Below are positions 1 through 64,000 of a stretch of 64,000 nt of DNA, in pieces. The notes beneath the pieces are model-generated. The model was not told the origin of the DNA and ran no database searches. It saw only the letters and a list, made by a program, of their open reading frames with translations. Each line of letters begins with the position of its first letter. Positions within the stretch are counted from its first letter, which is position 1. The position numbers were made by a program, and so were the translations under genes. The stretch comes from Candidatus Woesearchaeota archaeon (GTDB lineage: Archaea > Nanobdellota > Nanobdellia > Pacearchaeales > GW2011-AR1): contig CAZJAO010000002.1 of assembly GCA_964544395.1 (NCBI GenBank), positions 5,071-69,070 on the forward strand, given 5' to 3'.

Positions 1-497
1 GCAGTAGAGCTAATCACGTCAAATTTAATCTTTTCTTTTGTGATATTTGCTATCACTTCTCTCCCAATAAAGAAGATGAATGTAAAAAATATGCAGATGA
101 AAAAATTGATGGGCGAATTTTAGAAACTTTTAGAAAATATGAAAATGTTGGGCAAAGACAAAAAAAGGGAATGATAAAAAAAGCTTCACAAGGGAATCTG
201 ATGTCGCGGATACCTTTTGGTTACATCTTAGAAAATAAAAAATTAACCCCTGCAAAAAATTACAAAGAGATAGAAGAACTTTTTGAGCAATTCCTAAATG
301 AAGAGATCAGTCTTGCCCAATTAGCAAAGAAACATAATCTTTCAATAAATGGGCTGAAAAAAATCTTGAGAAATTTTACCTACATTGGGAAAATTAAGTT
401 TAATAATCAAGTCTTTGAAGGAACGCACCAACCAATAATTTCATCAACATTATTCAATCATGTTCAGAATAAATTGGAAAAATTAGGGATAAAATAA
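1..497 (+). CDS. Serine recombinase (large serine recombinase 'recombinase' domain), 5'-partial. The reading frame is open from the window start through the listed 171..497 ORF.
   Basis: Translation contains SRIPFGYILENKK...LSINGLKKILRNFTYIGKIKFN...FEGTHQPIISSTLFNHVQ. This matches the PxGY / RNPxYxG / GxHEPIIxxxLFxxVQ signature of the serine-recombinase recombinase domain. There is no stop codon in the same frame between nt 3 and 170. Confidence 0.5.
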   Translation, partial: SRANHVKFNLFFCDICYHFSPNKEDECKKYADEKIDGRILETFRKYENVGQRQKKGMIKKASQGNLMSRIPFGYILENKKLTPAKNYKEIEELFEQFLNEEISLAQLAKKHNLSINGLKKILRNFTYIGKIKFNNQVFEGTHQPIISSTLFNHVQNKLEKLGIK

Positions 498-499
498 AA

Positions 500-913
500 T
501 TATCTCTTAGATGCCTGTCTCATTGCTCTTGCCCTACTATCTCCGGGCTTACGCGCTTCTTTTCTTCTTACATCTGCAACAAGAAGATTTCTATCATATG
601 CAGATAAAATTTCTGTAAGGTCTTTCGATTTTGCAAATTCAGAAATTGCTCTTGCTAATGCTAATCGTGAAGCTTCAATTTGTCCTCTTTCCCCGCCACC
701 CCTAACAGTTATAGAGACATTAAAATCCGTCTTCCCTAAAATCTCTTTAGCAATTCTTATTGGCTCTTCGATTCTTAATTTGTCAAAAAACTGCAATGTA
801 GTATAATCTCTGTTGTTTATTTTGACATCTCCCTTTCCTTCAGTAAGAGTAGCTCTTGCAACCGCAGATTTTCTTTTTCCGGAAGTAATTATCTTCTTTT
901 CTTTTTCACTCAT
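500..913 (-). CDS. rps9: 30S ribosomal protein S9 (uS9)
   Basis: SGKRKSAVARATL...GGGERGQIEASRLALARA is the classic uS9 motif. Confidence 0.9.
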   Translation of the reverse strand: MSEKEKKIITSGKRKSAVARATLTEGKGDVKINNRDYTTLQFFDKLRIEEPIRIAKEILGKTDFNVSITVRGGGERGQIEASRLALARAISEFAKSKDLTEILSAYDRNLLVADVRRKEARKPGDSRARAMRQASKR

Positions 914-1302
914 CCTATTATTTCTCCAATTTTATGTGAAACTGTTTCTTTTCTCTTCTCCATTTTTTCCATTTTTGAATTTTCAAATTCTTTAGGAATT
1001 CCAACATAGCATCTTATTCTCTTGAAAGCTAATTTTCCTCTCCCCTCTCTATGTTCTGGAAGCATACCTCTTATGGTTCTCTTTACAATTTTGTCGATAT
1101 TTCGTGAATGCTTTGGACCTTTCTGGGTACTACCAACATTTCTTCTTTTTTGTTCAAAATCTTCTTTTATCCCTTGTTTGTTCCCTGTAATCAAAATTTC
1201 TTCACAATTTAATACCCGCATTTCTTCGCCTTTCAACGCTTCCTTAGCTACATAGCTTGCAAGTCTTCCTAATGTTGCGCCTTTTCCATCTATGATTTTC
1301 AT
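910..1302 (-). CDS. rpl13: 50S ribosomal protein L13 (uL13)
   Basis: KIIDGKGATLGRLASYVAK is the uL13 N-terminal signature. There is a 4-nt overlap with rps9. Confidence 0.9.
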   Translation of the reverse strand: MKIIDGKGATLGRLASYVAKEALKGEEMRVLNCEEILITGNKQGIKEDFEQKRRNVGSTQKGPKHSRNIDKIVKRTIRGMLPEHREGRGKLAFKRIRCYVGIPKEFENSKMEKMEKRKETVSHKIGEIIG

Positions 1303-1667
1303 TCTAAGATTCTAACCTCTTTTGCATCCGGATTTTTTTTAATTTCTTCAAATATAGTTGAAACTTTTCCGCCGGATTTCAATATTTTATCTTTTGCATT
1401 TTTTGAAAAACTCAAAGCAATAATCCTGATTTTCTTGTCCAATTCTCCGACAGATAAAACTTTTCCAGGAATTACAATTGTTTCTCCATCTTTGGACTCT
1501 TTGTTAATTATATCTAAATTCTTTTGCAGTTTATTTTTTCTTGGAGAAGATAAGATTTCAGAAACTCTGTACCATCTCTTGTTTTTTCTTGCATCCATTA
1601 TAGTTTCTACTAATTCCGGATTTCCTTTCTTTCTTAATTGCTTATTTATTTTTGTCTTTGATTTCAT
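1299..1667 (-). CDS. rpl18e: 50S ribosomal protein L18e (eL18)
   Basis: Its position upstream of rpl13-rps9 fits the archaeal arrangement. NPELVETI...VIPGKVLSVGEL matches the L18e pattern. Confidence 0.75.
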   Translation of the reverse strand: MKSKTKINKQLRKKGNPELVETIMDARKNKRWYRVSEILSSPRKNKLQKNLDIINKESKDGETIVIPGKVLSVGELDKKIRIIALSFSKNAKDKILKSGGKVSTIFEEIKKNPDAKEVRILE

Positions 1668-1779
1668 TTTAAATTAGCAGAAGTATTATCAACTGCTAAC
1701 GCCGAGTTTGACTCGCAGTAAATATACCTTTAAATCAGGATATTTAAAGGTTTTTATTCTCCCTACAAATTATTAGTCC

Positions 1780-1795
1780 ATTAAATTTATAAATA
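1780..1795 (+). promoter_or_regulatory. Archaeal TATA-box-like element (tttataaata) about 25 nt upstream of the ATG at 1816, implying a leaderless transcript.
   Basis: The AT-rich octamer matches the TTTATAAA consensus. Its spacing to the start codon is typical for leaderless archaeal mRNAs. Confidence 0.35.
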
Positions 1796-1815
1796 ACAAT
1801 AGTTAATTTCTTATC

Positions 1816-2292
1816 ATGGAAAAAAAGGGATTAAAACCATTAGGTATCTCATTAATAGCTCTTCTTGCTATTTCTTTAATTATCGTCGGTATTGTATTAT
1901 TCTCTTCCCATCCTAATTCAACTGGAAATATTATTGCAGGAAGTACAAACTCCGTAGCTTCTGGACAAAATACTTCTAATACAAATCTGGTTAAATTAGC
2001 GGATACTCCTTATGCAAATTCCGCTTATTTAATCTCTTCCAATACTCTAAGCCCAGAGGCGCAACAGGCAATTTCTGGTTTTAATATAAATAAGCAAACA
2101 AATTCCGATGGAACTACAACAATAAATTTAGTTGCGATTAATCCCGAATATCAGAACCAATCTTATACTTTGCAATCGGGTCAGAGTCTTTATTTTATAG
2201 AAACATCTTGGGGAGATGACGGAAATGGTTCAGAAAATTTCTTAGGTGATGATCATGCAGTTGTAGTAGATTCTAATGGGTATATTGTTTAA
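1816..2292 (+). CDS. Secreted or membrane-anchored hypothetical protein with many N-glycosylation sequons.
   Basis: There is an N-terminal TM or signal segment (LGISLIALLAISLIIVGIVLF). The rest is Ser/Thr/Asn-rich with multiple N-x-S/T sites (NST, NTS, NQS, NGS). Confidence 0.45.
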   Translation: MEKKGLKPLGISLIALLAISLIIVGIVLFSSHPNSTGNIIAGSTNSVASGQNTSNTNLVKLADTPYANSAYLISSNTLSPEAQQAISGFNINKQTNSDGTTTINLVAINPEYQNQSYTLQSGQSLYFIETSWGDDGNGSENFLGDDHAVVVDSNGYIV

Positions 2293-2297
2293 TAATT

Positions 2298-3317
2298 TTA
2301 ATCTTTAGAAATAATCTCAACAAAACCTTTTTCTTTGATTACTTTTAGAACATCTTCAATTGCTTTTTTCATATTTGTGCTCTTTAGTATAAAGGCCGAA
2401 GCTTCTTTATGCCCTCCACCTCCAAAAGCAGTTGAATAAATAGTTGTGTCCAGGCCTTTGCTTCTAAATGAGCCTTTTATTTCACCATTGGATTCGGTAA
2501 GAGTAAAAATTAAATTAAGGCCTTTTATGTCCTGCATGCAGCCAATTCCCAACCTTATATCAGAAACATTTAATCCCAATTTTTCATATTCTTTCTTTGT
2601 TGCCCAGCTGTAAGCAACATCCTTTCCATTAATTTCTTTTTTCTCCATATTAGTCAATAAAAGCCCGTAGAGCTTTTTTAGATTCCAAGGGCTATTCATA
2701 ATAGGGTCATATAAATCTTTCTTGTAATTTAGTCCATTTCCCAAAAGAACAACAGCTTTCTTTAATGAGTCTATAGAATTACCATGGATAAAGAACGAAG
2801 TGTCTGTGCAGAGACCAATCATCAACCTTAATGATAATTCCCTGTCAAATTTGAATTTTATTTTATTAAAGAATTCAAATAGAACCGAACAACATGAAGG
2901 CAGGTCTGGATTTACATAATTTAAATTTCCATAATAGGAATTCGTGACGTGATGGTCAATGTTAATTACTTTTTTGGTTTTCAGTTTCTCTTTAAATTCT
3001 TCTGAAAACTCCAAGAAGCCATGATCTAAAAAGATAAGATGATCAAATTCACTTAAATCTAATTTCTCAATATCTACTCCAAATTCCACTTCTTTGCTAA
3101 AACTATAAGACTCCAGATTCTCGCTTAATCGGTCTTTGCTTATCAATCGAACACTAACCCCTGCCCTTTCGAGAACATATTTCATTGCGGTGCAAGAACC
3201 GAAAGAATCTCCGTCAGGACGTCCATGCAGAGTTAATAGAACTTTTTTTGATTTCCTCAATTCTTTCCAAATTTCTTTGAATTTGTTGTTTCTAACATCA
3301 TAAATCTGATTAAACAT
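2298..3317 (-). CDS. DHH-family phosphoesterase (NrnA-like nanoRNase/pAp phosphatase)
   Basis: It has the DHH motif (NIDHHVTNSYYG), an N-terminal HGRPDGDSFGS motif and a C-terminal DHHA1 GGGGH motif. Confidence 0.75.
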   Translation of the reverse strand: MFNQIYDVRNNKFKEIWKELRKSKKVLLTLHGRPDGDSFGSCTAMKYVLERAGVSVRLISKDRLSENLESYSFSKEVEFGVDIEKLDLSEFDHLIFLDHGFLEFSEEFKEKLKTKKVINIDHHVTNSYYGNLNYVNPDLPSCCSVLFEFFNKIKFKFDRELSLRLMIGLCTDTSFFIHGNSIDSLKKAVVLLGNGLNYKKDLYDPIMNSPWNLKKLYGLLLTNMEKKEINGKDVAYSWATKKEYEKLGLNVSDIRLGIGCMQDIKGLNLIFTLTESNGEIKGSFRSKGLDTTIYSTAFGGGGHKEASAFILKSTNMKKAIEDVLKVIKEKGFVEIISKD

Positions 3318-3352
3318 AATTTAGATTTCAATTTATTCTATTTAAAGATTTA

Positions 3353-3436
3353 TGCGGGAGACAGGATTCGGACCTGCGCAGGCACTAAGCCACAAGAGCC
3401 TTAATCTTGCCCGTTTGACCACTCCGGCACCCCCGC
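3353..3436 (-). tRNA. tRNA-Leu (class II, long variable arm). The anticodon loop TTAAGGC reads as AAG in the only 5-bp stem register; TAA is possible if the register is shifted.
   Basis: The reverse complement GCGGGGGTGCCGGAGTGGTCAAACGGGCAAGATTAAGGCTCTTGTGGCTTAGTGCCTGCGCAGGTCCGAATCCTGTCTCCCGCA folds as a cloverleaf. It has a 7-bp acceptor stem, a variable stem-loop and a T-arm GCAGG/TCCGAAT/CCTGT. Confidence 0.7.
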
Positions 3437-3498
3437 ATGTTTTTCTTAAAATATTGGTATATAAAAAGTTTTATAAATGTCTATGGACAGAGAATTTT

Positions 3499-3611
3499 GA
3501 AGACGGCCATAGTAAAAGGGAAATACCTGGTCTCATTCCGAACCCAGAAGTTAAGCCTTTTACGTTGATGGTGCTAGTTTCTAAAAGAAGCTAAGTCATT
3601 AAGCTGTCTTC
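3499..3611 (+). rRNA. rrf: 5S ribosomal RNA (orphan, not linked to 16S/23S in this window)
   Basis: Loop C/helix III signature: CCTGGTCTCATTCCGAACCCAGAAGTTAAGCC. A 9-bp terminal helix forms between GAAGACGGC (5') and GCTGTCTTC (3'). Confidence 0.7.
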
Positions 3612-3613
3612 TA

Positions 3614-3628
3614 TATTTTTATAAAAAG
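3614..3628 (+). promoter_or_regulatory. TATA-box-like element (tttttataaaaa) about 28 nt upstream of the ATG at 3647.
   Basis: AT-rich TATA-like motif at archaeal promoter spacing. Confidence 0.3.
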
Positions 3629-3646
3629 TACTGATCTATCTTTCTC

Positions 3647-3910
3647 ATGAAAAAAGTTTCCAAGAAAGAAGCTCAAAAACAGATTGAAGATTTTTTTCTA
3701 AATATAAAGAGTAAGATCCCTAGTGAAATAAAGAAAATTCAAAATCTTTCTAAGAATAATAATATTAAATTAGGTAATAAAAGAAAATCTTTTTGCAAGA
3801 AATGCCTGAATCCTTACAATAATTCCAAGATAAAAATCAGTAATGGAATAAAATCCGTTGAATGTAAGAACTGTGGCTATAAATCTCGATGGAAAATTAA
3901 GCTTTCTTAA
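3647..3910 (+). CDS. RNase P protein component 4 (Rpp21/Rpr2-like) candidate
   Basis: A basic helical N-terminus is followed by a zinc ribbon: FCKKCLNPY...VECKNCGY. This resembles Rpp21 (CKKCxxxLxPGxN...C.ECG). Confidence 0.5.
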   Translation: MKKVSKKEAQKQIEDFFLNIKSKIPSEIKKIQNLSKNNNIKLGNKRKSFCKKCLNPYNNSKIKISNGIKSVECKNCGYKSRWKIKLS

Positions 3911-4094
3911 ATTTTCCTACAAGTTCAATCAAGTCTGTTTGTCCTAGGAACACAGATCTGCAGCAATATCTTTCAATTCCAAGCTCATCTAGTACTTTGC
4001 CGGATTTTTCTCCGCTTGCTACTCTTCTTTTGTATTCTTCCCATAAATGTCCTACGGGTTTGCCACAAGAAAAGCATCGTACTGGAATTATCAT
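3897..4094 (-). CDS. rpoN: DNA-directed RNA polymerase subunit N (Rpb10 homolog)
   Basis: MIIPVRCFSCGKPVG...YCCRSVFL is a near-canonical RpoN sequence. Confidence 0.85.
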   Translation of the reverse strand: MIIPVRCFSCGKPVGHLWEEYKRRVASGEKSGKVLDELGIERYCCRSVFLGQTDLIELVGKFKKA

Positions 4095-4194
4095 ACAATT
4101 AGTTTTGAAATTTAGTTTTTAAACATTACTATCAAACAAATAACACAAATCTTTAAAAACTAAATTCATTTTCACAAATAATCAAGGTGAAAAA

Positions 4195-4392
4195 ATGAGG
4201 AAATGCGTCTATTGTTTGTCGGAGCTTAAAGATAATCGGTCTATGGAAATCTGTGATAGGTGTGGTGAACAAGTTTGGGGAAAGAAGATGTTTGATGCCA
4301 TAAAGAAGAATACAGATGAAGCGAGGGATAAGGGAAATCTCGAACCCATGAGGCCGGATTTATTGGACGGCACAGGGAAAAAATTCTATTAA
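4195..4392 (+). CDS. Small zinc-ribbon protein (C-x2-C-x12-C-x2-C), function unknown.
   Basis: CVYC...CDRCG. No confident family assignment. Confidence 0.3.
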   Translation: MRKCVYCLSELKDNRSMEICDRCGEQVWGKKMFDAIKKNTDEARDKGNLEPMRPDLLDGTGKKFY

Positions 4393-4448
4393 TTCTTCTG
4401 TTTTCTAGAAATAAATAGCTTTTTAAATAATATATTTGTGGGTAAATT

Positions 4449-4706
4449 ATGAGTAAAAGAAAAAGAATTCATAGTAATGGAAAACCTGGACTTAGCAAGC
4501 TCTTCAGAGAGTTCAATGATGGCGAAACCGTCGCTGTTGTAAAAGAGCCCTCTGTTAGTTCCAGATTCCCTCTTAGATTGCAGGGTTCAACAGGAATTAT
4601 CGCAGAGAAGCGAGGCAATGCGTACAAGGTTAAGATCTATACTCAGAATAAATTAAAAGAATTTTTAATTGAGCCGGTTCACTTAAAGAAAATCAAAGTA
4701 AAATGA
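4449..4706 (+). CDS. rpl21e: 50S ribosomal protein L21e (eL21)
   Basis: KRKRIHSNGKPGLSKLFREF...PLRLQGSTGII..RGNAYKV follows the L21e pattern. Confidence 0.75.
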   Translation: MSKRKRIHSNGKPGLSKLFREFNDGETVAVVKEPSVSSRFPLRLQGSTGIIAEKRGNAYKVKIYTQNKLKEFLIEPVHLKKIKVK

Positions 4707-5008
4707 TAAAAAATAGAACTTCCTTAAGCATGGTAGAAGCAGAAGAATACACAAAAGATAATGAAAATTCTGCGGAATTAAATAAATTCATAAAAAAATT
4801 CTCGAAGATAGATTTGAAGAAAGCAAAGGAATTAAGATTGAAACTTGAAGAATTGAACCTAATGAAGCTTAAATCAGACTACATTTCTAAAATCATTGAT
4901 ATTCTGCCGGAAACAAATGAAGATATAAATAAAATTTTTGCCGATATCAGTTTAGATGAAAATGAATCTCAAAAAATACTCGATACAGTTAAAGAATATA
5001 CCAAATAG
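4703..5008 (+). CDS. rpoF: DNA-directed RNA polymerase subunit F (Rpb4 homolog)
   Basis: It sits in the conserved archaeal rpl21e-rpoF-DUF655 context. KIDLKKAKELRLKLEEL and IIDILPE...KEY align with the RpoF helical domain. Confidence 0.6.
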   Translation: MIKNRTSLSMVEAEEYTKDNENSAELNKFIKKFSKIDLKKAKELRLKLEELNLMKLKSDYISKIIDILPETNEDINKIFADISLDENESQKILDTVKEYTK

Positions 5009-5013
5009 TTACA

Positions 5014-5550
5014 ATGGACAAAGAAGAATATGCAATAGTGCTGGATTATTTGCCGAACGGATATCCTCTAGAAAAGAAAATGATTCCTGTAGTGCAAGCT
5101 ATAGGTGAAAAGAACCTCACCCTTCTTGAACTAGTCCCTAGGAGAGGAGAAAATTTTGAAATTGGTGAAAGAGTTTATATTGGGGAAGGAAAAAGAGACA
5201 AAGTCTATTACATTCTAGGAAGATTATCTTCCGAGAAGGTTTCTGAATCGGCAAAGACACAATTGGAAGAATTTATAAAGAAAATTGTAAAGGAAAGAGA
5301 GAGCGAGTTCGTGACTTTTTTCAATAAATCCGATGCAATAAACAAGAGAGTCCATCAGTTGGAATTTCTGCCGGGTTTAGGAAAGAAACATATGCAGGAT
5401 ATTCTCAAGCAAAGAGAAGAAAAACCTTTTGAGTCTTTTGAAGATATCCGAAAGAGAATTCCTAATCTCCCAGATCCTCAAAAAGCAGTGGAGAGAAGAA
5501 TTTTTAAAGAACTTGTAGATAAGGAAAGATATAACCTTTTTGTGCATTAA
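5014..5550 (+). CDS. DUF655-family protein, a conserved archaeal partner of rpoF with predicted nucleic-acid binding.
   Basis: The N-terminus YAIVLDYLPNGYP is typical of DUF655. It is in the conserved location after rpoF. Confidence 0.55.
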   Translation: MDKEEYAIVLDYLPNGYPLEKKMIPVVQAIGEKNLTLLELVPRRGENFEIGERVYIGEGKRDKVYYILGRLSSEKVSESAKTQLEEFIKKIVKERESEFVTFFNKSDAINKRVHQLEFLPGLGKKHMQDILKQREEKPFESFEDIRKRIPNLPDPQKAVERRIFKELVDKERYNLFVH

Positions 5551-5551
5551 A

Positions 5552-6016
5552 ATGGAAGCAAAAATACAAAACACCGAGAGAATTGTAAGAATTTTATCGA
5601 GAGATATAGAAGGCGGTATGACCGTTTATGCGGGATTAGCTACAATCAAAGGAATATCTTGGAGCTTTTCAAATGCAATCTGCCAGACATTAGGAATTGA
5701 TAAATACAAGAAGATTGGTGCTCTTACTGAAGAGGAAATAAAAAGAATTTCTGAATTCGCCAAAAAACCAATTTTGCCCGCACATTTTATGAATAGAAGG
5801 AGAGACCGAGAAACAGGAGAGAACAGACATCTTACGGGAGTAGATTTGGACTTGGCAAAAGAATTTGATATTAAGAGATTAAAGCAAATCAAGAACTTTA
5901 GAGGAGTAAGGCATGCTCTCGGACTTCCTTTAAGAGGCCAGAGAACAAAGGGAAACTTCAGAAAGAACAGAAATAGGGGAGTTGGAATTAAAAAGAAAAC
6001 ACCAGTTAAAAAATGA
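5552..6016 (+). CDS. rps13: 30S ribosomal protein S13 (uS13)
   Basis: RIVRILSRDIEGG...ALTGIKGIS...GALTEEEI. The start is taken at the internal Met MEAK. Confidence 0.85.
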   Translation: MEAKIQNTERIVRILSRDIEGGMTVYAGLATIKGISWSFSNAICQTLGIDKYKKIGALTEEEIKRISEFAKKPILPAHFMNRRRDRETGENRHLTGVDLDLAKEFDIKRLKQIKNFRGVRHALGLPLRGQRTKGNFRKNRNRGVGIKKKTPVKK

Positions 6017-6504
6017 AAAGAAAACATAAAAGTTATTCACGACCAAAGAAACCTTATGATAAAAAAAGGTTTGAAGAGGAAGCAATAGTTACAGAAAGAT
6101 TTGGATTAAAAAATAAAAGAGAAATCTGGAAAGCTCAGGCCAGAGTTGATGTTATGAGGGAAAAGGCAAAGAATTTGATTTCTGCCCCCGAAGAAGAAAA
6201 AGAAGCTTTCTTCAAGAGAATCAGGAAGATTGGCTTGAATGTTAAGAGCATAGCAGATGTTTTATCCTTGACAAAAGAAGATTATATGCAAAGAAGATTG
6301 CAGACAATTGTCGCAGAAAAGAGACTTGTACCCACGATAAAAGCAGCAAGACAATTCATTGTCCATAAGAAAGTATTAGTTAATGGAGAAGTTGTAAACA
6401 GTCCAGCATATGTTGTTCCTGTTGAATTTGAAAATAATATTTCCTTGAAACAAGCTAATAGGAAAAAAATTGAAATAGTGGAGGAAAAAGCAAATGGAAA
6501 CTGA
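6013..6504 (+). CDS. rps4: 30S ribosomal protein S4 (uS4)
   Basis: SRPKKPYDKKRFEEE...FGLKNKREIWK, plus an S4 RNA-binding domain. Confidence 0.85.
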   Translation: MKRKHKSYSRPKKPYDKKRFEEEAIVTERFGLKNKREIWKAQARVDVMREKAKNLISAPEEEKEAFFKRIRKIGLNVKSIADVLSLTKEDYMQRRLQTIVAEKRLVPTIKAARQFIVHKKVLVNGEVVNSPAYVVPVEFENNISLKQANRKKIEIVEEKANGN

Positions 6505-6943
6505 ACTTATTCAGGAACCAGAACTCCTAGAAGAAGAATCCGAAGAAAAGAAATCTGAAAGAAGAAAAAAAGAAATTGAAGCAATAGTTCACATTTACAC
6601 CTCGTTCAATAATACTATTGTTCATGTTACAGATATGTCTGGAAGAACATTATCTAAAGTTACAGGTGGAATGGTTACAAAGCATTCAAGATTAAAAGCT
6701 AATCCTACAATCGCGATGTTCATTGCAAAAAGAGTTTCTGAAGAAATAATGCCCTTGGGAATAAAATCATTGTATGTAAGAATAAGGGCACAGACAGGAA
6801 ATACAACCCCCGGGCCTGGTGCACATGCAATTATCAAGAGCCTTTCAAGATCGGGATTTAAAATTTTAAACATACTTGATGTTACAAGAATTCCTCGAGG
6901 TGGACCAAAGAAGAAAGGAGGAAGAAGAGGAAGAAGAGTTTAA
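6494..6943 (+). CDS. rps11: 30S ribosomal protein S11 (uS11) with an acidic N-terminal extension.
   Basis: IVHIYTSFNNTIVHVTD..G...TPGPGAHAII is the core. A C-terminal RGGPKKKGGRRGRR tail is present. Confidence 0.85.
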   Translation: METELIQEPELLEEESEEKKSERRKKEIEAIVHIYTSFNNTIVHVTDMSGRTLSKVTGGMVTKHSRLKANPTIAMFIAKRVSEEIMPLGIKSLYVRIRAQTGNTTPGPGAHAIIKSLSRSGFKILNILDVTRIPRGGPKKKGGRRGRRV

Positions 6944-6967
6944 AAGCTCTTTAAATTTTTCATTAAA

Positions 6968-7681
6968 ATGGAAATCATAGAAAGGAAAGAAAATCAGATT
7001 ACATTCAGAGCAGAAATTAGTGACAGTTTAGCAAATGCTATAAGACGTTATCTAAATCAGATCCCTATTCTCGCAGTTGATGAAGTTGAAATTTACAAGA
7101 ATGATTCCCCCTTATATGATGAAACCATTGCTCATAGAATTGGTTTAATTCCTCTAAAAATGGATAAAGCCACTAATGAGAAGACAGAAATGGAATTAAA
7201 ATTAGAAGTAAAGGGAGAGGGGCTTGTTTATTCTGGAGACTTGAAGGGAGCTTTAGGCGTTGTTTATGATAAAATTCCCATAACCTCACTTGGAGAAGAT
7301 GGAGAAATGCAAATTGTTGCTTTTGCTAAAACAGGAAAAGGAAATGAACATTCAAAATTCTCACCGGGATTAATGTTTTACAGGCATGTTGTTGAAATAA
7401 AAATGGATGGAGATTTATATGAAAGAATGAAAGAGCTTCTCCCAAATAATGAAATCAAAAAAGAAGGAAAAAGTATTGTTATTCTCGATGACCAAAAGAA
7501 GGAAGTTTCTGATATCTGCGAGGAAATCTGTAGAGAAGAAGGCAAGAAATTAGAAATGATACCTAAAGATGAACTTATAATTACAATTGAGTCTTTTGGA
7601 CAAATTGAAGTCAATGAAATATTCAAAAGAGCTATATCTGCATTGGAAAAAGATTTGGAATTCGTTTCCAAAAAGATTTAA
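6968..7681 (+). CDS. rpoD: DNA-directed RNA polymerase subunit D (Rpb3 homolog)
   Basis: SLANAIRRYLNQIPILAVDEVEIYKNDSPLYDETIAHRIGLIPL is the RpoD dimerisation-domain signature. Confidence 0.8.
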   Translation: MEIIERKENQITFRAEISDSLANAIRRYLNQIPILAVDEVEIYKNDSPLYDETIAHRIGLIPLKMDKATNEKTEMELKLEVKGEGLVYSGDLKGALGVVYDKIPITSLGEDGEMQIVAFAKTGKGNEHSKFSPGLMFYRHVVEIKMDGDLYERMKELLPNNEIKKEGKSIVILDDQKKEVSDICEEICREEGKKLEMIPKDELIITIESFGQIEVNEIFKRAISALEKDLEFVSKKI

Positions 7682-7733
7682 TTCTATATATTTTTAAAAG
7701 GTTCTTAATCTTAATTATCGTAGATTTATTTGC

Positions 7734-7817
7734 GCAGGGATAGCGAAGTGGTCAAACGCGCGGGACTCAAGATCCCGTCCCTTAGTGGGTTCGGAGGTTC
7801 GAATCCTCTTCCCTGCA
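7734..7817 (+). tRNA. tRNA-Leu (anticodon CAA), class II
   Basis: Acceptor GCAGGGA/TCCCTGC. Anticodon arm CGGGA-CTCAAGA-TCCCG. Variable stem-loop present. T-loop GGAGG-TTCGAAT-CCTCT. Confidence 0.85.
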
Positions 7818-7853
7818 TCATGGCTCTTTAGAGACGTGCGATTGCATTTTTAT

Positions 7854-7928
7854 GCGTCCGTAGCTCAGCCTGGATAGAGCACCTCCGTCCTAAGGAGGGG
7901 GTCGTAGGTTCAAATCCTATCGGGCGCA
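7854..7928 (+). tRNA. tRNA-Arg (anticodon CCT)
   Basis: Acceptor GCGTCCG/CGGGCGC. Anticodon arm CCTCC-GTCCTAA-GGAGG. T-arm GTAGG-TTCAAAT-CCTAT. Confidence 0.8.
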
Positions 7929-7984
7929 TTCCTATTTGGCTGCACAGCAAATCTTTAAAACTCTATTATAATACATATTTTTAA

Positions 7985-8056
7985 GCGTGGGTAGTATAGC
8001 GGTTAGTATATCTGCCTTCCAAGCAGATGGTCCGGGTCCGACTCCCGGCCTACGCA
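7985..8056 (+). tRNA. tRNA-Gly (anticodon TCC)
   Basis: Acceptor GCGTGGG/CCTACGC. Anticodon arm TCTGC-CTTCCAA-GCAGA. T-arm CCGGG-TCCGACT-CCCGG. Confidence 0.75.
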
Positions 8057-8063
8057 TAATACA

Positions 8064-9116
8064 ATGGAAGAAAAGAAAAAATTTATTTCAAGATTTAGGG
8101 AAGCTTACGACAAGCATTACAAACTTCTTATAATACTCACAGCACTGCTCATAATTCTTTCTTTTGCATCAATGGCGATTTTCTATGTGCATAATCATGA
8201 TTTTATTTACAAAGATATTTCTCTATTGGGTGGAACTTCTGTAACGGTTTATGGAACTAATTTTAACATAAATCAAATGAAGCAAGATCTGACAAAATCT
8301 TTGGGGGATATTGATATCAATTCTTTAAAAGATGTTTTTACACAGCAGCAGAAAGCCATTGTCATCCAAACAAGCTTGGATGCAAAAACAGTAAAGCCTA
8401 TTTTGGAAAGTTATCTGGGCTATAGTTTGACTGATCAAAATAGTAGTTTTGAATCTACAAGCTCTTCTCTTGGTAGCGGATTTTATCAACAACTTTTGGT
8501 TGCAGTTTTGATTGCTTTCAGTTTTATGGGTGTTGTTGTGTATTTCCTTTTCGGAAAAGGCAAGTGGATTAAAATGCTTTTAATCCTATTAGCAATTCTC
8601 TCACCATTTCTTTTCTTTGTATTAAGGGCAGTTTCAATTGACTTCGCATTAATTCTTTCTCTGGCTACACTCCTAGTCAGTCTATTTATTTATTGGAAAT
8701 TTAATGTTCCTAGCTTTGCAGTAGTACTATCGGCATTCGCAGATATTTTGATGACCTTAGTCGTTATTGATCTAATGGGTATGAAATTATCTTCTGCAGG
8801 TATAATTGCATTCCTGATGTTAATTGGGTATTCAGTGGATACAGATATTCTCCTTACCAATCGAGTGTTAAAAGCGACAACCGGTTCGGTTAATCATAGA
8901 ATTTTTGGCGCATTCAAAACAGGAATAACAATGACAATTACAGCAATACTTGCAGTTCTTGCTGCTTTGTTTTTGATAAGTTCATTTTCTAACACGATGG
9001 CACAAATCTTCACAATCCTCGCAATCGGATTATGCTTTGATATATACAATACTTGGATTACAAATGCTTGTATAATTAAATGGTATGCCACTAAGAAAAA
9101 TGAAATTAAATCTTAA
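8064..9116 (+). CDS. secF: Protein-export membrane protein SecF
   Basis: A TM segment precedes a periplasmic domain (DISLLGGTSVTV is like the GIDFTGG motif) and a 6-TM C-terminus. It lies immediately upstream of secD, as in archaea. Confidence 0.7.
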   Translation: MEEKKKFISRFREAYDKHYKLLIILTALLIILSFASMAIFYVHNHDFIYKDISLLGGTSVTVYGTNFNINQMKQDLTKSLGDIDINSLKDVFTQQQKAIVIQTSLDAKTVKPILESYLGYSLTDQNSSFESTSSSLGSGFYQQLLVAVLIAFSFMGVVVYFLFGKGKWIKMLLILLAILSPFLFFVLRAVSIDFALILSLATLLVSLFIYWKFNVPSFAVVLSAFADILMTLVVIDLMGMKLSSAGIIAFLMLIGYSVDTDILLTNRVLKATTGSVNHRIFGAFKTGITMTITAILAVLAALFLISSFSNTMAQIFTILAIGLCFDIYNTWITNACIIKWYATKKNEIKS

Positions 9117-10632
9117 ATTAACTTGGAAAATCTGGTTGCTGATTATATCCCTGATTTTAGCGCTTCTTTCTATCTTTGCTACTCCTTATTTATTTCAAAA
9201 TGGAGTTGTTATTTCTGGAATAACTCAAAATTCAACTGCTTCAGTGCAAGGATTCAAAGTGGGAGCAGTAATAAATTCAATTAATGGAAATCCTGTAAAA
9301 AATATAGATGATTATTCTACAATACTTCAAAATGTTTTCATCTCTAACAGCAGCCAAAAAGTTACATTTGGTACAAATCAGGGGCAGGTGATTTATTATT
9401 CAAATCTTCCTCCAGAGATAATTGTCAAGAGCATTTCCCCGACAAATCTTAAAACTGGTTTGGACCTTTCCGGAGGAGCAAGTGCACTAGTTAAGGCAGA
9501 GAATCAATCTTTGACTTCAGATCAGGCAAGTGAGATAGCTCAGATGATAAGTAACCGATTGAATGTTTATGGACTTGAAGACATAAAGGTTTCTCCAATT
9601 TCAGATTTGAGTGGAAATAATTACATCAGCATTCAGATTGCCGGTGCGACTCCTCAAGATTTGGATAATTTAATTTCTCAGCAAGGAAAGTTTGAAGCAA
9701 GAATCGGTGATCAAATAGTTTTCCAGGGAGAAAAGCAGGATATTTCCTCGGTTGCAACTTCAGGACAGCAGTCTGGTTTACAAACCTGCAATCAGCAAAC
9801 AGATGGCTCTTATACTTGCACCTTTAATTTTGCAGTTTATCTAAGTCAGACTGCTGCAACAAGAGCAGCTCAGCTTACGCAGAATCTTACAATTAATCAT
9901 ACCCCCAATGGGGATTATCTTTCCACGCCTCTTGATTTATACCTCGATGGCCAGAAAATAGACAGTCTGCAAATTAGTGCAGACCTCAAAGGAGTTGTTA
10001 CAACTCAAGTTTCGATCCAGGGTTACGGTATTGGAACAACTCAGACCAATGCTGTTGATAATGCCACATCTGAAATGAAAAGACTTCAGACAATACTTCA
10101 GACAGGAAGTTTACCATTCAAATTAGATATCGTTCAAGAAAATACGATCTCTCCACTTTTAGGTCAGAATTTCACAAATACTATTTTAATTGCTGCGGCA
10201 GTTGCAATCCTTGCAGTTTCAATTGTCATATTCATAAGATACAGAAAATTAAAAGAATCTCTAGCGGTGATATTAACAAGCGTTTCTGAAATAATCATTA
10301 TTTTAGGAATTGCAGCATTGATAGGATGGAATCTTGACCTGCCAAGTATTGCGGGAATATTAGCTACAATTGGAACAGGAATTGATAGCCAGATAATTAT
10401 TATTGATGAAGCAAGATCTAAGATCTTAAACATAAAACAAAGATTGAAAAGAGCATTCGCAATTATTCTGGGTTCTTACTTCACTGCATTCGTGTCCCTG
10501 ATTCCATTATACTGGGCTGTAGCAGGATTCTTTAAGGGATTTGCATTCACAACAATTATCGGAATAACTGTTGGAATATTGATAACAAGACCTGCATTCG
10601 TAGATATAATTAATAAGATTGAGAAAGATTAA
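9085..10632 (+). CDS. secD: Protein-export membrane protein SecD
   Basis: It has a large extracytoplasmic domain with GLDLSGGASALV (like GLDLRGG) and a C-terminal 6-TM bundle. Confidence 0.75.
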   Translation: MPLRKMKLNLKLTWKIWLLIISLILALLSIFATPYLFQNGVVISGITQNSTASVQGFKVGAVINSINGNPVKNIDDYSTILQNVFISNSSQKVTFGTNQGQVIYYSNLPPEIIVKSISPTNLKTGLDLSGGASALVKAENQSLTSDQASEIAQMISNRLNVYGLEDIKVSPISDLSGNNYISIQIAGATPQDLDNLISQQGKFEARIGDQIVFQGEKQDISSVATSGQQSGLQTCNQQTDGSYTCTFNFAVYLSQTAATRAAQLTQNLTINHTPNGDYLSTPLDLYLDGQKIDSLQISADLKGVVTTQVSIQGYGIGTTQTNAVDNATSEMKRLQTILQTGSLPFKLDIVQENTISPLLGQNFTNTILIAAAVAILAVSIVIFIRYRKLKESLAVILTSVSEIIIILGIAALIGWNLDLPSIAGILATIGTGIDSQIIIIDEARSKILNIKQRLKRAFAIILGSYFTAFVSLIPLYWAVAGFFKGFAFTTIIGITVGILITRPAFVDIINKIEKD

Positions 10633-10709
10633 GAATTAATTAATGTATATTTTGAAGAAGTGATTTTGAATATCATAATCTTTAAAAGTAAATTACTTTT
10701 TCTCTTAGT

Positions 10710-11702
10710 ATGAATAAAGTCTTGGTGGCTGGGGCTGCGGGATTCATAGGGCATCATCTTGTAAATTATCTTAAAGACCAAGGAAATTGGGTGAGGGGGG
10801 TCGATATAAAACCAATAGAATACCCGACACATGCCGATGATTTCTTACAAAGAGATTTGAGGAGTAGAGATAATTGTCTTGAAGCTTTAACTTTGCCTCA
10901 TGGAGAACCATTTGATGAAGTCTACCAACTTGCAGCGGACATGGGTGGTGCGGAGTACATTTTTAGTGGCAAACATGATCTTGATGTAATGCACAATTCA
11001 GCTCAGATAAATTTAAATTTTGCAGACTTAAATCAACTTTTCAAGAGACTATTTTATTCTTCGTCAGCTTGCATATATCCCCAAGATATACAAAAAGACG
11101 TAGAAAATACGGGCCTAAGAGAGGAATTTGCATATCCTGCAAATCCCGATTCCGAATATGGCTGGGAAAAAATTTTCAGTGAAAGATTATACCTTACTAT
11201 GATGAGAAATAAAGGTGTGCCCGTAAGAATCGCACGATTTCATAATATTTTCGGACCAGAGGGAACTTGGAAAGGGGGGAGAGAAAAAGCCCCGGCAGCT
11301 ATGTGCAGAAAAGTAGCAGAAGTAGAAAATGGGGGAAGAGTGGAAATATGGGGAGATGGAGAACAAACCAGATCTTTCTTATACATTGATGAGTGTGTTG
11401 AAGGAATCTACAAACTAATGCACTCAGATTTTACTGGTCCCGTTAATATCGGCTCTGAAGAAATGATTTCAATAACTAATCTTGTTTACATGGCCGCAGA
11501 TATTGCAGGGAAAAAAGTAGAAATACAGCATGACTTAAATCCAAATGCTCCTCTTGGAGTTAGAGGAAGAAATTCGCAAAACGATTTGATAAAAGAAAAA
11601 TTAAACTGGGCCCCCAGTTTTCCGCTTAGAAAGGGAATGGAAAAAACTTATTCGTGGGTTGAAGAACAAGTGAAAAAAGATATGAATGTTCATAAGGAAT
11701 AA
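10710..11702 (+). CDS. GDP-mannose 3,5-epimerase (GME-type extended SDR)
   Basis: VLVAGAAGFIGHH...YSSSACIYP...FHNIFGPEGTWKGGREKAPAAMCRKV...WGDGEQTRSF...VRGRNSQNDLIKEKLNWAP. The alignment with plant and bacterial GME is near collinear. Confidence 0.8.
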   Translation: MNKVLVAGAAGFIGHHLVNYLKDQGNWVRGVDIKPIEYPTHADDFLQRDLRSRDNCLEALTLPHGEPFDEVYQLAADMGGAEYIFSGKHDLDVMHNSAQINLNFADLNQLFKRLFYSSSACIYPQDIQKDVENTGLREEFAYPANPDSEYGWEKIFSERLYLTMMRNKGVPVRIARFHNIFGPEGTWKGGREKAPAAMCRKVAEVENGGRVEIWGDGEQTRSFLYIDECVEGIYKLMHSDFTGPVNIGSEEMISITNLVYMAADIAGKKVEIQHDLNPNAPLGVRGRNSQNDLIKEKLNWAPSFPLRKGMEKTYSWVEEQVKKDMNVHKE

Positions 11703-11726
11703 AAAGCGAGTTTTACTATTAACTTC

Positions 11727-13109
11727 ATGAAGATTTTCAAAAAAGAGGGAATCGTCTATGATGTTTTTAACAGAATTAGATTAAGAGACTTCTCCGGAAA
11801 CACAGGATTAGCAATTAAGAATAGTAGTTTTCAATTTTTCACTAATGCTGTTTCAAAAGTTGGAACACTTTTGTTCACTGTGATTATTGCAAGGCTATTG
11901 ATGCCAGAATTATTTGGACTTTACAGCTTGGCATTCTCAACAATTCTCCTTTTTGCCACAATATCTGATTTTGGAATTGGAAGCACTTTAGTGAGATTCA
12001 TTTCAAAAGAAATAGAAAGGCGAAATTTGAAGAAAGTTCGGGCTTATTTGTCTTATTTAGGAAAAATAAAATTTTTTATTATCTCTGTTTTAATCGTCGT
12101 TTTAGTTGTATCTGCAAGATTTATTTCTAACACTTTTTATAACAAGCCAATCTTTCTGGCTTTAATCGCGGGAACACTGTATATTTTATTCTATGGATTA
12201 ACCCTTCTACTGCAATCAGTTCTGCAATCCTTTAACAAATTCCGAGCTATCTTTTTTGGGGAAACTATATTCCAATTTTTCAGGATTATTTTAATATCTT
12301 TAGCAGTTTTATTGTCTTTGAAATTTGCACTTTCAAATGAACTCTTACTGTTTTATCTATTTCTAGCTCTTGGAGTTTCGTATCTCCTTGTAGCCCTCTT
12401 TTTAGGATATATACTTATTAGAAAAGTAAAAATCTTTGGGGCTGAAAAATTAGTCCTTTCCGGAAAACAAAAGAAACAGACAAATAAATTCCTGATTGCA
12501 TTATCTGCTTCTACTCTCTCGGGAATCTTATTCAGTTATATCGATAGGATTATGCTTGGGCATTTCGTGGCTGCAGAATTCATCGGTTACTATACTATCG
12601 CTCTCAGCTTTGTCAGTGCTGCGTCCGTATTTGCTGGATTTGGAAGCGCTTTATTGCCAATATTTAGCAGAGTAAATAAAAATAAATTAGAAATCGGATT
12701 TAAAAAATCAATTAAGCTTTCGTTGATTTTCGGGATAGTATCAACAATTTTAATCCTGATTTTAGCCTCTCCAATAATCTCTATTATTTATGGGAGAGAA
12801 TATCTGGCTGCAACAAATCTTCTGAGATTACTATCTCTATCTTTCTTTACCCTTCCTTTAAGCGGCTTGTATACAGTATATTTTATGTCTAGGAATAAGC
12901 CCCAGATTATTGCGAAACTTTCCATAATCTCTACCGTACTCAATATAGTTCTGAATTATCTCCTTATTACAACCTTATTAGGATATAGCAGTTTTGCAGC
13001 TACTTTTGGAGCAGGAATAGCTCTTTTGTTAAGCCAATTTTTCTACATAGCTGCCTTAGAGATTGCAAGAAGAAGAGATTTAAAAAAAGAAAACAAACCA
13101 ATAGAATAG
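11727..13109 (+). CDS. Oligosaccharide flippase (Wzx/MOP superfamily, AglR-like)
   Basis: About 12-14 predicted TM helices across 460 aa. The architecture is typical of polysaccharide-biosynthesis flippases. Confidence 0.6.
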   Translation: MKIFKKEGIVYDVFNRIRLRDFSGNTGLAIKNSSFQFFTNAVSKVGTLLFTVIIARLLMPELFGLYSLAFSTILLFATISDFGIGSTLVRFISKEIERRNLKKVRAYLSYLGKIKFFIISVLIVVLVVSARFISNTFYNKPIFLALIAGTLYILFYGLTLLLQSVLQSFNKFRAIFFGETIFQFFRIILISLAVLLSLKFALSNELLLFYLFLALGVSYLLVALFLGYILIRKVKIFGAEKLVLSGKQKKQTNKFLIALSASTLSGILFSYIDRIMLGHFVAAEFIGYYTIALSFVSAASVFAGFGSALLPIFSRVNKNKLEIGFKKSIKLSLIFGIVSTILILILASPIISIIYGREYLAATNLLRLLSLSFFTLPLSGLYTVYFMSRNKPQIIAKLSIISTVLNIVLNYLLITTLLGYSSFAATFGAGIALLLSQFFYIAALEIARRRDLKKENKPIE

Positions 13110-13164
13110 GGAGTATGTATTGATGCTTCATAATCTTTAAAAATAGAACAAATTTATCACTTTT

Positions 13165-13863
13165 ATGACGGAAAAATATTCTAGCGTTGCAATTATTCCA
13201 TTCAAAGAAAACAGTGAGAGAGTTCCAGGAAAGAACTTTAAAACTTTTGGGGGACAGCCGCTTTATCAGCATATTATTCAGAAAGCTTTGAAGAGCAATT
13301 TGGAAAAAATATTCATATGTACAAACAGCGAATCCGCGAGAGAAGAAGTTAAAAAAATGGGCCCCCGAGTGGAGATTCTTGGATGTCCTGATTGGTACTT
13401 TGGCAAAACTATTACTGGAGATAAGTTACTATCTGTTCCCGCAAAGGCAATTGATGCGGATATTTATGTTCAACTTTTTGCTACAGCCCCTTTCTTAAGA
13501 CCAGAGACAATTAATGATGCCATAAGCACTCTTCAAGAGAGAACAGAGTATGATTCTGTTTTAACTGTAATGAATAAACATGATTGGGCCTGGTATAAGG
13601 GAAATCCTATTACATATTATCCGGGAAATCTTCCTCGTTCTCAGGATGCTTCGCCTCTTGTGGTTGAATCTACGGGATTATATGCTATGACAAAAGAATC
13701 TTTGTTAAATTTGCAAAGAAGAGTCGGAAATCATCCTTATTTTTTGGAAGTGGATGAAATAGAGGGTTGGGATATTGATACTCCATTACAATTTAAATTA
13801 GCTGAACTATTCATTGAAAATATAGGTGAGATGGAAAAACTAACTAACAAAAAATATTTTTAA
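13165..13863 (+). CDS. Acylneuraminate/CMP-sugar cytidylyltransferase family protein (NeuA/KdsB-like)
   Basis: The N-terminus VAIIPFKENSERVPGKNFKTFGGQPL matches the AIIPAR.xS.RxPxKN...G.PL motif of the CMP-sugar synthetase family. Confidence 0.65.
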   Translation: MTEKYSSVAIIPFKENSERVPGKNFKTFGGQPLYQHIIQKALKSNLEKIFICTNSESAREEVKKMGPRVEILGCPDWYFGKTITGDKLLSVPAKAIDADIYVQLFATAPFLRPETINDAISTLQERTEYDSVLTVMNKHDWAWYKGNPITYYPGNLPRSQDASPLVVESTGLYAMTKESLLNLQRRVGNHPYFLEVDEIEGWDIDTPLQFKLAELFIENIGEMEKLTNKKYF

Positions 13864-13872
13864 TTATCAAAA

Positions 13873-14772
13873 TTATTTTTCTTTTTTAATAAAATCCAGA
13901 ACCTGAATGATTCCTCTTCCCAAATCAACGCAAGGATTATTTATCAGTTTTTGAGGAATATCTTCATAATAAGAATAAGGCGTCACTTTGTAATGGGATT
14001 GTCTTTTTGACTTAGAAACTTCTGATAGATATTCAATCTTGATATTTCCCCCCATTATTTCAACTATCATGGAAAATAAATCACAAACTTTGATGGGGTT
14101 GCCACCGGTTATTATAACTGTTTTATTTCGATATTCATCATTTAATATTTTTAGACTCAATTTTGCAGCATCGGATAGATGAATATATTCTCGTGTTTCA
14201 GAACCATCTCCAGGATATTTTATTATTCCTGTTGTAGCAGCTTCTTTTAGATAACGATACATGCTATTCTTTGCGCTATCCCCCTTACCATAAAGAGTTC
14301 CATATTGTAGGATAGTATAATCTAGTCCATATTGGTTCTGAAATTCTTTTACAAGATGTTCTGAAGCTTTTTTTGTAGATGAATAAATTCCTCCAGAGTT
14401 TCCTTGAGCATAAAGACTGCTGGCATAGACGAATCTTTTTATGCCATTATTTTTACAAGCTTCCATAATTATGCTATTGCCAAGAATATTGTATTTAATC
14501 GCCTCAAGTGGTTTTTCTATGCATTCTCCAATGTCTGCCATTGCCGCTAGATTATAGACTATATCTGAATTTTTAACAGCCTCATTAACTTTGGAATCAT
14601 CTAAAATATCTCCAATAATCATGTGGACACTTCCAAGAAATTTGTCATCAACATTTTTCCTATCAAAAACAGATACTTCATACTCCACATTAAGACACTC
14701 TGCAATCAGCGCATTTCCTAAAAAGCCGCTTCCCCCAAAAATTAATATGCGATTTCCAGATTTATTATCCAT
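13873..14772 (-). CDS. NAD-dependent epimerase/dehydratase (extended SDR)
   Basis: ILIFGGSGFLGNAL Rossmann motif and YSSTK catalytic dyad. Confidence 0.7.
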   Translation of the reverse strand: MDNKSGNRILIFGGSGFLGNALIAECLNVEYEVSVFDRKNVDDKFLGSVHMIIGDILDDSKVNEAVKNSDIVYNLAAMADIGECIEKPLEAIKYNILGNSIIMEACKNNGIKRFVYASSLYAQGNSGGIYSSTKKASEHLVKEFQNQYGLDYTILQYGTLYGKGDSAKNSMYRYLKEAATTGIIKYPGDGSETREYIHLSDAAKLSLKILNDEYRNKTVIITGGNPIKVCDLFSMIVEIMGGNIKIEYLSEVSKSKRQSHYKVTPYSYYEDIPQKLINNPCVDLGRGIIQVLDFIKKEK

Positions 14773-14789
14773 AGAATTTTTCTCTTTTA

Positions 14790-15734
14790 TTAGATGACAC
14801 GAGAGTTAAACTCCTGCCCCATGATAAGATTTAAAACTTCTTTTGTAGCTCCTGTTTCCATATCATATCTGCTTTTTACAGTACAACTGCCTATATGAGG
14901 AGTGATATAACAATTTGTCAAATCTTTAAGACCCCCCCGATAAGGTTCTTCAACAAAACTATCCAGTGCTGCAGATGCATTTGGATTTGATAATAGCCAT
15001 TTGTAAAGAGCGGATTCTTCTACAATCCCCCCTCTTGAGAGGTTCATTAATATAGCCTCTTTTTTCATCTTGTCTAGTTCTCTATAAGAAATAAAATCCT
15101 TGTTGGCTTTGTTTAAAGGTATATGCAAGGTCACAATATCGCATTTCTGGAGTATTCCATCAAGAGAAGAAATTTTGCCGGGTTCAACATCCTTTAACTG
15201 ATTGGCATCTATATCATTTATATAAATCTCTCGCGGATTGAATCCTTTTAATTTATTTGCAACTAATTTGCCAATTCGTCCATATCCAACTATTCCTACA
15301 GAACATTCAGTCAAATCTTTTCCAATATATCTGTTCCACTCTCCTGCCCTAACTCCTGCATCAGTATTCTGAATTCTTCTTAGCATATTTATCATCTGAC
15401 CTATTGTTAATTCTGCCACGGCATTAGAAGGCGCATCCGGAGTATATGTTACAGCTATTCCTCTTTTCTTGCATTCATCAAGGTCTACAGAATCTAAGCC
15501 TATTCCAACTCTTGCAATCAATTTCAAACTGGGGCATAAGTCCAAAACTTTTTTATTATAGAGCTCTATTCCTGCTATGATTGCATCTGGATTCTCTTTT
15601 GCTAAAAAGTCCATCATAGCCGTTTCTGTTATTTTTCTTTCAAAAGGATTGTATATAACATTTTGTCCTTCCAACAGTTTTCGAGATTCTTCTCCAAAAG
15701 GGTGTGTTCCAACAATAATCTTCAAATCTTTCAT
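14790..15734 (-). CDS. D-isomer-specific 2-hydroxyacid dehydrogenase (phosphoglycerate/glyoxylate reductase-like)
   Basis: GIVGYGRIGKLVANKL NAD-binding motif. A catalytic-domain Arg/Glu/His arrangement (SRGG...E...HIG) is present. Confidence 0.7.
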   Translation of the reverse strand: MKDLKIIVGTHPFGEESRKLLEGQNVIYNPFERKITETAMMDFLAKENPDAIIAGIELYNKKVLDLCPSLKLIARVGIGLDSVDLDECKKRGIAVTYTPDAPSNAVAELTIGQMINMLRRIQNTDAGVRAGEWNRYIGKDLTECSVGIVGYGRIGKLVANKLKGFNPREIYINDIDANQLKDVEPGKISSLDGILQKCDIVTLHIPLNKANKDFISYRELDKMKKEAILMNLSRGGIVEESALYKWLLSNPNASAALDSFVEEPYRGGLKDLTNCYITPHIGSCTVKSRYDMETGATKEVLNLIMGQEFNSRVI

Positions 15735-15778
15735 ATTTCTTCTTCTGAATTCTATTTTTTAAAGATTGTGTATCCCAA

Positions 15779-17134
15779 TTACATAACTGATTTTTTATAG
15801 AACTCTAAAATCTTCTTATTAATACTTTCGTAATATATTTGAGAGGGGTCTTTCTTTGAATCAAAATACATATTTTCATTCAATTCTTTTTTATAGAATT
15901 TAATCTGATTTTTATAGGAAGATTTATCTTTTAATTTATTAAAAATCCTGTCTAAACTAAGTAAATCTATGAACTTATCGTCGCTTTCCCATAAATCTTT
16001 CAATGCTTTATCTCCAAATCTGAATATTGGGATTGCATAAAGAAGAGCCTCATAAGCGATAGTGGTGTTATGAATAACTACAAAATCACTTTTTTCTAAG
16101 ATCTCTTTAACTTCGACATTTTTACCCAATGGATGAATATTTGTTTCAGAAATCAGATAAGTATAATTATTTATATCATCCATAGGATGAGCCGTTATAT
16201 CCAAAGTTATTTCAGGATGTTCTCTTGCAAATGCATTCAAGGTTTTTACAATCTCTTTGTTGCTTTCTTCATTTCCTTTTACACTTAAAAAAATTGCTGC
16301 CCTTTTGGGATTAAATTCTTCTTTTTCTTTTTTTATGTCTTTAATGGAATATTTTGGATTTCCTGCAATAATCAATCTTTTTTTATCAACATATTTTTCT
16401 TGAATCTCATAAGTGCTCATCCCCCACACGAGATTATAATCCGAGATTATGTTTTCATTGAGTATGCTTATTGGATTAAAGTCGGGATATTCTATAGTAA
16501 AACCATGCTGAAGATTAAATGTTGGTCTTCTCTCTTTCTTATGTATTAGGGTCATTATAGAATCTTCTCCAAATGCCTGCGAACAGAATGCAATATAGGC
16601 TTTAGGAGCATACTCATTATAAATTTCGTAAAACTGTTCTATTTTTCTGAATCTGGAATAAGTTCTGGTTAAAAAAAGAGAATAATATTTGCCAAGAGTA
16701 GCTTTCAGATTTGCTTCTCTGAATTTCTTCCAGATACCAAATAGTAAGGGAAGATTTGGGAAGCTAAAATGTCCTCTAAGAAATAAGTTTTTTAGCTTAT
16801 TTTCATAACAATCAAGCAAAAGAATTTTGTCCTCGGGGAATTTTTCTATGGCCTTTAGAAAGAATTCATGATGATCTTTTCGGGGCATAAAATAAGATGC
16901 CAGAATTCCGCCCGGGATACCCTTTACAGGATAATGTTCTTTGAAGAAGAGATATTTTATCTTTTTTGCAAATCTCTCAAAAAAACCAACATTCTGATTT
17001 TTATAAAAAGTGTAAGTCTCATCAGCCATTATTGGCCAAAGACCGATCCCCCTATGCTCCATCTTTGAAAAGAACTCTTTTAAAGTTTTAATAAATGGAA
17101 TTTTCTCAGACCATAAGTCTTTCTCATTTATCAT
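15779..17134 (-). CDS. Hypothetical protein, possibly a GT-B-like or capsule-biosynthesis-type transferase.
   Basis: 451 aa with no clear motifs. The C-terminal half (VVIHNTTIAYEALLYAIPI) resembles the donor-binding domain of GT-B or Capsule_synth-like proteins. This is a weak call. Confidence 0.25.
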   Translation of the reverse strand: MINEKDLWSEKIPFIKTLKEFFSKMEHRGIGLWPIMADETYTFYKNQNVGFFERFAKKIKYLFFKEHYPVKGIPGGILASYFMPRKDHHEFFLKAIEKFPEDKILLLDCYENKLKNLFLRGHFSFPNLPLLFGIWKKFREANLKATLGKYYSLFLTRTYSRFRKIEQFYEIYNEYAPKAYIAFCSQAFGEDSIMTLIHKKERRPTFNLQHGFTIEYPDFNPISILNENIISDYNLVWGMSTYEIQEKYVDKKRLIIAGNPKYSIKDIKKEKEEFNPKRAAIFLSVKGNEESNKEIVKTLNAFAREHPEITLDITAHPMDDINNYTYLISETNIHPLGKNVEVKEILEKSDFVVIHNTTIAYEALLYAIPIFRFGDKALKDLWESDDKFIDLLSLDRIFNKLKDKSSYKNQIKFYKKELNENMYFDSKKDPSQIYYESINKKILEFYKKSVM

Positions 17135-17729
17135 TTTTAACTACCCACCAGTCCGTTCTTGAGATTGTTGGTATTATTTTGGTTTTATTGGAAAATTCAA
17201 AAAGTGCTCGAAGAATATCTTTGTTGAATTTTTTATTAACTATATCATGTCCGGCCAGAATTCCATTCGGCTTAACCTTTGGAAAATAATTATCAATGTC
17301 CCTTTTTACATATTCATAGTCATGATTCCCATCAATGTAAATAAAATCCGCTTCAGGAATTTCTTTCACTGCATCATCTGAAAATTTTCTGATAAATACT
17401 ACTCTATCTTTATACTTCCCTAATTTCTTCTGCGTATCAAGGTACATTTTAGGTAGCCCCTTCTCGCTTGTTTCGGAATCTCTTTTTTTGTATTCTTCAT
17501 AAGATTGATAGGGGTCTATTACATAGAGTTTCTTGACGTTCAACTCTTTAAACATATTAAGTGCATTCTCGCCTTTGTACGTCCCAATTTCGACAACAGT
17601 GATTGGCTTATTGTTAAAATAATTCTTGGCAAATCTTACTGAATGCCTTGGGAAAGGTCTTACAAAGTTTATATTAAATTTCTTTCCAAGCATTTCATTA
17701 ACTTCGTGAAGTATCTTTAAATTTCTCAT
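17124..17729 (-). CDS. Class I SAM-dependent methyltransferase
   Basis: VVEIGTYKGENAL is SAM motif I. IYIDGNHDYEYV is typical of the Methyltransf_24/O-MT family. Confidence 0.55.
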   Translation of the reverse strand: MRNLKILHEVNEMLGKKFNINFVRPFPRHSVRFAKNYFNNKPITVVEIGTYKGENALNMFKELNVKKLYVIDPYQSYEEYKKRDSETSEKGLPKMYLDTQKKLGKYKDRVVFIRKFSDDAVKEIPEADFIYIDGNHDYEYVKRDIDNYFPKVKPNGILAGHDIVNKKFNKDILRALFEFSNKTKIIPTISRTDWWVVKNDK

Positions 17730-18640
17730 TTTACCCTGCTTTCTACCTCTTGAATAATAGCATCCTGCATTTTTATATTATACAGGGCATCAGGTTCGGA
17801 GACCAATAATTCACCCGCTCCTTTAATCGCAGATATGAATCTCCGAATAGAAACATTTAATGGATCCTCAACACACATGGTTTTTCCATCATATTCTAAT
17901 TTATTTCTGTAAACCCCTCCAACATTTTCTACTTTTCTCTCAAATTCAACTCCGTTTATGTAAAAAGTCATTTGTCTTGGTCTCTCTTCCTTTACTTTCA
18001 TTTTGTAAGACACAGGCACACCCCCATAATCAAAAGCAATTGTTGCAATCTCATTTCCTAGAAGAAAATCCAATCTTTCAATCGGTCTCTGCCCGAGAAG
18101 TTTAATTAGAAAACTGTTCATATGAGGGAGAACATCTGAAGCCATATTTACAAAGCCCTTTTTAGCAGGTTCCATGTAAACTGAGAATTTTTCAATATCG
18201 TTCTTAAGCGGTGCAGGAATTTTCTCTAAAAGAGAAATCCATTGGGTGTTTGTAGACAAAATTTTACCATGGGATTTTGCCAGATTAAACAACTCTTCAA
18301 CAACTCTATGATTATCATATTCGGAATCTAGAACAAGAGGTTTTTCACATAATACATGACTATTATAGCTGAGGCAACGCCTTATCTGTCTAGAATGATA
18401 TTCTGGAGGCGTGCAAATACTAACTACGTCTGGTTTTTCTTTTTCTAATAACTTTTCCAAATCCCAATAGGGCACGGCATCAATTCCGTAAGAAAGTTTT
18501 AGCTTTTCAGCCCTTTCTTTTGCAGTTTTTTCTGAAGATGTTAAAATAGCGACAACATCACATCCCACATTTTTAAATTCCCTTGCATGAAATTCTCCAA
18601 TTTTGCCCGGACCTAAAATCGCTGCTCTTAATTTCTCCAT
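17726..18640 (-). CDS. Gfo/Idh/MocA-family NAD(P)-dependent oxidoreductase
   Basis: AILGPGKIGEFHAREF...PDVVSICTPPEYH is the N-terminal Rossmann motif of the family. Confidence 0.7.
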   Translation of the reverse strand: MEKLRAAILGPGKIGEFHAREFKNVGCDVVAILTSSEKTAKERAEKLKLSYGIDAVPYWDLEKLLEKEKPDVVSICTPPEYHSRQIRRCLSYNSHVLCEKPLVLDSEYDNHRVVEELFNLAKSHGKILSTNTQWISLLEKIPAPLKNDIEKFSVYMEPAKKGFVNMASDVLPHMNSFLIKLLGQRPIERLDFLLGNEIATIAFDYGGVPVSYKMKVKEERPRQMTFYINGVEFERKVENVGGVYRNKLEYDGKTMCVEDPLNVSIRRFISAIKGAGELLVSEPDALYNIKMQDAIIQEVESRVK

Positions 18641-18652
18641 GTTAGAAACAGA

Positions 18653-21370
18653 TTAAATAATTCTTATTTCAGGATAAGAGGTTATGAATCTTACTCCCTT
18701 TTCTCTTAAATTTAAATTGTTTTTTATTATCTCATCAGTATAATTCCAAGCTAAAATATAAACAAAATCTGGAACGTTTGAGGAAAGATATTCTTTACTT
18801 CTTATTGGAATCTTTACGCCCGGAACAAATTTGTCATATTTTAGGGGATTATCCTCAACAATATAATCTATGTAACTATTGTCAATCTGGTAAAAATTTA
18901 ATGAAGTGGTTGCTTTTGCAGGAGCCCCATAACCAACAATTCTCTTGCCGTGGCTTTTTATTTCCCTTAGCAATTCTCTTGTTTTCTCTCGTTTGTCCAT
19001 TATCTTCTGAGCAAAATTTTGATAAGTAGAGAACTTATCCAATCCCAGGTTTCTTTCTTCATTTAAGAATCTTTCAACACTAATGTCTTTGATATGCCTG
19101 CCCCCTGCTTTTTGAACAAATACCCTTATGGAACCACCATGAACATCCAATCTTTCTAATTTGAATATTTCCATGCCATTCCTTTTGAAGAATTCATTCA
19201 ATGAAAGGGCGCTGAAATAAGACAAGTGTTCATGGTAGATATTATCAAAAGTCAGTCCCCTTATTGTATCAAGAACATACTGTGCTTCAATTACAAAAGC
19301 TCCGTCATCTTTGAGAAGCAATTTTACATTCTCAGTAAAATCTTTTATATCCTTGACATGTGCGAATACATTTGCTGCAGTGACTACATCTACTTTTCCC
19401 TTACTCTTTAATATCTCTTCAACTATTTCTTTATTCCAAAAACCAGTCAGGGTAGGAATTCCTGCATCATTCGCAATTTTGCTTACATTTTCCGCAGGCT
19501 CAATTCCAATAACTTTCATTCCCATTTCTTTGAAATATTTTAAGAGAGTTCCATCATTGCTTCCAATATCTGCGATTAAGGAATCACTATTTAATCTCAG
19601 TTCATTTCTCACTTTTTCAGCCATTTCTTTAAAATGGTCTCTTGTTGTTGCGGTTGTTGAAGTTAAAAATAGATAATGCTTGAACATTTTTTCAGGAGGA
19701 ACAACATACGATAATTGGCATAAATGACAATTCTCACAATACATCATTTCTAGAGGAAATAATTCCTCTTTGTTCAGGTCTTCTTTATCTAATAAATTGT
19801 TGGCCAATGGGCTTTTGCCGAGAGATAAAACCGATTTTAGGTTATTGCTACCACAGACTCTGCAATTATTTTGGAGACCAAATCCCTCATTTTTCTTAAC
19901 AGCATTTTTATAAGATTCTATTTTATCTGCCTTAACCAATTCGTAAGGAACAGTGTGTTTTCCATAATTTTCCTTTTTTCTTTCTCCAGTAACTAAATTA
20001 AGCAGAACGGTATCTTCAAGGAAAATTTGAGTATGGGCAAGATTTGGCGGAGTGATTACCAGGTCTCCCCCCCGAACAAGGTGATATTTGATTGGACTTG
20101 CTTCATCTAACAAATCTTTGTAAACGCTTACATAAGAGCCGGAAATTACAAGAACTTTTTGTTCTTGTTCAGGATGATAATGATTTCCCCTTAGTATTCC
20201 ACTTTTTTCACTTACATTATTTGTATCAATTAAACCAATCCAGTTTATAGGTTCAGGAAGGTAATAATTATCTATCACTCCTCTTCCATCCTTAAAAGAA
20301 TCCGCGCCCTTGACAATAATTTCTTCTCTTGAAAGAGGATCTCTTTTCTCATTGCTTTCTTCTAATTTTTTTAGTTCAAATACCGCGCTTCCACCATCCT
20401 CTAAAAATTTCATAGGATGTATTTTTCCTTTCTTTACCAGATTTCTATAAAATTCTATGGACCTCTTAATCCCCTCCTCCAGAGAAACTTTTGGTTTCCA
20501 TCCAAGTGATTGCAACTTTGTAGCATCAATAAATTGTTCTTGAATTTCTTGTAGATATGGGGGTCTGGAAGCAATTTCGATGTATTTATCCGGATTTTTT
20601 CCCATAATAATGCAGATTCTCTTTACCAAATCGCCTATTCTCAAATTTTCTGTTCCACCACAGCAATAAACTTCTCCATTTTTTCCTTTTTCAGAGACAG
20701 TCACGAATGCTTCAGCAACATCATCAATATAAACGAATTCTCTTACATGGTTCTCGGAATCTTTCCAAACTCTTACAGGCATATCTTTTTCTAATCGGAT
20801 TATAGAATTTGGAACTATTCTTGTAGTGTTAAAATCTCCCGGCCCATAAAAATTTGAGCTAGCAATAATCTTAATTGGCAACCCATAATTTCTTGCATAA
20901 GCCAAAGATATAATCTGCTGGCATGCTTTTGAAGAATCATAAACAAAAAGAGGCCTAAGAGGACTTTTCTCTGTATATGGAATTGGAGCTTCTCCAAATG
21001 CCTTATCGCTCGTTGAAACAACAATGCTCTTTATACTGCTTGCTCTTCCTGGATTCCTGCAGGCTTCAAGAACGCTTACAAGTCCCATTATATTTATATC
21101 AAAAGCGGTTGCAGGGTCTTCAGCGCAATATTTTTGTATTGCCCATGAAGCGAGGTGGTAAACCTCTTCTATTCCATATTCAACAATGACTCTTCTTAGC
21201 AAATTAGAATCTCTAACGTCCCCAATTACAGATATATCTGGTCTTTCTTTATCATCTCTGATGTAATTTTCTTCCTTTTCTATTCCGACGACAAAATGGC
21301 CCATCTCTTTCAACTTCTTGACTAGAACTGTTCCAAGGAACCCATCGTGGCCAGTAATAAGCGTGTTCAT
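18653..21370 (-). CDS. Tri-domain fusion of about 905 aa. The N-terminal domain is an NDP-sugar 4,6-dehydratase-like SDR. The middle is an RmlC/WxcM-like cupin (ketoisomerase or epimerase type). The C-terminal half is a zinc-binding C-methyltransferase of the TylCIII-like C3-methyltransferase family.
   Basis: The N-terminus has LITGHDGFLGTVL and YDSSK. The middle domain has GNHYHPEQEQ...LAHTQ (cupin His ligands). The C-terminus has CRVCGS...CENCHLCQ zinc-finger motifs, the SAM motif ADIGSNDG and IYHEHLSYFS from the C-methyltransferase C-terminal domain. Confidence 0.6.
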   Translation of the reverse strand: MNTLITGHDGFLGTVLVKKLKEMGHFVVGIEKEENYIRDDKERPDISVIGDVRDSNLLRRVIVEYGIEEVYHLASWAIQKYCAEDPATAFDINIMGLVSVLEACRNPGRASSIKSIVVSTSDKAFGEAPIPYTEKSPLRPLFVYDSSKACQQIISLAYARNYGLPIKIIASSNFYGPGDFNTTRIVPNSIIRLEKDMPVRVWKDSENHVREFVYIDDVAEAFVTVSEKGKNGEVYCCGGTENLRIGDLVKRICIIMGKNPDKYIEIASRPPYLQEIQEQFIDATKLQSLGWKPKVSLEEGIKRSIEFYRNLVKKGKIHPMKFLEDGGSAVFELKKLEESNEKRDPLSREEIIVKGADSFKDGRGVIDNYYLPEPINWIGLIDTNNVSEKSGILRGNHYHPEQEQKVLVISGSYVSVYKDLLDEASPIKYHLVRGGDLVITPPNLAHTQIFLEDTVLLNLVTGERKKENYGKHTVPYELVKADKIESYKNAVKKNEGFGLQNNCRVCGSNNLKSVLSLGKSPLANNLLDKEDLNKEELFPLEMMYCENCHLCQLSYVVPPEKMFKHYLFLTSTTATTRDHFKEMAEKVRNELRLNSDSLIADIGSNDGTLLKYFKEMGMKVIGIEPAENVSKIANDAGIPTLTGFWNKEIVEEILKSKGKVDVVTAANVFAHVKDIKDFTENVKLLLKDDGAFVIEAQYVLDTIRGLTFDNIYHEHLSYFSALSLNEFFKRNGMEIFKLERLDVHGGSIRVFVQKAGGRHIKDISVERFLNEERNLGLDKFSTYQNFAQKIMDKREKTRELLREIKSHGKRIVGYGAPAKATTSLNFYQIDNSYIDYIVEDNPLKYDKFVPGVKIPIRSKEYLSSNVPDFVYILAWNYTDEIIKNNLNLREKGVRFITSYPEIRII

Positions 21371-21502
21371 TAATCTATAACTATAATATCTCTTTTTAAA
21401 GATTTATGAAACAAAAATTCATATTCCAAATCTTCTTGTTTTGGCTGAATTTACTGATTTGAGCATCATAAAATTTAAAATCTGTCACCATCTTATATCT
21501 AA

Positions 21503-22435
21503 ATGAATAAAACAGATGTGCCTATTCTTATTCTGGCATTCAATAGACCGGATACTACTTTCAAGGTTTTCAATGCTATTAGAGAAATAAAACCCAAAAA
21601 GCTTTTTATTGCTGTTGATGGACCTCGTCCAGGAAATGAAATGGATGAGATAAATGTAAAAAAAGTAAGAGAGATTTTAAGCAATGTGGATTGGCCATGC
21701 AAGGTAAAGAAAATATTCAGGGAAAAAAATCTTGGTTCTTTAAACTCTACTGTAGGTGCTATCACTTGGTTCTTTGAAAATGTTGAATACGGTGCGATAG
21801 TAGAAGACGACTGCCTGCCAAGTTCGGATTTTTTTAAATTTTGCGCAGAGCTTCTTGAAAAATACAAAGATGATGAAAGAATAATGCACATAGGCGGAAA
21901 TAACTTTCAGAGGGGCTGGACTCGTGATAAATACTCTTACTATTTCTCCTATTACCCTTACATGTGGGGTTGGGCTACTTGGGCAAGAGCTTGGAAGAAA
22001 TTTGACCGAACAATGGGAGCTTACCCCGAGTTGAAAAATAAAGGATATTTTAGAGATATCTATCCAAACAAATTAGAAGAAACATATATTAGAAGGCTTA
22101 TTGAAGGCACCTATTCAGGAAAGAATCCTACTGGATGGGATAATAACTGGATATTTACTCTTTTGACAAATAATGGGTTGTCCATAGCTCCAAATAAAAA
22201 CCTTGTAAAAAATATCGGGTTTGTTGAGAATTCTGTTCGTACAAAACCTATAGACTCTTTTTTGTCAATAGACACTCAAGAAATGGAATTTCCTTTGAAA
22301 CATCCGCCATTTATTTTCCGAGACCGTAAAACTGATGAGAGATATATACGATGGATTTATCGGACTAAACTGAGAAAATATTTCTTAATGAAAACGGGAT
22401 TATACAAACTTTTTTCTAAGAACAAAAAAAACTGA
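21503..22435 (+). CDS. GT-A-fold glycosyltransferase (GnT-I/HlpA-like family)
   Basis: PILILAFNRPD...FIAVDGPR...IVEDDC. The EDD motif lies in a GT-A Rossmann context. Confidence 0.4.
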   Translation: MNKTDVPILILAFNRPDTTFKVFNAIREIKPKKLFIAVDGPRPGNEMDEINVKKVREILSNVDWPCKVKKIFREKNLGSLNSTVGAITWFFENVEYGAIVEDDCLPSSDFFKFCAELLEKYKDDERIMHIGGNNFQRGWTRDKYSYYFSYYPYMWGWATWARAWKKFDRTMGAYPELKNKGYFRDIYPNKLEETYIRRLIEGTYSGKNPTGWDNNWIFTLLTNNGLSIAPNKNLVKNIGFVENSVRTKPIDSFLSIDTQEMEFPLKHPPFIFRDRKTDERYIRWIYRTKLRKYFLMKTGLYKLFSKNKKN

Positions 22436-23209
22436 TTGGGGTCTTATCTTGTGCCAAGCTTTGGTTGCATGATACTTTTTGTTCCATGAAAATATCTTGC
22501 TTAAAAGAATATCGAGATAAATAACAAGTTTGGATTTCTTGAATCCATTGTTAATATCCCATATTCTTCTGGTTGTTGGAAATAAAACCCTATCTTCTGA
22601 TAGAATTTCCAATCCATTTTGAAGGATTATTTGTTTGAAAATATTTAATGGAATCCCTCTCTCTCTTAATGTTAAGCCCTTTCTCTCTTTTCTCCAATCC
22701 CCCATGGAAACTATTGGTTCTCTCAAAAGAATAAAGCCCCCTTTTTTTAGGATCCTCGTTAATTCCTGAATTACAAAGCTAATATTAGGTATGTGATGAA
22801 GAACAGCAAAACAGGTGATTAAATCAATGCTTCCCTCGGGCAAATCAATTTTGCCTGAAGCATTAGGTGAAATATATTCTATCTTCTTACCCCCTATTTT
22901 TCCGACTCTTAATTTATGAGATGGCTCTAAAATTATTACTTCCTTGATTCTATCTATTATTGGGAGGAGTTCATCTCCGGAAGCTCCTCCAAAACTAAGA
23001 ACTTTGCTAAATTCTTTTATCCTTTTTATTTTATTATACCCATGAATCTTATTGAGCTCATGAAACTCATAAAAATATGGGGCTTCGGAAATCAGTCCAG
23101 AATATCCTTCTTTTTCATCGTTAAACCATGCTTCAATTTGTTTTCTATTGAAATCATCCCCGTATAGTTTCTTACCTGAAAAATATTCTTCAAAATTTTC
23201 GTCTTTCAT
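22400..23209 (-). CDS. Class I SAM-dependent methyltransferase
   Basis: Methyltransf_11/23-like. GSIDLITCFAVLHHIPN...LKKGGFILLRE. Confidence 0.55.
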   Translation of the reverse strand: MKDENFEEYFSGKKLYGDDFNRKQIEAWFNDEKEGYSGLISEAPYFYEFHELNKIHGYNKIKRIKEFSKVLSFGGASGDELLPIIDRIKEVIILEPSHKLRVGKIGGKKIEYISPNASGKIDLPEGSIDLITCFAVLHHIPNISFVIQELTRILKKGGFILLREPIVSMGDWRKERKGLTLRERGIPLNIFKQIILQNGLEILSEDRVLFPTTRRIWDINNGFKKSKLVIYLDILLSKIFSWNKKYHATKAWHKIRPQSVFFVLRKKFV

Positions 23210-24285
23210 ATCTCTTTGTTAAAAATCTCAATTAATTTTCTTTCTGAAATCTCAAATTGGAAGTTCTTCTTGAAAAATTGCCTAATTTTATTTGAATCTA
23301 TTTTCTTTTTTGCCATGATTTTTAATTTTTCTGCTAGGCTGTTCCAATCTCCCCGTTTTGCCACATAGCCCAAAAAATCTTTCGACACCATCTCTTTTAT
23401 TGCTCCGGTATTATAAGATAAGACGGGAATTCCGAACATAAAAGATTCTAAAATAACTAAAGGAAAAGATTCATTCTCATATTGTGTCGGAAAGATAAGA
23501 GAATTTGCCTCGCTCAATACTTGCTCCTTCTCTTTTCCAAACTTGGGACCAAGATAAGTGCATTCTTTTTCCAAAGCGTATTCTTTTCTTAGCGAAAACC
23601 ATTTCTCTTCGGTTTCTTTATCTGGAAAACTTCCGACAAACAAGCACTTGAACTTAATTTGACTCTTTAATAAATTGCAAATTCTTAATGTATCTAATGC
23701 GCCCTTTGTTTCATACATATTAGACAAAAATAATAAAACTAATTCTTTTTTCTTTTTCCTATTGCTTAGAACCGCTTCAAACTTTTTATCATCTAGTTCG
23801 TCTTTTATCCCGTTTGGAACAAAGTAGACATGATCTTTATCAAAAATGGTTGACACTTCATCATAAAGTAAGGGAGAGAGTATAATCATCTTGCTGTTCC
23901 CAAAAACAAATTTTGCATATCTGGAAAATTTAAGTCCTTTAGTATGTGTTTGAAAGATAACTTTCTTTCCAAATAGTTTGCATTCCAGAACATAAATGCT
24001 GTCTCTTATAAATGCGAAACCTTTAACCGGAATCTCAAAATAAATTAAGTCTGGTTTGAATGAGATTAATTCTTTGAGCAGTTTAAAAAATACTGCAAAA
24101 GCACCCATGAACTTCTTGGCATTAATAGAACCCATCTCATCCAGTTTGTCAAAATAGTTAATTTTTATTTTTTTCAATTCAAAATTTTTATTCATCTCTT
24201 TTCCGTTGAAGTATAATTCATTCATTATGGATGCCCCGTGTGTTGGGGGGGGAAATCGACCTAAAAATAAAATTTTCTTTTTCAT
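23206..24285 (-). CDS. Glycosyltransferase family 4 (GT-B, retaining)
   Basis: The C-terminal E-x7-E motif is ESFPLVILESFMFGIPVL. Confidence 0.7.
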   Translation of the reverse strand: MKKKILFLGRFPPPTHGASIMNELYFNGKEMNKNFELKKIKINYFDKLDEMGSINAKKFMGAFAVFFKLLKELISFKPDLIYFEIPVKGFAFIRDSIYVLECKLFGKKVIFQTHTKGLKFSRYAKFVFGNSKMIILSPLLYDEVSTIFDKDHVYFVPNGIKDELDDKKFEAVLSNRKKKKELVLLFLSNMYETKGALDTLRICNLLKSQIKFKCLFVGSFPDKETEEKWFSLRKEYALEKECTYLGPKFGKEKEQVLSEANSLIFPTQYENESFPLVILESFMFGIPVLSYNTGAIKEMVSKDFLGYVAKRGDWNSLAEKLKIMAKKKIDSNKIRQFFKKNFQFEISERKLIEIFNKEI

Positions 24286-25010
24286 TCTATATATCTCAGG
24301 TATATTATTGCCTTTAAGCTTCTTAGCACTTTAGTCTTTGAATGTTTGAAATCGGTAATTAATCTATAAAACCATTCTAATCCGAGGGTGCTAAATATCT
24401 TTGGGGCCCTCTTCTTTTTTTCCAATAAAAAATCTAATCCTGCTCCAACATTAAAAAATAATTTTGTCTTATCAAATAGTTTATCCGTAAGGAAATTTTG
24501 TTTTGGGCATCCCAGTCCAATCCAGACGTATTCTATTTTTTTGGATTTGATAATCTCTGCAATTTTCTTTATTTCTTCCTCAGAAAATTCCCCTTCTTTT
24601 ATGTATGGCGGATTATAGCAGAATAAATTGCTCCTCTTAAGATAAGGATATTTTTTTAATATTTTTGTCAGGTCTTCTTCTTCCAGCCCAATAAATAACT
24701 GCCTTGAATTAGGAAGAACTTTATTTTCAAAAATCTGTTTTGTAAAATCAGGTCCCGTTAGTCTTTTTATCCTCCTTAAATTTTTGAGGGAAAGAAAAAG
24801 GGATACAACGAATCCGTCTATGAAATTAATAGTGTGGTCCTTGAATGTGTCTTTAAACTTTGTATCTTTAGCAAAGAAGAATAAGTCATGGGAATTGATG
24901 AAATTGAAAATATATTTATTTGGATCTGAAACTTTTTCCTTAAGAAAAGATTTCAAATCTCTAATTTCTGTGAAAGATAATTTCTTTTCCATTATTCTAT
25001 TTTTATCCAC
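24282..25010 (-). CDS. WecB/TagA/CpsF-family glycosyltransferase (GT26)
   Basis: RLTGPDF...QLFIGLEEED...VWIGLGCPKQNFL...NVGAGLDFL matches the GT26 conserved blocks. Confidence 0.7.
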   Translation of the reverse strand: MDKNRIMEKKLSFTEIRDLKSFLKEKVSDPNKYIFNFINSHDLFFFAKDTKFKDTFKDHTINFIDGFVVSLFLSLKNLRRIKRLTGPDFTKQIFENKVLPNSRQLFIGLEEEDLTKILKKYPYLKRSNLFCYNPPYIKEGEFSEEEIKKIAEIIKSKKIEYVWIGLGCPKQNFLTDKLFDKTKLFFNVGAGLDFLLEKKKRAPKIFSTLGLEWFYRLITDFKHSKTKVLRSLKAIIYLRYIE

Positions 25011-25879
25011 CCTTCTGGAAGACGGTCCTCCTCTTTCTCTACATTTGTAAATTGCATAAATTCTTTTGGAGCAATCACTATCTTTTTAGGATTCGGATTC
25101 AAATATCCTGCCCACCAGCTCAGAGCACTGTTCGCCAAAATATTATGTTTGCATAATTTCATGACTTCCAAAACATGATACCCCGTATTGGGACAATCTG
25201 AGTCTTCAATAAAATATAACTCCGCCCCCATATCTTTAAGGTTTTCTTTGCACCACTTAATATCGTCAGAAAAGACATAAAACTTGGCATTTTTTACTCT
25301 TTTATTGATTATCTCTATAGCTTTTTTATAATAACTAAGGTCAAGCACTGTTGCATTCTTCAAAGTCAATAAATCGCCTCTTCGGACGTGAAGGCTAATT
25401 GAATTTTCTTTTGAGATTTTATTCAACAGGGGCATTATGGGGGATCTATACTCTTCTCTTAGAGTGAATTCTCTCTTAATTTGGTCTTTTACATCCATAA
25501 AAAATTTTTCCCTGCCTAGATATCCCCGAAGATAAGAATTGTCTGGAATCTTATAAAAATCATCTAAAGAGCCGTGGCTCGGAAAATAAACGACGTTTCG
25601 GTCAAATAATTTGTATTTTCTTATAATTTTATCAATTGGCCTAAACCCAGTTTTAATTACAAACTTTCTTATCTCTTTTTTAGATGCTTCCTGGGCAGTG
25701 ATATTCAATTTTCCTAATTCAAATTCCCATAATCCGCCATATTTTTCCCATGTAGGCCACGACTTTAAATAAGTAGTATCCAATTTTAACTCGGTATGAT
25801 CATGTTTTGCAAGAGCCAATGCTGCCGCATACACATACATTGAATTTCCAAGCCCTCTTCCGATTTCTGTGATTATCAT
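24992..25879 (-). CDS. Alpha-1,2-fucosyltransferase-family glycosyltransferase (GT11)
   Basis: GRGLGNSMYVYAAAL (GGLGNQMFQYA motif), SLHVRRGDLL (HxRRGDY), YVFSDDIKWCKENL and ILANSALSWWAGYL..PKKIVIAPK are all GT11 signatures. Confidence 0.8.
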   Translation of the reverse strand: MIITEIGRGLGNSMYVYAAALALAKHDHTELKLDTTYLKSWPTWEKYGGLWEFELGKLNITAQEASKKEIRKFVIKTGFRPIDKIIRKYKLFDRNVVYFPSHGSLDDFYKIPDNSYLRGYLGREKFFMDVKDQIKREFTLREEYRSPIMPLLNKISKENSISLHVRRGDLLTLKNATVLDLSYYKKAIEIINKRVKNAKFYVFSDDIKWCKENLKDMGAELYFIEDSDCPNTGYHVLEVMKLCKHNILANSALSWWAGYLNPNPKKIVIAPKEFMQFTNVEKEEDRLPEGWIKIE

Positions 25880-26967
25880 TTTAATGCGCCTTCATAAATC
25901 ATTCTTAATTTATTATTCCTGGATTCTATTGAAAATTTGCCTGTTTTTATTTCATTTAAGCAATTTTTTGACATAGTCTCTCTGAGATTACCCTCTTTTA
26001 TTAGTTTTTCTGTGTTTTCTTCCAATTTATTTATTAAATCAGAATAATCACTTATATTATTCAAATGTGAAACATCGAAATTCTCTGGTTCTTCAATAAC
26101 AAAACCTGTTTTATTATTTGTTATTATCTCTCTTCGAGACAGCCCTCCTACTGTTACAACTGGCAATCCAAAGCTCATGGCTTCTGTTAATCCAAAACCA
26201 AAAGTATCTGTATAAGAGGGATAAACAAAAATATCCGCCTTGGGATAAATTTCTTTAAACAATCTCTCTTGAGAGACAAATCCCAAAAATTCTATTTTGC
26301 TGTTTGCCGAATAATTCTTTTTAATTTCTTCCGAAACATCAGAGACAATTATTCCATAAACATTTTCGTGCTTCTTTGTCAATCTATCAATAACTTCCAA
26401 GGCATGCAATCCTCCCTTAAAGATAAATCTTCTTGAAGAAAATAGGAGGGTTATTCTTTTTGATTCTTTTCTAACAAATTTCCTAATAGGTATTCCTGGA
26501 TAAACAATCTTTATTTTATTGCTAATTTCAGGAAATTCTTTTGAAATACCGTCTGCAGACCATTGAGTCCATGCCAATATCTTTTTGCAATAATCACTTT
26601 CTAAAATCTTTAGAATAGCTTTCTTATTATTAATTCTCCCCGACGCCCAGAATTGATTCACATACTCTACATCACATACCCATGGATTTTTATTAAGGCT
26701 TAAACAATGTGCGCAATGAATAAGGTCATATCCTCTTTGCGTTTTTGTTAAATGTGCATTAGGCAATCCCGGCATTAGCTTTAAGATTTTTTTTATATAA
26801 TGTTTTATTTTCTGTTGTAATCTCAATTTCTTTCCACTTTGGATTAATTCAAAGTCCTCCGCATTTACGTACTGAACGTTATCTGGCGGATTTTGCCTAA
26901 GATATAAATAATAGGGAGAATCAGAAAATTTCCAAGGACTTTGTAGATAAACTTTTATTTTATTCAT
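25876..26967 (-). CDS. Glycosyltransferase family 4 (GT-B)
   Basis: FGFGLTEAMSFGLPVV is an E-x7-E-like motif in a GT-B C-terminal domain. Confidence 0.65.
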   Translation of the reverse strand: MNKIKVYLQSPWKFSDSPYYLYLRQNPPDNVQYVNAEDFELIQSGKKLRLQQKIKHYIKKILKLMPGLPNAHLTKTQRGYDLIHCAHCLSLNKNPWVCDVEYVNQFWASGRINNKKAILKILESDYCKKILAWTQWSADGISKEFPEISNKIKIVYPGIPIRKFVRKESKRITLLFSSRRFIFKGGLHALEVIDRLTKKHENVYGIIVSDVSEEIKKNYSANSKIEFLGFVSQERLFKEIYPKADIFVYPSYTDTFGFGLTEAMSFGLPVVTVGGLSRREIITNNKTGFVIEEPENFDVSHLNNISDYSDLINKLEENTEKLIKEGNLRETMSKNCLNEIKTGKFSIESRNNKLRMIYEGALK

Positions 26968-27003
26968 ATTTAATATAGTCAGAAACTTATTTTAAATGTT
27001 AAT

Positions 27004-28491
27004 TTATTTTTTATTTGCTTCATTAATCTGGTCTATAATCTTTCTCAGTTCCAAATCCCTTCCTTTTTTCTCCTCTTCTGTCACTCCCCATTCGGCAGTT
27101 ATAGAATCTTCCAATGCAACCCATGCATGGGTTTTATTTGCAGGAATTTTTATTGATTCCCCCATGGACAGCACCTTCTCTTCATCACCAAGAAGAAGTT
27201 TTATTCTTCCCTTAACAATAACAAGATATTCATCTCTGGGATGAAGGCATCCGCCTCTGGCATAGCCTGTCTTTGTTTCTAAAAAGGTAAACTCTTTGTT
27301 ATTTTCTAAAAGGTTGCTTATCAAGTAAATGTATCCTCTATTGTCTTCATGTATCTTCTTCATATTCAATCCTGAATTGTAGAACTCCTTAATCTTCTCA
27401 CTGATGTAATTTATCTGTTCTGAAGTGATTGCTGAACCATTTGGAAGCCAGAGTATATTCTTGGATAAAAAGGATGAATTAGGAAAATCTGAATCATTGC
27501 CCTGATTCTTGTAAGGAGGATTAATGTGGACTGCAGGCCAGCATTCTCTCGCGGAAATTTCATTTTTGATTAAAAATTCAACAAGAGCAGTTCGATTATT
27601 TGCGATTATCTCAATCCATAAGGGAATTTCTTCAGAGTTATAAGCTGGAAATTTAACTTCCCTAATGTCCTTTAATGCATTTTGATATAATGCTCTTTGA
27701 TTTGACAGCATCTGTTTTTTACTTTCAATTTTTCTGAACTGTGCAAGAGCTAATGCAGCAGATAGGTCATTGAATTTTAAATTATAACCAACTTTTTCAT
27801 GGATGAATTCTTTATTGCTGAATCTTCCAAAATCTCTCAATCTCCTAAGAGCTTCATAATACTTGTCATCATCTGTAACAATTATGCCCCCCTGGCCGCT
27901 TGTGATTATTTTGTTGGATTGTAATGAAAAGATTCCCATTTTGCCGATTGTTCCTAAATATTTGCCAGATTGGTCTTTAGAGCCCAAAGCACCCGCTGCA
28001 TCTTCAATTACTGTAAGATTATGTTTTGAAGCCAAATTCATGAGCTCATTCATATCTGCAGATCTTCCAAGAATATGGACGGGAATTATTGCAATTGTTT
28101 TTTCATTTATTTTTTCTTCAATTTTACTAATATCAATTGTTGCTCTTTCTTTTTCAACATCTACTAAAACTGGTTTTCCACCAGCCCACTCTACAGAAGT
28201 AGCAGTGGCAATCATTGTCAAATCCGGAACAATGACTTCAAAATCTTCTTTATTTCTTATGATAGCATCAGCTTTAATTGCAAGAAATAATGCCGCAGTC
28301 GCATTTGTTGTTAGAAGGACATGCTTCACCCCAAGATATTTTTTCAATTCCTCTTCAAGCTGTTTTGTTTTTGGTCCTTCATTCACGTAACCTGCATTTA
28401 GTACTTCAGTAACTTCTTTGATTTCTTCGTCTCCAAACTTCGGTTCATTCCAATTAATTCGAACCATATTAAAAGTCATACATAGTATCAT
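27004..28491 (-). CDS. Fusion of a DegT/DnrJ/EryC1/StrS-family PLP-dependent sugar aminotransferase (N-terminal, about 370 aa) with a C-terminal cupin domain.
   Basis: The aminotransferase part has IPVHILG, DAAGALG and FSLQSNKIITSGQGG (Schiff-base Lys region). The C-terminal 120 aa has cupin His/Glu motifs (GGCLHPRDEYLVIVKG...HAWVALE). Confidence 0.65.
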   Translation of the reverse strand: MILCMTFNMVRINWNEPKFGDEEIKEVTEVLNAGYVNEGPKTKQLEEELKKYLGVKHVLLTTNATAALFLAIKADAIIRNKEDFEVIVPDLTMIATATSVEWAGGKPVLVDVEKERATIDISKIEEKINEKTIAIIPVHILGRSADMNELMNLASKHNLTVIEDAAGALGSKDQSGKYLGTIGKMGIFSLQSNKIITSGQGGIIVTDDDKYYEALRRLRDFGRFSNKEFIHEKVGYNLKFNDLSAALALAQFRKIESKKQMLSNQRALYQNALKDIREVKFPAYNSEEIPLWIEIIANNRTALVEFLIKNEISARECWPAVHINPPYKNQGNDSDFPNSSFLSKNILWLPNGSAITSEQINYISEKIKEFYNSGLNMKKIHEDNRGYIYLISNLLENNKEFTFLETKTGYARGGCLHPRDEYLVIVKGRIKLLLGDEEKVLSMGESIKIPANKTHAWVALEDSITAEWGVTEEEKKGRDLELRKIIDQINEANKK

Positions 28492-28855
28492 TTACTTCAG
28501 GAGAAACAAAAGGTTCTTCAGTGCATCCTATCATGGTTGTTCCTTTTTTTACAAATACTTTATGTGCTACCTGTGCTGGAATTAAAATACTACAATTCGC
28601 TTTTAAGGAATAATTATTCTCTTCTTTTGTTTCTATATCGACAAGTTGGATATCTAATTCTCCGTCAATAACGTAAAGCAATTCCTGATATTTATGAAAA
28701 TGTCCTGCTAATTGGGCGTCTTGATGAATCTTGTAAACCTTGGTTTGTTTTGCTGTAAAACCTCCAAAATCACCGTTAAATGCAGTAGAAAGGGTTCTTC
28801 TTGCATCTTCATGGTCAATTCCTCTCTCTTGAAAAATGACTTTGTCTATTGTCAT
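28469..28855 (-). CDS. FdtA/WxcM-like cupin, a candidate NDP-4-keto-6-deoxyhexose 3,4-ketoisomerase.
   Basis: 128 aa with HFHKYQELLYVIDGELDIQLVD...AHKVFV. Size and motifs resemble FdtA/QdtA. Confidence 0.55.
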   Translation of the reverse strand: MTIDKVIFQERGIDHEDARRTLSTAFNGDFGGFTAKQTKVYKIHQDAQLAGHFHKYQELLYVIDGELDIQLVDIETKEENNYSLKANCSILIPAQVAHKVFVKKGTTMIGCTEEPFVSPEVNDTMYDF

Positions 28856-29940
28856 TTTACCAATGCTCTCCCTAATTCTCTTCCTTTTTCAATATAGAAA
28901 TCATCGGGATGTTCTTCATGCATTGGGACAATTCCTTTTTCTTTCATTTTATCTTTTAAATCTGATGCAATCATCATCTTTACTAATTCTTTAAACTTAA
29001 TTTTAGGTTCCCAGCTAAGAATATTCTTTGCCTTTGAAGAATCGCCAAGTAACGCTGGAACTTCTGCCGGTCTTTTGTAATTATCACTTACTTTAACGTA
29101 ATCTTCCCAATTTAATCCAAGCAAGTCAAATGCTTCCTGAACAAATTCTCTTACACTATGTGTCTCTTTTGTTGCTATAACAAAATCATCAGGAACATCA
29201 TGTTGCAAGATCCTCCAGATAGCTTCAACGTATTCTTTTGAAAATCCCCAATCTCTCTTAGCTTCCAAATTTCCCAAAGACAAATCTTTTTCTTCCCCTA
29301 CAATTATTTTTGCAATGCCTAAAGTAACTTTTCTCGTCACAAAATTCAAACCTCTCCTTGGAGACTCGTGGTTGAATAAAATTCCGTTGGATGCGAAAAT
29401 CCCATATGCCTTTCTGTACATTCTTGTTAAATGATACGCAGCCAATTTAGAAATTCCATAAGGGCTTTGGGGAATCATAGGGGTCCATTCATTTTGAGGT
29501 GGTGGAGAAATTCCAAACATTTCACTTGAAGAGGCTTGATAATATTTGCACTTCAAATTCATATCTCTTATTGCCTCTAGAATTCTTAATGGACCCAAAG
29601 CATTGTAATTAAGCGTAGATTCTGGGTTCTCAAAGCTTATTCCTACGTGGCTTTGTGCAGCCATATTGTATATTTCATCAGGATTAATCTTTTCTAAAAC
29701 ATTTCTTATGCTTGAAGAATCTGATAAGTCTCCATAAAGTAAAAAGAATGGAGATTCATCTGTTTTTCCGAATTGTGTATCATATTTGTCTAAGTGGTCA
29801 ATTCTCTTAGTATTTGGAAAACTTGCTCTTCTTATAACTCCTCTCACATAATATCCCTTTTCAAGAAGTAATTCTGCAAGATAGCTTCCATCCTGTCCGC
29901 TTATACCAAAAATTAAAGCAACTTTTCTTCCATTTATCAT
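28852..29940 (-). CDS. gmd: GDP-mannose 4,6-dehydratase
   Basis: ALIFGISGQDGSYLAELLLEKGYYVRGVIRRASFPNTKRIDHL...YQASSSEMFG...ILFNHESPRRG...LGNLEAKRDWG. Collinear with Gmd. Confidence 0.9.
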   Translation of the reverse strand: MINGRKVALIFGISGQDGSYLAELLLEKGYYVRGVIRRASFPNTKRIDHLDKYDTQFGKTDESPFFLLYGDLSDSSSIRNVLEKINPDEIYNMAAQSHVGISFENPESTLNYNALGPLRILEAIRDMNLKCKYYQASSSEMFGISPPPQNEWTPMIPQSPYGISKLAAYHLTRMYRKAYGIFASNGILFNHESPRRGLNFVTRKVTLGIAKIIVGEEKDLSLGNLEAKRDWGFSKEYVEAIWRILQHDVPDDFVIATKETHSVREFVQEAFDLLGLNWEDYVKVSDNYKRPAEVPALLGDSSKAKNILSWEPKIKFKELVKMMIASDLKDKMKEKGIVPMHEEHPDDFYIEKGRELGRALVK

Positions 29941-30006
29941 AAATTGATTGGGTATAATTTGCTTTATAAGTTTTATTAAACTAAGATATAGAATAAAAAA
30001 ATTGAA

Positions 30007-30534
30007 CTATTTTAAGACTTCCAGTTCGTATTCCATTTCTGAAGAAGGCAATATCCATGCAAAAAATCTGCAGTAAAATTCCTGATTAAGATTTATTATT
30101 GGATTAAAAAGCCAGTTTAATCTGCCTGAACGACCTATTCCGAAATTAATTTTTATTTTTCGGGCTTTGAACATATCCTTGTCTGTTCCAACTTCATGAG
30201 AATACGTCCCCTTCTGAAAGTAAGTGAATGTTCTTGGAGAAAAGAATCTTACATGTGTCGGGTCGTTGTATTGCCCCCAGGCAGAATAGAAGGGAGTTTT
30301 TACATGGATAATTGCGCCATTCTTGCATACCCTATGCAAATCATGCATCAAAGGGATAAAATTCTTGATATGTTCCAGAACATGATAAGCCATAACTCCA
30401 TCTATAGAATCGTCCTTAAATGGCAGGGGTGTTTTTTCCAAATCACAAACCTTGTCAGGATTAACTAGGGGAGAAGAGTCTACATTTACATATCCTTCTC
30501 GTTTGTCACGCCCGCAACCAATATTTAATTTCAT
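30007..30534 (-). CDS. Class I SAM-dependent methyltransferase
   Basis: MKLNIGCGRDKREGYVNVDS and VMAYHVLEHI are Methyltransf_11/23 motifs. Confidence 0.55.
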   Translation of the reverse strand: MKLNIGCGRDKREGYVNVDSSPLVNPDKVCDLEKTPLPFKDDSIDGVMAYHVLEHIKNFIPLMHDLHRVCKNGAIIHVKTPFYSAWGQYNDPTHVRFFSPRTFTYFQKGTYSHEVGTDKDMFKARKIKINFGIGRSGRLNWLFNPIINLNQEFYCRFFAWILPSSEMEYELEVLK

Positions 30535-33287
30535 GCTGTTACTGTTAAATTATCAAATGCTCCATAAGTGCCAGATGTCTGGGTAAATTCTGCTTTAGAT
30601 AGAATATTTGAAGGATAGTTTGTTTTCCAGATTTTTATTGGACCATCAAATCCATTGTAATAAATAAAATCTCCCGTGAATCCTTGAGCCTTTAAACCTT
30701 GCAATAAAGAGTCATCTTGTGCATGAGCTAAAGTTATTGTAGGATACTCATTGAACGGATCATTCATTAAATAAAGTTGCGCAAACAAGCTGTTGAAAAC
30801 TTTTGGAGAAAGATATATTGCAGCGCCAAAGTTGTCAATCTGGATGCCTCCTGCAGCAGTCTGCCCGAGACTAGAAAGAACATATGCTGCTCCTGCATTT
30901 CCGCTCCCGAAATCAACTAATTTGTTATTGAAATAAAGATATCTTAAAGGAACACTAATTTGCTGACCATTATAATAAACAACTTCCTGTGGTTGTGAAA
31001 AAGAAATTGCACCCGTTGAATTGGTCTGATTTGAGTTTAAGACAAGTGCGATTACATAAGCCTGTCCCTGGGGGATTAATATCTGCCCTTGTGAAGTATT
31101 GTATATCATATCTTGGTCTATGGGCACAACGTATTGATATACTCTCGTTGTAGTCCCATTGATTGTCTGAGTCTGGCTTGGACTGGATGGAAATACTTGA
31201 ACTGTCGAAGCCCGGTCACTCAAAGTAGCATCGCTCCCAATAAGAGAATAAGCAGAATATTTTCCTAAATCAGTAGGGTCTATCAATAGATAAGAAACAT
31301 TGTTTGATTTCATAAAGCTAAGAGCGAGATTTGGATTGGGTTCTGTTAGAACATATCTACCAATCATATAATCTCTGAATGTTCCTTCAAAATGTCCGCC
31401 ATCAGAGAGAGTCGGTCTTTGACCTAAATATTCAATAGCATACCCATAATCCCACCAATGAACAAATACCGACCCAAGAGGGGTGCTGTTTCTGACCCAA
31501 GCCATTGCATCGTCCCATTGAGATCCGTAACTTCCTATGCCCATGTATTTGGCCTGATATGAAGAAGAACTGTACAAAGTGTAGAAACTTATGGCTGTTG
31601 CTATTATTGCAGCAATTAATAATACCGCCAAAACCATCTTCAATAGATCATCTTTGCTTTTCTTGAAATAACTTGCAAGATTAAATATCAAATAACCAAC
31701 AAAGATGCACATGTATGGACTTACAATTGACATTATGTAAGCAGCAGTATTCGCCGCGATAATCATGACTAATATCGTTGAAAATAAAACTAATAGCTCT
31801 GGCGAAATTTCAATATGGTCTTTGAAATAGAGATAAATGCAATAGCAGAAGAAGATAATCATGCTCCCAAATAAAAATAATTTACTGAGGAAACTTGACC
31901 CGTTTAAAATTGCACTGCTTGCAGAAATTCTGCTTAATAATATTCCCGAGATAAGTAAAATCCAAGAGAGTACAAACCAGACTCTTCTTTTTTTCTCTTT
32001 AATTCCCATTGATAAATTAATACCCAAGGTTATCAAACCGGCAAAAAATAACCAGAAGAAAATTTTATCTGTTTGAGATATCCAATCAGTAGTATACGTT
32101 TGCTGGTTTTCTGCAACAGTGATACTTAGTCTATCTGCACCAAGAGGATGGAAAATTTGTGTAGTAACATTAGAAATAAATGAAAATAGACTTCCCTGTA
32201 ACGTTATTATTATTAGACCCAATAATCCTGCGATTATAATTCCCCAGATTACATGATTCCTCTTCAACTTTTTTAAGGGAGTCTTGTCTGCAAATTTTAT
32301 AATTAAAAAATCTACTATAATAAATAATAGGGTGAAAGATAACAGGAAGCTGGTTGGATTTATGAGGACCCTGTTTAATGCAGAATTTAGTGGAAAACCA
32401 AATACATATGTGCCCAATAAACTAAACAAGACAAAAGCGATGTAGAAAATTAAAAATTTAGGCAAGTCTTTTGCTTCTGTCTCCAGATTCTTAGCTTTCA
32501 AAACCCACACTATGAAAAAGCTTAAGGGAACAATCATAGGAAGAAACTCTGAGATTCCTCCCCAGCTGACAATGTTCAGTGCAGTAAGAGCTCCAATGGC
32601 AATTCCTAGCAAAAGACTGATTAATAATACCTTTTTTGGTTTTTTATGTTCTTCTTTTTTCTTGCTTAACCACTTTAAGGCGCAGGTGTAAGACAGTAGT
32701 ACTGCAAAGAAAATCATAGTTCCAAGAGCATCATGGTCGGAGAATCCCGCCACACTTCGATATAAATAAGTAGGTATTACTGTTAAAAATAACGCCCCGA
32801 TTATAGCCGCCAGCTTAGACTTTGTTAGAATATAAATGAGAAAGTAAAAGATAACTAGCCCTATAGCAAAGCCGATTACAGGATAAATTACATCAACGAA
32901 ATTCAATGTGATACTGCCATTAAATGCATGAACAAATTTGTATAAATCCACTAAAACATAAGGGAGAATCTCTGAAGAAAAAGGAATGTTTCCCGCGCCA
33001 GCTCTAATGGTATCAATTGCAGGAAGGTGACCAGTTTGCAGAATTATTGATGCCTCTCTTAACCAATAAAAGCAATCCAGCTCTAGCTGAGGCACATATT
33101 GCCCGGTAGTATGATCAATAAGTGATGGAAGATTTTGCAGCCTCATAAGAACCGCAACTATGACAATAATCGCTAATAGCACCAAAGAGAGTATGGTCAT
33201 TAACTTTTTTTGTTGGAAAAATTTTGAAACCTTATGAAAACTCTCTTTTGTCTTGTTAAGATTGAGTTTAATTTCTTCTTCTGGCAT
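30531..33287 (-). CDS. aglB: Oligosaccharyltransferase AglB (STT3 family)
   Basis: A roughly 13-TM N-terminal domain precedes a C-terminal soluble domain carrying the diagnostic WWDYGY motif (VHWWDYGYAIEY). 918 aa. Confidence 0.85.
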   Translation of the reverse strand: MPEEEIKLNLNKTKESFHKVSKFFQQKKLMTILSLVLLAIIVIVAVLMRLQNLPSLIDHTTGQYVPQLELDCFYWLREASIILQTGHLPAIDTIRAGAGNIPFSSEILPYVLVDLYKFVHAFNGSITLNFVDVIYPVIGFAIGLVIFYFLIYILTKSKLAAIIGALFLTVIPTYLYRSVAGFSDHDALGTMIFFAVLLSYTCALKWLSKKKEEHKKPKKVLLISLLLGIAIGALTALNIVSWGGISEFLPMIVPLSFFIVWVLKAKNLETEAKDLPKFLIFYIAFVLFSLLGTYVFGFPLNSALNRVLINPTSFLLSFTLLFIIVDFLIIKFADKTPLKKLKRNHVIWGIIIAGLLGLIIITLQGSLFSFISNVTTQIFHPLGADRLSITVAENQQTYTTDWISQTDKIFFWLFFAGLITLGINLSMGIKEKKRRVWFVLSWILLISGILLSRISASSAILNGSSFLSKLFLFGSMIIFFCYCIYLYFKDHIEISPELLVLFSTILVMIIAANTAAYIMSIVSPYMCIFVGYLIFNLASYFKKSKDDLLKMVLAVLLIAAIIATAISFYTLYSSSSYQAKYMGIGSYGSQWDDAMAWVRNSTPLGSVFVHWWDYGYAIEYLGQRPTLSDGGHFEGTFRDYMIGRYVLTEPNPNLALSFMKSNNVSYLLIDPTDLGKYSAYSLIGSDATLSDRASTVQVFPSSPSQTQTINGTTTRVYQYVVPIDQDMIYNTSQGQILIPQGQAYVIALVLNSNQTNSTGAISFSQPQEVVYYNGQQISVPLRYLYFNNKLVDFGSGNAGAAYVLSSLGQTAAGGIQIDNFGAAIYLSPKVFNSLFAQLYLMNDPFNEYPTITLAHAQDDSLLQGLKAQGFTGDFIYYNGFDGPIKIWKTNYPSNILSKAEFTQTSGTYGAFDNLTVTA

Positions 33288-33327
33288 TATGCTATATATT
33301 TAATTCATTTAAAAAGATTATGAAAAC

Positions 33328-34332
33328 TCAAAGATTATTAGTAATAATTAGAGCCAATATGATTATCACTATTTGAAATCCGTTTATTAAATTGACAACA
33401 TCTTTTTCATATACTTTGTGGCTTAGCTTTACTTTCTTTAATATTATTATCGCTAAATGTTCCAGCCCGTAAACTTTATCATAGGCTAAATCAAGGCTTC
33501 CATCTTCATTTGGTTTGCCAAAGCTTTGTTTTTTCAATCTTCCTCTTGATTTTAATACCATTTCAATTATGTAGGGAATGAAGAATAAAACTGCAACTAA
33601 TTCCAAGCCGCCGATAATTGCTACTGCTGCGAACATCAAACCAATAGCATAAGTCATGGTATTGCCTGCAAAAACTCTTGCGGGATATCTGTTAAATATG
33701 TAGAATGCAATTAGAGCAGCCACCATGATTAAAGCAATGAGACTTAGCCAGCTTTCATTATGCATATATGCAACAAATGCAAGCGCAGATAAAATTAAGA
33801 TTCCTTGTCTTGCTTCCAGTCCATTATATCCTGCTAAAAAATTATATGTCGTGGTTGCACCAACAACTCCGATTGGAATTGCTATCAAAGGATATAACAA
33901 TCCAATGTTAATTCCAAATATTGAAGAATTTCCTGCATTGATTACCATTAACGGTACGGCCGAGAATAAAATAAGAATTAGCCTCGAACGAATTGACAAG
34001 CCTCCTCTTTTCCAGCCAAACAAATCATCAATCAATCCAACTCCGGTTACTAAGAATAAAGAGCTTACTATTGCAAAAATCAGTATTAAAGTTCCATCGT
34101 CTGGTGACTTGAAATAAAATGTCCTGATTGCAATATACAAGAAAATACCGACGAGAGTTCCAAGAATTACAATAATTCCGCCTGAACCTGCCACATTTCT
34201 TTCTCTTTTAGGCTTGTTCATATCTTCCCACACCAAATCTATTTGTTTTGCTTTCTTAATCCACATAGGCATTATTAAAAGAGTCACAAAGAAACTGATA
34301 AGAATTGTCCCGAATAATAATGGTTCAACCAT
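33328..34332 (-). CDS. UDP-GlcNAc:dolichyl-phosphate GlcNAc-1-phosphate transferase family (MraY/WecA/AglH-like GPT)
   Basis: It is polytopic, with IDDLFGW (DDxxG), NFLAGYNGLE (NxxDGxDGL-like) and VFAGNTMTYAIG (VFMGDTGS-like). Confidence 0.7.
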   Translation of the reverse strand: MVEPLLFGTILISFFVTLLIMPMWIKKAKQIDLVWEDMNKPKRERNVAGSGGIIVILGTLVGIFLYIAIRTFYFKSPDDGTLILIFAIVSSLFLVTGVGLIDDLFGWKRGGLSIRSRLILILFSAVPLMVINAGNSSIFGINIGLLYPLIAIPIGVVGATTTYNFLAGYNGLEARQGILILSALAFVAYMHNESWLSLIALIMVAALIAFYIFNRYPARVFAGNTMTYAIGLMFAAVAIIGGLELVAVLFFIPYIIEMVLKSRGRLKKQSFGKPNEDGSLDLAYDKVYGLEHLAIIILKKVKLSHKVYEKDVVNLINGFQIVIIILALIITNNL

Positions 34333-34362
34333 TTACTTCAAACTATTTTTTCGCTTTTAAAG

Positions 34363-35223
34363 TTAATGAAACAAGAGCGGAGTCAAATAAACTTCCATCA
34401 GTCCTGCAATAACAAGCAATCCGATAGAAATTGAAATTAAAATCGCGGCATGTTGGGCAACTTTTGCAAACATTCTGTTTTTTATTCCATGTCTTGCGAT
34501 TCCCACACCAAAAATTCCGCCCGCTAATGCTGCTATGAAATAAGCGCTGATTTCGGGAAATCCATGAATCATGTATCTCGCCAAGCCGAGGGGAATATCT
34601 ATTAGATTATACTTTGTGAAAATTCCGATGCTTGCAGAAATGACACTCGCATTCCATGCCAGGATAAATATCGCTCCCGCTCCAAAGACAAGTGAAAATA
34701 ATAAAGTGAATATCATTACAAGCATATTATTTTCAAAGATAGAAAGAAATTGTACTGGGCTTGCCGCACTTGCAGCGCCACTGATTTGGTTGCTTCCCGG
34801 AAGATATTGAGTTATGCAACTATTAATATTATTTGGGCTGTTAATTAAACAATAAGTTCCGACTTGTGCATTAAATAAGGTATTGTCTTGCAAGATAATA
34901 TACCAAAATGAAAAAGCAATTATGAATCCAACGAAAAGCCACATTAATGCATAAATGGCGTCTTTATGAATTTTCCACACACTGACCCCTTCTTCTATTT
35001 CATCATTATTTTCTTCACGCCTTATTATAAAATACATGAATGGAAGAGAAAACATAACGCAAAAGGTTACAACCATGACCCCAGAATATTGAGACAGAAT
35101 TGCATCACTGGAAAAAAACCAATGAACAAGAAGCAAGGAAAGAGATGCATATATTATTCCGACAAAGAGCATCTCCCAAGGTTTTCTCTCCGCTTTTTTT
35201 GGGTTGATTAAAGATTCAAGCAT
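34363..35223 (-). CDS. SpoIIM/DUF95-family integral membrane protein
   Basis: Multi-TM. FENNMLVMIFTLLFSLVFGAGAIFILAWNASVI matches the F.NN...G...NG core block of DUF95. Confidence 0.45.
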   Translation of the reverse strand: MLESLINPKKAERKPWEMLFVGIIYASLSLLLVHWFFSSDAILSQYSGVMVVTFCVMFSLPFMYFIIRREENNDEIEEGVSVWKIHKDAIYALMWLFVGFIIAFSFWYIILQDNTLFNAQVGTYCLINSPNNINSCITQYLPGSNQISGAASAASPVQFLSIFENNMLVMIFTLLFSLVFGAGAIFILAWNASVISASIGIFTKYNLIDIPLGLARYMIHGFPEISAYFIAALAGGIFGVGIARHGIKNRMFAKVAQHAAILISISIGLLVIAGLMEVYLTPLLFH

Positions 35224-35252
35224 TAAGAAAGAAACGTAGAGGAATTTTTAAA

Positions 35253-35651
35253 TTATTCCTCTGATTTTTCTAGTTTTTGATATTCCTGAACAACAACCAT
35301 GAACTCATTATTTGTTGTTTCGATATTTTTTTCCAGCTCAGCCTCAACATCTTTCAATTTCTTTATTTGTTCAACGATTAACTCTTTTGTTTCAGGAACA
35401 TTTTTGCTTACAAAATTATTATCTCCGATATTTACAGTTAAATCTTCAGAAATGATCTTGGCCTTGACATAAATTCCTCTTCCAACCTGCGCGAATATTT
35501 CTTTGTCTTTGGAACCCCTGATTTCATCTAATCCAAGATTCAATGATTCCAATTCAGTTATTCCCCTGTCAACTGCCTGCAATTGCTGCTGAAGTTGCTG
35601 CAATTGCTGTTCAAGCATACTCAATTGAAAAACTATTTCCTGATTTTCCAT
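35253..35651 (-). CDS. pfdA: Prefoldin alpha subunit
   Basis: The N- and C-terminal coiled coils (QQLQQLQQQLQ...; ELEKNIETT) flank a beta-hairpin region, FAQVGRGIYVKAKI...VNIGDNNFV. Confidence 0.6.
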   Translation of the reverse strand: MENQEIVFQLSMLEQQLQQLQQQLQAVDRGITELESLNLGLDEIRGSKDKEIFAQVGRGIYVKAKIISEDLTVNIGDNNFVSKNVPETKELIVEQIKKLKDVEAELEKNIETTNNEFMVVVQEYQKLEKSEE

Positions 35652-35685
35652 ATTTTTAAGAAATTAATTTGCTTTTAAACTTTCC

Positions 35686-36231
35686 CTAAACTACATCAAG
35701 GACTTTTCTTAGAATTGCTGTGAATATCAGTGTAAATATCAGATAAAACCAAAACCAAGGAAGGAAGCCCAAAAATGTGTAAGGATTGACTGTGAAGTAA
35801 TCATTAAACCATCTGAATAGCAAAATAAAAGGAACACCTGTAAATAAGATTGCTCTGGTGCTTAACTTCATTGTTTTTGAAAAAGTCTGCTGAACTGATG
35901 CCATTTGCTTTTTCTGAAGTTCCAGAAATTTTTCAGGATCATTTCTGACTTTTTTCAATTCCTCTTGCATAGTCTTTTGTTCTTTTTTCAATTCTCTAAG
36001 TTGTTTTTGGTCTGTTGCATATTTCTGTGCGATTATTGAGATTAAAGAAATTATGAAAACAACGATAAGCATTCCGACTGTTGTGTTCCAGCCTAAAAGC
36101 CATCCTGCAGTTGGATTAAGTGCCCAATCAATTGATGATTTAAGATATGGAATTTGATTCCAGAAACCCGCAATCAAAATGGACAGAGCCATAATGATAA
36201 AAAGCGGCGCATAACTTCCTTGTTTGCTCAT
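35686..36231 (-). CDS. DUF106-family membrane protein (archaeal Oxa1/YidC/EMC3-like insertase candidate)
   Basis: Two or three TM helices with a coiled-coil loop (KQLRELKKEQKTMQEELKKV...LELQKKQM) and a C-terminal TM. It is adjacent to secY. Confidence 0.5.
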   Translation of the reverse strand: MSKQGSYAPLFIIMALSILIAGFWNQIPYLKSSIDWALNPTAGWLLGWNTTVGMLIVVFIISLISIIAQKYATDQKQLRELKKEQKTMQEELKKVRNDPEKFLELQKKQMASVQQTFSKTMKLSTRAILFTGVPFILLFRWFNDYFTVNPYTFLGFLPWFWFYLIFTLIFTAILRKVLDVV

Positions 36232-36267
36232 GTTATTATCTAAGCAGGTTGGTTTTTAAAAGTTGAC

Positions 36268-37704
36268 TTATCCCTTAACAAATCTTCCTAAGGAAGGATT
36301 AATTATTTCCGGATGCTGTTGTGCAATGCTCTGGTAGAACTGATTTGTAATCATGATTACCAGTAAGATTGATGTTCCTGAAACTAAAGCCCCCATTAAA
36401 TCTGTAACAGAAGCAAGAAGTCCAATTGCTATTCCCCCCATTACCGTCAAAGGCATGACATATCTATCTAAGATTGTTTCTAAGACTCTTTCATCCTGCC
36501 TGAATCCTGCAACCTGCAATCCGGAAGCTGCAATCTTATGTGCCTGTGCCTTTGCATCCATTCCAGAGGTCTTAACCCAGAATACTGCAAATAGCGTTGA
36601 GAAAGCCATGAAGAATATTGCATGGATAATTCCTTGCAATATGTATTGGGGCAAGAAACCTCCTCTAATGAGTAAATCAAGAATATTTGTAGAGCCAATC
36701 CAGAATGCAAATCCTGAAACAGCCTGTCCCTGCACGAAATGTCCCAGGAAGGTAAAATGAGACGCAAATCGGGCAAGTCCCGTACAGGTTCCTCCAGATA
36801 GGCATGCTGTTGCTGCATTTTCAAAGATTCCCCCGAAGAGTTGTACATTCGCAACCAAGGCTGCTGTTAAAATAACTGGAATAACAGAAGCATAGAAGAA
36901 AGCTAATGGCTGCTTGACTGTGTATCCTCTTATTCTTCCAAAGGATAAAGGAATTTCAACTTTCAGACTTTGTGCCCACACAACCAATAAGAATATCCCG
37001 ACCGTTACAGCAATTGCAGCTGCTGCAGAAATTAATTCTACATTCTGTTTTGTGATTAGCGATTGTATCAAAACCAGAATCTTTCCTGAACAAGGAACTG
37101 TAGAGAAATTAAGCAAGCAATTTCTTCCCTGCTGGTCTATGAATTGTAATGAGCTTGTTATTAATCTCCATGAAACTCCTGCTGCAATGAACAAGCTTAT
37201 TCCCTGTCCCAGTCCCCATTTGCCGACTAATTCATCCATGTAATAGATTGCAATTCCACCGAGGATAAGCTGGAATATTACAAGCCAGGCAAACCCTGGA
37301 GCCGCCTGAAGTCCTTGCATTAAAACGTAAACTATTGCTTCAAATATTATGAAGAAGAATGTTAACATTTTTTGAAGTCCCTGGAAAAATCTTCTTCCTT
37401 CAGGATTTGTTGTATCTATATTCAAGATTCCCGAACCTGCAAGCAGTTGCAGGATAACAGAAGCCATGACAATCGGTCCAATACCCAATGAGATTATGCT
37501 TCCGAAATTTGTTCCAAGAATTATAGCAAGATATTGGAATCTTGACAAAGCATTAGCAGACAATCCGAAAAGGGGAATGTTAGTAAGTATAAAGAATGAA
37601 AGAAGAACAATAATAGTCCACTTTGCTTTTTCTCCGAAGCTAAGTTTTTTCTCTTCGGGAGATTTGATTTCAGGAATAAATTTGAGAATCCCTCTAAAAT
37701 CCAT
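36268..37704 (-). CDS. secY: Preprotein translocase subunit SecY (Sec61 alpha)
   Basis: 10 TM helices across 478 aa. It sits in the canonical position after rpl15. The N-terminus FIPEIKSPEEKKLSFGEKAKWT is typical of archaeal SecY. Confidence 0.9.
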   Translation of the reverse strand: MDFRGILKFIPEIKSPEEKKLSFGEKAKWTIIVLLSFFILTNIPLFGLSANALSRFQYLAIILGTNFGSIISLGIGPIVMASVILQLLAGSGILNIDTTNPEGRRFFQGLQKMLTFFFIIFEAIVYVLMQGLQAAPGFAWLVIFQLILGGIAIYYMDELVGKWGLGQGISLFIAAGVSWRLITSSLQFIDQQGRNCLLNFSTVPCSGKILVLIQSLITKQNVELISAAAAIAVTVGIFLLVVWAQSLKVEIPLSFGRIRGYTVKQPLAFFYASVIPVILTAALVANVQLFGGIFENAATACLSGGTCTGLARFASHFTFLGHFVQGQAVSGFAFWIGSTNILDLLIRGGFLPQYILQGIIHAIFFMAFSTLFAVFWVKTSGMDAKAQAHKIAASGLQVAGFRQDERVLETILDRYVMPLTVMGGIAIGLLASVTDLMGALVSGTSILLVIMITNQFYQSIAQQHPEIINPSLGRFVKG

Positions 37705-37705
37705 T

Positions 37706-38182
37706 TTATATCTCTTTATTATCAGCGTTTTCCTTTATAAAAATCTCGCCACCGCTTTTTTTAATTTTCTCTTCTGCAGCTTTTGACGCACTCATTGATT
37801 TTATAAAAAATTTGTTCTTTATATTTCCATCCCCCAAAATTTTGTAAGAGCTTAAATCAAGTTCAATTCCTCTTGCAGTCTTCTTAGCGATTCCTTTGGC
37901 AATAAAGTTATCAAGATTCATTTCAATGTCTCTTAAGTTGATTTTGTTTGCCTTGTCTTTCTTTGTTCCTTTGCTTGTGATTCCTTGTTTTCCAAAATAA
38001 TCATTTCCATAAAGTGCCTGAACTAATGTTTTCTTTTGGTCTCCTCTCTTACCTGTTCCGGCCATTCCTTTTCCTCCTCTATGCCCGCTTTTCTTATGCT
38101 TCTTTCTTGCTCCCCATCCATAAGTTCCGGCTCGCTTTCCTCTGTACTTTCCGGTCTTTCTTTTTCTATGTGTCTTTATCAT
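37706..38182 (-). CDS. rpl15: 50S ribosomal protein L15 (uL15)
   Basis: HRKRKTGKYRGKRAGTYGWGARKKHKKSGHRGGKGMAG. Confidence 0.85.
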   Translation of the reverse strand: MIKTHRKRKTGKYRGKRAGTYGWGARKKHKKSGHRGGKGMAGTGKRGDQKKTLVQALYGNDYFGKQGITSKGTKKDKANKINLRDIEMNLDNFIAKGIAKKTARGIELDLSSYKILGDGNIKNKFFIKSMSASKAAEEKIKKSGGEIFIKENADNKEI

Positions 38183-38598
38183 AACATTCTCTCCAATAAT
38201 TCATTTATTTTTTCTTTGTGATTTCCTAAAACTCCTTCGGGATAATGATATTTGCTCTTGATTCCTCCTCGTGGCGGATGCAATCTAAAGAAAGGCTTCA
38301 AGTTCAGTTCTTCATATTTTTTCCCCTTCTCAATTTCTTTTGCGACTTCTTTAGCATTAATTTTCTTTGTCTTATCTACAAGCTGCCCCCTCTTTTCCAC
38401 AAGTTTCTCAAATTGACCTTCAGTTATTTCTCCAAATGCAATCATGTCTTTGACTTTTTTGACCATACCCAATTGCTCCGCTTTTGGATGAGCAATAACT
38501 ACACATGAATATTTTCTTCTGATTCTTAATCTGTTCAGGGTTTCCTCTACGTCTCTCTTCAAATTAACTTCTCCCCTGATTCTTATAAGGCACATCAT
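38179..38598 (-). CDS. rpl30: 50S ribosomal protein L30 (uL30). The start is taken at the internal Met so that ATGA overlaps the rps5 stop.
   Basis: CLIRIRGEVNLKRDVEETLNRLRIRRKYSCVV. Confidence 0.8.
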   Translation of the reverse strand: MMCLIRIRGEVNLKRDVEETLNRLRIRRKYSCVVIAHPKAEQLGMVKKVKDMIAFGEITEGQFEKLVEKRGQLVDKTKKINAKEVAKEIEKGKKYEELNLKPFFRLHPPRGGIKSKYHYPEGVLGNHKEKINELLERML

Positions 38599-39413
38599 TT
38601 TGCGTTTGTTTTCTCCAATGCATTCATGCATGCTTTAACTAAATTGAATGTTGTTTGCTGTTTGCCAAATGTCTTGCTATAAACATCTTTAATACCCGCA
38701 AGTCTCAAAACCTTTTTTAATTCATCTGCGACTACTAATCCTGTTCCCTGAGGCGCTGGAATCAAGATAACTCTAACACTTCCCGACTTCCCAATAACCT
38801 TCATAGGAATTGAATGTTTTTCAGAACAGGAACAGTCAAAACTTCCGCAAGCTCTTCTGATTTTTATCAAATTAAGTTTGGCTTTTCTTACAGCTTTGTC
38901 TCTTGCAGGCAAAGTTTCTTTGGCTTTTCCGTCGCCAACTCCAATATGCCCATCTTCATCACCGACAATTGCCAATGCAGAGAAATTTGGAACGTTTCCC
39001 TCCTTTGTTTTCTTTTGAGTTTGTCTCCAGGCTCTTCTTTTTCCTCCGCCGAATTTTCCTTTTGATTGTCCTACCGAGCTTAAATCCGATTTCAAATTCA
39101 TCAAGGAATCAACAATTTTATCCTCGAGAATCTTTTGATTGCTGTCAAGAATTTCATCAATATTCTTTATTTTTCCTTCTTTGACTTCTCTCCCTAATTT
39201 TGTTTTTGGAGTCCAAGATAAAAATTCATTTCTTATTGATGTTTCTTTAGGAGCAACATAAGCTTTTCCTTCCAATTCTTTCTCTATTTCTTCTTCCAAT
39301 TCCATTTCTCCCGCATTTATGTCTTTTTCTATTATTTTTTCCGCAGCTTCAGCTACAGGTGAATCATAATCTTCTTTCTTAATTTCTGTTTTTCTACTGA
39401 TTTTTTCTGCCAT
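38595..39413 (-). CDS. rps5: 30S ribosomal protein S5 (uS5) with an acidic N-terminal extension.
   Basis: The dsRBD and S5 C-terminal domain are present: GKFGGGKRRAW...ALAIVGDEDGHIGVGDGKAKE...GSVRVILIPAPQGTGLV. Confidence 0.85.
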   Translation of the reverse strand: MAEKISRKTEIKKEDYDSPVAEAAEKIIEKDINAGEMELEEEIEKELEGKAYVAPKETSIRNEFLSWTPKTKLGREVKEGKIKNIDEILDSNQKILEDKIVDSLMNLKSDLSSVGQSKGKFGGGKRRAWRQTQKKTKEGNVPNFSALAIVGDEDGHIGVGDGKAKETLPARDKAVRKAKLNLIKIRRACGSFDCSCSEKHSIPMKVIGKSGSVRVILIPAPQGTGLVVADELKKVLRLAGIKDVYSKTFGKQQTTFNLVKACMNALEKTNAK

Positions 39414-39907
39414 TAATCTTTTTCAATATTCAATTTAATTTTTTCAAATGAAGATGAAAAATCTTTTTTCATATGTTCTCCCTTGATTCTGTTTGCTTCG
39501 GGAAATATCTTCGCATCATGGCTGAGTTTTAATCCTGCATCGATAAGTCCTTTAAGGAAAGCATAAGGTCTTGTTTTGTGGTCTGAAGAGGTCATTCCAA
39601 TATCGAAGATTGGCTTTTCCTTTTTTTCTTTCAAAATCTTTTTTCCCATAAGGAAACCTGTTAAGTAAGCAGCGGTAATTGATTTCAAGCTCCCCTCCAT
39701 TTCTTTGGGCCATCCATACTTTTCAAGATTTTTTGAAGTCAATCCGATTTCAATAGTATCTTTTGCTTCCTTTGAAGTTACATATTGTGCAATTATGTAC
39801 CTGTTTGTTCTTCTAAAAACAATTCTTGGAATGCCTCCGCTAAGCAACTTTATTCTTTTGCCGTAGTCGGTTTTTCCTTCTCGTCTTCGATTAAATACTT
39901 TTTTCAT
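39413..39907 (-). CDS. rpl18: 50S ribosomal protein L18 (uL18/L5e family)
   Basis: RRREGKTDYGKRIKLLSGGIPRIVFRRTNRYIIAQ. Confidence 0.85.
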   Translation of the reverse strand: MKKVFNRRREGKTDYGKRIKLLSGGIPRIVFRRTNRYIIAQYVTSKEAKDTIEIGLTSKNLEKYGWPKEMEGSLKSITAAYLTGFLMGKKILKEKKEKPIFDIGMTSSDHKTRPYAFLKGLIDAGLKLSHDAKIFPEANRIKGEHMKKDFSSSFEKIKLNIEKD

Positions 39908-40311
39908 TTTTCTAGTGTGTTAACGTATTCTTTTAGATGAGCCTTGCTTCTGAAGAATCTGTTTCTTATTTTCTTCCTGATATCTACTGTTTGCTCCTTC
40001 GTTAAAAGCTTTTTGTTTTTTAAATCCTGAACATCTTTTCTCAGCTTTCTTGTGATTGTGATGTACTCTCTCTTTCTGCTTCTGGCTTTCTTTCTGATAT
40101 TTCCCGGACCCCTTTTTACTTTTCTCTTAGGGGCAGATCTTCTTGCTTTAATGGGCCTGATTATGATTGCGCCGTCTTCTTTCAATGCTCTTATATCCTC
40201 TTTTGTGATAGCTTCTTTGATTTCATCGAGTCTTGGTTCTACGAAGATTATTCTCTTCTTGCCGACTCCGAAAACTCTTGCAGCAATTGCTTTCTTTTTA
40301 TCTAATTTCAT
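39904..40311 (-). CDS. rpl19e: 50S ribosomal protein L19e (eL19)
   Basis: KKAIAARVFGVGKKRIIF...AIIIRPIKARRS. Confidence 0.85.
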   Translation of the reverse strand: MKLDKKKAIAARVFGVGKKRIIFVEPRLDEIKEAITKEDIRALKEDGAIIIRPIKARRSAPKRKVKRGPGNIRKKARSRKREYITITRKLRKDVQDLKNKKLLTKEQTVDIRKKIRNRFFRSKAHLKEYVNTLEK

Positions 40312-40673
40312 TTTGCTTCCTTGAGGAATTTAGTTAAATTGAGATTCTGAATATGAACGTTTTCTGCTTTTGCTTTTTTGGCAATTTCCAATCTTTTCTT
40401 ATTTCCGACTTTTGCTATGATTGCAATTTCTCCTTTCTTGACTTTTGAAAGGTCTTTCAGATTCTTTATCATAACAACATTTTTGTCTTCTATTTTTCCT
40501 CTCAAAACCTTTTCTCCTCTGTAACCAATGCTGACAACAGGACCATATCCTTTTCTTTTCTCTCTCATCTTGTTATCTCTTCCATGAGGTCTTCTCCAAA
40601 CTTGCTTGTTCTTTCTTCTAAGTCCTGTCTTCGAATATCTTTCCCAGCCCCTTCTCAAAAATTTTGCAGTCAT
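40308..40673 (-). CDS. rpl32e: 50S ribosomal protein L32e (eL32)
   Basis: FLRRGWERYSKTGLRRKNKQVWRRPHGRDNKMR. Confidence 0.85.
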   Translation of the reverse strand: MTAKFLRRGWERYSKTGLRRKNKQVWRRPHGRDNKMREKRKGYGPVVSIGYRGEKVLRGKIEDKNVVMIKNLKDLSKVKKGEIAIIAKVGNKKRLEIAKKAKAENVHIQNLNLTKFLKEAK

Positions 40674-41212
40674 ATTTCTTTGCCCGCCTTATTTATTATG
40701 AAAATTCCATCTTGGAAAACTCTCTTATCTCTATTTCTGATTTTTGTTGCTGTTTCTATGTTTGCAGCAGTCTGTCCCGCAATTTCTTTGTTTACAGACT
40801 CTATTGTTATGAATTCTTTGTCTACCTTGACTTCTGCTCCTTCTGGAATCTTTGATTTTCTATTCTGTTTCTCTCCAAGGAAATTTTTGATAATCAATTC
40901 ATTGCCTTTTACTTCGGCAGTGATTGGGAAGTGAGAGAAGCATATTTTCATTTGGTATTCAAATTTCTTTGAAACACCCTTAATCATATTCCTTATATGC
41001 GCAATTCCGGTATTGATTCTTTTCTTTTCTTTTTTAGTTGCTTTCTTGCAGCTTATAGTCAAATGATTGCCTTCTTTGTGAATTTCCAGTTCTTTCAAAT
41101 CAAGTTTTCTTCTGGTTTCTCCCTGAGAACCTCTGATTATTATGATACTTCCTTCTAAGATAAGTTCCGTGTTTTCCGGAATTTCTATTTTTTGTGACAT
41201 TTCTTTCTTCAT
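40670..41212 (-). CDS. rpl6: 50S ribosomal protein L6 (uL6)
   Basis: Two alpha/beta repeat domains. IEIPENTELILEGSIIIIRGSQGE. Confidence 0.85.
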   Translation of the reverse strand: MKKEMSQKIEIPENTELILEGSIIIIRGSQGETRRKLDLKELEIHKEGNHLTISCKKATKKEKKRINTGIAHIRNMIKGVSKKFEYQMKICFSHFPITAEVKGNELIIKNFLGEKQNRKSKIPEGAEVKVDKEFITIESVNKEIAGQTAANIETATKIRNRDKRVFQDGIFIINKAGKEI

Positions 41213-41213
41213 T

Positions 41214-41594
41214 TTAATAAAAGTAGGAGATTAAGATTCCTCCGACTCCCTTCTCCATCGCTTCTTCATGGCTCATCAAGCCCTTGTTAGTTGAGATGAT
41301 TATTGTTCCAATATTTCTTGCGGGCAAATATCTTTTTCTGTATTTTTCAATTTGGTCTTTGTTTACTGTGAATCTTGGCTTGATTGATTTGCATTCGATG
41401 AAATTGCCGAAAACAACTTCAACACTTCTGTTCTTGCTGTCAATTTTGTATCTCTTGATTGCTTCTTTCTCTTTCATGATTTTCAGAATTTCAATTAAGA
41501 GGTTAGAGATTCTATCAATCTTGACGTTATCTCTTCCTGCCTTCTTGGCGTTCCTTATCATGTTCAATGCGTCTGCTACTATATCTTGTGCCAT
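41214..41594 (-). CDS. rps8: 30S ribosomal protein S8 (uS8)
   Basis: DIVADALNMIRNAKKAGRDNV...GTIIISTNKGLMSHEEAMEKGVGGILISYFY. Confidence 0.9.
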   Translation of the reverse strand: MAQDIVADALNMIRNAKKAGRDNVKIDRISNLLIEILKIMKEKEAIKRYKIDSKNRSVEVVFGNFIECKSIKPRFTVNKDQIEKYRKRYLPARNIGTIIISTNKGLMSHEEAMEKGVGGILISYFY

Positions 41595-41596
41595 TT

Positions 41597-41827
41597 TTAT
41601 GAGTATTTTCTGAAGCCAATGTCAACAGCTACTTCTCTGAAGCATTGTCTGCATAAATTTAATCCGTATGAACCTATATGTGCCCCGAATCTCCCGCATC
41701 TTTCACATTTGTTTAATGCGATTCCATTTTTTCTTACTTTAGGCTTGTTGTGCCTTATGAATTTGTCCATTACAACAGGCTTGTCCTTGAGCTGTTTCAA
41801 AACTTTTCTCCAATCACTTGCGGTCAT
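41597..41827 (-). CDS. rps14: 30S ribosomal protein S14 (uS14, zinc-binding type). The true start may be the internal Met about 19 codons in.
   Basis: CERCGRFGAHIGSYGLNLCRQCFRE is the C-x2-C...C-x2-C zinc motif of archaeal S14. Confidence 0.8.
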   Translation of the reverse strand: MTASDWRKVLKQLKDKPVVMDKFIRHNKPKVRKNGIALNKCERCGRFGAHIGSYGLNLCRQCFREVAVDIGFRKYS

Positions 41828-41828
41828 T

Positions 41829-42326
41829 TTATATGAACCTCGTTTGATACTTCTCTTCCATGTATTTAATTATTTCTTCCTTGCTGATTCTTTGTTTTTT
41901 AGGGAGACTCTTATTTCTAATTCTTCTGAGCTGGATTCTTTTTCCCGCTCTTGCGAATGTGAGTGTGACATCAAATCCGGTAATTCCCAATTCTCTTTGA
42001 TATTCAAGTCCTGGAACTTCAATGTATTCTTTGATTCCAAAGGAGAAGGTATTCTCGCTGATTTGTTTTTTTCTTATTTTATTATCAATCGCTACTAGGA
42101 CTCTTCTTAACAATGCGTCAAAATCTCTTCTGATTGTTATGACTGAACCAACATTTAAGTTTGGTCTAACATTCAAGGTTGGAATTCTTTTTCTTGTTTT
42201 CATTTTTGCGGCTTTTCTTCCTGTAAGCAATTCAATCAGTTTTGTGTTCTTCTCTAACTTGTCTTCAGTTCCACCTACACTGATTACGACCTTCTCAATT
42301 TTTATTTCACGCATATTTTGACTCAT
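41829..42326 (-). CDS. rpl5: 50S ribosomal protein L5 (uL5)
   Basis: EIKIEKVVISVGGTEDKLEKNTKLIELLTGRKAAKMKTRKRIPTLNVRPN. Confidence 0.9.
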   Translation of the reverse strand: MSQNMREIKIEKVVISVGGTEDKLEKNTKLIELLTGRKAAKMKTRKRIPTLNVRPNLNVGSVITIRRDFDALLRRVLVAIDNKIRKKQISENTFSFGIKEYIEVPGLEYQRELGITGFDVTLTFARAGKRIQLRRIRNKSLPKKQRISKEEIIKYMEEKYQTRFI

Positions 42327-42988
42327 TCTAGCACCATAATTTGTTTAATTAAAATATTAATCATTTCGCCATTGCTTTCCAATTTTGCCATGCTCTTCTC
42401 TTCATCAATTTCTTTTATAACTCCTTCTTCTCCAGCGTGCTTTCCCGCGAAAACAATCGCTTTTGCATCTTTCTTCATTGGAACACATTTTTCTATTTTC
42501 TTGCTTTTCAAGTTAACAAGAACAGAATCATTTGTTTTGCATTTTAAATCTGAAATAAAATTTCTTCCATCGCTGAGATTAATCTGCGTTTTCTTTCCTT
42601 TCAATGTAGTTTTGTTGATAACTTTGGCAGTCTTGTGTTCTGATTCTTGTTTATTAATTTCTTTCAATTCGAATTTCTTGTTCATTCCCATTAATACCCT
42701 GTAATTTTTTTCGGACAAGTTGCTTCCTTCAGGAGGAACAATTGTTATAACGTCTAATAGAACTGCATTATCTCTGTCATCAAAAACAGCCCTATGATTT
42801 AACAAGATTTGTCTTGAATTTAGCGCCTTCTTGACTTCTCTTCTGTCTTTGGCAAATTTAAGCATGTCTCTTATTGCAATCAAAATTGGAACACCTTGGT
42901 CAATGCTATATTTAGGTCTGACTAAGTAAGTTGTTCCTTTTCTTTCAATAGGCCAGCTTTTTGGACTCTGTTGTCTTTTTAGGTGCAT
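42323..42988 (-). CDS. rps4e: 30S ribosomal protein S4e (eS4)
   Basis: MHLKRQQSPKSWPIERKGTTYLVRP is the eS4 N-terminal signature. S4 and KOW domains are present. Confidence 0.9.
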   Translation of the reverse strand: MHLKRQQSPKSWPIERKGTTYLVRPKYSIDQGVPILIAIRDMLKFAKDRREVKKALNSRQILLNHRAVFDDRDNAVLLDVITIVPPEGSNLSEKNYRVLMGMNKKFELKEINKQESEHKTAKVINKTTLKGKKTQINLSDGRNFISDLKCKTNDSVLVNLKSKKIEKCVPMKKDAKAIVFAGKHAGEEGVIKEIDEEKSMAKLESNGEMINILIKQIMVLE

Positions 42989-42989
42989 T

Positions 42990-43448
42990 TTACTTTTTCT
43001 CCTTAGATTCTGTTTTTACTTGATTTGTTTTTGGAGGTGAGGAACCATCTGTATTGTTCTGCTTTTTAATTCTTCGTTTATCTTCCATATTCAATTCCTG
43101 TATTTGTAAGTTTGAAGGTTCCATCTTGACATCAACTTTTGAGCCATCTTTCTTTTTTATTTGGATTCCATCAATTATGATTTTTGAAGTCTTCAATAAG
43201 ATTTTTGTAACTTTACCCTTCTTTCCTCTAAATTTTCCTCTCATTATCAGGACACTGTCGCCTTTTCTAAGAGTAATATTTCTCATGTTATGCTTCTTTC
43301 TCAAGTCTTCTGAAAGATTTGCGCTTACAAGTTTGTTCTTTATGTGAAGAGGAGCTTTAGCTACATACTTCCTCTGCTTTCGAGGTTGCGAGCTCGCTTT
43401 CCAACTTTTCTTAAATTTTATTTTCATTTTAATATACCGTTGACGCAA
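42990..43448 (-). CDS. rpl24: 50S ribosomal protein L24 (uL24) with a C-terminal extension.
   Basis: KOW motif: LRKGDSVLIMRGKFRGKKGKVTKI. Confidence 0.85.
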   Translation of the reverse strand: MRQRYIKMKIKFKKSWKASSQPRKQRKYVAKAPLHIKNKLVSANLSEDLRKKHNMRNITLRKGDSVLIMRGKFRGKKGKVTKILLKTSKIIIDGIQIKKKDGSKVDVKMEPSNLQIQELNMEDKRRIKKQNNTDGSSPPKTNQVKTESKEKK

Positions 43449-43830
43449 TTTTAGCTACCTGTGGCCATCTTTCCATGATTTCTCTTGCAACAGGCCCCTT
43501 GATTTGCGTTCCTTTAGGATTTCCTTTTTCATCTTTCAAGAGTGCGACTGCATTGTCTTCAAATGCGATTCTCTCCCCATTGAATCTTCTGTACGATTTC
43601 TTTTGTCTTATGACTATTGCATCAAATACTTTTCCTCTCATGTCTGGAAGGCCTTTTCTTACGCTAACTTTTACCCAGTCGCCGATTTTTGCAGCTGTCT
43701 GTCTTCCCTTTGAACCTTTCCATCTCTTGGCAGAAACAATTCTTACAATTCTTGCTCCGCTATTGTCTGCTGCAATTACCATTGAACCTTGGTTCAGGCT
43801 TCTTGTTGCTCTCGCTCCTATTGCTTTCAT
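43429..43830 (-). CDS. rpl14: 50S ribosomal protein L14 (uL14)
   Basis: VIAADNSGARIVRIVSA...AIVIRQKKSYRRFNGERIAFEDNAVAL. Confidence 0.9.
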   Translation of the reverse strand: MKAIGARATRSLNQGSMVIAADNSGARIVRIVSAKRWKGSKGRQTAAKIGDWVKVSVRKGLPDMRGKVFDAIVIRQKKSYRRFNGERIAFEDNAVALLKDEKGNPKGTQIKGPVAREIMERWPQVAKIASTVY

Positions 43831-44186
43831 TGTTTTTGTTCTCCTAACATGATTTTATTTGTAACTACAAAATGTATAATTTTACTTAAGGGTCTGCATT
43901 CTTCAATTCTTACAAAATCTCCTACGTTGACCTGTTTTTCAATACACAGAGGAAGTCTTGCATGAATCTTTGTCTTGAGTTTTGCATACCTCTCATATTT
44001 TCTTACGTAGATTGTTCTTTCAAATTCAATTGCAATTCTTTTATGCGACTTGCTAATCACGACACCATTGAACCCTCTTCCCCGGACGCTTAATTTTCCG
44101 TGGAATGGGCAATTGACATCATGACAGTCAGCTCCGACTATTTCGGGATATTTCATTTTCTTTGTTTCTTTCATTTTTGTTTCCAT
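43827..44186 (-). CDS. rps17: 30S ribosomal protein S17 (uS17)
   Basis: GKLSVRGRGFNGVVISKSHKRIAIEFERTIYVRKYERY...GDFVRIEECRPLSK. Confidence 0.85.
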   Translation of the reverse strand: METKMKETKKMKYPEIVGADCHDVNCPFHGKLSVRGRGFNGVVISKSHKRIAIEFERTIYVRKYERYAKLKTKIHARLPLCIEKQVNVGDFVRIEECRPLSKIIHFVVTNKIMLGEQKQ

Positions 44187-44213
44187 TTCGTTTTGTCGTC
44201 TGTTTTTGTTTGT

Positions 44214-44501
44214 TTACTCTATGTTAAAGCCCATCTTTTCAAGGATAGGTTTTATCCTTCGTAGGTGATCTCCCTGAAGCTCTACGGAATTCCCCTCGAA
44301 AGTTCCGCCGCAGGCAAGTTCGTTCTTCAGGTCTTTTGCAACCTTTCTGACGTCCACGCCTTTGTCGAAACCTGAGACAATCGTAACGGTTTTTCCGTAC
44401 TTCTTCTTGTCTAAGGTCACCCGTATCTTCTGACCGGCCTTAACAATCTGTTCACAAACGCATGCCTCTAAAGGCAATCCGCATTTTGGACATATATTCA
44501 T
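44214..44501 (-). CDS. sui1: Translation initiation factor SUI1 (aSUI1/eIF1 family, with an N-terminal zinc knuckle)
   Basis: ICPKCGLPLEACVCE...IRVTLDKKKYGKTVTIVSGFD...LKNELACGGTFEGNSVELQGDH. Confidence 0.8.
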   Translation of the reverse strand: MNICPKCGLPLEACVCEQIVKAGQKIRVTLDKKKYGKTVTIVSGFDKGVDVRKVAKDLKNELACGGTFEGNSVELQGDHLRRIKPILEKMGFNIE

Positions 44502-44502
44502 T

Positions 44503-44670
44503 TTATTTGTTGAGTGTGAGTATTTGGGCTATTGTTCTTTTAATGTTTTTTATTTTTGAACTTCCGCCCTTGGAAGCATTAACTTTTGACTTTACCAATT
44601 CTAATTTTAATTCTTTGATTTTGTGTTCTCTTTCTTCAGCATTCATATTCTTGAATTCTTTTGATTTCAT
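44503..44670 (-). CDS. rpl29: 50S ribosomal protein L29 (uL29). At 55 aa it is below the ORF-track size cutoff.
   Basis: Hand translation of the minus strand gives MKSKEFKNMNAEEREHKIKELKLELVKSKVNASKGGSSKIKNIKRTIAQILTLNK. Its ATG overlaps the rps3 TGA (ATGA). Its TAA stop lies 1 nt from the SUI1 ATG. Confidence 0.7.
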   Translation of the reverse strand: MKSKEFKNMNAEEREHKIKELKLELVKSKVNASKGGSSKIKNIKRTIAQILTLNK

Positions 44671-45335
44671 TTTTTGCTGTGTTTCTTTGTTTTAATTGGT
44701 TCTTCTTTGAATTGAGCATTAGCCCTTAGCTTTTCAATTAATTCATCATTGACTATGATTTTATCATAAATTTTTGCATCGGGAGCCATGATTCCAACCT
44801 TTACTCCAACTGTTCCCGGTCTTGTTTCTGCTCTTGATTGTGCTCTATCGACTACTTTTGCACTTTCTCCGGTTTTCTTCAAATAACCTTGAGCGAATCT
44901 CCATGACTTTGCTCTTGCGCCAGGAAGCTTTCCACTCAATCTGATTTCAGCACCGAGAGCCTTTGCCTCGATTATTTTTTGCAAAGTTCTGTATGCAATT
45001 ACCTTGAATCTCAAAGGACCAAATCTTTCTAATCCTAATGCAATTTCATCAGCAGTTATTTGAGCATCAAATTCAGGATGCCTGATTTCTTCTATTTCAA
45101 GATGAGGGTTTTCCAATTTGAATTTTGTTTTCAATATTCTTGTCAATTCATCAATTCTTTCTCCGCCTCTGCCGATAACCAAACCGGTTTTATGTGTAGA
45201 GATAATTATCTTTTCTCCGACGGGGGTGTACTCTATTTGAACTCTGCTGACTTTTCCTCTACCAACTGAGCTCTTTACAAATTCCTTGATTGCAAATTCA
45301 TCTTTCTTGAATTTTACTACGTTTTTTTCTTCCAT
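44667..45335 (-). CDS. rps3: 30S ribosomal protein S3 (uS3)
   Basis: KH domain (GLVIGRGGERIDELTRIL) plus the S3 C-terminal domain. Confidence 0.9.
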   Translation of the reverse strand: MEEKNVVKFKKDEFAIKEFVKSSVGRGKVSRVQIEYTPVGEKIIISTHKTGLVIGRGGERIDELTRILKTKFKLENPHLEIEEIRHPEFDAQITADEIALGLERFGPLRFKVIAYRTLQKIIEAKALGAEIRLSGKLPGARAKSWRFAQGYLKKTGESAKVVDRAQSRAETRPGTVGVKVGIMAPDAKIYDKIIVNDELIEKLRANAQFKEEPIKTKKHSKK

Positions 45336-45934
45336 TATTTATTTTTCTCCTGTTTCTTTATTTTATTTTTGGCGACTATTCTTATATGTGTCCTCTTTCT
45401 TCTGACTGCACCAAACTTTCCGAATGGTCTTTCTCCAAGATTTGCAACAGCTTCAACGATGATTGGTTCTTCAATTCCATTCACGTTTGAATTTCCTTTC
45501 AAAGTTTTTAGCAATACGATGAAATGTTCAGCAGCATTTCTTGGATATCTTCCTGACATTATACCTTTTCCTTTTCTATGAGGTATCTCTCCTTTCATTG
45601 GAACAACTTTCTTTTGTACAATGACTAATTCTAAATCGCTGATTGCATCTTCAATGCTTTTATTCTTGATGAACTTGCAAACATAAGAGCTTGTCTTTGT
45701 TGAAAGGTGAGCATTGAATGAGTTCACAACTGCTTCTTTCTTAGGCTTTCTTGTTTCTTTCTTAGCTTCTTTTGCAGTTTCAGGCTTAGCTTTCTCGAGT
45801 TTCTTTTCTATTTGTTCATCTATTTTCTCTTCTTTCTCTGCAATTTTTTCCGGGACTCCGCTCCTCTCTATATCTTCGATTACCTGTTTCTTAGTTTCTT
45901 CTTTTTCTTCGTGTTTATGTTCGTGTTCTGCCAT
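45335..45934 (-). CDS. rpl22: 50S ribosomal protein L22 (uL22) with an N-terminal Lys/Glu-rich extension of about 70 aa.
   Basis: The C-terminal 130 aa carry the uL22 fold motifs (SYVCKFIKNKSIEDAI...GRYPRNAAEHF...RTHIRIV). The N-terminus is KEKE low complexity. Confidence 0.85.
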   Translation of the reverse strand: MAEHEHKHEEKEETKKQVIEDIERSGVPEKIAEKEEKIDEQIEKKLEKAKPETAKEAKKETRKPKKEAVVNSFNAHLSTKTSSYVCKFIKNKSIEDAISDLELVIVQKKVVPMKGEIPHRKGKGIMSGRYPRNAAEHFIVLLKTLKGNSNVNGIEEPIIVEAVANLGERPFGKFGAVRRKRTHIRIVAKNKIKKQEKNK

Positions 45935-45935
45935 G

Positions 45936-46283
45936 TTATATTCCGGCCTCCATTAATGCAGTATTAAAAAAATAATAGTTTTGCTCTGATGGCCAATAAG
46001 ATTTATCTAAAATTTTCTTTCTAATTCTTATATTTCCATCTTCAATTGAAATATCACTCGCATTATTTGCTCTGTTGACTGCCAAATGTCGAATAGATTT
46101 CCTTCCATCTTTTAAATCAACATCTCTGACTGCAAAATCGTAAAAAGATCCAATTGACCCGCAATAAAATGCTTTTAATTGTTCGCCGTTACATTCTATC
46201 TGAACAACATCTCCCCGTAAAAGCAAGGCTAAATCCTCTAACGTTTCTAACTTCTGTATCTTTGGTTGTGTTATTGTTGTCAT
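45936..46283 (-). CDS. Hypothetical protein of 115 aa embedded in the ribosomal operon between rps19 and rpl22.
   Basis: The ORF is intact and in operon polarity. It lies 2 nt after the rps19 stop and 1 nt before the rpl22 ATG. It shows no r-protein-like basic composition and no recognisable family. Confidence 0.45.
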   Translation of the reverse strand: MTTITQPKIQKLETLEDLALLLRGDVVQIECNGEQLKAFYCGSIGSFYDFAVRDVDLKDGRKSIRHLAVNRANNASDISIEDGNIRIRKKILDKSYWPSEQNYYFFNTALMEAGI

Positions 46284-46285
46284 TT

Positions 46286-46705
46286 TTATTTCTTGGATTT
46301 TGATTTACTTCCTTTAGTTGCTCCAACACCTGCACTTCCGTGCTTGACCTTTGTTCTTGTCAATGCAAATTCTCCAAGTCTGTGTCCGAGCATGTTTCCT
46401 GTTATTTCAATCGGCTCAAAGACTTTTCCAGTGTGAATGCTAATTCTCATGCCAACCATTTTTGGGACAATTACTAAATCTCTGCTATGAGTCTTGACCT
46501 GCTTGTTCTTTGAAATTTTCTTTTGCGATCTTGCAATGAACTTTTCTATTTCATTGAACTGTCTTAATGCTGCTCGTCTCTGTCTTGATTTGAGATATTG
46601 GGCAAATTCTCTGACTTCTAATGCTTTCAATTCATCGAGGCTCTTGCCTCTAAACATGAATTCTTTTTTCTTTACTTCAATTATATTCGTTTCTTCTTTT
46701 GCCAT
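46286..46705 (-). CDS. rps19: 30S ribosomal protein S19 (uS19)
   Basis: FMFRGKSLDELKAL...GMRISIHTGKVFEPIEITGNMLGHRLGEFALTR. Confidence 0.9.
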   Translation of the reverse strand: MAKEETNIIEVKKKEFMFRGKSLDELKALEVREFAQYLKSRQRRAALRQFNEIEKFIARSQKKISKNKQVKTHSRDLVIVPKMVGMRISIHTGKVFEPIEITGNMLGHRLGEFALTRTKVKHGSAGVGATKGSKSKSKK

Positions 46706-46707
46706 GG

Positions 46708-47412
46708 TTATTTCTTCCTACCTGTTCTCTTAGGTCTCAAATGTCCAACTCTTCTTCCAGGAGGAGCATTTCTCTTTGCAATCTTGCTCTTTGGATTCTT
46801 TCCTCTACCTGAACCGAAGTAGTGGTCTATTGCGTTGACTTTGATAGCAGATGTTCTCGGCCATATTCTTCCGCCTTTTGACTTCTTAATAAAATGTTGT
46901 TTTCCTGCTTTAATAATCGGCTTGTCTAGTCTTCCTGCGCCTGCAATTATTCCTAATACTGCCCTGCAGTTGGGATCAAATTGTCTTTCTTTCTTGGAAG
47001 GCATTAATACAAATATTTTCTCTCCAATAATCCTGCTGACTGTTCCATAATTTCCTGCAGTCTTGATAAATATTCCACCATCTCCAGGACGAGCCTCAAC
47101 ACAGTACAACTGTGTTTTGACCGGAAGGTCTTTCATTCTTAGAATATCTCCGGGTTTGTTATTTTCCGTTTTACCAAAATGAATTGTCTGACCTTCAATC
47201 ATCCCTTTGAATGCAGGCATAAAGAAAATTCCTTTGTCATATTTTATCTTTGCTAAAGGAGCAGAATGTCCAAGAGAATTAAGCAATTTTAAGACAACAC
47301 CATCACCATCAATCTGATTTGGATATTGGATTTTATATTTGAATGATTGTCTTTTAACTCTATATGAAAGACTTCCATGTCCTCGTGCCTGTGAAATAAT
47401 TCTTTTACCCAT
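46708..47412 (-). CDS. rpl2: 50S ribosomal protein L2 (uL2)
   Basis: GKRIISQARGHGS...GDGG...GRRVGHLRPKRTGRK. Confidence 0.9.
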   Translation of the reverse strand: MGKRIISQARGHGSLSYRVKRQSFKYKIQYPNQIDGDGVVLKLLNSLGHSAPLAKIKYDKGIFFMPAFKGMIEGQTIHFGKTENNKPGDILRMKDLPVKTQLYCVEARPGDGGIFIKTAGNYGTVSRIIGEKIFVLMPSKKERQFDPNCRAVLGIIAGAGRLDKPIIKAGKQHFIKKSKGGRIWPRTSAIKVNAIDHYFGSGRGKNPKSKIAKRNAPPGRRVGHLRPKRTGRKK

Positions 47413-47687
47413 TAGATCAACCCTAGCTTCGTCGCAATGTCAATTGCAGGATGCTTTGAATTTAATTTCACATAAGCGTATTTATTGCTGCTTCTAATCA
47501 TAACTCTAATTTTTTCAACTTTAACATCAAACAAACTTTCAACTTCTTTCTTGATTTGTTCTTTTGTCGCGCCAATTCCCATTTTGAAAGTTAAAACATT
47601 CTGTGCTTCAATCATCATAACAGCTTTCTCAGTAACCAAAGGTTTCATTTGCAATATATCCATTTTGTTTTCAGTTTTATTTTTCAT
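47412..47687 (-). CDS. rpl23: 50S ribosomal protein L23 (uL23)
   Basis: ILQMKPLVTEKAVMMIEAQNVLTFKMGIGATKEQIKKEVESLFDVKVEKI. Confidence 0.85.
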   Translation of the reverse strand: MKNKTENKMDILQMKPLVTEKAVMMIEAQNVLTFKMGIGATKEQIKKEVESLFDVKVEKIRVMIRSSNKYAYVKLNSKHPAIDIATKLGLI

Positions 47688-47730
47688 TATGCAAAACTCC
47701 AGTTTTGTATTTGTGTCGAACTTTGTTCAA

Positions 47731-48528
47731 TCATTTGATTCTCACTTCAAGATCTTTAATTGCTTTTTCAGTATACAATGTTAATCTGCCCAATCCGCCA
47801 TTTGCCAAATCTGCAAGGTCGACGCTGTTAGCCTTTCTTATATCAAAACCGTTCATCTCTAATTTCTCTTCATTGCCGATTACGATAAGTAATCCTGCGC
47901 TTTTCTTGTATTTTCTTCCTCTTGCTTTTCCTTTTCCGCTTCTTACACTTCTTTTCTGCAAGCCGACTTCGAAAAGTTGCTTTCCAAGTATTTTTTTAAG
48001 GCTCGAAATTAATTCTTTTGTTTTGCCGAATTTCAAATCAGAAACTATCAAAGGCAACTGATGCTCAATTTTTTCTTCGCGGAGTGTGCTGTATTTCTTT
48101 TTCAATTCTTCAACACTTGCAGTTGAACTTAATGCAGACAGTAATGCAATCTTCATTTCTTTTTTGTTTATCTTTGGAAGCTCCATCATTGACAAAATAT
48201 GCGGAGGATGCGCTCTCATTCCGCCTCTTGTTCCTGAAACTTCTGCTCCTACCCAATTGAATTGCGTTCCTCTTCTAGACATGATTTTTCTTGGAATTCT
48301 GGAACCACCTCTTCCATAACCGCTTCTCCATACATGTCTTCTATGATTAACTTTTCCTCTTGCTGCATGCTGCTTTCCAGCGACGGGTGAAGGTGAATAC
48401 GGCTGCTTTTTCTTTTTAGCTTCAAGTATCTTGGCAACAAGGTCTTCTCTTATTCTTGCAGAGAAGAAACTAGGCAAGTCAATTTCTTTTATGCTTTTTC
48501 CCTGATTATCTAATAAATGTGTTTTCAT
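47731..48528 (-). CDS. rpl4: 50S ribosomal protein L4 (uL4/L1e)
   Basis: PSPVAGKQHAARGKVNHRRHVWRSGYGRGGSRIPRK. Confidence 0.85.
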   Translation of the reverse strand: MKTHLLDNQGKSIKEIDLPSFFSARIREDLVAKILEAKKKKQPYSPSPVAGKQHAARGKVNHRRHVWRSGYGRGGSRIPRKIMSRRGTQFNWVGAEVSGTRGGMRAHPPHILSMMELPKINKKEMKIALLSALSSTASVEELKKKYSTLREEKIEHQLPLIVSDLKFGKTKELISSLKKILGKQLFEVGLQKRSVRSGKGKARGRKYKKSAGLLIVIGNEEKLEMNGFDIRKANSVDLADLANGGLGRLTLYTEKAIKDLEVRIK

Positions 48529-48830
48529 TGTGTGTAATATCTCCTTTTAACTCTTTCTTTAAGAATATCTGCTGCAACACTCTCAACGGTATGAACCCTG
48601 AATAGTTTCATAATGCCCTCAAAAGTATTAATATGGATTCCTGAACCTGCTTTTTTTTGTCTCTCATACTTATTATTGTATGTATTAGTAAATAGTAGCT
48701 CATCTAATTCATCACTATTCATTGCATCATCATCTGTTTTTGAAGAAGCCATTTTTACATATGCTTTTCTATCTATTACATAAACTCCTTGCCTGTTCAA
48801 CATCATTGGTATAGTGTCTAAATTTTTCAT
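48525..48830 (-). CDS. Hypothetical protein of 101 aa embedded between rpl3 and rpl4.
   Basis: Its ATG overlaps the rpl3 TGA (ATGA at 48827-48830). Its TGA overlaps the rpl4 ATG (ATGA at 48525-48528). No recognisable family. It is not S10-like. Confidence 0.45.
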   Translation of the reverse strand: MKNLDTIPMMLNRQGVYVIDRKAYVKMASSKTDDDAMNSDELDELLFTNTYNNKYERQKKAGSGIHINTFEGIMKLFRVHTVESVAADILKERVKRRYYTQ

Positions 48831-49777
48831 CTTAACTCCAAAAGCTGGAAATCTTTCTTAGCCTGTTTTTTAGTTTCTCTGAAAGAAGGAGTAATTAATA
48901 GCTGTCTTTTTGCTGGTCCTGAAACAGAACCTCTTACAAGAATGTAATCTGTTTTCACGTCGCCGAAATTCTTGATGTTCTTGAAAACCGTTTTTTCTGA
49001 ATTTCCCAAATCAACTATCTTATTGTTATAAACAACTCTTGTGAACATTCCAAGCTGTCCTGCCATTGGTGCTCTGAAAGTAACTCTTGCTGGATGCCAT
49101 GGGCCTAAACTTCCTGGTCTTCTTTGTCCCTTTTCTGATTTGTGTGATTTTAATGTAATTCCAAATCTCTTAACAGGTCCCTGCAATCCTTTTCCTTTTG
49201 TCAATCCTCTTAAATCAATTAATTTTCCTCTCTCGAAAATATCAAGAGCAGAAATTTCTTTGTGAAGATTTGCTTTGATGAAATTAATCTTGTCTTCAAG
49301 ACTTCCAACCAGACTAACTTCACTCAAATCAGGCGTTTTTTTGATTCCTGTAGTTTTAACAACAGAGAAGATGATAACTCTGACATCATCATATTCATTG
49401 GCATGCTCAAGATGTTCATGATTAGTTTCTTTTTTAGGAAGCTTTACTACTTTCTTTAATTCTTTGTCAAGATTCTTTGCAAGAACTTCTTTAGCAACAA
49501 TTCCGTTTTTGTAGAATCTTACTGAGAAAATCTTATTTTTTGGGCATTCAAGGATTGTTAAAGGAACAATTATTTTCTTTCCTTTAGTCATAGAATCAGG
49601 AGTATTATCAAGAACGAATCCAGAAATCATTCCTGCCTTGTAGCATATAAATCCTCTAAGTCCTTTCGTAGAATCTTTTTTTATTGTGCTCCAGTTAACA
49701 CTAGGTAAGAATTTATTGGCTCGCTTTCTGGGCCAAAATTGCAAACTTCCGCTTCTTGGTTTTCTTGCTGTAGGCAT
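48827..49777 (-). CDS. rpl3: 50S ribosomal protein L3 (uL3)
   Basis: RKPRSGSLQFWPRKRA...FICYKAGM...GKGLQGPVKRFG. Confidence 0.9.
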   Translation of the reverse strand: MPTARKPRSGSLQFWPRKRANKFLPSVNWSTIKKDSTKGLRGFICYKAGMISGFVLDNTPDSMTKGKKIIVPLTILECPKNKIFSVRFYKNGIVAKEVLAKNLDKELKKVVKLPKKETNHEHLEHANEYDDVRVIIFSVVKTTGIKKTPDLSEVSLVGSLEDKINFIKANLHKEISALDIFERGKLIDLRGLTKGKGLQGPVKRFGITLKSHKSEKGQRRPGSLGPWHPARVTFRAPMAGQLGMFTRVVYNNKIVDLGNSEKTVFKNIKNFGDVKTDYILVRGSVSGPAKRQLLITPSFRETKKQAKKDFQLLELR

Positions 49778-49877
49778 TTCTCATTATTGTAGCGAAGAAC
49801 ATTTTACTTTACCCTGGAATATATTCTTAGAGAAAAATTGATTTATAAATTGTTCGGTGAAGGAGGAAGAGATTCAA

Positions 49878-50345
49878 TTAAGGCGAAAAAGACTTTAACC
49901 ATTCCAGATATCGGGGAGCCTCCGGGCTGTTTTCAGCCGGAGCCCAGGGTGCAAAATCTTTGTGGGTTAAAGAATCATATTTTCCTTCAATAATTTCATA
50001 GACTACTGCTTCTGGCGATATAACTGCAACACCATGCCAGGTTCTCGGAGGAATTTCGACTATCCTATCTTTTCCGGATTCCTCGAGTAAAACTTTTTGT
50101 TCTATTTCTCCAACGTCATTAAAGGTAAAAATAGCCATTTTCCCGTAGAGAATTGAAAATAATTCAATCTTATCCGGGTTTTCATGTTTATGTGGCTGAA
50201 AATAAGTATCAGACAGGCCAGCATTGATCATTCTTTGAAGAACTTCATCCGGCTGATGGAAACAATAAATTGCCCTTTTTCTGGGCGATGTCCTTGCTTT
50301 TTGTAGTGTTTCCTCTAAAATCTTAGGGGTTAATGTTACTATCAT
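49878..50345 (-). CDS. Cupin-fold metalloprotein (WbuC-like)
   Basis: About 155 aa with a His-rich cupin core (FHQPDE...HKHENPDKIELFSILYGK...WHGV). Confidence 0.35.
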   Translation of the reverse strand: MIVTLTPKILEETLQKARTSPRKRAIYCFHQPDEVLQRMINAGLSDTYFQPHKHENPDKIELFSILYGKMAIFTFNDVGEIEQKVLLEESGKDRIVEIPPRTWHGVAVISPEAVVYEIIEGKYDSLTHKDFAPWAPAENSPEAPRYLEWLKSFSP

Positions 50346-50402
50346 AACCTAACTTTTGTAAATATTCTTATAAATCTTGTGATGTTGTAATCTTTATCTT
50401 TT

Positions 50403-51110
50403 TTAAGCTTCAAAATTAACTTCCTTCTTCATCTTCTCGCCATCAATATTCGCTTCCCGTATAATTTTGCCCTTTCTCTTCGATTCTTCTCGAACCAACA
50501 GGAAATCTTCCGACTTCTTCAAAGATTCTGGAACCTCTATACTTTCTATAACATAAGTGTGTTTTATGTCTGCTTTTTTGAAATCCTCTTTTTCAAATAC
50601 AAACCCCTTTCCAATAGCAGCATCAGTTGTAATGACCTTGCAGAAATTTACCTTTTGTTCTCCATCCTCTTTGTTTTTCGGCTTTCCGGATTTCGGAGCT
50701 TTTGGCTTTATTTTAAGCTCGGTATCATCTGTTTTGAAACTTAATGCAAAGAAGGCTTTTGGGAATTCATTAAGCAATTTCAAAATTTCTTCACCGCTCA
50801 TGTCCTTGTCAATTGAATAGTTCTTTACTCCTTGGAATTGCTTCTTGGTTTTGAAATCCAGCTTTCCGGTTAAATCGCTTGTTGAAATGACTGAACCCGT
50901 TATTTTTGTTTTCTTCTCTCCCAATTTTACCGCATTTTCTCTTACAAGTTCATTTGCAAATTCTGCATCAGTAAAGATAGTGTATTTATTTCTTATTTTT
51001 TTCGCGCTGATTAAAGCCTTGTAGGGGAAGGTTCCTCGGCTGTATTTTTGAAATTGCAGATGAACGAGGGAGTCTGATTTGTTTAAAAAAATCTTTTCTA
51101 TGAAATTCAT
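50403..51110 (-). CDS. Hypothetical protein of 235 aa, Lys-rich, function unknown.
   Basis: Intact ORF with no recognisable family signature. Confidence 0.35.
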   Translation of the reverse strand: MNFIEKIFLNKSDSLVHLQFQKYSRGTFPYKALISAKKIRNKYTIFTDAEFANELVRENAVKLGEKKTKITGSVISTSDLTGKLDFKTKKQFQGVKNYSIDKDMSGEEILKLLNEFPKAFFALSFKTDDTELKIKPKAPKSGKPKNKEDGEQKVNFCKVITTDAAIGKGFVFEKEDFKKADIKHTYVIESIEVPESLKKSEDFLLVREESKRKGKIIREANIDGEKMKKEVNFEA

Positions 51111-51163
51111 ATCACTTATTGTAAAACTTCTCTTTTAAATTTTATCTAAAAACCTTTATAAAT

Positions 51164-52225
51164 TTGCGACTTCTTTTAAGAATACAAAAGATGGAAAAGA
51201 ATTATCTTAATGATATTGTTGTCGCTGCTGTCTTGATATTATTGTCTATTTTGGCATTTCTTTTACTGAAACCGATATTATTTTCAATAATCTTTGGGTT
51301 CATCTTGGTATTTATTTTTGCTCCTTTGTATAATCTTTTGTATAAGAAACTTAAGTCAAAAAATTGGACTGCAATTCTTATTACAATTCTCCTGATTATA
51401 GTTATAGTTGTTCCGTTAATCTTTCTCATTCCATTTATCGTCGGTCAGGCAATAAAGATATTCACTTTCGCTCAGCAGATAGATTTTGTCACAATCTTGG
51501 ATAAGCTATTCCCCTCCTTGGCAAGTTCTGATGCCCTAACAGCACAAATTGATTCCGTGCTTCATTCATTCATAACAAATCTCACCTCGGGAATGGTAAA
51601 TACAGTTTCAAACTTCTTAATAAATATTCCAACAACCTTATTGCAATTGACTGTTGTCTTGTTCACTTTCTTTTTTACAATAAGAGATAAAAGCGAATTT
51701 ATTGAATACCTTAAAACAATTCTTCCTTTCTCAAAAGATGTTCAGGAAAGACTTTTGAAAGCAACAAAGGACGTTACAATTTCTGTGCTCTATGGGCAGA
51801 TTATAATCGGTTTTGTTCAGGGTTTGGTTGCAGGATTAGGATTTTTCTTGTTCGGAGCTCCAAGTGCATTATTATTTATGATTTTAGCAATAGTCGCAGG
51901 AGTTCTGCCGATTGTCGGTCCATCGATAGTCTGGATACCTATGGCGGTTTATCTTCTCGCGACAGGAAATAATGTTGCTAGCCTAGGTGTTGTAATCTTT
52001 GGTATTGCCTCAATAGTTGTTGATAATATACTAAGACCGATAGTAATTTCGAAAAGAGCTAGAATGAACTCGTTGCTTGCTTTGCTTGGAACTATAGGGG
52101 GGCTTGTCTTTTTTGGAATAATTGGATTAGTTCTCGGTCCTTTGATAATTGCTTATTTGATAATCTTCATTGAAATTTATAAAAATAAAAGATTCTCTGG
52201 TACGTTGATAAAACCTGAAGAATAA
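51164..52225 (+). CDS. AI-2E family transporter (PerM/UPF0118)
   Basis: About 8 TM helices across 353 aa. The N-terminal pattern (LLKPILFSIIFGFILVFIFAPLYNLL) is typical of the family. Confidence 0.5.
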   Translation: MRLLLRIQKMEKNYLNDIVVAAVLILLSILAFLLLKPILFSIIFGFILVFIFAPLYNLLYKKLKSKNWTAILITILLIIVIVVPLIFLIPFIVGQAIKIFTFAQQIDFVTILDKLFPSLASSDALTAQIDSVLHSFITNLTSGMVNTVSNFLINIPTTLLQLTVVLFTFFFTIRDKSEFIEYLKTILPFSKDVQERLLKATKDVTISVLYGQIIIGFVQGLVAGLGFFLFGAPSALLFMILAIVAGVLPIVGPSIVWIPMAVYLLATGNNVASLGVVIFGIASIVVDNILRPIVISKRARMNSLLALLGTIGGLVFFGIIGLVLGPLIIAYLIIFIEIYKNKRFSGTLIKPEE

Positions 52226-52263
52226 TTACTTAAATTTTTAAACTTCTAATATCTCGCTTTTTA

Positions 52264-52542
52264 ATGGCAGAAGGCTATAGGAAGGAATTTGTAGAGCATT
52301 TGAAGAGAACACTTTCTAAAGGATATAAAGAAGAATCTCTGAGATGGGCTTTGCTTGGGCAGGGATATTCAGACACGGTTATTGATAGGGCAATGAAACA
52401 AGCAATAAAAGAATTATCCGATGAGGACAAGGCAAAATTTGAAAAAGAAAAGCCAAAAATAACTTACAAAGTCTACGATGAAAATAACAAGCAGGTAAAG
52501 TTCAAAGAGCCTTTCTGGAAGAGAATATTTGGACACAAATAA
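52264..52542 (+). CDS. Hypothetical protein of 92 aa.
   Basis: Intact ORF with a plausible start. No family assignment. Confidence 0.3.
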   Translation: MAEGYRKEFVEHLKRTLSKGYKEESLRWALLGQGYSDTVIDRAMKQAIKELSDEDKAKFEKEKPKITYKVYDENNKQVKFKEPFWKRIFGHK

Positions 52543-52588
52543 TTCCAAAGCTTTTTTAATGCATTCTTATTCTAAAATTTAACAAAAG

Positions 52589-52668
52589 GCCTCCGTCGCA
52601 TAATGGTATTGCACCGGTCTTGAGAACCGGGCTCTTTGAGCCTCCAGGTTCGATTCCTGGCGGGGGCG
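52589..52668 (+). tRNA. tRNA-Ser (anticodon TGA), class II
   Basis: Acceptor GCCTCCG/CGGGGGC. Anticodon arm CCGGT-CTTGAGA-ACCGG. Variable stem-loop GCTC-TTT-GAGC. T-arm CCAGG-TTCGATT-CCTGG. Confidence 0.85.
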
Positions 52669-52779
52669 TTTATATTCTTAATAAAAACACTTATTAAGTT
52701 TTATTTTATATATTATTAAAAGAGATATTAAATTATAAAAAGTCTTGACGATACCTATGGTTAACATCAATGTTGTTAT

Positions 52780-54702
52780 TTAATATTCAAACTCTTTCAA
52801 TACTCTAACATCTGGGCTTAAAAGATAAACATGGTCCTCTTTGAACCTTAATCCCCTATAAACTTTCTGCAGTAAATCTCTTTTTGCCTTGTCTCTGTAA
52901 AATTCCCAATATTGATTTGGATTTGTCTGATTTAATATTTTCCAGAACGGCTCGGAGGGATTAGGATTAGGGTACTTAGTGAATACGATGCTATTGCACT
53001 GCTCTCCGGGGAAATCAACTCCTCTTGCACATTTAGTCGTGAATAAAACATCTATGTCTCCATTCTTGAATTTGTCAATCATTATTCCTCCTTTATCTTC
53101 TTCCTGAATTTCTTTCAAATTTTCTCTGCTTGTCAAGTTTTTGAGATTCAAATCCTCTATTTCGAATTCAGAGGGCAAATCCGTAAATGCGCTGACATGG
53201 ATCAGTGTCGGCTTCTTTGCAATTTCAACGCACTTGTCAAGAGCTTTTAGATAATCTCCTCTGGAGAACTTTCCACTTTTGAAATTATCATATTTGCAAT
53301 CAAATTCCAACCCGGTTCTGAGAATATCTATCTCCCCTGGCTGTTCAGTTTCTGCGTCTATAATTTTAAAATCATCAAGTCCAAATATTTCCCTCATAAT
53401 CTTTTCAGTATGCAATGTCCCAGAAAGCAAAATAAGAATTTTATTTTTGTCAAGCATCTCTTTGAATTTTTTTGAAAGATTTGTGGTGACAATGCTTGCA
53501 ATTAATGTTCCTTCTTTTCTTGAATAAATAACATAAGATTCATCAAGAAAATCCTCAAACATTCTCGCGGTTTCTTCAATTTCAAAAAGATAGCTTTCCT
53601 CATCCAATTCGTTAACCAATGCTTCTGAATCCAAAAATATTCTTATCAAATCATAAATTCCTGTTTTCTTTAGAGGGATAACTGTATCGAGGTTTTCATT
53701 TACTTGCTTATTGACTTTGATATAGCCAATAATATTGCTGATATCTTCAATAACTTCCATTGAGCCTTCGCTTGTTCCCGCGAATTTTACCAATGAACTT
53801 TGCAGTCGTTCAATGTTGATATTCCTCTGATTTGTAAAACTGTCCAAAAATTCATCACATTCGTCAACAATTTCGGCTTCGGTAACCGGCTTTCTTTTCA
53901 GCGCGGTTTCTAATTTGTATTTCAATGAATTAAAGACGATAACATCTGAATCAATGTAAGAATTAAACTGCTCATAAAAACTGCAACCAGGTTTTCTCTG
54001 ATAGATTACAAATTTTGTATTATCCAATCCCATGTAAGTCCTTTTGTTTCTACAATCAAGATTTTTCAAATCATAAATTTCAGGAAGGACCGGTGACCAA
54101 TAAGGACAGACACTGGCGAGTGGCGGTCTTTTTATGTCGCTTATCTGATCTATATTTTTCAGATTGATATTTTTATTTTTCTTTAGATATTCAATTATCT
54201 TGTTCCAGTTCTTTTCTTTAATTTCTATCTTGCATGGAATATCCTGATTATCGGCTGATTTGTCCCGTCTCTTTTTATTTTCAATTTCTTCTCTCTTGAA
54301 TTCAAAAATATCATTAAGTTTGGAATTTATCTCCCGCTTGATTTCTGGTATTGAAAATTCTTTATCTTTAATGAAAGCGCATTCATGATTATTCCTTCCG
54401 GTTATGACACTTATCTTCAATCTTTCTTTATTGTCTTTCAGCAAATATTTCCCATTCTCATAATCTTTCTTGTATTGATTCTGAAGATTTTTTCCCGGAA
54501 CAATAATGGATGTCTTTCCCAAATCTTTTGCTATGTTCAAAGCAATCGCACTTTTTCCTGTTCCGCACATTCCTCTTATGAAAATAACTCTTGTTCCTTG
54601 CTTAATCAAACCGAGAACTTCATTTACGACATCCTCCTGCGTTTTCCCGTTTGAGAATTTCAATGGTTTGAGAAATTCTGAATTATTGTATAGGCTCCAC
54701 AT
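52780..54702 (-). CDS. Rad3/XPD/DinG-family ATP-dependent helicase, divergent.
   Basis: Walker A GMCGTGKS. A Cys-containing insert includes a WCPY-like motif (VCPYW), as in the XPD FeS domain. The C-terminal helicase motif is VLFTTKCARGVDFPGEQCNSIVFTKYPNPNP (the Helicase_C_2 pattern). Confidence 0.45.
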   Translation of the reverse strand: MWSLYNNSEFLKPLKFSNGKTQEDVVNEVLGLIKQGTRVIFIRGMCGTGKSAIALNIAKDLGKTSIIVPGKNLQNQYKKDYENGKYLLKDNKERLKISVITGRNNHECAFIKDKEFSIPEIKREINSKLNDIFEFKREEIENKKRRDKSADNQDIPCKIEIKEKNWNKIIEYLKKNKNINLKNIDQISDIKRPPLASVCPYWSPVLPEIYDLKNLDCRNKRTYMGLDNTKFVIYQRKPGCSFYEQFNSYIDSDVIVFNSLKYKLETALKRKPVTEAEIVDECDEFLDSFTNQRNINIERLQSSLVKFAGTSEGSMEVIEDISNIIGYIKVNKQVNENLDTVIPLKKTGIYDLIRIFLDSEALVNELDEESYLFEIEETARMFEDFLDESYVIYSRKEGTLIASIVTTNLSKKFKEMLDKNKILILLSGTLHTEKIMREIFGLDDFKIIDAETEQPGEIDILRTGLEFDCKYDNFKSGKFSRGDYLKALDKCVEIAKKPTLIHVSAFTDLPSEFEIEDLNLKNLTSRENLKEIQEEDKGGIMIDKFKNGDIDVLFTTKCARGVDFPGEQCNSIVFTKYPNPNPSEPFWKILNQTNPNQYWEFYRDKAKRDLLQKVYRGLRFKEDHVYLLSPDVRVLKEFEY

Positions 54703-54709
54703 TTTTATA

Positions 54710-54782
54710 AGCCTCAGGAGAGAGTCGAACTCCCGACCTATTGATTACGAATCAATTGCTCTGCCAACTGAGCTACTGAGGC
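54710..54782 (-). tRNA. tRNA-Thr (anticodon CGT)
   Basis: Reverse complement: GCCTCAGTAGCTCAGTTGGCAGAGCAATTGATTCGTAATCAATAGGTCGGGAGTTCGACTCTCTCCTGAGGC. The anticodon loop is TTCGTAA. Confidence 0.85.
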
Positions 54783-54818
54783 ATGAAGTAGCGAATTAAT
54801 TGGGTTTTATAAAATTAC

Positions 54819-54965
54819 TTAAGATTTTTTCTTTGCAAACCAGAAGATGCCAAAAATAAGTCCAAGAACAAGGGCATATATCCAGTAATTTGTACCTGAA
54901 GGAGTAAATAAAATTGCCCCGAATGCTGCCAGAGAAATAAATCCAAAAACTTGTGATTTTCTCAT
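54819..54965 (-). CDS. Small hydrophobic protein of 48 aa with 2 TM segments, hypothetical.
   Basis: Minus-strand translation: MRKSQVFGFISLAAFGAILFTPSGTNYWIYALVLGLIFGIFWFAKKKS. It is below the ORF-track cutoff and is a weak call. Confidence 0.25.
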   Translation of the reverse strand: MRKSQVFGFISLAAFGAILFTPSGTNYWIYALVLGLIFGIFWFAKKKS

Positions 54966-55044
54966 AGAATTATAAGAACTATTTCCTATAAAAATTTAGT
55001 TGCAATGAGAGTACAACTAAGTTGAAAGGTCCGTCTAAATAAAT

Positions 55045-55329
55045 TTAACCAAACAATGCAGACAGACCCTCTGCCGCGCTTTCTCTCTTCTCTTCTTTAG
55101 GCTCTTCTTTCTTTTCCTTTGCAACATGTTCTGCTGCTGGGGCGTTTGCAACTAAACTTGCGTTTTTAAGTTCGTGGTCGATATCCACGCCTTTTAAACT
55201 GGCAACGACAGACTTGATTTTTGATTCATCAGCTTCAATACCTGTAGCTGAAATCACTTTCTTCATGTGCTCGTCGTTGATAGGCTTTCCAAGCTTGTGC
55301 AATAAAAGAGCTGCGTATACGTACTCCAT
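55045..55329 (-). CDS. rpl12: 50S ribosomal protein L12 (P1 stalk protein)
   Basis: MEYVYAALLLHKLGKPI...C-terminal EEKRESAAEGLSALFG. Confidence 0.85.
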   Translation of the reverse strand: MEYVYAALLLHKLGKPINDEHMKKVISATGIEADESKIKSVVASLKGVDIDHELKNASLVANAPAAEHVAKEKKEEPKEEKRESAAEGLSALFG

Positions 55330-56129
55330 TATTCTGTTTCTCCGGATTTAATTTCCTGAACATTGATTAATTTCTCAATTGCAGATTCATTAGCTACTGC
55401 TTTTCTGATTAAGAATGAAATTGTATCTTCTGAAGCATATCCGATTGCAACAGCCAAAGCCAATGCTTTTCCGAATCCTTCCTTCAAATCCTTTAATGTG
55501 CCTTCCTTGTCTAATTTGATTTCTAAGTATAACTCTTTGGACTTTATGTCAAATGCCGCAAGAGGAACAAATCCTACCTTGAATGGTTTGATATCCAGCT
55601 TGTTCATGATTTCAACAGCACTCTTTGAAATCTTTTCTCCCATTTTTGCAATTACTTTTGCTTCCTTGATGCTGATTTTACCCTTGTCAATCATGATTGG
55701 GATTCCAAGTGCTCCAAGCTCACTAATTGCGGGTCCTGGAACTAAGTCTGTTGGTCCTGCAGGAACTTCAATATTGTCTGGAGAAATTTGACCCGCTTTA
55801 GCTCGCACTGAACTCTTGCTTTGAATTAACTCTAATGCCAAATCAAATGGGTCTAAATTTGAGAATATAATTGCGACACTGTCATCAACCTTTCCTTTAA
55901 GTTTAGTCATGTTCTCATCTTTTGCAGATTCAAGAACCATTCCAATTAAATTCTTCTTTGGGACTTTGATTACGGCTTTGCCTCTTAACTTTTTGCAAAT
56001 TTCCTGAAATTGTGAAGCGGGAATATTCTTTATTGATGCAATTAGAACAGTCTTGTTTTCTTTCATTAATTTTGTAAGTTCCTTAACAGCAAGGATTTTT
56101 CTCTTTGAGACATGGGTTTTGTGTTTCAT
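55329..56129 (-). CDS. rpl10: 50S ribosomal protein L10 (uL10/P0)
   Basis: KRKILAVKELTKLMKENKTVLIASIKNIPASQFQEI. It sits in the L1-L10-L12 context. Confidence 0.85.
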   Translation of the reverse strand: MKHKTHVSKRKILAVKELTKLMKENKTVLIASIKNIPASQFQEICKKLRGKAVIKVPKKNLIGMVLESAKDENMTKLKGKVDDSVAIIFSNLDPFDLALELIQSKSSVRAKAGQISPDNIEVPAGPTDLVPGPAISELGALGIPIMIDKGKISIKEAKVIAKMGEKISKSAVEIMNKLDIKPFKVGFVPLAAFDIKSKELYLEIKLDKEGTLKDLKEGFGKALALAVAIGYASEDTISFLIRKAVANESAIEKLINVQEIKSGETE

Positions 56130-56758
56130 CTTATTTGTATTTTCTGAGGTTTAGTCATGGTGAATTTTATTTCGATATTTCTGATGTTTTCGCTTCCTCT
56201 TGGCAATACTTTCAATAAAGCATTATAGATAGTCATGATATTTTCAACAAGCTGTTCATCTTTCATATCCTGCTTTCCTATTCCCAATTTTATGCTTGCT
56301 TCTTTTGACCTTATTTTCATGCTGTGATTAATCTTGTCTTTTAATTCGGGAATAGACTTGTCTTCTGCGCTCTGAACAATTCCTAATTGGGGTGAGGGCA
56401 TTTTTCCGGAGGGTCCAAGAACTCTACCGAAAACAGTTGCGACTTTTGGCATTAAAATTGCCTGTGAAATAAAGAAGTCGTAGCTCTTTTCCAACCCTTT
56501 CAAAACTTTTTTGTCAGAATATTTTTTGAAATCAGCTTCTGTAATTGTGTCCAAATCAGCATGTTTTGTAGTTAAGAAAGCGCAGATTTTTTTGTCTCTG
56601 ATTTTATTAGGAATCTGAACAAACATATTGACTGATTCCTTTTTCAGGTCGAATTTTTGCAGATTTATAATTAAATCTACTGTCTGATTGAATTTTCTCG
56701 ATTCTTCTTTTCGAAGTTCAGCTAAAGCTTTTTGCAAATCTTTCTCTATTTCAGCCAT
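56126..56758 (-). CDS. rpl1: 50S ribosomal protein L1 (uL1). The start is taken at the internal MAEIEK.
   Basis: FNQTVDLIINLQKFDLKK...VFGRVLGPSGKMPSP. Confidence 0.85.
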   Translation of the reverse strand: MAEIEKDLQKALAELRKEESRKFNQTVDLIINLQKFDLKKESVNMFVQIPNKIRDKKICAFLTTKHADLDTITEADFKKYSDKKVLKGLEKSYDFFISQAILMPKVATVFGRVLGPSGKMPSPQLGIVQSAEDKSIPELKDKINHSMKIRSKEASIKLGIGKQDMKDEQLVENIMTIYNALLKVLPRGSENIRNIEIKFTMTKPQKIQIR

Positions 56759-56910
56759 GTGTTGTCCTCCTACATAATGCACAGAAAGTCCAGAATATAG
56801 ACCCCTATGATGTAGTCTTAGGTAAAAACCTCAGCTATTTTAGGTTTATAAATTTAATCTTGCATCATAATTACAATAATTCTTATAAAGCATTTTCAAT
56901 TTTTTGAATA

Positions 56911-57267
56911 ATGGAATTAGTTGCATTGTTATCTTCTGGAGAGGGAAGCGGGGGGCAAGTTTCAGGTTTAATTAAACATGGGGAATGGGAAAAGGTTATA
57001 CTTCTTGGAGATGATTCTTCACAATTCAAAATAGAGGATAAAAAAGAGATAGTAGAATTTGTCAAGATTGATTTAAGCAAAAAAATAAAGGATTTGAGGG
57101 ATGAATTTCAGAAAAGACTCAAAGGAAAAATATCAGGAACAGAAGTTGCATTATCCATTGCATCAGGTGATGGAAAGGAACATATGGCCCTTATTTCTGC
57201 ATTGATAAATTTCCCAGTTGGAATAAGATTTGCTGCTCTTACAAAAGAAGGCGTGATTGATTTGTGA
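56911..57267 (+). CDS. Hypothetical protein of 118 aa.
   Basis: Intact ORF (GEGSGGQVSGLIKHGEWEKVILLGDD...) with no confident family. Confidence 0.35.
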   Translation: MELVALLSSGEGSGGQVSGLIKHGEWEKVILLGDDSSQFKIEDKKEIVEFVKIDLSKKIKDLRDEFQKRLKGKISGTEVALSIASGDGKEHMALISALINFPVGIRFAALTKEGVIDL

Positions 57268-57269
57268 TT

Positions 57270-58706
57270 CTATCTAATATACAAAACCCAGAAGAACATT
57301 ACTAAAAATAATAAAAATATGAAAAACCAAGTTGCAATTTTGAAAGCCCATTTTGCAACTTTCTCTTTCTTCGTTATTGCTAGCACGGTAATATAAAAGA
57401 ATCTTCCTCCATCGAATATTCCCATTGGAAGCATATTGATGAGTGCAACACTTATACTGATAATTACCAACCACCACAATAAATCATAAATGAAGATACC
57501 TAAATCACCGATTTGTGATGCATAATAAACGTGATTTCGGTCAAATGAAGACAAGGTGCTATAAAATTGAGCTATAATGCCCTGATCTTGTGCCGGATAA
57601 AATTCAATGCCTAACCAAGAAAAATTAGGATTATCTGGATTTCGTCCTAAAGTAATATTTCGGTCGTAAGGAGCATTATTTTGCCCAAGAACAGTCAAAG
57701 TTATATTGGTTCCAGGAGCATATTTATGCAATTCGCTTGCAAGTTCTACCGTATCGGTCATTTTCTTCCCATTTACATCCAAAATTGTGCTCTCCAAATT
57801 TGCTCTTATTGCAGGAGCATCATAATAAATCACCAATTCGGTAGGAGTCACATTTTGTCGTTCAACAGAACTCTTTGAAGCAACATAATCAATTGAATTT
57901 GCTCTAATCTGATTGAATTGGGTATTATTATTCATCAAGCTGAGAACTACATTATATGTCGCATTATTTATTGGAATTCCATTGACCATATTAATTGAAG
58001 AGACATTTATAATCGTGTAAGGATAGCTGTCAAACACAACTCCTGACGGTGCAAATGCTAAAGAGAAGAAAAGTATCATGACTCCGAAAAATAAAATTGC
58101 AGTCAGAACATTTGCAAAAGTTCCTGCAGAGAGAACTGCAAGCTGATCAAAGTTCTTTTTCTTTGCCATCGCTTTTTCATCTAATTCTACAAATGCTGCA
58201 AGGAATATTGGGAGGAAGAATGGAAAAAATCCAAATCCCGTATTTTTTATTTTGACTTTATTTCTTGCAGCGAATATCCCGTGGGAGAACTCGTGGAAAA
58301 TTGCGATTACTGCTATGATAAGTATCCAATAGGTAAAATAAAAAGGAGGCAGGAAGCTTAATTTGAAAATCTGAGGCAGATAAGGAATTAGTGGAGTTAT
58401 TGGGGGAATTTTTATTTGTTGTACAATTCCTCCCGGATTGAAAGCATATATCCAGACAATCTTTCCAACCATATAAAGAACTCCGGCCATCAAAGCATAA
58501 CCGATTGTTATGGAAACATAGCTTAGAACTTTCAGAGTTTTCTGGTATTTCTTTCCAATTCTATGAATTAAGTTAATTCCCCATTTTGTTCTGTAAAGAA
58601 GTAGAAGTCCTTCTCTCTTTACACCTTTTCTTTTTTGGTAGAGGAAAATTCCTAATACTAAGATAAAGATCCCTAGGAATATCAAATCGTAAACTAAAAA
58701 ACTCAT
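57270..58706 (-). CDS. Site-2 protease (M50 family membrane metalloprotease with a PDZ-like insert)
   Basis: HEFSHG is the HExxH motif in TM context. NMLPMGIFDGGRF is the second zinc-ligand LDG motif. Multi-TM. Confidence 0.75.
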   Translation of the reverse strand: MSFLVYDLIFLGIFILVLGIFLYQKRKGVKREGLLLLYRTKWGINLIHRIGKKYQKTLKVLSYVSITIGYALMAGVLYMVGKIVWIYAFNPGGIVQQIKIPPITPLIPYLPQIFKLSFLPPFYFTYWILIIAVIAIFHEFSHGIFAARNKVKIKNTGFGFFPFFLPIFLAAFVELDEKAMAKKKNFDQLAVLSAGTFANVLTAILFFGVMILFFSLAFAPSGVVFDSYPYTIINVSSINMVNGIPINNATYNVVLSLMNNNTQFNQIRANSIDYVASKSSVERQNVTPTELVIYYDAPAIRANLESTILDVNGKKMTDTVELASELHKYAPGTNITLTVLGQNNAPYDRNITLGRNPDNPNFSWLGIEFYPAQDQGIIAQFYSTLSSFDRNHVYYASQIGDLGIFIYDLLWWLVIISISVALINMLPMGIFDGGRFFYITVLAITKKEKVAKWAFKIATWFFIFLLFLVMFFWVLYIR

Positions 58707-58868
58707 TTATTTTCTTTTGAGAGGTCTGAATGCTCTTTTTTTACACTTCCTGCATTTGACTTCACCCTTCAATATTTTTTGAGGATCTGATCTGATTTTG
58801 CTCTTGCAATTTTTGCATACAAAAACGTTCTTGAATTCTCTGTTCATTGCTTCAGCTATTTTTGCCAT
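58707..58868 (-). CDS. rpl40e: 50S ribosomal protein L40e (eL40). At 53 aa it is below the ORF-track cutoff.
   Basis: Minus-strand translation: MAKIAEAMNREFKNVFVCKNCKSKIRSDPQKILKGEVKCRKCKKRAFRPLKRK. This follows the C-x2-C...C-x2-C pattern of archaeal L40e. Its stop abuts the S2P protease ATG. Confidence 0.65.
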   Translation of the reverse strand: MAKIAEAMNREFKNVFVCKNCKSKIRSDPQKILKGEVKCRKCKKRAFRPLKRK

Positions 58869-58897
58869 GTTATGATTAAAATAGAGGAAAATGATTT

Positions 58898-59548
58898 TTA
58901 AATCTTCCTTGTTGTATTTAAATATTCGGAGACTCTCTTTATTGCCTCGTTCATTCGGGCAGGTTCAGTTGAAGTATATATCTCGAAATCTTTAGGAAGA
59001 GGGAATTTTCTTTGTCTATCAAAAACAAACAGAAGTCTTTGAGGATTTACTCTTCTTAATCCATTTTTTTCAATTTCCCAAAATCCTTCATAAGGTCCAA
59101 AATAACTTTCTCTCACTTCCCAATCCTGCATGCCGGTATATGCTCCTGAAACATTTATCTCTCGGTCTTTTAGATACTGTCTGACTTTTTCTAATGTAAT
59201 CCCTGTAATAAAATCATCCTCCGTTAAGATTACCTTTTTTCCTATTAATTTTTGTAATTGTCCCGCATTCATTTCGGGTTCTTTCATTTCCCTTTCACGA
59301 TGAGAGAAATCAATTTCAGAATAAGAATATCCCATCATCTCGAATATTTTTGCATACGGAACTCCCGCATTTTTTATTGCTGTAACTGCTCCATATCCTT
59401 TTTCTTTTAATTGCAAGGCAGTATCGCAAGATAGGACTATTTCTGAAGTGTTATACCCCCATTTAGGTTTTTCTAAGTTAGATTTGAAATAAAACTCTAA
59501 ATCTTCTTTGCTTAGAACTCTTGACTCTAGCATATTTACCATGCCCAA
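58898..59548 (-). CDS. Phosphoribosyltransferase-fold (type I PRT) domain protein, hypothetical.
   Basis: PRPP-binding-like motif KKVILTEDDFITGITL (four hydrophobic residues, DD, then x-TG-x-T). Confidence 0.35.
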   Translation of the reverse strand: MGMVNMLESRVLSKEDLEFYFKSNLEKPKWGYNTSEIVLSCDTALQLKEKGYGAVTAIKNAGVPYAKIFEMMGYSYSEIDFSHREREMKEPEMNAGQLQKLIGKKVILTEDDFITGITLEKVRQYLKDREINVSGAYTGMQDWEVRESYFGPYEGFWEIEKNGLRRVNPQRLLFVFDRQRKFPLPKDFEIYTSTEPARMNEAIKRVSEYLNTTRKI

Positions 59549-59588
59549 GAAACCGAGAAATGCCTTATAAATCTTAAGTATCTTTATT

Positions 59589-59975
59589 CTACACTTTTCT
59601 CTTGATTATTTTTACTCCTTCAATGTCCCAGTATTCAACATTTGAGTTGATTTCAATCTGTGATCTTATTTCTTCAGGACAATCTAATTCTAATGTCTCG
59701 AAATTTTCCAAATCCATGATGCTTACTTTGTCGCCGATTGACAGAACCTGTCCTTTTCTTTTCTCAACCATTGGAACTTCAAATCTTTCTGTTCCTGGAA
59801 CGACCAGAACTTTTTTCTTTTCAGTAATCATTCCGACAGCTTCAATTCGGCATTTGTGGGCTCCATGTTTTCCTGTCTTGCTCACATCCATGCTTTTGAC
59901 AGTAAATGGTTCTCCATCAAGAATAATATTCGTGCCGATTTTCGCATCCGTCGCGTTTATTATTTTTGCAACCAT
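59589..59975 (-). CDS. eif5a: Translation initiation factor 5A (aIF5A/eIF-5A)
   Basis: The hypusination loop SKTGKHGAHK is present. SH3-like and OB domains are present. Confidence 0.85.
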   Translation of the reverse strand: MVAKIINATDAKIGTNIILDGEPFTVKSMDVSKTGKHGAHKCRIEAVGMITEKKKVLVVPGTERFEVPMVEKRKGQVLSIGDKVSIMDLENFETLELDCPEEIRSQIEINSNVEYWDIEGVKIIKRKV

Positions 59976-60025
59976 GAATTACCAAGAAAAAATACATTTA
60001 TAAACGTTTTCGCTAAATAAATGAA

Positions 60026-60700
60026 ATGCTTCAGAAAAAAGATTTTATTGAAATAGAATTTACAGGACGAGTTAAGAACGGAGAAGTGTTTGATTCAAAC
60101 ATAAAGGAAGATTTGGAAAAGCTTCATTCAGGACACAATCATCCTATTAAAACAGAACCATTCATATTTTCTCTTGGAGAAGGCATGTTTTTGAAAGCGG
60201 TTGAAAACTTTTTAGTCGGAAAGCCTGAAACTCCCGCAACCTATGAAATAGAATTGGCTCCTGAACAGGCATTTGGAAAGAGAAATCCACAATTGATTCA
60301 AAAAATACCATTAAAGATATTCATGGACCAAAGAATAAATCCTGTTCCGGGTTTTGTATTTAACTTTGATGGAAAAATTGGGCGAGTTCTGGCATCTTCT
60401 GGGGGCAGAGTAATAGTCGATTTTAATAATCCTGTTGCAGGAAAAGATGTTGTATACAAAGTTAAGATTATAAAAAAAATTAATGATTTGCATGAAAAGG
60501 CAAAAGCATTGATTAAATTTTTATTCAGAGAAGACCTGAAATTTGAGATAAAAGAAAATAAAATTATCTTGGAAGTAGAAAAACCTGCAGTTGAATTTGT
60601 CAAAATATTCAAGGATAAATTCAAGGAAATGCTCGGCTTGGAGCTTGAAACAAAGGAAATTGAGAAAGAATCCGAAAAGCCAGCCGAAATAGAACAATAA
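60026..60700 (+). CDS. FKBP-type peptidyl-prolyl cis-trans isomerase (archaeal long-type/SlyD-like with an IF insert)
   Basis: IEFTGRVKNGEVFDSN...GEGMFLKAVENFLVGKPE...GRVIVDFNNPVAGKDVVYKVKII. Confidence 0.75.
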   Translation: MLQKKDFIEIEFTGRVKNGEVFDSNIKEDLEKLHSGHNHPIKTEPFIFSLGEGMFLKAVENFLVGKPETPATYEIELAPEQAFGKRNPQLIQKIPLKIFMDQRINPVPGFVFNFDGKIGRVLASSGGRVIVDFNNPVAGKDVVYKVKIIKKINDLHEKAKALIKFLFREDLKFEIKENKIILEVEKPAVEFVKIFKDKFKEMLGLELETKEIEKESEKPAEIEQ

Positions 60701-60731
60701 TTCTTATAAATAGAAAAACCTTCTTTCCTCG

Positions 60732-61814
60732 ATGGACGAAATTTATGAAAATTCTTCTAATGTAAGAGAGATTGATAAGGAACTTGAGGAATTAGTCAAG
60801 GCACAGACAGCCAAGATAAAGATTATAGGTGTGGGTGGTGGAGGAAATAATTCTTTGAATAGAATGAAAGAAATCGGAATAAAAGGAGGAGAATTAATTG
60901 CTGTAAATACAGATGCTCAGGATTTATTATATACTGATGCAGACCAAAAAATCTTAATCGGGAGAGAATTGACACGAGGACTTGGGGCAGGAAGCAATCC
61001 AAGAGTGGGAGAAGAGTCTGCTAAAGAATCCGAGTCTGAAATAAAAAAGAAAATTGCAGGAAGTGATATGGTATTCATCACTTGCGGTTTGGGTGGTGGA
61101 ACGGGGACTGGTGCCGCACCAGTAATTGCTGCTTTAGCAAAAAAACAAGGCGCATTGACAATTGGGGTCGTTACATTGCCATTTACAATTGAAGGTAAGA
61201 AAAGAATTGAAAATGCAATGAATGGCCTTGAAAAAATGCAATCCGTTGTTGATACTCTGATTATTATCCCTAATGATAAATTGCTTGAGCTGGCTCCGGA
61301 CTTGCCCTTGCATACTGCTTTCAAGATTGCAGATGAAATTTTAACAAATGCTGTAAAGGGAGTTACAGAACTTGTTACAACAACAGGACTTGTAAATCTC
61401 GATTTCGCTGATATCAAAGCAGTAATGGTTGATGGCGGAGTTTCATTAATTGGTATGGGAGAATCAGATCAGGCGGGAAAACGATCTATTGAAGCCGTTG
61501 AAAAAGCAATTAACAATCCCTTGCTTGACGTCGACATTTCAGATGCAACAGGCGCTCTTGTAAATATTATCGGGGGACCAAACATGAGCCTTGATGAATG
61601 CAAAGATATTATTGCAACAGTGGGCGCAAAGTTAAGTCCAGAAGCAAAATTAATCTGGGGAGCGCAAATCTCCGATGATATGGACAAATCAATAAGAGTT
61701 TTGTTAATTGTTACAGGTGTAAAAAGTTCTCAGATAACTGGACATACGGGCAATGATGAATCTGCAAGGCACAGAGAAATAGAAGAAGAATTGGGAATTG
61801 AATTCTTGGAATAA
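60732..61814 (+). CDS. ftsZ: Cell division GTPase FtsZ
   Basis: The tubulin signature GGGTGTG and IGVGGGGNNSLNRM are present, with a GTPase plus C-terminal domain. Confidence 0.9.
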   Translation: MDEIYENSSNVREIDKELEELVKAQTAKIKIIGVGGGGNNSLNRMKEIGIKGGELIAVNTDAQDLLYTDADQKILIGRELTRGLGAGSNPRVGEESAKESESEIKKKIAGSDMVFITCGLGGGTGTGAAPVIAALAKKQGALTIGVVTLPFTIEGKKRIENAMNGLEKMQSVVDTLIIIPNDKLLELAPDLPLHTAFKIADEILTNAVKGVTELVTTTGLVNLDFADIKAVMVDGGVSLIGMGESDQAGKRSIEAVEKAINNPLLDVDISDATGALVNIIGGPNMSLDECKDIIATVGAKLSPEAKLIWGAQISDDMDKSIRVLLIVTGVKSSQITGHTGNDESARHREIEEELGIEFLE

Positions 61815-61845
61815 AACTTAAATACCCTTCATAATTAATTTCATT

Positions 61846-62028
61846 ATGGCAATAAAAGATTTACCTCAGAATGCAAAATCATTTTATATAAAATGTGCAC
61901 GTGTCTGGCAGGTTTTGAAAAAGCCCACCCGTGAAGAATTCAAGATAACTGCAAAAATCTCAGCAATAAGCATAATCATACTTGGAGTTGTTGGTTTTAT
62001 TATTTCTCTTATCGTGACTGCGATATAA
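61846..62028 (+). CDS. secE: Preprotein translocase subunit SecE (Sec61 gamma)
   Basis: 60 aa with an amphipathic N-terminus plus a single C-terminal TM. The canonical position is upstream of spt5/nusG. Confidence 0.65.
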   Translation: MAIKDLPQNAKSFYIKCARVWQVLKKPTREEFKITAKISAISIIILGVVGFIISLIVTAI

Positions 62029-62111
62029 AATAAATTATAGGTTTAACGATTGTTAAGCACTACCGACGGGTAATTAGATAGCTTTAATAAGAAAAGGACC
62101 ATTAATTTATT

Positions 62112-63092
62112 ATGAGTTTAGATGGAATATTAAAGGGTGTTGTATCTTTTATCGGAGGAACAGCTTTAGCAATCTCTTTAGTCGGTTGTCCTCAACCAAA
62201 TACAAAACCAGATTATACTGCTGAAAAAACAGCAATAACAAAAGCTGCTGATAGACTATTACAATTACAAAATGCAAATGGTTCTTGGGACTGGAATGTT
62301 ACAGGTGCAAGCGGACCCACTACTAAAACTTATTTGAATATTGCTGGAGTAACTGCAGAAGGATTATTAGATGCTTATAAAACTACAGGAGATTCAAAAT
62401 ATCTTACTGCTGCAAAAAAGGCTGGAGATTTTTTAAAGACTGGATATAGCTCAAATGTAACTGTTTTAGGTAGTGGTAATAATGTTAATGCATTTAATGT
62501 AAAATTCCTTTATGATTTAGGAAGTGTTAGCGGAACAAGTTCTTATACTGCGGAAGCAACTACTTTAATGAATAAGGTTCTTACTGCATATCCTCTTCCT
62601 CAGGATTTAGTTAATGCTGATGCAAATGCAAGAGTAAATCTTATTGAGGGAGTCGGAGAGGGAATAGTTCCATGGGATTTATTTAATTATGTATCAGATG
62701 CTAATTCTGCAGGCAATTCTTCTTGGGCAAATAATTTAGAAGGCTTAGCTCAAACTGAAACAATACCTAGTTCTACTGACCCTACGTACATACTTGGATT
62801 ATCTGCGTTTACTATTGGAGGAAATGCTACTGCTAAAAAATTATTGCAAGACGCTCAAAACTCTGATGGAACCTGGAGTGATGCAAGTGGAACTGTTCAA
62901 GATACAGCATATGCTGTTATGGCTCTTGTAAAAACAGGAGATATGGCTCGGGCAGAATCTGGAGTTAAGGCAGGAGTGAAAACACAATTAGCAAATGGTG
63001 GCTGGTCTGATGCTACAGGCGGTAATAACAACGAATTCTCAGAAGTAGATAGTGAAGTTATTCAAGCAATTTCTTATTATATAAGCCAGTAA
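62112..63092 (+). CDS. Secreted, lipoprotein-like alpha/alpha-toroid (prenyltransferase/terpene-cyclase-like) repeat protein.
   Basis: A signal peptide with a lipobox-like SLVGC is followed by repeated xNGSWDW, DGTWSD and NGGWSD motifs. These are typical of PFTB/SQHop-type toroid repeats. Confidence 0.45.
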   Translation: MSLDGILKGVVSFIGGTALAISLVGCPQPNTKPDYTAEKTAITKAADRLLQLQNANGSWDWNVTGASGPTTKTYLNIAGVTAEGLLDAYKTTGDSKYLTAAKKAGDFLKTGYSSNVTVLGSGNNVNAFNVKFLYDLGSVSGTSSYTAEATTLMNKVLTAYPLPQDLVNADANARVNLIEGVGEGIVPWDLFNYVSDANSAGNSSWANNLEGLAQTETIPSSTDPTYILGLSAFTIGGNATAKKLLQDAQNSDGTWSDASGTVQDTAYAVMALVKTGDMARAESGVKAGVKTQLANGGWSDATGGNNNEFSEVDSEVIQAISYYISQ

Positions 63093-63096
63093 TAAT

Positions 63097-63285
63097 ATGA
63101 AATTCTTTAATCATTCTCTTATGAATGCTGCAACTTTATTTGGAGTAGCTTTAACTCTTATAGCATTAACCTTTGCTCTTTCAGATAAATTAGGATTCTA
63201 TCCAATGATCGTATTTTTCTTTGTTGGATGTCTCTATCTCCTTGCCTCTATTGTGGCCGCTTTCTTTCCTTCATTAAGTGAGTAG
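63097..63285 (+). CDS. Small 2-TM membrane protein, hypothetical.
   Basis: 62 aa and hydrophobic. Confidence 0.25.
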   Translation: MKFFNHSLMNAATLFGVALTLIALTFALSDKLGFYPMIVFFFVGCLYLLASIVAAFFPSLSE

Positions 63286-63375
63286 AATTAATCCCCAAAA
63301 TTTATAAACCCAATTTCTACATAATTATATCTTTCTAAGATGTTATGTCTTAGACGGAGCTAAAAACACAATAAA

Positions 63376-63837
63376 ATGATATTTGTAATAAAAGTAACAA
63401 CAAACAAGGAAGAAAGTGCAGTAGATTTAATCACTGATAGAATTGAAAAGAAGAGTCTAAATGTTTTCTCCGTTCTAAAACCTCATGGATTGAGAGGATA
63501 TATTCTACTTGAAGCTGAAGATAGGGAAAGCGCAGAAGAAGCGGTTTTCAATTTGCCTTATGTAAAAGGAATTATCGGAAAAACTCTTACTTATGAAGAA
63601 ATAAAAAACATGGTTGAAACCTCAACAGCTCCAGTCTCAATCAAGGAAGGAGACATTGTTGAAATTATTTCAGAGCCATTCAAGAAAGAAAAAGCGAAAG
63701 TTTTAAGAGTGGATGAGCAAAAAGGAGATGTTGTAGTAAGCTTGTTAGGAGCTCTTGTTCAGCTTCCCGTAACAATTAAAATTGACAACGTCAGAGCGGT
63801 AAGAAGAGAGGACCAGGAAGACGAGGATAATAACTAA
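63376..63837 (+). CDS. spt5: Transcription elongation factor Spt5 (NusG homolog)
   Basis: An NGN domain (IFVIKVTTNKEESAV...GYILLEAED) is followed by KOW (IKEGDIVEIISEPFKKEKAKVLRVDE). Confidence 0.8.
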   Translation: MIFVIKVTTNKEESAVDLITDRIEKKSLNVFSVLKPHGLRGYILLEAEDRESAEEAVFNLPYVKGIIGKTLTYEEIKNMVETSTAPVSIKEGDIVEIISEPFKKEKAKVLRVDEQKGDVVVSLLGALVQLPVTIKIDNVRAVRREDQEDEDNN

Positions 63838-63838
63838 A

Positions 63839-64000
63839 ATGCAAATTAAATTATTGGTTGAGGCAGGGCAAATGAAGCCAGGTCCGGCACTTAGCCAGAA
63901 GCTTGGTCCAACAGGAATTAATGTGAATCAGGTTATCACAAAAGTTAACGATGCTACAAAGAAATTTGAAGGAATGAAAGTTCCAGTTGAATTGGATATT
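63839..64000 (+). CDS. rpl11: 50S ribosomal protein L11 (uL11), 3'-truncated by the window end.
   Basis: MQIKLLVEAGQMKPGPALSQKLGPTGINVNQVITKVNDATKKFEGMKV is the canonical L11 N-terminal domain. Confidence 0.8.
   Translation, partial: MQIKLLVEAGQMKPGPALSQKLGPTGINVNQVITKVNDATKKFEGMKVPVELDI

Follow-up and report, generated by a model that had tools for sequence, protein, structure and literature searches.

A variable glycan-gene island between SecDF and SecY in a DPANN archaeon, a probable N-glycosylation locus

Extent and integrity of the island

The window analysed here, a 64,000-nt stretch of DNA, comes from a tiny, uncultured DPANN archaeon of the Woesearchaeota/Pacearchaeota type. Its ORFs and domain searches delimit an unbroken run of carbohydrate-related genes at positions 10710–34332 (23.6 kb), with non-glycan genes on both sides, so that the bounds of the glycosylation island of about 24 kb proposed in a preliminary description proved exact. 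On the left, the boundary is formed by SecF and SecD (8064..10632, plus strand; PF02355). On the right, a SpoIIM-family membrane protein (34363..35223, minus strand; PF01944, 58 bits) is followed by prefoldin, an EMC3/YidC-like protein and SecY, up to position 37704. Of ten more ORFs searched in other parts of the window, none had a convincing match related to glycosylation.

We counted 21 genes (g01 to g21), separated by no more than 133 bp, and the same number was obtained by independent gene callers on other assemblies. The earlier count of 24 would arise if a 905-aa triple fusion and a 495-aa double fusion were taken as separate genes. From g11 to g20, neighbours overlap by 4 to 36 nt, the convergent g10/g11 pair included, an operon-like packing. 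Contig misassembly had been named as one way in which the description might fail, failed domain searches for AglB, the phosphosugar transferase and the glycosyltransferases as another. Six independent metagenome assemblies are collinear with window positions 20531–43287 at 99.98–100% identity, and four further ones keep the gene order over the left half of the island. Because the gene order is thus reproduced at this identity wherever it was compared, misassembly is excluded. The searches confirmed all three assignments, and every named domain class was recovered by Pfam, NCBIfam, PDB sequence searches and two AlphaFold models. Pfam or NCBIfam assigned 19 of the 21 genes; the NCBIfam scores of most enzymes lie far under the equivalog cut-offs.

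Lipid-carrier and transfer enzymes

The oligosaccharyltransferase AglB, of the STT3 family, is encoded by g20 (30531..33287, minus strand), with about 14 hydrophobic segments and matches of 32 bits each to PF02516 (cut-off 24.5) and PF21436 (cut-off 23). It contains the expected WWDYGY motif as well as GFSDHD, ITVAE and DLGK, and its DK motif could be aligned to Pyrococcus furiosus AglB. PDB matches include the C-terminal domains of Pyrococcus AglB (E 5e-12) and human STT3A/B. Next to it lies g21 (33328..34332, minus strand; PF00953, 93 bits), an Alg7/AglH/DPAGT1-type UDP-GlcNAc:polyprenyl-phosphate GlcNAc-1-P transferase (GPT), in agreement with the gene type proposed before. Its best PDB match is human DPAGT1 (E 1.3e-12, with MraY behind at 6e-6), and NFLAGYNGLEA stands opposite NILAGINGLEA in the alignment of the two. 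The two genes had been described as flanking the island; both are adjacent at one end of it.

The predicted Wzx-type flippase for the lipid-linked oligosaccharide is g02 of the MOP family (11727..13109, plus strand; PF01943, 84 bits; PF13440, 49 bits), which has about 11 hydrophobic segments and lies next to SecD in relatives too. Wzx, AglB and GPT are the only multi-TM proteins of the island, which holds no Wzy-like polymerase, ligase or chain-length regulator. This fits a single oligosaccharide that is passed to AglB.

Glycosyltransferases

Five or six glycosyltransferases had been announced. Pfam identifies two GT4 enzymes, g12 (23206..24285; PF00534, 87.5 bits) and g15 (25876..26967; PF00534, 83 bits), the GT26 (WecG/TagA/CpsF) enzyme g13 (24282..25010; PF03808, 98 bits; TIGR00696, 72 bits, over the cut-off of 69) and g14 (24992..25879; PF01531, 115 bits) of the GT11 alpha-1,2-fucosyltransferase family, all on the minus strand; a GT-A (g10) and a GT-B (g06, see below) are recognised by fold in AF2/Foldseek. 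GT26 enzymes add a ManNAc(A)-type sugar to GlcNAc-PP-lipid. By analogy with this family activity, g13 is predicted to be the second-step transferase on that acceptor.

The g10 product (21503..22435, plus strand) has no match in Pfam or NCBIfam. Its AF2 model (pLDDT 92.8) is GT13-like, with the best Foldseek matches to POMGnT1 and GnT-I (5GGI, 1FO8; E 2e-10 to 1e-9), and, like GT13, it combines a GT-A fold with an EDD motif. However, identity is 12–15%, the TM-score about 0.5, and a Pfam GNT-I match is absent; unlike GT13, g10 sits in a large prokaryotic family (more than 7,000 homologues) labelled only 'nucleotide-diphospho-sugar transferase' or HlpA.

Sugar-nucleotide enzymes and methyltransferases

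The NDP-sugar synthesis enzymes foreseen in the preliminary description are present. The GDP-mannose 4,6-dehydratase Gmd (g18; 28852..29940, minus strand; PF16363, 404 bits) passes the equivalog cut-off of TIGR01472 (433.5 against 415 bits). A DegT-family sugar aminotransferase with a C-terminal cupin (g16; 27004..28491, minus strand; PF01041, 310 bits; PF07883, 33 bits) matches PDB perosamine synthetases at 158–161 bits, just under its two top matches, and the LegC family at 241 bits, under the NCBIfam cut-off; the fusion is kept in relatives L007 and L025. The small cupin g17 (28469..28855, minus strand; PF07883, 33 bits), a possible keto-sugar isomerase or epimerase, has no significant PDB match and no match in L007/L024. 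The extended SDR g01, a sugar-nucleotide epimerase/reductase (10710..11702, plus strand; PF01370, 119 bits), is assigned at family level only, since its best NCBIfam match, GDP-L-fucose synthase, is weak (89 bits, cut-off 500). A second SDR, g04 (13873..14772, minus strand; PF01370, 136 bits; NmrA and NAD_binding_10 also matched), is a candidate NDP-4-keto-sugar reductase with no equivalog-level assignment in NCBIfam. The Gfo/Idh/MocA oxidoreductase g08, a sugar dehydrogenase (17726..18640, minus strand; PF01408, 78 bits), weakly matches inositol 2-dehydrogenase and archaeal UDP-GlcNAc 3-dehydrogenase in NCBIfam. Within the island we found no sugar-1-P nucleotidyltransferase for GDP-Man or the g09 substrate, no canonical UDP-GlcNAc 2-epimerase supplying the GT26 and no NeuB/KdsA-type synthase supplying g03 and g06. 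These functions must be encoded elsewhere, or the predictions are wrong.

The four SAM methyltransferases claimed before, including a sugar C-methyltransferase domain, were all recovered, all on the minus strand: g07 (17124..17729; Methyltransf_24, PF13578, 67 bits), for which the PDB search gave no informative match, the class I enzyme g11 (22400..23209; PF13489, 45 bits; PF08241, 43 bits), present at 57–64% identity in L022, L023 and L025, the small g19 (30007..30534; PF08241, 33 bits) and the triple fusion g09. The start of g19 overlaps the AglB stop by 4 nt, and L025 has a 70.5% identical counterpart directly after AglB. Methyltransferase content is high against model archaeal agl clusters, and to this extent the island is unusually rich in such genes, as had been stated. 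Within the clade it is not: the viewed stretches of related islands hold one to three methyltransferase genes, some with an additional C-methyltransferase or radical-SAM gene.

The 905-aa product of g09 (18653..21370, minus strand; PF08484, 169 bits; PF08421, 80 bits; PF01370, 154 bits) was called identically in independent assemblies, and its architecture is common to about 30 metagenomic clusters. Residues 1–315 form an NDP-hexose 4,6-dehydratase-like SDR (STSDK...YDSSK), residues from about 330 to 490 an epimerase- or isomerase-like cupin with only weak matches to the CapF cupin and RmlC (E about 1e-3), and residues 501–905 a TylC3/TcaB9-type sugar 3-C-methyltransferase (TylC3, PDB 4RV9, 277 bits; TcaB9, 243 bits). 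This last part aligns end to end with TylC3 and TcaB9, including the Cys-rich zinc and C-terminal domains. In contrast to these two and KijD1, all NDP-sugar 3-C-methyltransferases, g09 fuses three activities and lies in an archaeal protein-glycosylation locus, not in an antibiotic pathway. Its order of SDR and cupin is that of the bifunctional CapF; however, the D-K pair in STSDK is typical of 4,6-dehydratases and not of the CapF-type reductase. In relatives, the dehydratase domain occurs as a standalone gene beside DegT and Hexapep genes (54–66% identity). This speaks for its proposed function as a dehydratase and reveals a swap of the module that follows it.

The g03-g05-g06 trio

The cytidylyltransferase g03 (13165..13863, plus strand; PF02348, 71 bits) belongs to the CMP-ulosonic-acid synthetase family (PseF/KdsB-like; PseF 63.6 bits and KdsB about 47 bits in NCBIfam, all under equivalog cut-offs). 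In all six islands examined, it lies near g05 and g06. The D-isomer-specific 2-hydroxyacid dehydrogenase g05 (14790..15734, minus strand; PF02826, 156 bits) resembles phosphoglycerate dehydrogenase (PGDH, 211 bits) and glyoxylate/hydroxypyruvate reductase (glyoxylate reductase, 183 bits), both under cut-off. The soluble protein g06 (15779..17134, minus strand; about 450 aa) belongs to an uncharacterised family and has no Pfam match above threshold. In Foldseek, its AF2 model (pLDDT 93.4) retrieves GT-B folds, led by UDP-GlcNAc 2-epimerases and GT4 enzymes. The H316-P317 pair does not vary within the family and is also conserved in a broader set of its relatives; GT-B enzymes that depend on CMP-sugars are characterised by such an invariant HP motif (PMC10148158, PMC5420450). 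We therefore regard g06 as a candidate transferase whose donor would be activated with CMP or CDP.

As an HP-motif GT-B protein encoded beside a CMP-ulosonic-acid-synthetase-family gene, g06 resembles the BFO_1060 family (Pse/Leg-derivative transferases of Tannerella forsythia), the KpsC/KpsS beta-Kdo transferases and bacterial sialyltransferases. The T. forsythia acceptor is of the ManNAcA type (PMC5420450), and the GT26 of the island could make a similar one. However, g06 scores far under the cut-offs (29.7 against 200 bits for the BFO_1060-family glycosyltransferase in NCBIfam, 15.6 against 20 for PF05159), and the constant partner is the 2-hydroxyacid dehydrogenase instead of a synthase: no NeuB/PseI/KdsA-type ulosonic-acid synthase was found in any of the six islands.

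It is conceivable, though quite unlikely in our judgement, that g06 is a divergent UDP-GlcNAc 2-epimerase-type enzyme giving UDP-ManNAc to the GT26, and that its neighbourhood with g03 and g05 is coincidental. The 19 best Foldseek matches are indeed such epimerases, yet at TM-scores of only about 0.5 and 9–14% identity, as expected of any GT-B fold. Among 30 family members, three weakly match Epimerase_2, outnumbered by the 13 that weakly match PF05159 (KpsC/S family); in NCBIfam, g06 weakly matches TIGR04396 and the BFO_1060 family of nonulosonic-acid transferases. The island has a GT26 and lacks a canonical 2-epimerase, which L008 and L011 seem to encode right after GPT; L023, however, has a g06 homologue plus a separate Epimerase_2-like gene. 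The HP motif, too, argues for the transferase.

A fixed slot with mosaic content

In relatives, the interval from SecDF to SpoIIM-prefoldin-YidC-like-SecY and the spc ribosomal operon always holds glycan genes. SecY-EMC3-prefoldin-SpoIIM leads into GPT in most of 15 related genomes (L007–L021), with AglB adjacent in many, and SecDF is found at the other end in four of the five islands viewed from that side (L022, L023, L024 and the P0025 contig). The linkage of GPT and AglB is not obligatory, since in L008, L009, L011 and L013 GPT is followed by glycosyltransferase genes without AglB.

In the closest relative (SecY 97% identical), whose island also carries a transposase and a restriction-modification system, Gmd and AglB are 95% and 72% identical, and g03, g05 and g06 32%, 35% and 45%. 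Better matches to g03 and g05 (52–61% identity) occur in more distant genomes. Judged from these sequences, the AglB-proximal block is conserved and the SecD-proximal part is subject to exchange between lineages. In GC (0.340 against 0.349, p=0.15), GC3 (0.285 against 0.293, p=0.39), tetranucleotide usage and codon usage, the island is indistinguishable from its flanks. The horizontal acquisition that had been suspected thus leaves no compositional trace, but cassette replacement is seen against relatives.

Conserved flanks with sugar genes that vary between close relatives are also known from Wzx-dependent O-antigen loci, Campylobacter pgl and the glycotype-encoding 'replacement flexible genomic islands' (PMC4033161), among them the Haloquadratum cell-wall island (PMC4535781). 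As there, cassettes are replaced without compositional signal and mobile elements occur in some versions; as in O-antigen and pgl loci, initiation, flipping and final transfer are each left to a single protein. Here, in contrast, the last step belongs to archaeal AglB acting on protein Asn, not to a WaaL ligase or PglB, and core operons for protein export and the ribosome lie on either side.

Euryarchaeal agl genes, for example in Haloferax volcanii and Methanococcus, are described as clustering around aglB (PMC8993221, citing Kaminski 2013 and Nikolayev 2020), with species-specific content (PMC11407970). The island resembles them in placing AglB directly by glycosyltransferases, a flippase candidate, nucleotide-sugar enzymes and methyltransferases. 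It differs in its predicted priming by a GlcNAc-1-P transferase of the Alg7/DPAGT1 type whose gene adjoins that of AglB, in the lack of Dol-P-sugar enzymes (GT2, AglD/AglJ-type), in its bacterial-style GT26 and GT11, C-methyltransferase and CMP-type module, and in its fixed slot in a DPANN genome. Euryarchaeal N-glycans are reportedly built on Dol-P, not Dol-PP (PMC8993221), so the role of g21 cannot be assumed.

Proposed pathway and alternative readings

We consider it probable that the locus is of the agl type and serves N-glycosylation by a Dol-PP-GlcNAc-primed, Wzx-flipped and AglB-transferred glycan. Gene identities come from the search and model results; order of glycosyltransferase action and substrates follow from family membership. 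The product of g21 would be dolichyl-PP-GlcNAc, to which g13 would add a ManNAc(A)-type second sugar; g12, g15, g14, g10 and g06 may then elongate and cap the chain at the cytoplasmic side of the membrane. GDP-4-keto-6-deoxymannose from Gmd could be turned into a perosamine-like amino sugar by g16 with the cupins and possibly into GDP-fucose for the GT11 by g01. From an NDP-hexose, g09 would make a branched 3-C-methyl-6-deoxy sugar by dehydration, epimerisation and methylation at C-3, with the finishing reduction left to another enzyme, g04 or g01. Activation of an acidic sugar for g06 with CTP is predicted for g03, and g07, g11 and g19 may set O- or N-methyl groups. For the decorated chemistry foreseen earlier there are fitting enzymes: Gmd and the second 4,6-dehydratase-like domain for 6-deoxy sugars, DegT for amino sugars, the TylC3/TcaB9-type domain for C-methyl groups and the three further methyltransferases for O- or N-methyl groups. 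The completed oligosaccharide would be flipped by Wzx and transferred by AglB to Asn of N-X-S/T sequons in secreted proteins. Two proteins put forward as sequon-rich substrates (1816–2292 and 62112–63092) are not enriched, with 4 and 5 N-X-S/T sites against 3.4 and 4.5 predicted by composition; given an N-terminal anchor and a lipobox-like signal, they are plausible substrates.

Some of the genes, such as those of the SecD-proximal module, could belong to the synthesis of another glycoconjugate. In its full form, with g11–g21 making the N-glycan and g01–g10 with their own Wzx an O-glycan, glycolipid or capsule-like coat in the same slot, this seems unlikely. The blocks do evolve differently, the AglB-proximal one collinear and 53–75% identical across lineages and the SecD-proximal one a mosaic; they lie on different strands with convergent boundaries at 13863/13873 and at the 22400–22435 overlap, and relatives have islands rich in glycosyltransferases beside GPT that lack an adjacent AglB. 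However, the single initiating phosphosugar transferase and the single flippase lie in different blocks, so that neither is self-sufficient, and the island lacks the means to polymerise, ligate or export a second product. We find it highly improbable that a bacterial polysaccharide cluster was recently acquired in place of native archaeal protein glycosylation. Typically bacterial families (GT26, GT11, TylC3-type C-methyltransferase, Wzx) and Bacteroidota homologues of g10 at about 50% identity would suit such an origin, but the base composition matches the flanks, a whole archaeal clade has the locus in this position with many of the same genes, and the anchor genes, for AglB and for a GPT whose nearest match is DPAGT1, are of archaeal or eukaryote-like type.

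In evolutionary terms, the probable N-glycosylation locus is best read as a 'glycotype' island of the 'replacement flexible island' type, fixed in position and variable in content. This type of locus is already known; unusual are a few enzymes, namely the g09 triple fusion and the g03-g05-g06 trio. Going by its gene content, the island very probably makes a methylated glycan rich in amino and deoxy sugars on a lipid carrier, destined for the surface proteins of this archaeon.

Organization and integrity of the island

Between positions 10710 and 34332, the ORF listing and three Pfam scans revealed an unbroken run of 21 genes (g01 to g21, numbered from the SecD side to the SecY side), all of which encode carbohydrate-related enzymes or transporters. 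The preliminary description had counted 24 genes here. As intergenic gaps reach at most 133 bp, there is no space for 24, and gene callers likewise reported 21 on independent assemblies; the higher count would result from splitting a 905-aa three-domain and a 495-aa two-domain protein. The proposed coordinates are correct, since none of ten other ORFs scanned in the window gave a convincing glycosylation-related match. Just outside the island lie SecF/SecD on the left (8064–10632) and, on the right, genes for a SpoIIM-family protein, prefoldin alpha, an EMC3/YidC-like protein, SecY and the spc ribosomal-protein operon. With aglB clustered together with glycosyltransferases, a flippase candidate (Wzx, g02) and sugar-modifying enzymes in 21 contiguous genes, the locus has the make-up of an agl cluster.

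A misassembly had been named as a possible source of error. This can be ruled out: six independent assemblies carrying exactly the same AglB are collinear and 99.98–100% identical over window positions 20531–43287, and four more contigs have the same gene order in the left half, the 905-aa fusion included.

The island is also the meeting point of two long co-directional gene arrays, at 5014–13863 (+) and 22400–49777 (−). The former runs from S13-S4-S11-RpoD via three tRNAs and SecF/SecD to g01–g03, the latter from the spc ribosomal operon via SecY, the YidC-like gene, prefoldin, SpoIIM, GPT (g21) and AglB (g20) on to g11. The two core arrays converge, and the glycan genes are therefore situated at their tails. 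Elsewhere in the window, an isolated 5S rRNA gene (3499–3612, +) lies beside a tRNA-Leu gene (3353–3436, −), and about 1.1 kb downstream contain no ORF of at least 100 aa. Genes for 16S and 23S rRNA are absent from the window, in which no ncRNA was found besides tRNAs and the 5S rRNA.

Oligosaccharyltransferase and putative priming enzyme

The gene at 30531–33287 (−, g20) encodes a protein of 918 aa that passes both STT3 Pfam thresholds (PF02516, 32.1 bits with a cut-off of 24.5; PF21436, 31.8 bits with a cut-off of 23) and matches Pyrococcus AglB and human STT3A/B in the PDB. Its N-terminal membrane domain has about 14 hydrophobic segments. The C-terminal globular domain carries the WWDYG catalytic motif (WWDYGY, within VHWWDYGYAIEY, residues about 610–621), which is also found in the AglB homologues of three related genomes (L007, L010 and L017). 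A HMMER alignment pairs the DK motif, DLGKYSAY, with DWAKFNAI of P. furiosus, the final M/I position being Tyr. Three acidic motifs could be read from the sequence, LELDCFYWLR, GFSDHD (in GFSDHDAL) and ITVAE (in SITVAE), which we take to be the EL1-type Asp, the DxD and the EL5 TIxE/SVSE motif. On this sequence evidence, g20 is an AglB/STT3 oligosaccharyltransferase (GT66), predicted to transfer the glycan to the Asn of N-X-S/T. AglB itself carries 12 N-X-S/T sequons, while 5.7 would be expected from its composition.

The adjacent g21 codes for the 334-aa GPT, a GlcNAc-1-P transferase of the Alg7/AglH/DPAGT1 type (PF00953, 93.4 bits, cut-off 27). In the PDB, human DPAGT1 (E 1.3e-12) ranks well ahead of MraY (5.7e-6), and the WecA match amounts to 26 bits in NCBIfam. 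The sequence NFLAGYNGLEA was aligned to NILAGINGLEA, the eukaryote/archaeon-type NxxAGxNGLE motif. GPT thus resembles DPAGT1 more closely than it does MraY or WecA, and we infer its specificity for UDP-GlcNAc and dolichyl phosphate from the family only. AglB and GPT had been described as flanking the island; in fact, both adjoin at one of its ends. Directly upstream of GPT, here and in most of 15 relatives, lies the gene for the multi-span SpoIIM-family protein (PF01944; 34363–35223, −), a position that might reflect a role connected with lipid-linked-oligosaccharide synthesis.

Glycosyltransferases and the cytidylyltransferase module

Clear Pfam matches were obtained for two GT4 enzymes (g12 and g15), a GT26 (g13, above the NCBIfam superfamily cut-off too) and a GT11 (g14). 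Domain searches confirmed the AglB, GPT and glycosyltransferase assignments of the preliminary description. No Pfam or NCBIfam match was found for g10, a protein with more than 7,000 homologues and an EDD motif. Its AlphaFold model is confident (pLDDT 92.8) and has the GT13 enzymes POMGnT1 and GnT-I as best PDB neighbours (12–15% identity); this resemblance is at fold level only, and g10 was not placed in the GT13 sequence family.

The genes g03 (CTP_transf_3, PseF/KdsB-like), g05 (D-2-hydroxyacid dehydrogenase) and g06 are clustered in each of the six islands examined, with a Gfo/Idh/MocA oxidoreductase in four of the six and a SIS domain protein in two. A NeuB/KdsA-type synthase is present in none of these six islands.

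The third member, g06, has only 30 close homologues and no Pfam match above threshold. Its model (pLDDT 93.4) adopts a GT-B fold, and its His-Pro dipeptide (H316-P317) is invariant in the family. The dipeptide is conserved in a broader set of 3,410 representatives, where it aligns to KLHPS. Weak KpsC/KpsS-family matches occur in 13 of the 30 close homologues. Scores are below cut-off both for PF05159 (15.6 bits, cut-off 20) and in NCBIfam (NF046086, the BFO_1060 family, 29.7 bits versus 200; TIGR04396, 26.3 versus 125), and a profile search for a solved structure in the PDB reached only KpsC, at E 0.69, so we did not assign g06 to any. In Tannerella forsythia, enzymes of the BFO_1060 family attach derivatives of pseudaminic or legionaminic acid, activated with CMP, to ManNAcA; they bear the sialyltransferase HP motif (PMC5420450), which is common to beta-Kdo transferases too (PMC10148158); the meaning of the motif in g06 is taken from these two papers. 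The best functional reading of g06 is a predicted transferase for a CMP- or CDP-activated donor. Because all scores are below the family cut-offs, we do not file it as a member of the HP-motif CMP-sugar GT-B enzymes and say only that it would work like one.

Sugar-nucleotide enzymes, a triple fusion and methyltransferases

GDP-mannose 4,6-dehydratase (Gmd, g18) was identified at NCBIfam equivalog level (433.5, cut-off 415). The g16 gene encodes a DegT aminotransferase fused to a cupin, whose best solved relatives include GDP-perosamine synthases; a second small cupin, g17, precedes it. PDB searches with g17 and with the C-terminal cupin of g16 gave no significant match.

The 905-aa product of g09 is a triple fusion of an SDR, a cupin and a C-methyltransferase. 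Residues 501–905 can be aligned over their whole length with two sugar 3-C-methyltransferases, TylC3 (277 bits; PDB 4RV9) and TcaB9; in 4RV9, residues 11–412 correspond to g09 residues 501–901. This part matches PF08421 (80 bits), PF13489 (63 bits) and PF08484 (169 bits), with the Zn-binding cysteines (CRVCGS...CENCHLC in the sequence) and the SAM and C-terminal domains all present. Residues 1–315 form an extended SDR with the motifs STSDK...YDSSK, whose D-K pair we take as characteristic of 4,6-dehydratases acting on CDP-glucose and UDP-GlcNAc. Relatives encode this SDR as a separate protein (54–66% identity), with genes for DegT and a Hexapep acetyltransferase after it. Since this is the classic dehydratase-aminotransferase-acetyltransferase trio, a dehydratase is the best reading for residues 1–315. 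The middle cupin bears a weak likeness to the CapF cupin and RmlC (PDB, E about 1e-3). The g09 architecture recurs in about 30 metagenomic protein clusters; two relatives (L008 and L011) have a standalone C-methyltransferase instead of the fusion.

Three further genes (g07, g11 and g19) encode generic class I methyltransferases, and PDB searches were uninformative on the substrates of g07 and g11. Between g19 and the AglB stop codon there is a 4-nt overlap, and a g19 counterpart with 70.5% identity directly follows AglB in a distant relative. Radical-SAM enzymes occur in related islands (on the P0025 contig and in L025, 15477–16598), and one of them has a B12-binding domain. They are further candidates for C-methylation, in which case C-methylated sugars would be a recurring theme in the clade.

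An N-terminal hydrophobic anchor and a lipobox-like signal are found in the two proteins that had been put forward as sequon-rich substrates. Though plausible as targets, these proteins show no sequon enrichment (4 and 5 observed versus 3.4 and 4.5 expected from composition).

A fixed slot with mosaic content

According to SecY (at most 97% identity), the closest genomes are MAGs labelled Nanoarchaeota, Woesearchaeota or Pacearchaeota. Most of the 15 related genomes share the SecY-EMC3-prefoldin-SpoIIM-GPT block, and AglB comes next in many of them; in L008, L009, L011 and L013, GPT is directly followed by glycosyltransferases, a 2-epimerase-like gene and methyltransferases, not by AglB. The far side of the island is bounded by SecDF in relatives as well. 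In the closest one (L024), the interval measures roughly 35 kb. Identity with this genome is 97% for SecY, 95% for Gmd, 86% for GPT and 72% for AglB, which is thus far more diverged than its neighbours Gmd and GPT; it is low for g03 (32%), g05 (35%) and g06 (45%), and g03 and g05 are better matched in more distant genomes (52–61%). The same slot, conserved flanks and content that differs between close relatives identify a replacement flexible genomic island, the pattern known from 'glycotype' islands (PMC4033161, PMC4535781) and, for archaeal N-glycosylation, from clusters of variable content (PMC11407970). Composition gave no sign of a recent horizontal acquisition: island and flanks are alike in GC, GC3 and tetranucleotide usage.

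The L024 island contains genes for an AAA_16 protein, a transposase, an N6/N4 DNA methyltransferase and a MvaI/BcnI-type restriction endonuclease (12687–17066, contig_71988); the slot accepts mobile and defence genes too. Inside the islands of L024 (19072–20909) and L022 (11386–12700) we also observed an NTP_transferase/GHMP-kinase fusion, a SIS_2 isomerase and an inositol-monophosphatase-family phosphatase, a gene set that resembles the NDP-heptose pathway and is absent from the window. L022 is a 535-kb contig (GCA_026002795.1, BPGA01000001.1) whose proteins are labelled 'Candidatus Parcubacteria bacterium'. Its SecDF-bounded island holds several of the same gene families in an order similar to this archaeal clade, and the taxonomic label may be wrong.

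Proposed glycan

The preliminary description was confirmed except for the gene count and the flanking position of AglB and GPT. All in silico tests available support its view of a protein-glycosylation island centred on AglB, with a glycan that would be methylated and aminated and contain deoxy sugars. In the proposed pathway, g21 would prime Dol-P with GlcNAc-1-P, and GT26 would then add a ManNAc(A)-type sugar. The two GT4 enzymes, GT11, g10 and g06 would extend the chain. Enzymes of the island would supply the donors: derivatives of GDP-4-keto-6-deoxymannose (among them an amino sugar and perhaps fucose), a 3-C-methyl-6-deoxy sugar, and an acid activated with cytidine. The chain would be methylated, flipped by Wzx and transferred to Asn by AglB. 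Wzx, AglB and GPT are the only multi-span membrane proteins of the island, and it encodes no polymerase or ligase; a single oligosaccharide therefore fits better than a polymer.

The glycan could combine two chemistries not known from archaeal N-glycans, a branched 3-C-methyl-6-deoxy sugar made by the fusion and a cytidine-donor cap added by a new HP-motif GT-B family, a combination that we regard as improbable. The constant partners of the g06 family are a CMP-synthetase-family enzyme and a 2-hydroxyacid dehydrogenase, without a NeuB/KdsA-type synthase in the neighbourhood. Two routes may lead to the acid. The symbiont may scavenge a host ulosonic acid and only activate and transfer it, by analogy with sialic-acid-scavenging bacteria, which do just this with the acid they take up. 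Alternatively, the Gfo-type and 2-hydroxyacid dehydrogenases may produce a 2-ulosonic acid by oxidation, replacing the aldol condensation.

Implications

Glycosylation clusters linked to AglB are a familiar feature of Archaea, and the locus is therefore a further case of a known system, in a little-known lineage. We found no paper on a DPANN N-glycan structure, the literature found giving only aglB-type genes and predicted sequons, and nothing specific on the AglB gene neighbourhood in Woesearchaeota or Pacearchaeota. Three features stand out: a slot that is fixed in place and mosaic in content, the triple-fusion enzyme for a branched sugar, and the synthase-less trio of cytidylyltransferase, 2-hydroxyacid dehydrogenase and HP-motif GT-B. 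For enzymology, the fusion and the as yet uncharacterised family of HP-motif GT-B proteins offer well-defined targets, and the locus as a whole is a concrete, testable parts list for a DPANN surface glycan.

DPANN archaea live attached to other cells, which makes their surface the site of interaction. With about 24 kb, the locus occupies a substantial fraction of a genome that should measure only around one megabase. The slot between export and ribosomal operons is fixed and its content is exchanged among lineages, which suggests that host specificity or viruses put the surface glycan under diversifying pressure.

Follow-up and report, generated by a model that had tools for sequence, protein, structure and literature searches.

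Few single enzymes open a route to L-hexoses. GDP-mannose 3,5-epimerase (GM35E/GME) is among them, and to our knowledge its characterized members all come from plants, apart from one bacterial enzyme. Does an open reading frame resembling it in an archaeal stretch of DNA encode a genuine member of the family, and, if so, which glycosyltransferase would use its product? We sought to answer both questions from the window (the whole 64-kb stretch of DNA analyzed) and from related loci elsewhere.

An epimerase gene at the edge of an archaeal N-glycosylation island

The frame at 10710..11702 (plus strand) is unbroken from ATG to stop and encodes 330 aa. Both peptides quoted in the first-pass annotation, FHNIFGPEGTWKGGREKAPAAMCRK and WGDGEQTRSF, were found in its translation, and a glycine-rich NAD-binding motif of the form GxxGxxG (GAAGFIG) occupies residues 8–14. 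The gap of 77 nt that separates it from secD contains TTTAAAA, a possible archaeal TATA box for the gene. One ENA assembly series contained the identical protein on 15 contigs, of which the longest measures 121.7 kb. The features of the locus are as follows.

10681..10687, plus strand: TTTAAAA, possible archaeal TATA box ~26 nt upstream of the epimerase ATG, read from the sequence only
10710..11702, plus strand: GDP-mannose 3,5-epimerase (GM35E/GME) homologue, 330 aa
11727..13109, plus strand: Wzx/AglR-like polysaccharide flippase, starting 24 nt after the epimerase stop
13165..13863, plus strand: CTP_transf_3 cytidylyltransferase, last gene of the plus-strand unit
Middle block, between the plus- and minus-strand genes: SDR, 2-hydroxyacid dehydrogenase, GFO/IDH/MocA, methyltransferases
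Middle block: 905-aa fusion of an SDR and a C-methyltransferase
23206..24285, minus strand: GT4-family glycosyltransferase (GT4a)
24282..25010, minus strand: WecG/TagA/CpsF-family glycosyltransferase
24992..25879, minus strand: GT11-family glycosyltransferase (fucosyltransferase family; PF01531, HVRRGD, FSDD)
25876..26967, minus strand: GT4-family glycosyltransferase (GT4b), 4-nt overlap with GT11
27004..28855, minus strand: DegT-family aminotransferase–cupin fusion and a separate 128-aa cupin
28852..29940, minus strand: GDP-mannose 4,6-dehydratase (Gmd; NCBIfam equivalog, 433.5 bits vs cut-off 415)
30531..33287, minus strand: AglB/STT3 oligosaccharyltransferase, WWDYG at residues 611–615
33328..34332, minus strand: Glycos_transf_4 (AglH/WecA-like) sugar-1-phosphate transferase, the initiating enzyme

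The window is archaeal, encoding prefoldin, a Sec61-type SecY with plug, an EMC3/TMCO1-like insertase, an L10P insertion domain, Spt5-NGN, an Rpb3-type RpoD and FtsZ, and its host is an uncultured DPANN-like archaeon. The glycan island covers ~24 kb, with the epimerase at one edge after secF-secD and, at ~34.3 kb, AglB (WWDYG) and the AglH-like transferase at the far end. Its GC content (0.34) equals that of the window (0.346), and nothing in the base composition therefore suggests that the island was acquired recently from a foreign source. On the plus strand the flippase is probably co-transcribed with the epimerase, and a relative with 80% identity has the same grouping of GME, flippase and cytidylyltransferase. 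The minus-strand string reads AglH-AglB-MT-Gmd-cupin-DegT-GT4-GT11-WecG-GT4-MT and is tightly packed (overlaps of 4–23 nt or gaps <70 nt). STT3/AglB with WWDYG, an initiating sugar-1-phosphate transferase and a flippase are all in one locus; the island is an AglB-centered N-glycosylation island, and a GME gene is associated with such genes in other DPANN genomes too (L001 and L008). The first-pass description of an archaeal glycan island was thus borne out by the archaeal marker genes and by the AglB, AglH-like, flippase and glycosyltransferase genes in the window.

The true Gmd encoded in the island shows that GDP-mannose is available in the cell as a substrate pool. The DegT–cupin fusion and the separate cupin are likely a GDP-6-deoxy-amino-sugar branch that consumes the Gmd product; a PDB sequence search with the 128-aa cupin returned no match. 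No GDP-fucose synthase and no ManC/ManB were found in the 64-kb window; as the window shows just this part of the genome, a gene for GDP-fucose synthase or for GDP-mannose pyrophosphorylase could lie outside it. Searching for ManC/ManB in 80 GME loci and the window gave essentially no signal either way.

The epimerase is a member of the GM35E clade

We then examined the family membership of the protein. Its top PDB sequence match was Arabidopsis GME (AtGME, 2C59; E 1.1e-87, 297 bits), aligning query residues 3–324 with chain residues 31–345 with small gaps only, which agrees with the first-pass claim that the frame is nearly collinear with GME. The best family other than GME was UDP-xylose synthase (E 1.6e-23, 86 bits), and judged by sequence the AtGME match is far beyond chance. 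Identity to AtGME was 49.4% over 308 aligned residues; for the biochemically validated bacterial enzyme MfGM35E it is 50.5% (PMC6678494). Pfam returned matches to the generic PF01370 and PF16363 only, and no NCBIfam model scored above its cut-off (Fcl equivalog NF047922, 89 bits vs 500; GalE TIGR01179, 59 bits vs 262). Since neither collection gave a GME-specific match, membership was tested via residues, tree and structure.

The AtGME residues that define GM35E are S143, C145, Y174, K178, N203, K217, R243 and R306: S143/Y174/K178 form the triad, C145/K217 the acid–base pair, R306 acidifies the Cys, R243 binds the diphosphate and N203 is a conserved Asn, while GMER (Fcl) has His for the GM35E Lys and Lys for the GM35E Arg, and GalE is without the acid–base pair (PMC8787198). 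Once a +2 offset of the PDB chain numbering had been corrected, all eight were found kept in the archaeal protein (S119, C121, Y150, K154, N179, K193, R221 and R287). The [ST]...Yx3K triad for C4 oxidation/reduction is S119, Y150 and K154, the Cys acid/Lys base pair is C121 and K193, and R306, R243 and N203 correspond to R287, R221 and N179, respectively. Each defining residue is kept in 191–208 of 210 full-length homologues, with C121 in 203/210 and K193 in 200/210. In the columns of C145/K217/R306, E. coli Fcl has C/V/K and GalE has T/G/Y. The blocks lining the AtGME active site are near-identical as well (LAADMGG, SSACIYP, YGWEK, RFHNIFGP, GGREKAPAAMCRK, WGDGEQTRSF and GVRGRNS). A reading of NAD vs NADP preference from the acidic D32 after beta-2 was dropped, as Fcl, GalE and Gmd also align D at this position.

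A neighbor-joining (NJ) tree was built from 50 sequences: the query, AtGME, 40 homologues chosen across the identity range, E. coli Fcl, Gmd and GalE, and the window's three other SDRs. The query, AtGME and the 40 homologues formed one clade in 50/50 bootstraps, from which Fcl, Gmd, GalE and the three window paralogues were excluded equally often (50/50), with Fcl as the nearest outgroup. An AlphaFold2 model (pLDDT 88.4, pTM 0.89) predicted a Rossmann-type fold, and its 14 best Foldseek matches in the PDB were all GME entries, from Arabidopsis and Myrciaria dubia (TM 0.88, E ~1e-36); UDP-xylose synthases (UXS) and 4-epimerases came next in the list, from 5e-25 downwards.

These results bear directly on a reading of the protein as a generic, GalE-like UDP-glucose/UDP-GlcNAc 4-epimerase, which would suit both the generic Pfam matches and the NCBI label 'NAD-dependent epimerase/dehydratase family protein'. 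Yet TIGR01179 scored 59 bits vs 262, GalE fell outside the clade in every bootstrap replicate, the Cys, Lys and Arg absent from GalE are present, and structural matches to 4-epimerases were at least 13 orders of magnitude weaker than those to GME. Residues, tree and structure refute this reading, and we give it a negligible probability. The first-pass annotation had named the enzyme GME, with phylogeny and GME-specific catalytic residues as checks; both were run, and the frame grouped with AtGME and not with GalE (50/50 bootstraps) and retained 8/8 residues. Taken with the distance to the validated bacterial enzyme, the residues, tree and structure make membership of the GM35E clade secure, and GM35E activity would be expected on these grounds. 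The protein adds a new and so far uncharacterized archaeal representative to an enzyme family that is already known and widespread.

GME genes are common in uncultured bacteria and archaea

How widely are such genes distributed? The first-pass annotation had called the family rare in prokaryotes, a statement that did not hold. In a word-index search, at least 8000 word-sharing proteins matched at E≤1e-20, the best of them from Nanoarchaeota, Pacearchaeota, Parcubacteria, Nomurabacteria, Kiritimatiellales and Ferruginibacter, and several matches were already labeled GDP-D-mannose 3',5'-epimerase by JGI. An exhaustive search of 50%-identity representatives gave 823 clusters at E≤1e-30. In GTDB, a relative is encoded by at least 586 species representatives, across many bacterial phyla and DPANN archaea; among the GTDB matches listed were Acidobacteriota, Bradyrhizobium, Planctomycetota, Verrucomicrobiota, many CPR/Patescibacteria and DPANN archaea. 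GME genes are therefore common in uncultured bacteria and archaea. The impression of rarity can be traced to UniProt, in which a mere 18 bacterial sequences were annotated as GM35E in 2019 (PMC6678494).

The closest relatives of the window protein are DPANN (Pacearchaeota-like). In a taxon-labeled NJ tree it groups with the DPANN sequences of loci L001, L002 and L085, and this group is nested within the bacterial radiation, whereas the plant enzyme falls outside it, a placement on internal branches without bootstrap values. Given the wide spread in CPR bacteria and DPANN archaea, the name 'plant vitamin-C enzyme' reflects history: most of the family is prokaryotic, and it is tied to surface glycans. 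The description of the family as uncharacterized in archaea stands, as the literature searched contained no paper characterizing an archaeal GM35E; it likewise contained nothing relevant on L-galactose in DPANN or on a prokaryotic L-galactosyltransferase. A review of GM35E advises looking at Archaea, and its sole archaeal mention is a suspected GME-like step behind the Thermoplasma L-gulose lipid (PMC8787198).

A GT11-family transferase recurs beside GME

GT11 enzymes are GDP-L-fucose-dependent fucosyltransferases. The first-pass annotation had placed one in a cluster with the epimerase and linked the two. The transferase is indeed present (PF01531: E 4.7e-33, 115 bits vs cut-off 23.9), with the family motifs HxRRGD and FSDD appearing as HVRRGD at residue 164 and FSDD at residue 203, and GT11–GME adjacency elsewhere makes the link plausible; in the window itself, however, the two genes are 13.3 kb apart and on opposite strands.

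Among GME-centered loci, a GT11 gene was found within 10 kb in 4/80 species, all four CPR. The GT11–GME distance was <1 kb in two of these four, and none of the four contains Gmd or Fcl. A GT11-centered survey with the window's GT11 found 80 metagenome loci (725 kb in total), five of which encode a genuine GME with all catalytic residues and >250 bits (L093, L094, L148, L152 and L158). On one strand, L093 reads NUDIX-MT-Gmd-DegT/cupin-GT4b-GT11-FkbM methyltransferase-GME; L094 reads GT4b-GT11-200 bp-GME and L158 reads GT11-163 bp-GME. An FkbM methyltransferase follows GT11 in L093 and L152, and the GT4b-GT11 pair is kept beside GME in L093 and L094. The latter two are the nearest GT11 relatives with sufficient flanking DNA, and in both GME comes right after GT11; in L091 and L092, the closest GT11 relatives (on short contigs), the order is GT4b-GT11-WecG(-GT4a), the same as in the window. 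In related organisms the window's block Gmd-DegT-GT4b-GT11 leads straight into GME; the window has the same parts, only rearranged.

Fcl was absent from all five GME-bearing GT11 loci, and ~10 other GT11 loci have Fcl, none of them with GME. This split fits a donor swap but is consistent with it rather than significant, as an overlap of 0 would be expected by chance about half the time (about P = 0.5). GDP-L-galactose is accepted by fucosyltransferases (PMC8787198). Together, the GT11–GME adjacency and the lack of a GDP-fucose synthase at such loci make GDP-L-galactose a plausible donor for the window's GT11. Going further, we tentatively propose that the GT11 subfamily of the window, L093, L094 and L158 may be a dedicated L-galactosyltransferase fed by GME and not by Gmd/Fcl.

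Other possible fates for the epimerase product

The epimerase product might instead go to another transferase, with GT11 using GDP-L-fucose made elsewhere or by the cupin and SDR of the island. GT11 is found in only 4/80 GME-centered loci, and the Woesearchaeota MAG locus L008 (GT8-AglB-WecG-x-GME-AglH-SpoIIM) shares the AglB-AglH-SpoIIM backbone of the window with GME inserted into it, between AglB and AglH. L008 lacks GT11 but encodes a GT8 and a WecG-like GT, so a transferase other than GT11 can take the product at that locus. A WecG-like GT adjoins GME both in L008 and in the DPANN locus L001 (SecF-SecD-...-Wzx-...-GME-WecG-GT4), and lies ≤1.2 kb from GME in L001, L008, L047 and L067. However, the usual role of WecG/TagA enzymes is to attach the second sugar to GlcNAc-PP-lipid, with UDP-ManNAc(A) as donor; this accounts for their place beside AglH/AglB without any GME link. 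As for the source of GDP-L-fucose, the Gmd, the free cupin and a 299-aa SDR of the window might together lead to a 6-deoxy-L-hexose by an RmlC/RmlD-like route, and the cupin and SDR could in principle yield GDP-L-fucose without a canonical Fcl. Against this, the 299-aa SDR is without the Cys and the His/Lys of Fcl-type enzymes and resembles a UDP-HexNAc 4-epimerase. With GME directly after GT11 in the closest adequately flanked relatives (L093 and L094) and no Fcl at any GME-linked GT11 locus, we regard this explanation as unlikely.

Two further alternatives concern the reaction itself. In the first, a GME-clade protein would act on a different GDP-sugar (GDP-D-glycero-alpha-D-manno-heptose), or would carry out a single epimerization so that GDP-L-gulose or GDP-altrose is the product used. 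Both compounds are known side products released by GM35E (PMC8787198, PMC9602106). In contigs with the 80%-identical relative (L086 and L087), the GME-flippase-cytidylyltransferase genes lie near SIS (GmhA-like) and HAD/PNK3P (GmhB-like) genes and a fused NTP-transferase/GHMP-kinase (HddA-HddC-like), which together form a GDP-heptose gene set. Heptose-pathway genes are nevertheless missing from the window and rare in the 80 GME loci, the AtGME active-site blocks are near-identical, and the true Gmd of the island indicates that GDP-mannose itself is available; we consider this alternative improbable.

In the second, the GME-like protein would stand in for Fcl after Gmd, coupling C3/C5 epimerization of GDP-4-keto-6-deoxy-mannose with C4 reduction to give GDP-L-fucose for GT11. 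Gmd without Fcl does occur together with GME and GT11 in the window, L093, L148 and L152, and in the tree the GME clade has Fcl as its closest outgroup. Yet the discriminating residues are all of GM35E type (the base is Lys not His, and Arg is not replaced by Lys), the score against the Fcl equivalog is 89 bits vs a cut-off of 500, the CPR loci have GME and GT11 without Gmd, and the DegT aminotransferase after Gmd in the window, L093 and L152 already accounts for the Gmd product. Net reduction needs exchangeable NAD(P)H, as an Fcl-like reaction would, unlike the tightly bound NAD+ of GM35E. A stand-in for Fcl is thus very improbable.

A proposed route to an L-galactose-containing glycan

The reading that we prefer, and hold to be likely, is that of a GDP-mannose 3,5-epimerase at the edge of an N-glycosylation island whose product is most likely used by the GT11. 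The following scheme proposes a substrate and product for the epimerase, a donor for GT11 and a destination in N-glycans. By homology to AtGME, the NAD+-bound enzyme would oxidize C4 of GDP-alpha-D-mannose with Ser119/Tyr150/Lys154; Cys121 and Lys193 would then invert C5 and C3 through enolate intermediates, with Arg287 lowering the pKa of the Cys, and reduction of the 4-keto group would give GDP-beta-L-galactose and some GDP-L-gulose. The epimerase gene heads a short plus-strand unit with the Wzx/AglR-type flippase. GT11, whose gene stands in one co-directional run with those of AglB and AglH, is the most likely user of GDP-L-galactose, and its transfer of L-galactose to the lipid-linked glycan would pull the unfavorable equilibrium. 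L-galactose would thereby replace L-fucose on the dolichol-linked glycan, which the Wzx-like protein may flip before AglB transfers it to surface proteins.

The epimerase probably supplies an unusual L-sugar for a cell-surface glycan, which would contain L-galactose or L-gulose; a GM35E in an AglB island would add one of these to the known sugars of archaeal protein glycans. The GT11–GME pairing that recurs in archaeal/CPR surface-glycan loci is the element added here, and it suggests natural L-galactosylation by an enzyme of the fucosyltransferase family. Were the dedicated L-galactosyltransferase to prove real, DPANN archaea and some CPR bacteria would carry L-galactose on their surface glycans, N-linked or otherwise; in view of the FkbM methyltransferase after GT11 in L093 and L152, the sugar might be O-methylated. 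L-galactose would then be reported for the first time from a protein glycan of archaea, and GT11 would gain a new natural donor specificity. That GT11 and GME recur together at loci lacking a GDP-fucose synthase also points to two enzymes that naturally work as a pair, one supplying GDP-L-galactose and the other acting as L-galactosyltransferase, a combination wanted for making L-galactosides (PMC8787198).

Comparison with known systems

The island resembles archaeal agl clusters in its AglB with WWDYG, AglH-like transferase, Wzx/AglR-like flippase, several glycosyltransferases and sugar-modifying enzymes. In the literature searched, no GM35E or GT11 was reported in a characterized agl cluster, and L-galactose was not among the reported archaeal N-glycan sugars. 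Fcl (GMER/WcaG) belongs to a sister SDR family that also epimerizes C3/C5 of a GDP-4-keto-hexose with a catalytic Cys, but it has a His base, Lys for Arg and an NADPH-dependent net reduction, whereas the epimerase has the GM35E versions.

MfGM35E of Methylacidiphilum fumariolicum was the first bacterial GM35E to be characterized (PMC6678494). The archaeal protein shares with it the prokaryotic short form, a similar distance to the plant enzyme (50.5% for MfGM35E vs 49.4%) and a presumed role in surface glycans (LPS in that case); the hosts differ, as MfGM35E is from a bacterium and the window protein groups with DPANN sequences inside the bacterial radiation. The plant enzymes of Arabidopsis (2C59, 2C54) and Myrciaria dubia (8SG0) have the same extended-SDR fold (TM 0.88), and plant GME is collinear with the archaeal protein at 49% identity, with 8/8 catalytic or substrate-binding residues and the motifs kept. 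At 330 aa vs 377, the archaeal enzyme is missing the plant extensions of ~28 residues at the N-terminus and ~30 at the C-terminus, and it has GxxGxxG where the plant enzyme has GxxGxxA. Their settings differ too: plant GME serves ascorbate and cell-wall synthesis, whereas the archaeal gene lies in a surface-glycan island.

Sugar-modifying enzymes of the glycan island and its relatives

We found a 905-aa fusion protein in the glycan island:
18,653-21,370 (-), fusion protein, with PF08421, PF13489 and PF08484 in its C-terminal part

The N-terminal portion consists of an SDR that resembles NDP-hexose 4,6-dehydratases, and these three families make the C-terminal part a TylC3/TcaB9-type NDP-hexose C-methyltransferase. 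This composition suggests that the archaeal glycan contains a branched-chain C-methyl deoxysugar. Counterparts in the related loci L086 and L085 are 755 aa long or split as 565 + 179 aa.

Two further island proteins lacked any Pfam family:
15,779-17,134 (-), 451-aa protein
21,503-22,435 (+), 310-aa protein

The sole match of the 451-aa protein was a weak one to TIGR04396 ('surface carbohydrate biosynthesis protein'). Relatives of both are present in glycan loci L086 and L087 (46% and 54% identity), and both are uncharacterised glycan-island components.

In these same two loci, whose GME is 80% identical to that of the window, heptose-pathway genes follow the GME-flippase-cytidylyltransferase trio:
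L086 8,402-14,111, trio and heptose-pathway genes
L087 5,418-11,127, trio and heptose-pathway genes

The set, comprising SIS (GmhA-like), HAD/PNK3P (GmhB-like) and a 684-aa NTP-transferase/GHMP-kinase fusion, is the GDP-D-glycero-D-manno-heptose pathway, which is absent within the 64-kb window.

In two GME-linked metagenome loci, GT11 is followed, with no gene between, by an FkbM-family methyltransferase:
L093 7,267-8,166
L152 7,870-8,556

This adjacency hints that the GT11-added sugar is O-methylated. None of the three small methyltransferases in the window's island (17,124-17,729, 22,400-23,209 and 30,007-30,534) is of FkbM type.

Adjoining the GT11-GME block of L093 is a GDP-mannose 4,6-dehydratase:
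L093 1,271-3,661 (+), single 796-aa ORF

Its Gmd domain is parted into two halves by an insert of ~385 aa with a weak LAGLIDADG match, which is probably an intein.

RNA genes and SecD

Upstream of the island, the following features were identified in the window:
3,499-3,612, lone 5S rRNA gene, adjoining tRNA-Leu (pair 3,352-3,612)
7,734-8,056, tRNA-Leu/Arg/Gly cluster, upstream of secF
9,085-10,632 (+), SecD homologue

With no 16S or 23S rRNA gene within the 64 kb, the rRNA genes appear unlinked. SecD bears an N-terminal PDZ-like domain (PF17820/PF00595, scores just below and around gathering), and its relative in the DPANN locus L085 carries the same N-terminal domain.

Follow-up and report, generated by a model that had tools for sequence, protein, structure and literature searches.

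Does a single polypeptide of a DPANN archaeon (Woesearchaeota/Nanoarchaeota-like) carry out several consecutive steps in the synthesis of a branched sugar? The question is raised by a gene in the 64-kb stretch of DNA analyzed here (hereafter, the window), which a preliminary description had read as a fusion of a 4,6-dehydratase-like SDR, a cupin, and a zinc-dependent sugar C-methyltransferase. Characterized C-methyl-branched sugars are almost all from actinomycete antibiotics, along with a few bacterial lipopolysaccharides, and their methyltransferases are stand-alone dTDP-sugar enzymes. We find that the three domain assignments hold under Pfam searches, AlphaFold modeling followed by Foldseek, and structure alignments, and we consider it probable, if by no means certain, that the protein performs consecutive steps toward a C-methyl-branched 6-deoxy sugar nucleotide destined for a surface glycan or N-glycan.

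An intact and recurrent fusion gene

An ORF listing recovers the intact 905-aa ORF at the coordinates of the preliminary description (Table 1), and a 905-codon ORF in DNA of 34% G+C is impossible as a product of chance. An independent ENA assembly contains the identical 905-aa protein (P0001). The protein has a four-part layout, namely, SDR, disordered linker, cupin, and C-methyltransferase. Pfam delimits the SDR as well as the PF08421 and PF08484 domains, as had been anticipated, but not the cupin, for which PF00908 reaches 17 bits, short of its cut-off of 27. The search for orthologous fusions was successful: the same architecture is repeated, at 53-72% identity, in independent metagenomes and MAGs, with intact copies in JGI, ENA, and NCBI assemblies, and is kept in at least 5 other lineages. 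The notion that relatives always have the genes separate is thus rejected for the fusion as a whole. It is partly true in that some syntenic clusters hold only the SDR, as a stand-alone protein.

Table 1. Features of the fusion gene and of neighboring genes in the window
Feature	Extent in protein	Coordinates	Strand	Evidence or remarks
Fusion gene	905 aa	18653-21370	-	ORF listing; ATG start
Extended SDR	aa 1-317	20420..21370	-	Pfam PF01370/PF16363 (153.6/147.1 bits, aa 4-303)
Linker	aa 318-347	20330..20419	-	pLDDT <50 for aa 319-347
Cupin	aa 348-500	19871..20329	-	Structure model and Foldseek
Sugar C-methyltransferase (predicted)	aa 501-905	18656..19870	-	Pfam PF08421, PF13489, PF08484
Zinc subdomain	aa 503-563	19682-19864	-	C503, C506, C545, C548; PF08421, 80.1 bits (cut-off 31.3)
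SAM-binding domain	aa 581-735	19166-19630	-	D601-I-G-S-N-D-G607; PF13489, 63.1 bits
C-methyltransferase C-terminal domain	aa 743-900	18671-19144	-	PF08484, 168.8 bits, profile positions 2-160 of 160
GFO/IDH/MocA oxidoreductase	304 aa	17726..18640	-	Pfam PF01408
Methyltransf_24 class I methyltransferase	201 aa	17124..17729	-	Pfam PF13578
Stand-alone Gmd (GDP-mannose 4,6-dehydratase)		28852-29940		Strong match; 7.5 kb from the fusion

The linker corresponds to the C-terminal tail of stand-alone SDR homologs, which align to aa 1-326/335, and holds a stretch of about 25 residues unique to the window protein (alignment A1, columns 374-400). The model of the full protein, with a pTM of 0.53 and 30 disordered residues between the SDR and the cupin, does not predict rigid packing of the domains and so lends no support to the substrate channeling that had been proposed from the fusion.

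The C-methyltransferase domain

The C-terminal 405 aa are very strongly predicted, on sequence grounds, to be a sugar C-methyltransferase of the TcaB9/MtmC type, as the preliminary description had it; the failure of domain searches that it had named as a ground for refutation did not arise. They align end to end with MtmC (4rv9, 279 bits), KijD1 (5t64, 255 bits), and TcaB9 (3ndi, 244 bits), and every active-site position is kept. Specifically, C503, C506, C545, and C548 align to the 4 zinc-binding cysteines of TcaB9 (C15, C18, C56, and C59 of the chain), and, once the +2 offset in chain numbering is allowed for, TcaB9 residues Y76, H181, Y222, E224, and H225 map onto the catalytic positions Y566, H671, Y712, E714, and H715 in the 3ndi alignment. 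These TcaB9 residues are said to have been probed by mutagenesis by Bruender and Holden in 2012; in characterized relatives, these residues serve for a reaction at C3 of a 4-keto sugar. The cysteines, the SAM motif, and the catalytic positions are invariant in 30 homologs. Whereas TcaB9, KijD1, MtmC, and TylC3 are stand-alone actinomycete enzymes of about 410 aa that act on dTDP-sugars in the synthesis of antibiotic deoxysugars, the window domain forms the C-terminal part of a 905-aa fusion, encoded within a cell-surface glycan cluster of an archaeon. Nothing points to the mycarose or TylCIII-type 2,6-dideoxy route suggested in the preliminary description, and no 2,3-dehydratase turned up in the neighborhood.

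The cupin domain

The AlphaFold model of the cupin (mc25a96bf3472; pLDDT 85.5, pTM 0.79) retrieves NDP-sugar cupins with Foldseek at E-values of about 1e-7 (4e-8 for the top fold matches). The top matches are all 3,4-ketoisomerases (QdtA, FdtA, HCAN_0198, WlaRA, and FdtD), and an RmlC homolog and the CapF cupin are also found. The fold is shared with FdtA, QdtA, WlaRA, and RmlC (TM 0.57-0.72 on target), and a His-x-His pair is present. By contrast, the closest solved relative at the sequence level is the cupin of CapF (Cap5F) from Staphylococcus aureus, with 24-25% identity to this epimerase domain compared with 14-20% to the 3,4-ketoisomerases. CapF H288 and H290, the latter a Zn ligand, and a later His align to H397, H399, and H446, but the position of the metal-binding Glu295 of CapF is occupied by an invariant Gln404 in the window family.

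A canonical RmlC-type 3,5-epimerase was considered for this domain and rejected. RmlC employs a His, a Lys, and a Tyr in catalysis; in an alignment to 7pvi, the His and Lys correspond to H397 and K405, whereas the Tyr position is Asn458, so that the cupin is not a canonical 3,5-epimerase, in line with the sub-threshold PF00908 score. The residues invariant in alignments A1/A2 are R394, N396, H397, H399, P400, Q402, Q404, N443, and H446, followed by L457-N458-L459-V460, G462, R464, H472, and T473. The cupin makes up a subfamily of its own, and a small one: at E <= 1e-10, it has 69 cluster representatives among 1.84 billion.

The SDR domain

The SDR contains the NAD-binding motif T6-G7-x-x-G10-x-x-G13, with E31 closing strand beta-2, an acidic residue that suggests NAD rather than NADPH, and the catalytic residues S120-D121-K122 and Y144-x3-K148. 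Thus, it shares the extended fold, TGxxGxxG, and [ST]-D-K...Y-x3-K with CDP-glucose 4,6-dehydratase, the PseB/LegB-type UDP-/GDP-GlcNAc 4,6-dehydratases, and RmlB. It carries the [ST]-D-[EK] acid/base pair along with Y-x3-K; [ST]DK with Yx3K is the rule for CDP-Glc and inverting UDP-GlcNAc 4,6-dehydratases, and the acid/base pair is absent from GalE-type epimerases (PMC8987622, Table 1). The S-D-K of the window protein aligns to the T-D-E of the dTDP-glucose dehydratases 8shh and 6bi4, and an active-site-only search places dTDP-glucose 4,6-dehydratases on top. It counts against a dehydratase role that reductases derived from dehydratases can retain acidic residues after the Ser/Thr, as in the 'STDY' of RmlD.

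The best NCBIfam matches of the SDR are 4,6-dehydratase models, every one below its equivalog cut-off: TIGR01181 (RmlB) gives 152.4 bits against a cut-off of 365, TIGR02622 (CDP-Glc dehydratase) 113.5 against 278, and TIGR04180 (LegB) 109.6 against 475; TIGR01472 (Gmd) and TIGR03589 (PseB) give 43.5 against 415 and 18.4 against 408, respectively, and reductase and epimerase models 34-64 bits. The domain is therefore not assigned to any named dehydratase family and can be called only dehydratase-like. By whole-domain score, it is about equally close to GalE-like epimerases and to dehydratases. Unlike the named enzymes, the SDR falls into a clade of its own, consisting of SDRs of about 313 aa from DPANN archaea, CPR, and methanogens, and the matches listed from this clade bear only pipeline or generic names. 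Across the wider family, only the window clade conserves the S-D-K...Yx3K motif. The earlier assignment as 4,6-dehydratase-like accordingly stands for this small clade and does not extend to most family members, which carry another SDR lacking the acid/base pair.

Genomic context is consistent with a dehydratase role. The closest relatives of the SDR are stand-alone proteins of about 313-337 aa (56-66% identity), encoded in clusters that are syntenic with that of the window but have no genes for the cupin, the methyltransferase, or GFO. The stand-alone orthologs with 64-66% identity adjoin a divergently oriented DegT aminotransferase gene, and one of these loci (L089) also has a hexapeptide acetyltransferase gene, the classic dehydratase/aminotransferase/acetyltransferase triad. 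The SDR is thus paired with enzymes that use a 4-keto-6-deoxy sugar, be it the fused cupin and C-methyltransferase or the DegT enzyme beside its orthologs. Furthermore, at another locus (L008), where the fused SDR is of a different type, a textbook RmlB (STDEVYG) lies beside the fusion, so that RmlB and the window-type SDR are interchangeable next to the same cupin, C-methyltransferase, GFO, and GT17 set. The 64-kb window contains no other RmlB-like gene, an observation that adds to the motif fit, the HMM ranking, the active-site search, the DegT pairing, and the RmlB swap.

The surrounding glycan cluster

The gene for a GFO/IDH/MocA oxidoreductase begins 13 bp downstream of the fusion gene. 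In archaea, the window-type fusion is always followed by such a gene, and an ortholog (48-59% identity) comes immediately after every window-type and P0008-type fusion; the gene accompanies fused SDRs of the dehydratase-like or decarboxylase-like types and was found beside none of the 64 STHV-type genes. We propose that the GFO protein is a ketoreductase of the pathway. In PDB and NCBIfam comparisons, it yields only generic matches to the Rossmann half (including KijD10, at 24 bits and confined to this fold), and the catalytic half matches nothing characterized. Those GFO-family enzymes whose action on NDP-sugars is known, such as KijD10 and WlbA, work at C3, not C4, a point that counts against the assignment.

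The Methyltransf_24 enzyme, a possible O-methyltransferase for the same sugar, has homologs at 2 other loci with the fusion (L094, 43% identity, and L002), and its gene is not present in the syntenic clusters without the cupin and C-methyltransferase. GT17 glycosyltransferase genes are often found near the fusion in archaeal loci. The glycan cluster of the window has AglB at its edge and also includes GT11. The stand-alone Gmd gene is followed immediately by genes for a small cupin and a DegT-cupin aminotransferase. No RmlA-type hexose-1-phosphate nucleotidyltransferase was found in the 64-kb window, which likewise weighs against the pathway proposed below; the sole cytidylyltransferase found is PseF/KdsB-like (CTP_transf_3, 64 bits), a family known for the activation of CMP-sugar acids, not of hexose phosphates.

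A proposed pathway and its alternatives

The three domains with their intact catalytic residues, the recurrence of the fusion, and its conserved GFO partner are observed; in the pathway that we infer from them, the dehydratase activity, the order of the steps, the methylated carbon, the nucleotide carrier, and the part played by GFO all belong to the proposal. The SDR, with NAD+, Tyr144/Lys148, and Asp121/Lys122, would convert an NDP-hexose or NDP-HexNAc into an NDP-4-keto-6-deoxy sugar. His397 and His399 of the cupin would then take a proton next to the keto group, giving a C3 or C5 epimer or a shift of the keto group, possibly with a metal held by His397, His399, His446, and Gln404. The TcaB9-type domain would form the enolate and transfer a methyl group from SAM to the carbon beside the keto group, C3 by homology, with C5 also possible. 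The GFO enzyme would reduce the remaining keto group, and the Methyltransf_24 protein may add an O-methyl group before the glycosyltransferases of the cluster install the sugar.

Alternatively, the fused SDR could be the terminal C4-ketoreductase of a route leading from Gmd through the cupin and the C-methyltransferase to the SDR and yielding a GDP-6-deoxy-3-C-methylhexose. This route, which would resemble the one reportedly proposed for virenose in Coxiella, we regard as unlikely, although several observations are compatible with it. CapF, the source of the best cupin match, has the same SDR-cupin order, with an SDR that is an NADPH reductase (PMC5393024); it differs from the window protein in having a short, NADPH-dependent C4 reductase and no methyltransferase domain. 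The CapF SDR is also not known to have an Asp-Lys pair, a further difference from the window protein. A Gmd that could supply the 4-keto sugar is encoded in the window and in L002, within 5-7.5 kb of the fusion. The SDRs of most family members lack the acid/base pair, the GDP-6-deoxy-lyxo-4-hexulose reductase 2pk3 is among the PDB matches of the window SDR (86-90 bits), and GT11 is a family that uses GDP-sugars. However, the window SDR has the complete [ST]DK-Yx3K signature, reductase HMMs score well below dehydratase HMMs, and E31 favors NAD over NADPH. The window Gmd already has plausible partners in the small cupin and the DegT-cupin protein, the always-adjacent GFO would be left without a role, and the stand-alone SDR orthologs pair with aminotransferases, as dehydratases do.

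Somewhat less likely still is a variant in which the cupin is an FdtA/QdtA-like 3,4-ketoisomerase and the GFO protein a KijD10-like C3-ketoreductase, with the keto group shifted to C3 at some stage and the methyl group placed perhaps on C5, C4, or C2. The leading Foldseek matches, the fit of H397-x-H399 to the His-x-His pair of these enzymes, Asn458 at the RmlC Tyr position, and the C3 redox chemistry of GFO enzymes are in keeping with this possibility, but Pfam detects no PF05523 (FdtA) domain in the 905-aa protein and the cupin is nearer in sequence to the CapF epimerase. Moreover, all TcaB9 catalytic residues are kept, which points to methylation of a 4-keto sugar at C3, after which 3,4-ketoisomerization is chemically impossible; the match to KijD10 involves the Rossmann fold alone.

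It is improbable that the fusion is incidental, that is, that the SDR keeps an ancestral job of supplying a conserved protein of about 450 aa, of unknown function, and the other enzymes of the syntenic cluster and has merely been joined, with no coupling or channeling, to a mobile cupin-C-methyltransferase-GFO cassette. In 3 clusters (L089, L090, and L091), the stand-alone orthologous SDR is indeed followed directly by the gene for the ~450-aa protein, whereas in the window the cupin-C-methyltransferase, GFO, and Methyltransf_24 sequences lie between the two, and the disordered linker and low pTM fit a loose association. Yet the fusion persists across lineages, including clusters without the ~450-aa gene (L002, L093, and L094), and 3 other SDR types have been fused independently to the same core, which argues for selection on coupling the SDR step to the cupin and C-methyltransferase.

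Finally, the preliminary description had named a frameshift or an assembly chimera as a finding that would overturn it, and this explanation, under which two or three neighboring genes only seem to be one, is effectively refuted: GC, GC1, and GC3 are even across the domain junctions, no internal start codon was found near either junction, intact fusions recur in independent assemblies, and the sole split close relative, 90% identical and called as fragments of 215, 536, and 49 aa, is the same uninterrupted gene with a frameshift, judging by its DNA, which aligns with the window gene continuously over 1-2718 (86% identity) with one frame switch at about aa 205, inside the SDR rather than at a domain boundary, on a contig that breaks up many genes (e.g., DegT into 152 + 326 aa).

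A wider family with exchangeable SDRs

What the wider family conserves is a core of cupin plus C-methyltransferase, present at 423 genomic loci in species-representative genomes of DPANN archaea, Patescibacteria, SAR11, and others. The suggestion of a novel trifunctional enzyme survives in part: the architecture is neither rare nor unseen, but a literature search on the C-methyltransferase/dehydratase/cupin combination in archaea, for an enzyme family with thin coverage, yielded no characterized fused member. Characterization, not the architecture, is what this family lacks.

Four different SDR types are fused to the core. Tentatively, and with less confidence than the pathway itself, we suggest that the cupin-C-methyltransferase pair is a portable 'C-methyl branching module' that was fused at least 4 separate times to SDRs that make keto sugars. 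These would be the 4,6-dehydratase type of the window, a UXS/GMD-like type in other Woesearchaeota, a seemingly Cj1427-like C4-oxidase in SAR11, Patescibacteria, and Actinomarina, and a fourth type with an SSCS motif. The STHV-type SDR dominates among the fused types of the wider family, and its closest PDB match (86 bits) is 6VO6, which we take to be Cj1427. In the capsular heptose pathway of Campylobacter jejuni, the C4-dehydrogenase Cj1427 makes a 4-keto NDP-sugar, the cupin epimerase Cj1430 acts beside the keto group, and the C4-reductase Cj1428 finishes the product (PMC10680097), a logic similar to that proposed here. In C. jejuni, however, the enzymes are separate, the substrates are GDP-heptoses, and there is no C-methylation, and the SDR of the window represents the dehydratase type instead of the Cj1427 type.

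If the module interpretation is correct, different sugar scaffolds gain a methyl branch, and DPANN archaea as well as the most abundant marine bacteria display undescribed C-branched surface sugars, to our knowledge the first C-branched sugar reported in Archaea. The family would bring C-methyl-branching chemistry to the primary surface glycans of DPANN archaea, candidate-phyla bacteria, and SAR11, glycans that probably shape phage and host recognition. The exchange of SDR partners is a natural experiment in sugar-pathway rewiring through domain fusion, and enzymes this compact, with one or two polypeptides making branched deoxysugar nucleotides, would be useful in glycoengineering. None of the domains is new in kind and the chemistry that we propose is conventional, so the surprise is moderate, not fundamental. 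Among the variants of the family, other Woesearchaeota encode a stand-alone cupin followed by an SDR-C-methyltransferase fusion, and homologs in JGI carry the composite pipeline label 'epimerase / dTDP-4-dehydrorhamnose 3,5-epimerase-like / SAM-dependent methyltransferase'.

Authenticity and architecture of the fusion

The 905-aa protein uniting an extended short-chain dehydrogenase/reductase (SDR), a cupin and a sugar C-methyltransferase (C-MT) is a real fusion. The ORF was recovered exactly as first described, both in the ORF listing and as an identical 905-aa protein from an independent ENA assembly (P0001), and the search for orthologous fusions elsewhere yielded ~30 full-length proteins, all sharing the three-part layout at 35–72% identity, in JGI, ENA, NCBI, Logan and Tara data. 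The sole evidence for splitting is a 536-aa protein (P0006) that is 90% identical to the C-terminal 58% of the fusion. However, on its contig (L001; ENA ERZ25039473 contig_51755), many genes are broken by frameshifts, e.g., DegT, present as 152 + 326 aa. Because the contig DNA aligns continuously with the entire window gene (positions 1–2718, 86% identity), with a single frame switch near aa 205, within the SDR domain and off any domain border, L001 carries a frameshifted copy of the same fusion; P0006 and P0048, both derived from this contig, should not be taken as natural split forms. GC, GC1 and GC3 are even over the SDR, linker, cupin and C-MT and match those of the neighbouring genes, and there is no ATG, GTG or TTG codon near either domain junction. 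On all these counts, a frameshift or assembly chimera of separate genes is rejected.

Substrate channelling, which the preliminary description regarded as implied by the single polypeptide, might occur, a hypothesis drawn from the recurrence of the fusion rather than from structure. Modelled at full length, the protein reaches a mean pLDDT of 84.6, with every domain confident, but the pTM of 0.53 and the disorder of aa 319–347 give no computational reason to assume that the domains are held in a fixed arrangement. The linker of the window protein contains an insertion (beginning KIHPMKFLEDGGSAVFELKKLEES) that is absent from all fused homologues and is predicted to be disordered.

Coordinates of the fusion, its domains and associated features (window coordinates unless a locus is named; aa, residues of the fusion)
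Feature	Coordinates	Strand	Details
Fusion ORF	18653–21370	−	905 aa; ATG start
Extended SDR	aa 4–303		PF01370, 153.6 bits; PF16363, 147.1 bits (Pfam)
Linker	aa 318–347 (20330–20419)		includes an insertion of ~25 residues
Zinc-binding domain	aa 503–563		PF08421, 80.1 bits (Pfam)
Class I SAM methyltransferase	aa 581–735		PF13489, 63.1 bits (Pfam)
C-methyltransferase C-terminal domain	aa 743–900		PF08484, 168.8 bits, full profile (Pfam)
5S rRNA	3499–3612		beside tRNA-Leu
tRNA-Leu-CAA, -Arg-CCT, -Gly-TCC	7734–8056		upstream of SecF
330-aa SDR	10710–11702	+	SSACIYP motif
Cytidylyltransferase set	13165–15734		
451-aa protein	15779–17134	−	no Pfam family
Methyltransf_24	17124–17729	−	class I methyltransferase
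GFO/IDH/MocA oxidoreductase (GFO)	17726–18640	−	304 aa
310-aa protein	21503–22435	+	no Pfam family
DegT-Cupin_2	27004–28491	−	495 aa
Cupin	28469–28855	−	128 aa
Gmd	28852–29940	−	GDP-mannose 4,6-dehydratase
AglB/STT3 homologue	30531–33287	−	918 aa
L028, stand-alone cupin	9872–10441		type-d example
L028, SDR-C-MT fusion	10450–12753		type-d example
L093, stand-alone SSCS-type SDR	5217–6179		
L002, GT17	9001–9864		adjacent to fusion
L008, GT17	13838–14722		adjacent to fusion
L093, GT17	9931–10752		adjacent to fusion
L094, GT17	2683–3546		adjacent to fusion

The C-methyltransferase and cupin domains

Assignment of the C-terminal part as a C-methyltransferase held, with the strongest support that sequence analysis can give. 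In addition to the matches to PF08421 and PF08484, the final 405 residues align over their entire length with solved sugar 3-C-methyltransferases (MtmC, 4rv9, 279 bits; KijD1, 5t64, 255 bits; TcaB9, 3ndi, 244 bits). The TcaB9 alignment places the four zinc cysteines at C503, C506, C545 and C548, and Y76, H181, Y222, E224 and H225 of TcaB9 (PDB chain numbering runs 2 ahead of this numbering), which were reportedly mutated in a mechanistic study of that enzyme, at Y566, H671, Y712, E714 and H715; all these residues are invariant across an alignment of 30 family sequences. TcaB9, TylC3, KijD1 and MtmC methylate C3, whereas NovU reportedly methylates C5, and either position may apply to the fusion.

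Of the three domains originally proposed, the SDR and C-MT were confirmed by Pfam, whereas the cupin was missed at the Pfam threshold (PF00908, the RmlC family, 17 bits versus a cut-off of 27) and was seen by AlphaFold and Foldseek. The confident model of aa 335–500, built with 27 homologues (pLDDT 85.5, pTM 0.79), consists of a beta-barrel followed by one helix, and its PDB matches (Foldseek E ~4e-8 to 1e-6) include the NDP-4-keto-6-deoxysugar 3,4-ketoisomerases QdtA, FdtA, HCAN_0198, WlaRA and FdtD, an RmlC homologue, and CapF’s cupin domain, the latter being both the best sequence-level PDB match and the highest-identity Foldseek match (24–25%). Among the family-invariant residues are R394, N396, H397, H399, Q404, N443 and H446, of which H397-x-H399 matches the His-x-His pair of ketoisomerases and CapF. 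The CapF cupin performs Zn-dependent epimerisation, with H290 as a Zn ligand (PMC5393024), but the position of CapF Glu295 is an invariant Gln in the fusion family. A canonical RmlC is rejected: although H397 and K405 preserve the RmlC His and Lys, Asn458 stands at the position of the catalytic Tyr, and PF00908 falls below its cut-off. On this evidence, the domain is predicted to be an NDP-keto-sugar cupin abstracting a proton adjacent to a carbonyl, and it may act as an epimerase or as a 3,4-ketoisomerase. The subfamily is small, with 279 cluster representatives among 1.84 billion at E <= 1e-3, and 69 at E <= 1e-10.

Dehydratase or reductase

Reading the SDR as a 4,6-dehydratase was judged the weakest part of the earlier interpretation and hence was tested in several ways. 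GalE epimerases have the motif [ST]...Yx3K only, dTDP/UDP-glucose dehydratases [ST]DE, GMD [ST]SE, and CDP-glucose 4,6-dehydratase along with inverting UDP-GlcNAc 4,6-dehydratases [ST]DK (PMC8987622, Table 1). The window SDR displays S120-D121-K122...Y144-x3-K148, and HMMER places its S-D-K over the T-D-E of dTDP-glucose dehydratases. The top NCBIfam matches are RmlB (152 bits), CDP-glucose dehydratase (113) and LegB (110), compared with 34, 64 and 60 bits for the reductase/epimerase families RmlD, GalE and Fcl, respectively; every score is far under the equivalog cut-off, and by sequence the domain is dehydratase-like, outside every named family.

The genomic context of relatives points in the same direction. 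A search with the SDR domain only retrieved 982 homologues, the nearest of which (two fusion fragments excluded) are stand-alone SDRs of ~313–337 aa with 52–68% identity, from Parcubacteria, Pacearchaeota and Methanococcoides; some stand-alone SDRs are nearer to the window SDR than several fused homologues. In the parcubacterial (L089) and pacearchaeal (L091) clusters, the SDR gene is divergent from a DegT aminotransferase gene, and L089 also includes a hexapeptide acetyltransferase, completing a standard dehydratase/aminotransferase/acetyltransferase trio. In a Nanoarchaeota MAG (L008), the fusion carries another type of SDR (SSCSIYG), and immediately upstream of the fusion lie a canonical RmlB (STDEVYG), a nucleotidyltransferase resembling RmlA and an RmlD-like gene. 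In L093, a free-standing SSCS-type SDR, sharing 73% identity with aa 1–317 of the fused homologue P0008, comes ahead of a window-type fusion. From these two arrangements, RmlB and the window-type SDR are interchangeable beside the cupin-C-MT-GFO-GT17 set; Gmd apart, the window encodes no other RmlB-like protein. The SSCS-type SDR itself occurs beside the cupin-C-MT core both free (L093) and fused (P0008).

Taken together, the motif, profiles, context and interchangeability with RmlB make a 4,6-dehydratase the best reading for the SDR step alone, and quite a probable one. The rival possibility, that the fused SDR is instead the final reductase, is kept alive by the strong stand-alone Gmd (404 bits) 7.5 kb from the fusion, by the precedent of CapF, in which the SDR is the reductase, and by the sub-threshold profile scores.

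Under the preferred dehydratase reading, and building on the observed domains, residues, recurrence of the fusion and conserved neighbours, we infer a pathway with regard to every catalytic activity, the step order, the methylated carbon and the nucleotide carrier. An NDP-hexose or NDP-HexNAc would undergo C4 oxidation and C5/C6 dehydration by the SDR, with Tyr144/Lys148 and tightly bound NAD+ involved in the oxidation, Asp121 as the acid and Lys122 as the base. The cupin would then epimerise the 4-keto-6-deoxy sugar or shift its keto group, and the C-MT domain would form an enolate and methylate it with SAM. The remaining ketone would be reduced by GFO, Methyltransf_24 may O-methylate the sugar, and the product would be used by the glycosyltransferases of the cluster.

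A family with exchangeable SDRs

A scan of one genome per GTDB species produced 423 loci with matches, those over the full length of the window protein all coming from Woesearchaeota or Nanoarchaeota MAGs. The cupin-C-MT core is also present in Pacearchaeota, Altiarchaeota, Methanobacterium, Methanosarcinales, Patescibacteria, SAR86, Pseudothioglobus, Actinomarina and Flavobacteria, and is especially common in Pelagibacteraceae, complete genomes included. Across 89 loci with a C-MT match (the window, 80 retained scan loci and eight metagenome contigs), four SDR types are joined to the same core. Types a–c share the order SDR-cupin-C-MT: type a (STSDK) is found in the window and a handful of metagenome contigs and in none of the 80 species representatives, type b (SSCS) in L008, and type c (PSTHV) in 64 loci, mostly from SAR11. 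Carriers of the type-c fusion include complete Pelagibacter genomes (NZ_CP159811.1 and NZ_CP172839.1) and Pseudothioglobus (NZ_CP179200.1). In type d (STSE...YDEPKR, UXS/GMD-like), a stand-alone cupin precedes an SDR-C-MT protein (12 Woesearchaeota loci: L024, L028, L029, L032–L034, L039, L040, L042, L049, L052 and L073), and two-domain cupin-C-MT proteins of ~540 aa are encoded in L010–L012. The type-d layout of Woesearchaeota/Nanoarchaeota MAGs combines a cupin 52–66% identical to that of the window with an SDR-C-MT fusion of ~767 aa (motif STSEVYG...YDEPKR) and a GFO gene 0–2 genes downstream. The type-c SDR is closest to PDB 6VO6 (86 bits), which we take to be Cj1427 of C. jejuni. Cj1427 is a C4-dehydrogenase making a 4-keto sugar for a cupin epimerase (PMC10680097).

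Every type-a and type-b fusion has a GFO gene of ~300 aa (48–59% identity between loci) as its immediate downstream neighbour, and such a gene also occurs near several type-d fusions but near none of the 64 type-c genes. In types a and d, in which the fused SDR resembles a keto generator, GFO probably supplies the final reduction. GT17 glycosyltransferase genes are adjacent in type-a and type-b loci and in 20 of the 64 type-c loci, and P0009 and P0014 (1156–1180 aa) carry GT17 fused at their C-terminus; because of this adjacency and fusion, a GT17 enzyme is likely what usually transfers the methylated sugar. No GT17 gene is present in the window, which presumably uses another of its glycosyltransferases instead.

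Each of the three domains belongs to a known superfamily, and sugar-nucleotide enzymes with several domains have familiar precedents (CapF, FdtD, ArnA, MtmC). The present architecture is already in public databases, unnamed or automatically named; no characterised SDR-cupin-C-MT example was found in the literature searched, whose coverage of this enzyme family is poor. What is new is the placement of a sugar C-methyltransferase within gene clusters for primary surface glycans in archaea and in abundant marine bacteria, its association with a cupin subfamily of its own, the repeated fusion of the cupin-C-MT core to different SDRs, and the dehydratase-type (type a) fusion of the window, rare even within the family.

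Genomic setting

The window comes from an archaeal chromosome of ~34% G+C and includes genes for AglB/STT3, prefoldin, SecY, Rpb3 and DUF655, a cluster of ribosomal-protein genes, tRNA genes and a solitary 5S rRNA gene; the fusion gene lies in a ~24-kb glycan-biosynthesis cluster located between SecDF and AglB. This cluster (compared over 11727–29940) is syntenic, at 35–66% protein identity, with loci in Parcubacteria GCA_026002795.1, a CPR bacterium (L089), the methanogen Methanococcoides sp. SA1 (L090), and a pacearchaeote (L091). The shared genes encode a methyltransferase, GT1, WecG, GT11, DegT-cupin, the 310-aa protein, the SDR, a 450-aa protein, CTP_transf_3, a 299-aa SDR and a flippase; the cupin-C-MT, the 304-aa GFO and Methyltransf_24 are absent from the L089–L091 clusters, in which the 450-aa gene directly follows the SDR. 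Synteny across a CPR bacterium, a methanogen and a pacearchaeote therefore implies that the whole glycan cluster has been exchanged between domains.

No 16S or 23S rRNA gene lies near the 5S gene and its neighbouring tRNA-Leu gene (3353–3612); unlinked rRNA genes are typical of DPANN-like archaea. The AglB/STT3 homologue, which lies at the glycan cluster’s edge, is a divergent oligosaccharyltransferase with weak Pfam STT3 matches (32 bits each). The canonical Gmd is followed by the 128-aa cupin and by a DegT aminotransferase with a C-terminal Cupin_2 domain, a second fused sugar-modifying enzyme, 61% identical to the Methanococcoides version, with a LegC-like match (241 bits) below the cut-off. 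Counterparts of the conserved 451-aa and 310-aa proteins flank the stand-alone SDR in the syntenic clusters; the former bears a faint likeness to BFO_1060-type glycosyltransferases and a ‘surface carbohydrate biosynthesis protein’. The 330-aa SDR, whose SSACIYP motif we presume to be that of GDP-mannose 3,5-epimerase, best matches GDP-L-fucose synthase in NCBIfam (89 bits, below the cut-off) and is 53.5% identical to an SDR encoded directly after GFO in L094. It could act together with Gmd to serve a GT11 fucosyltransferase-like enzyme, or else belong to the methyl-sugar route. Finally, a PseF/KdsB-like cytidylyltransferase (CTP_transf_3, 64 bits), the 299-aa SDR and a phosphoglycerate-dehydrogenase-like 2-hydroxyacid dehydrogenase, to which relatives add inositol-monophosphatase-like, SIS and 404-aa GFO genes, look like a second pathway, for a CMP-activated sugar or acid.
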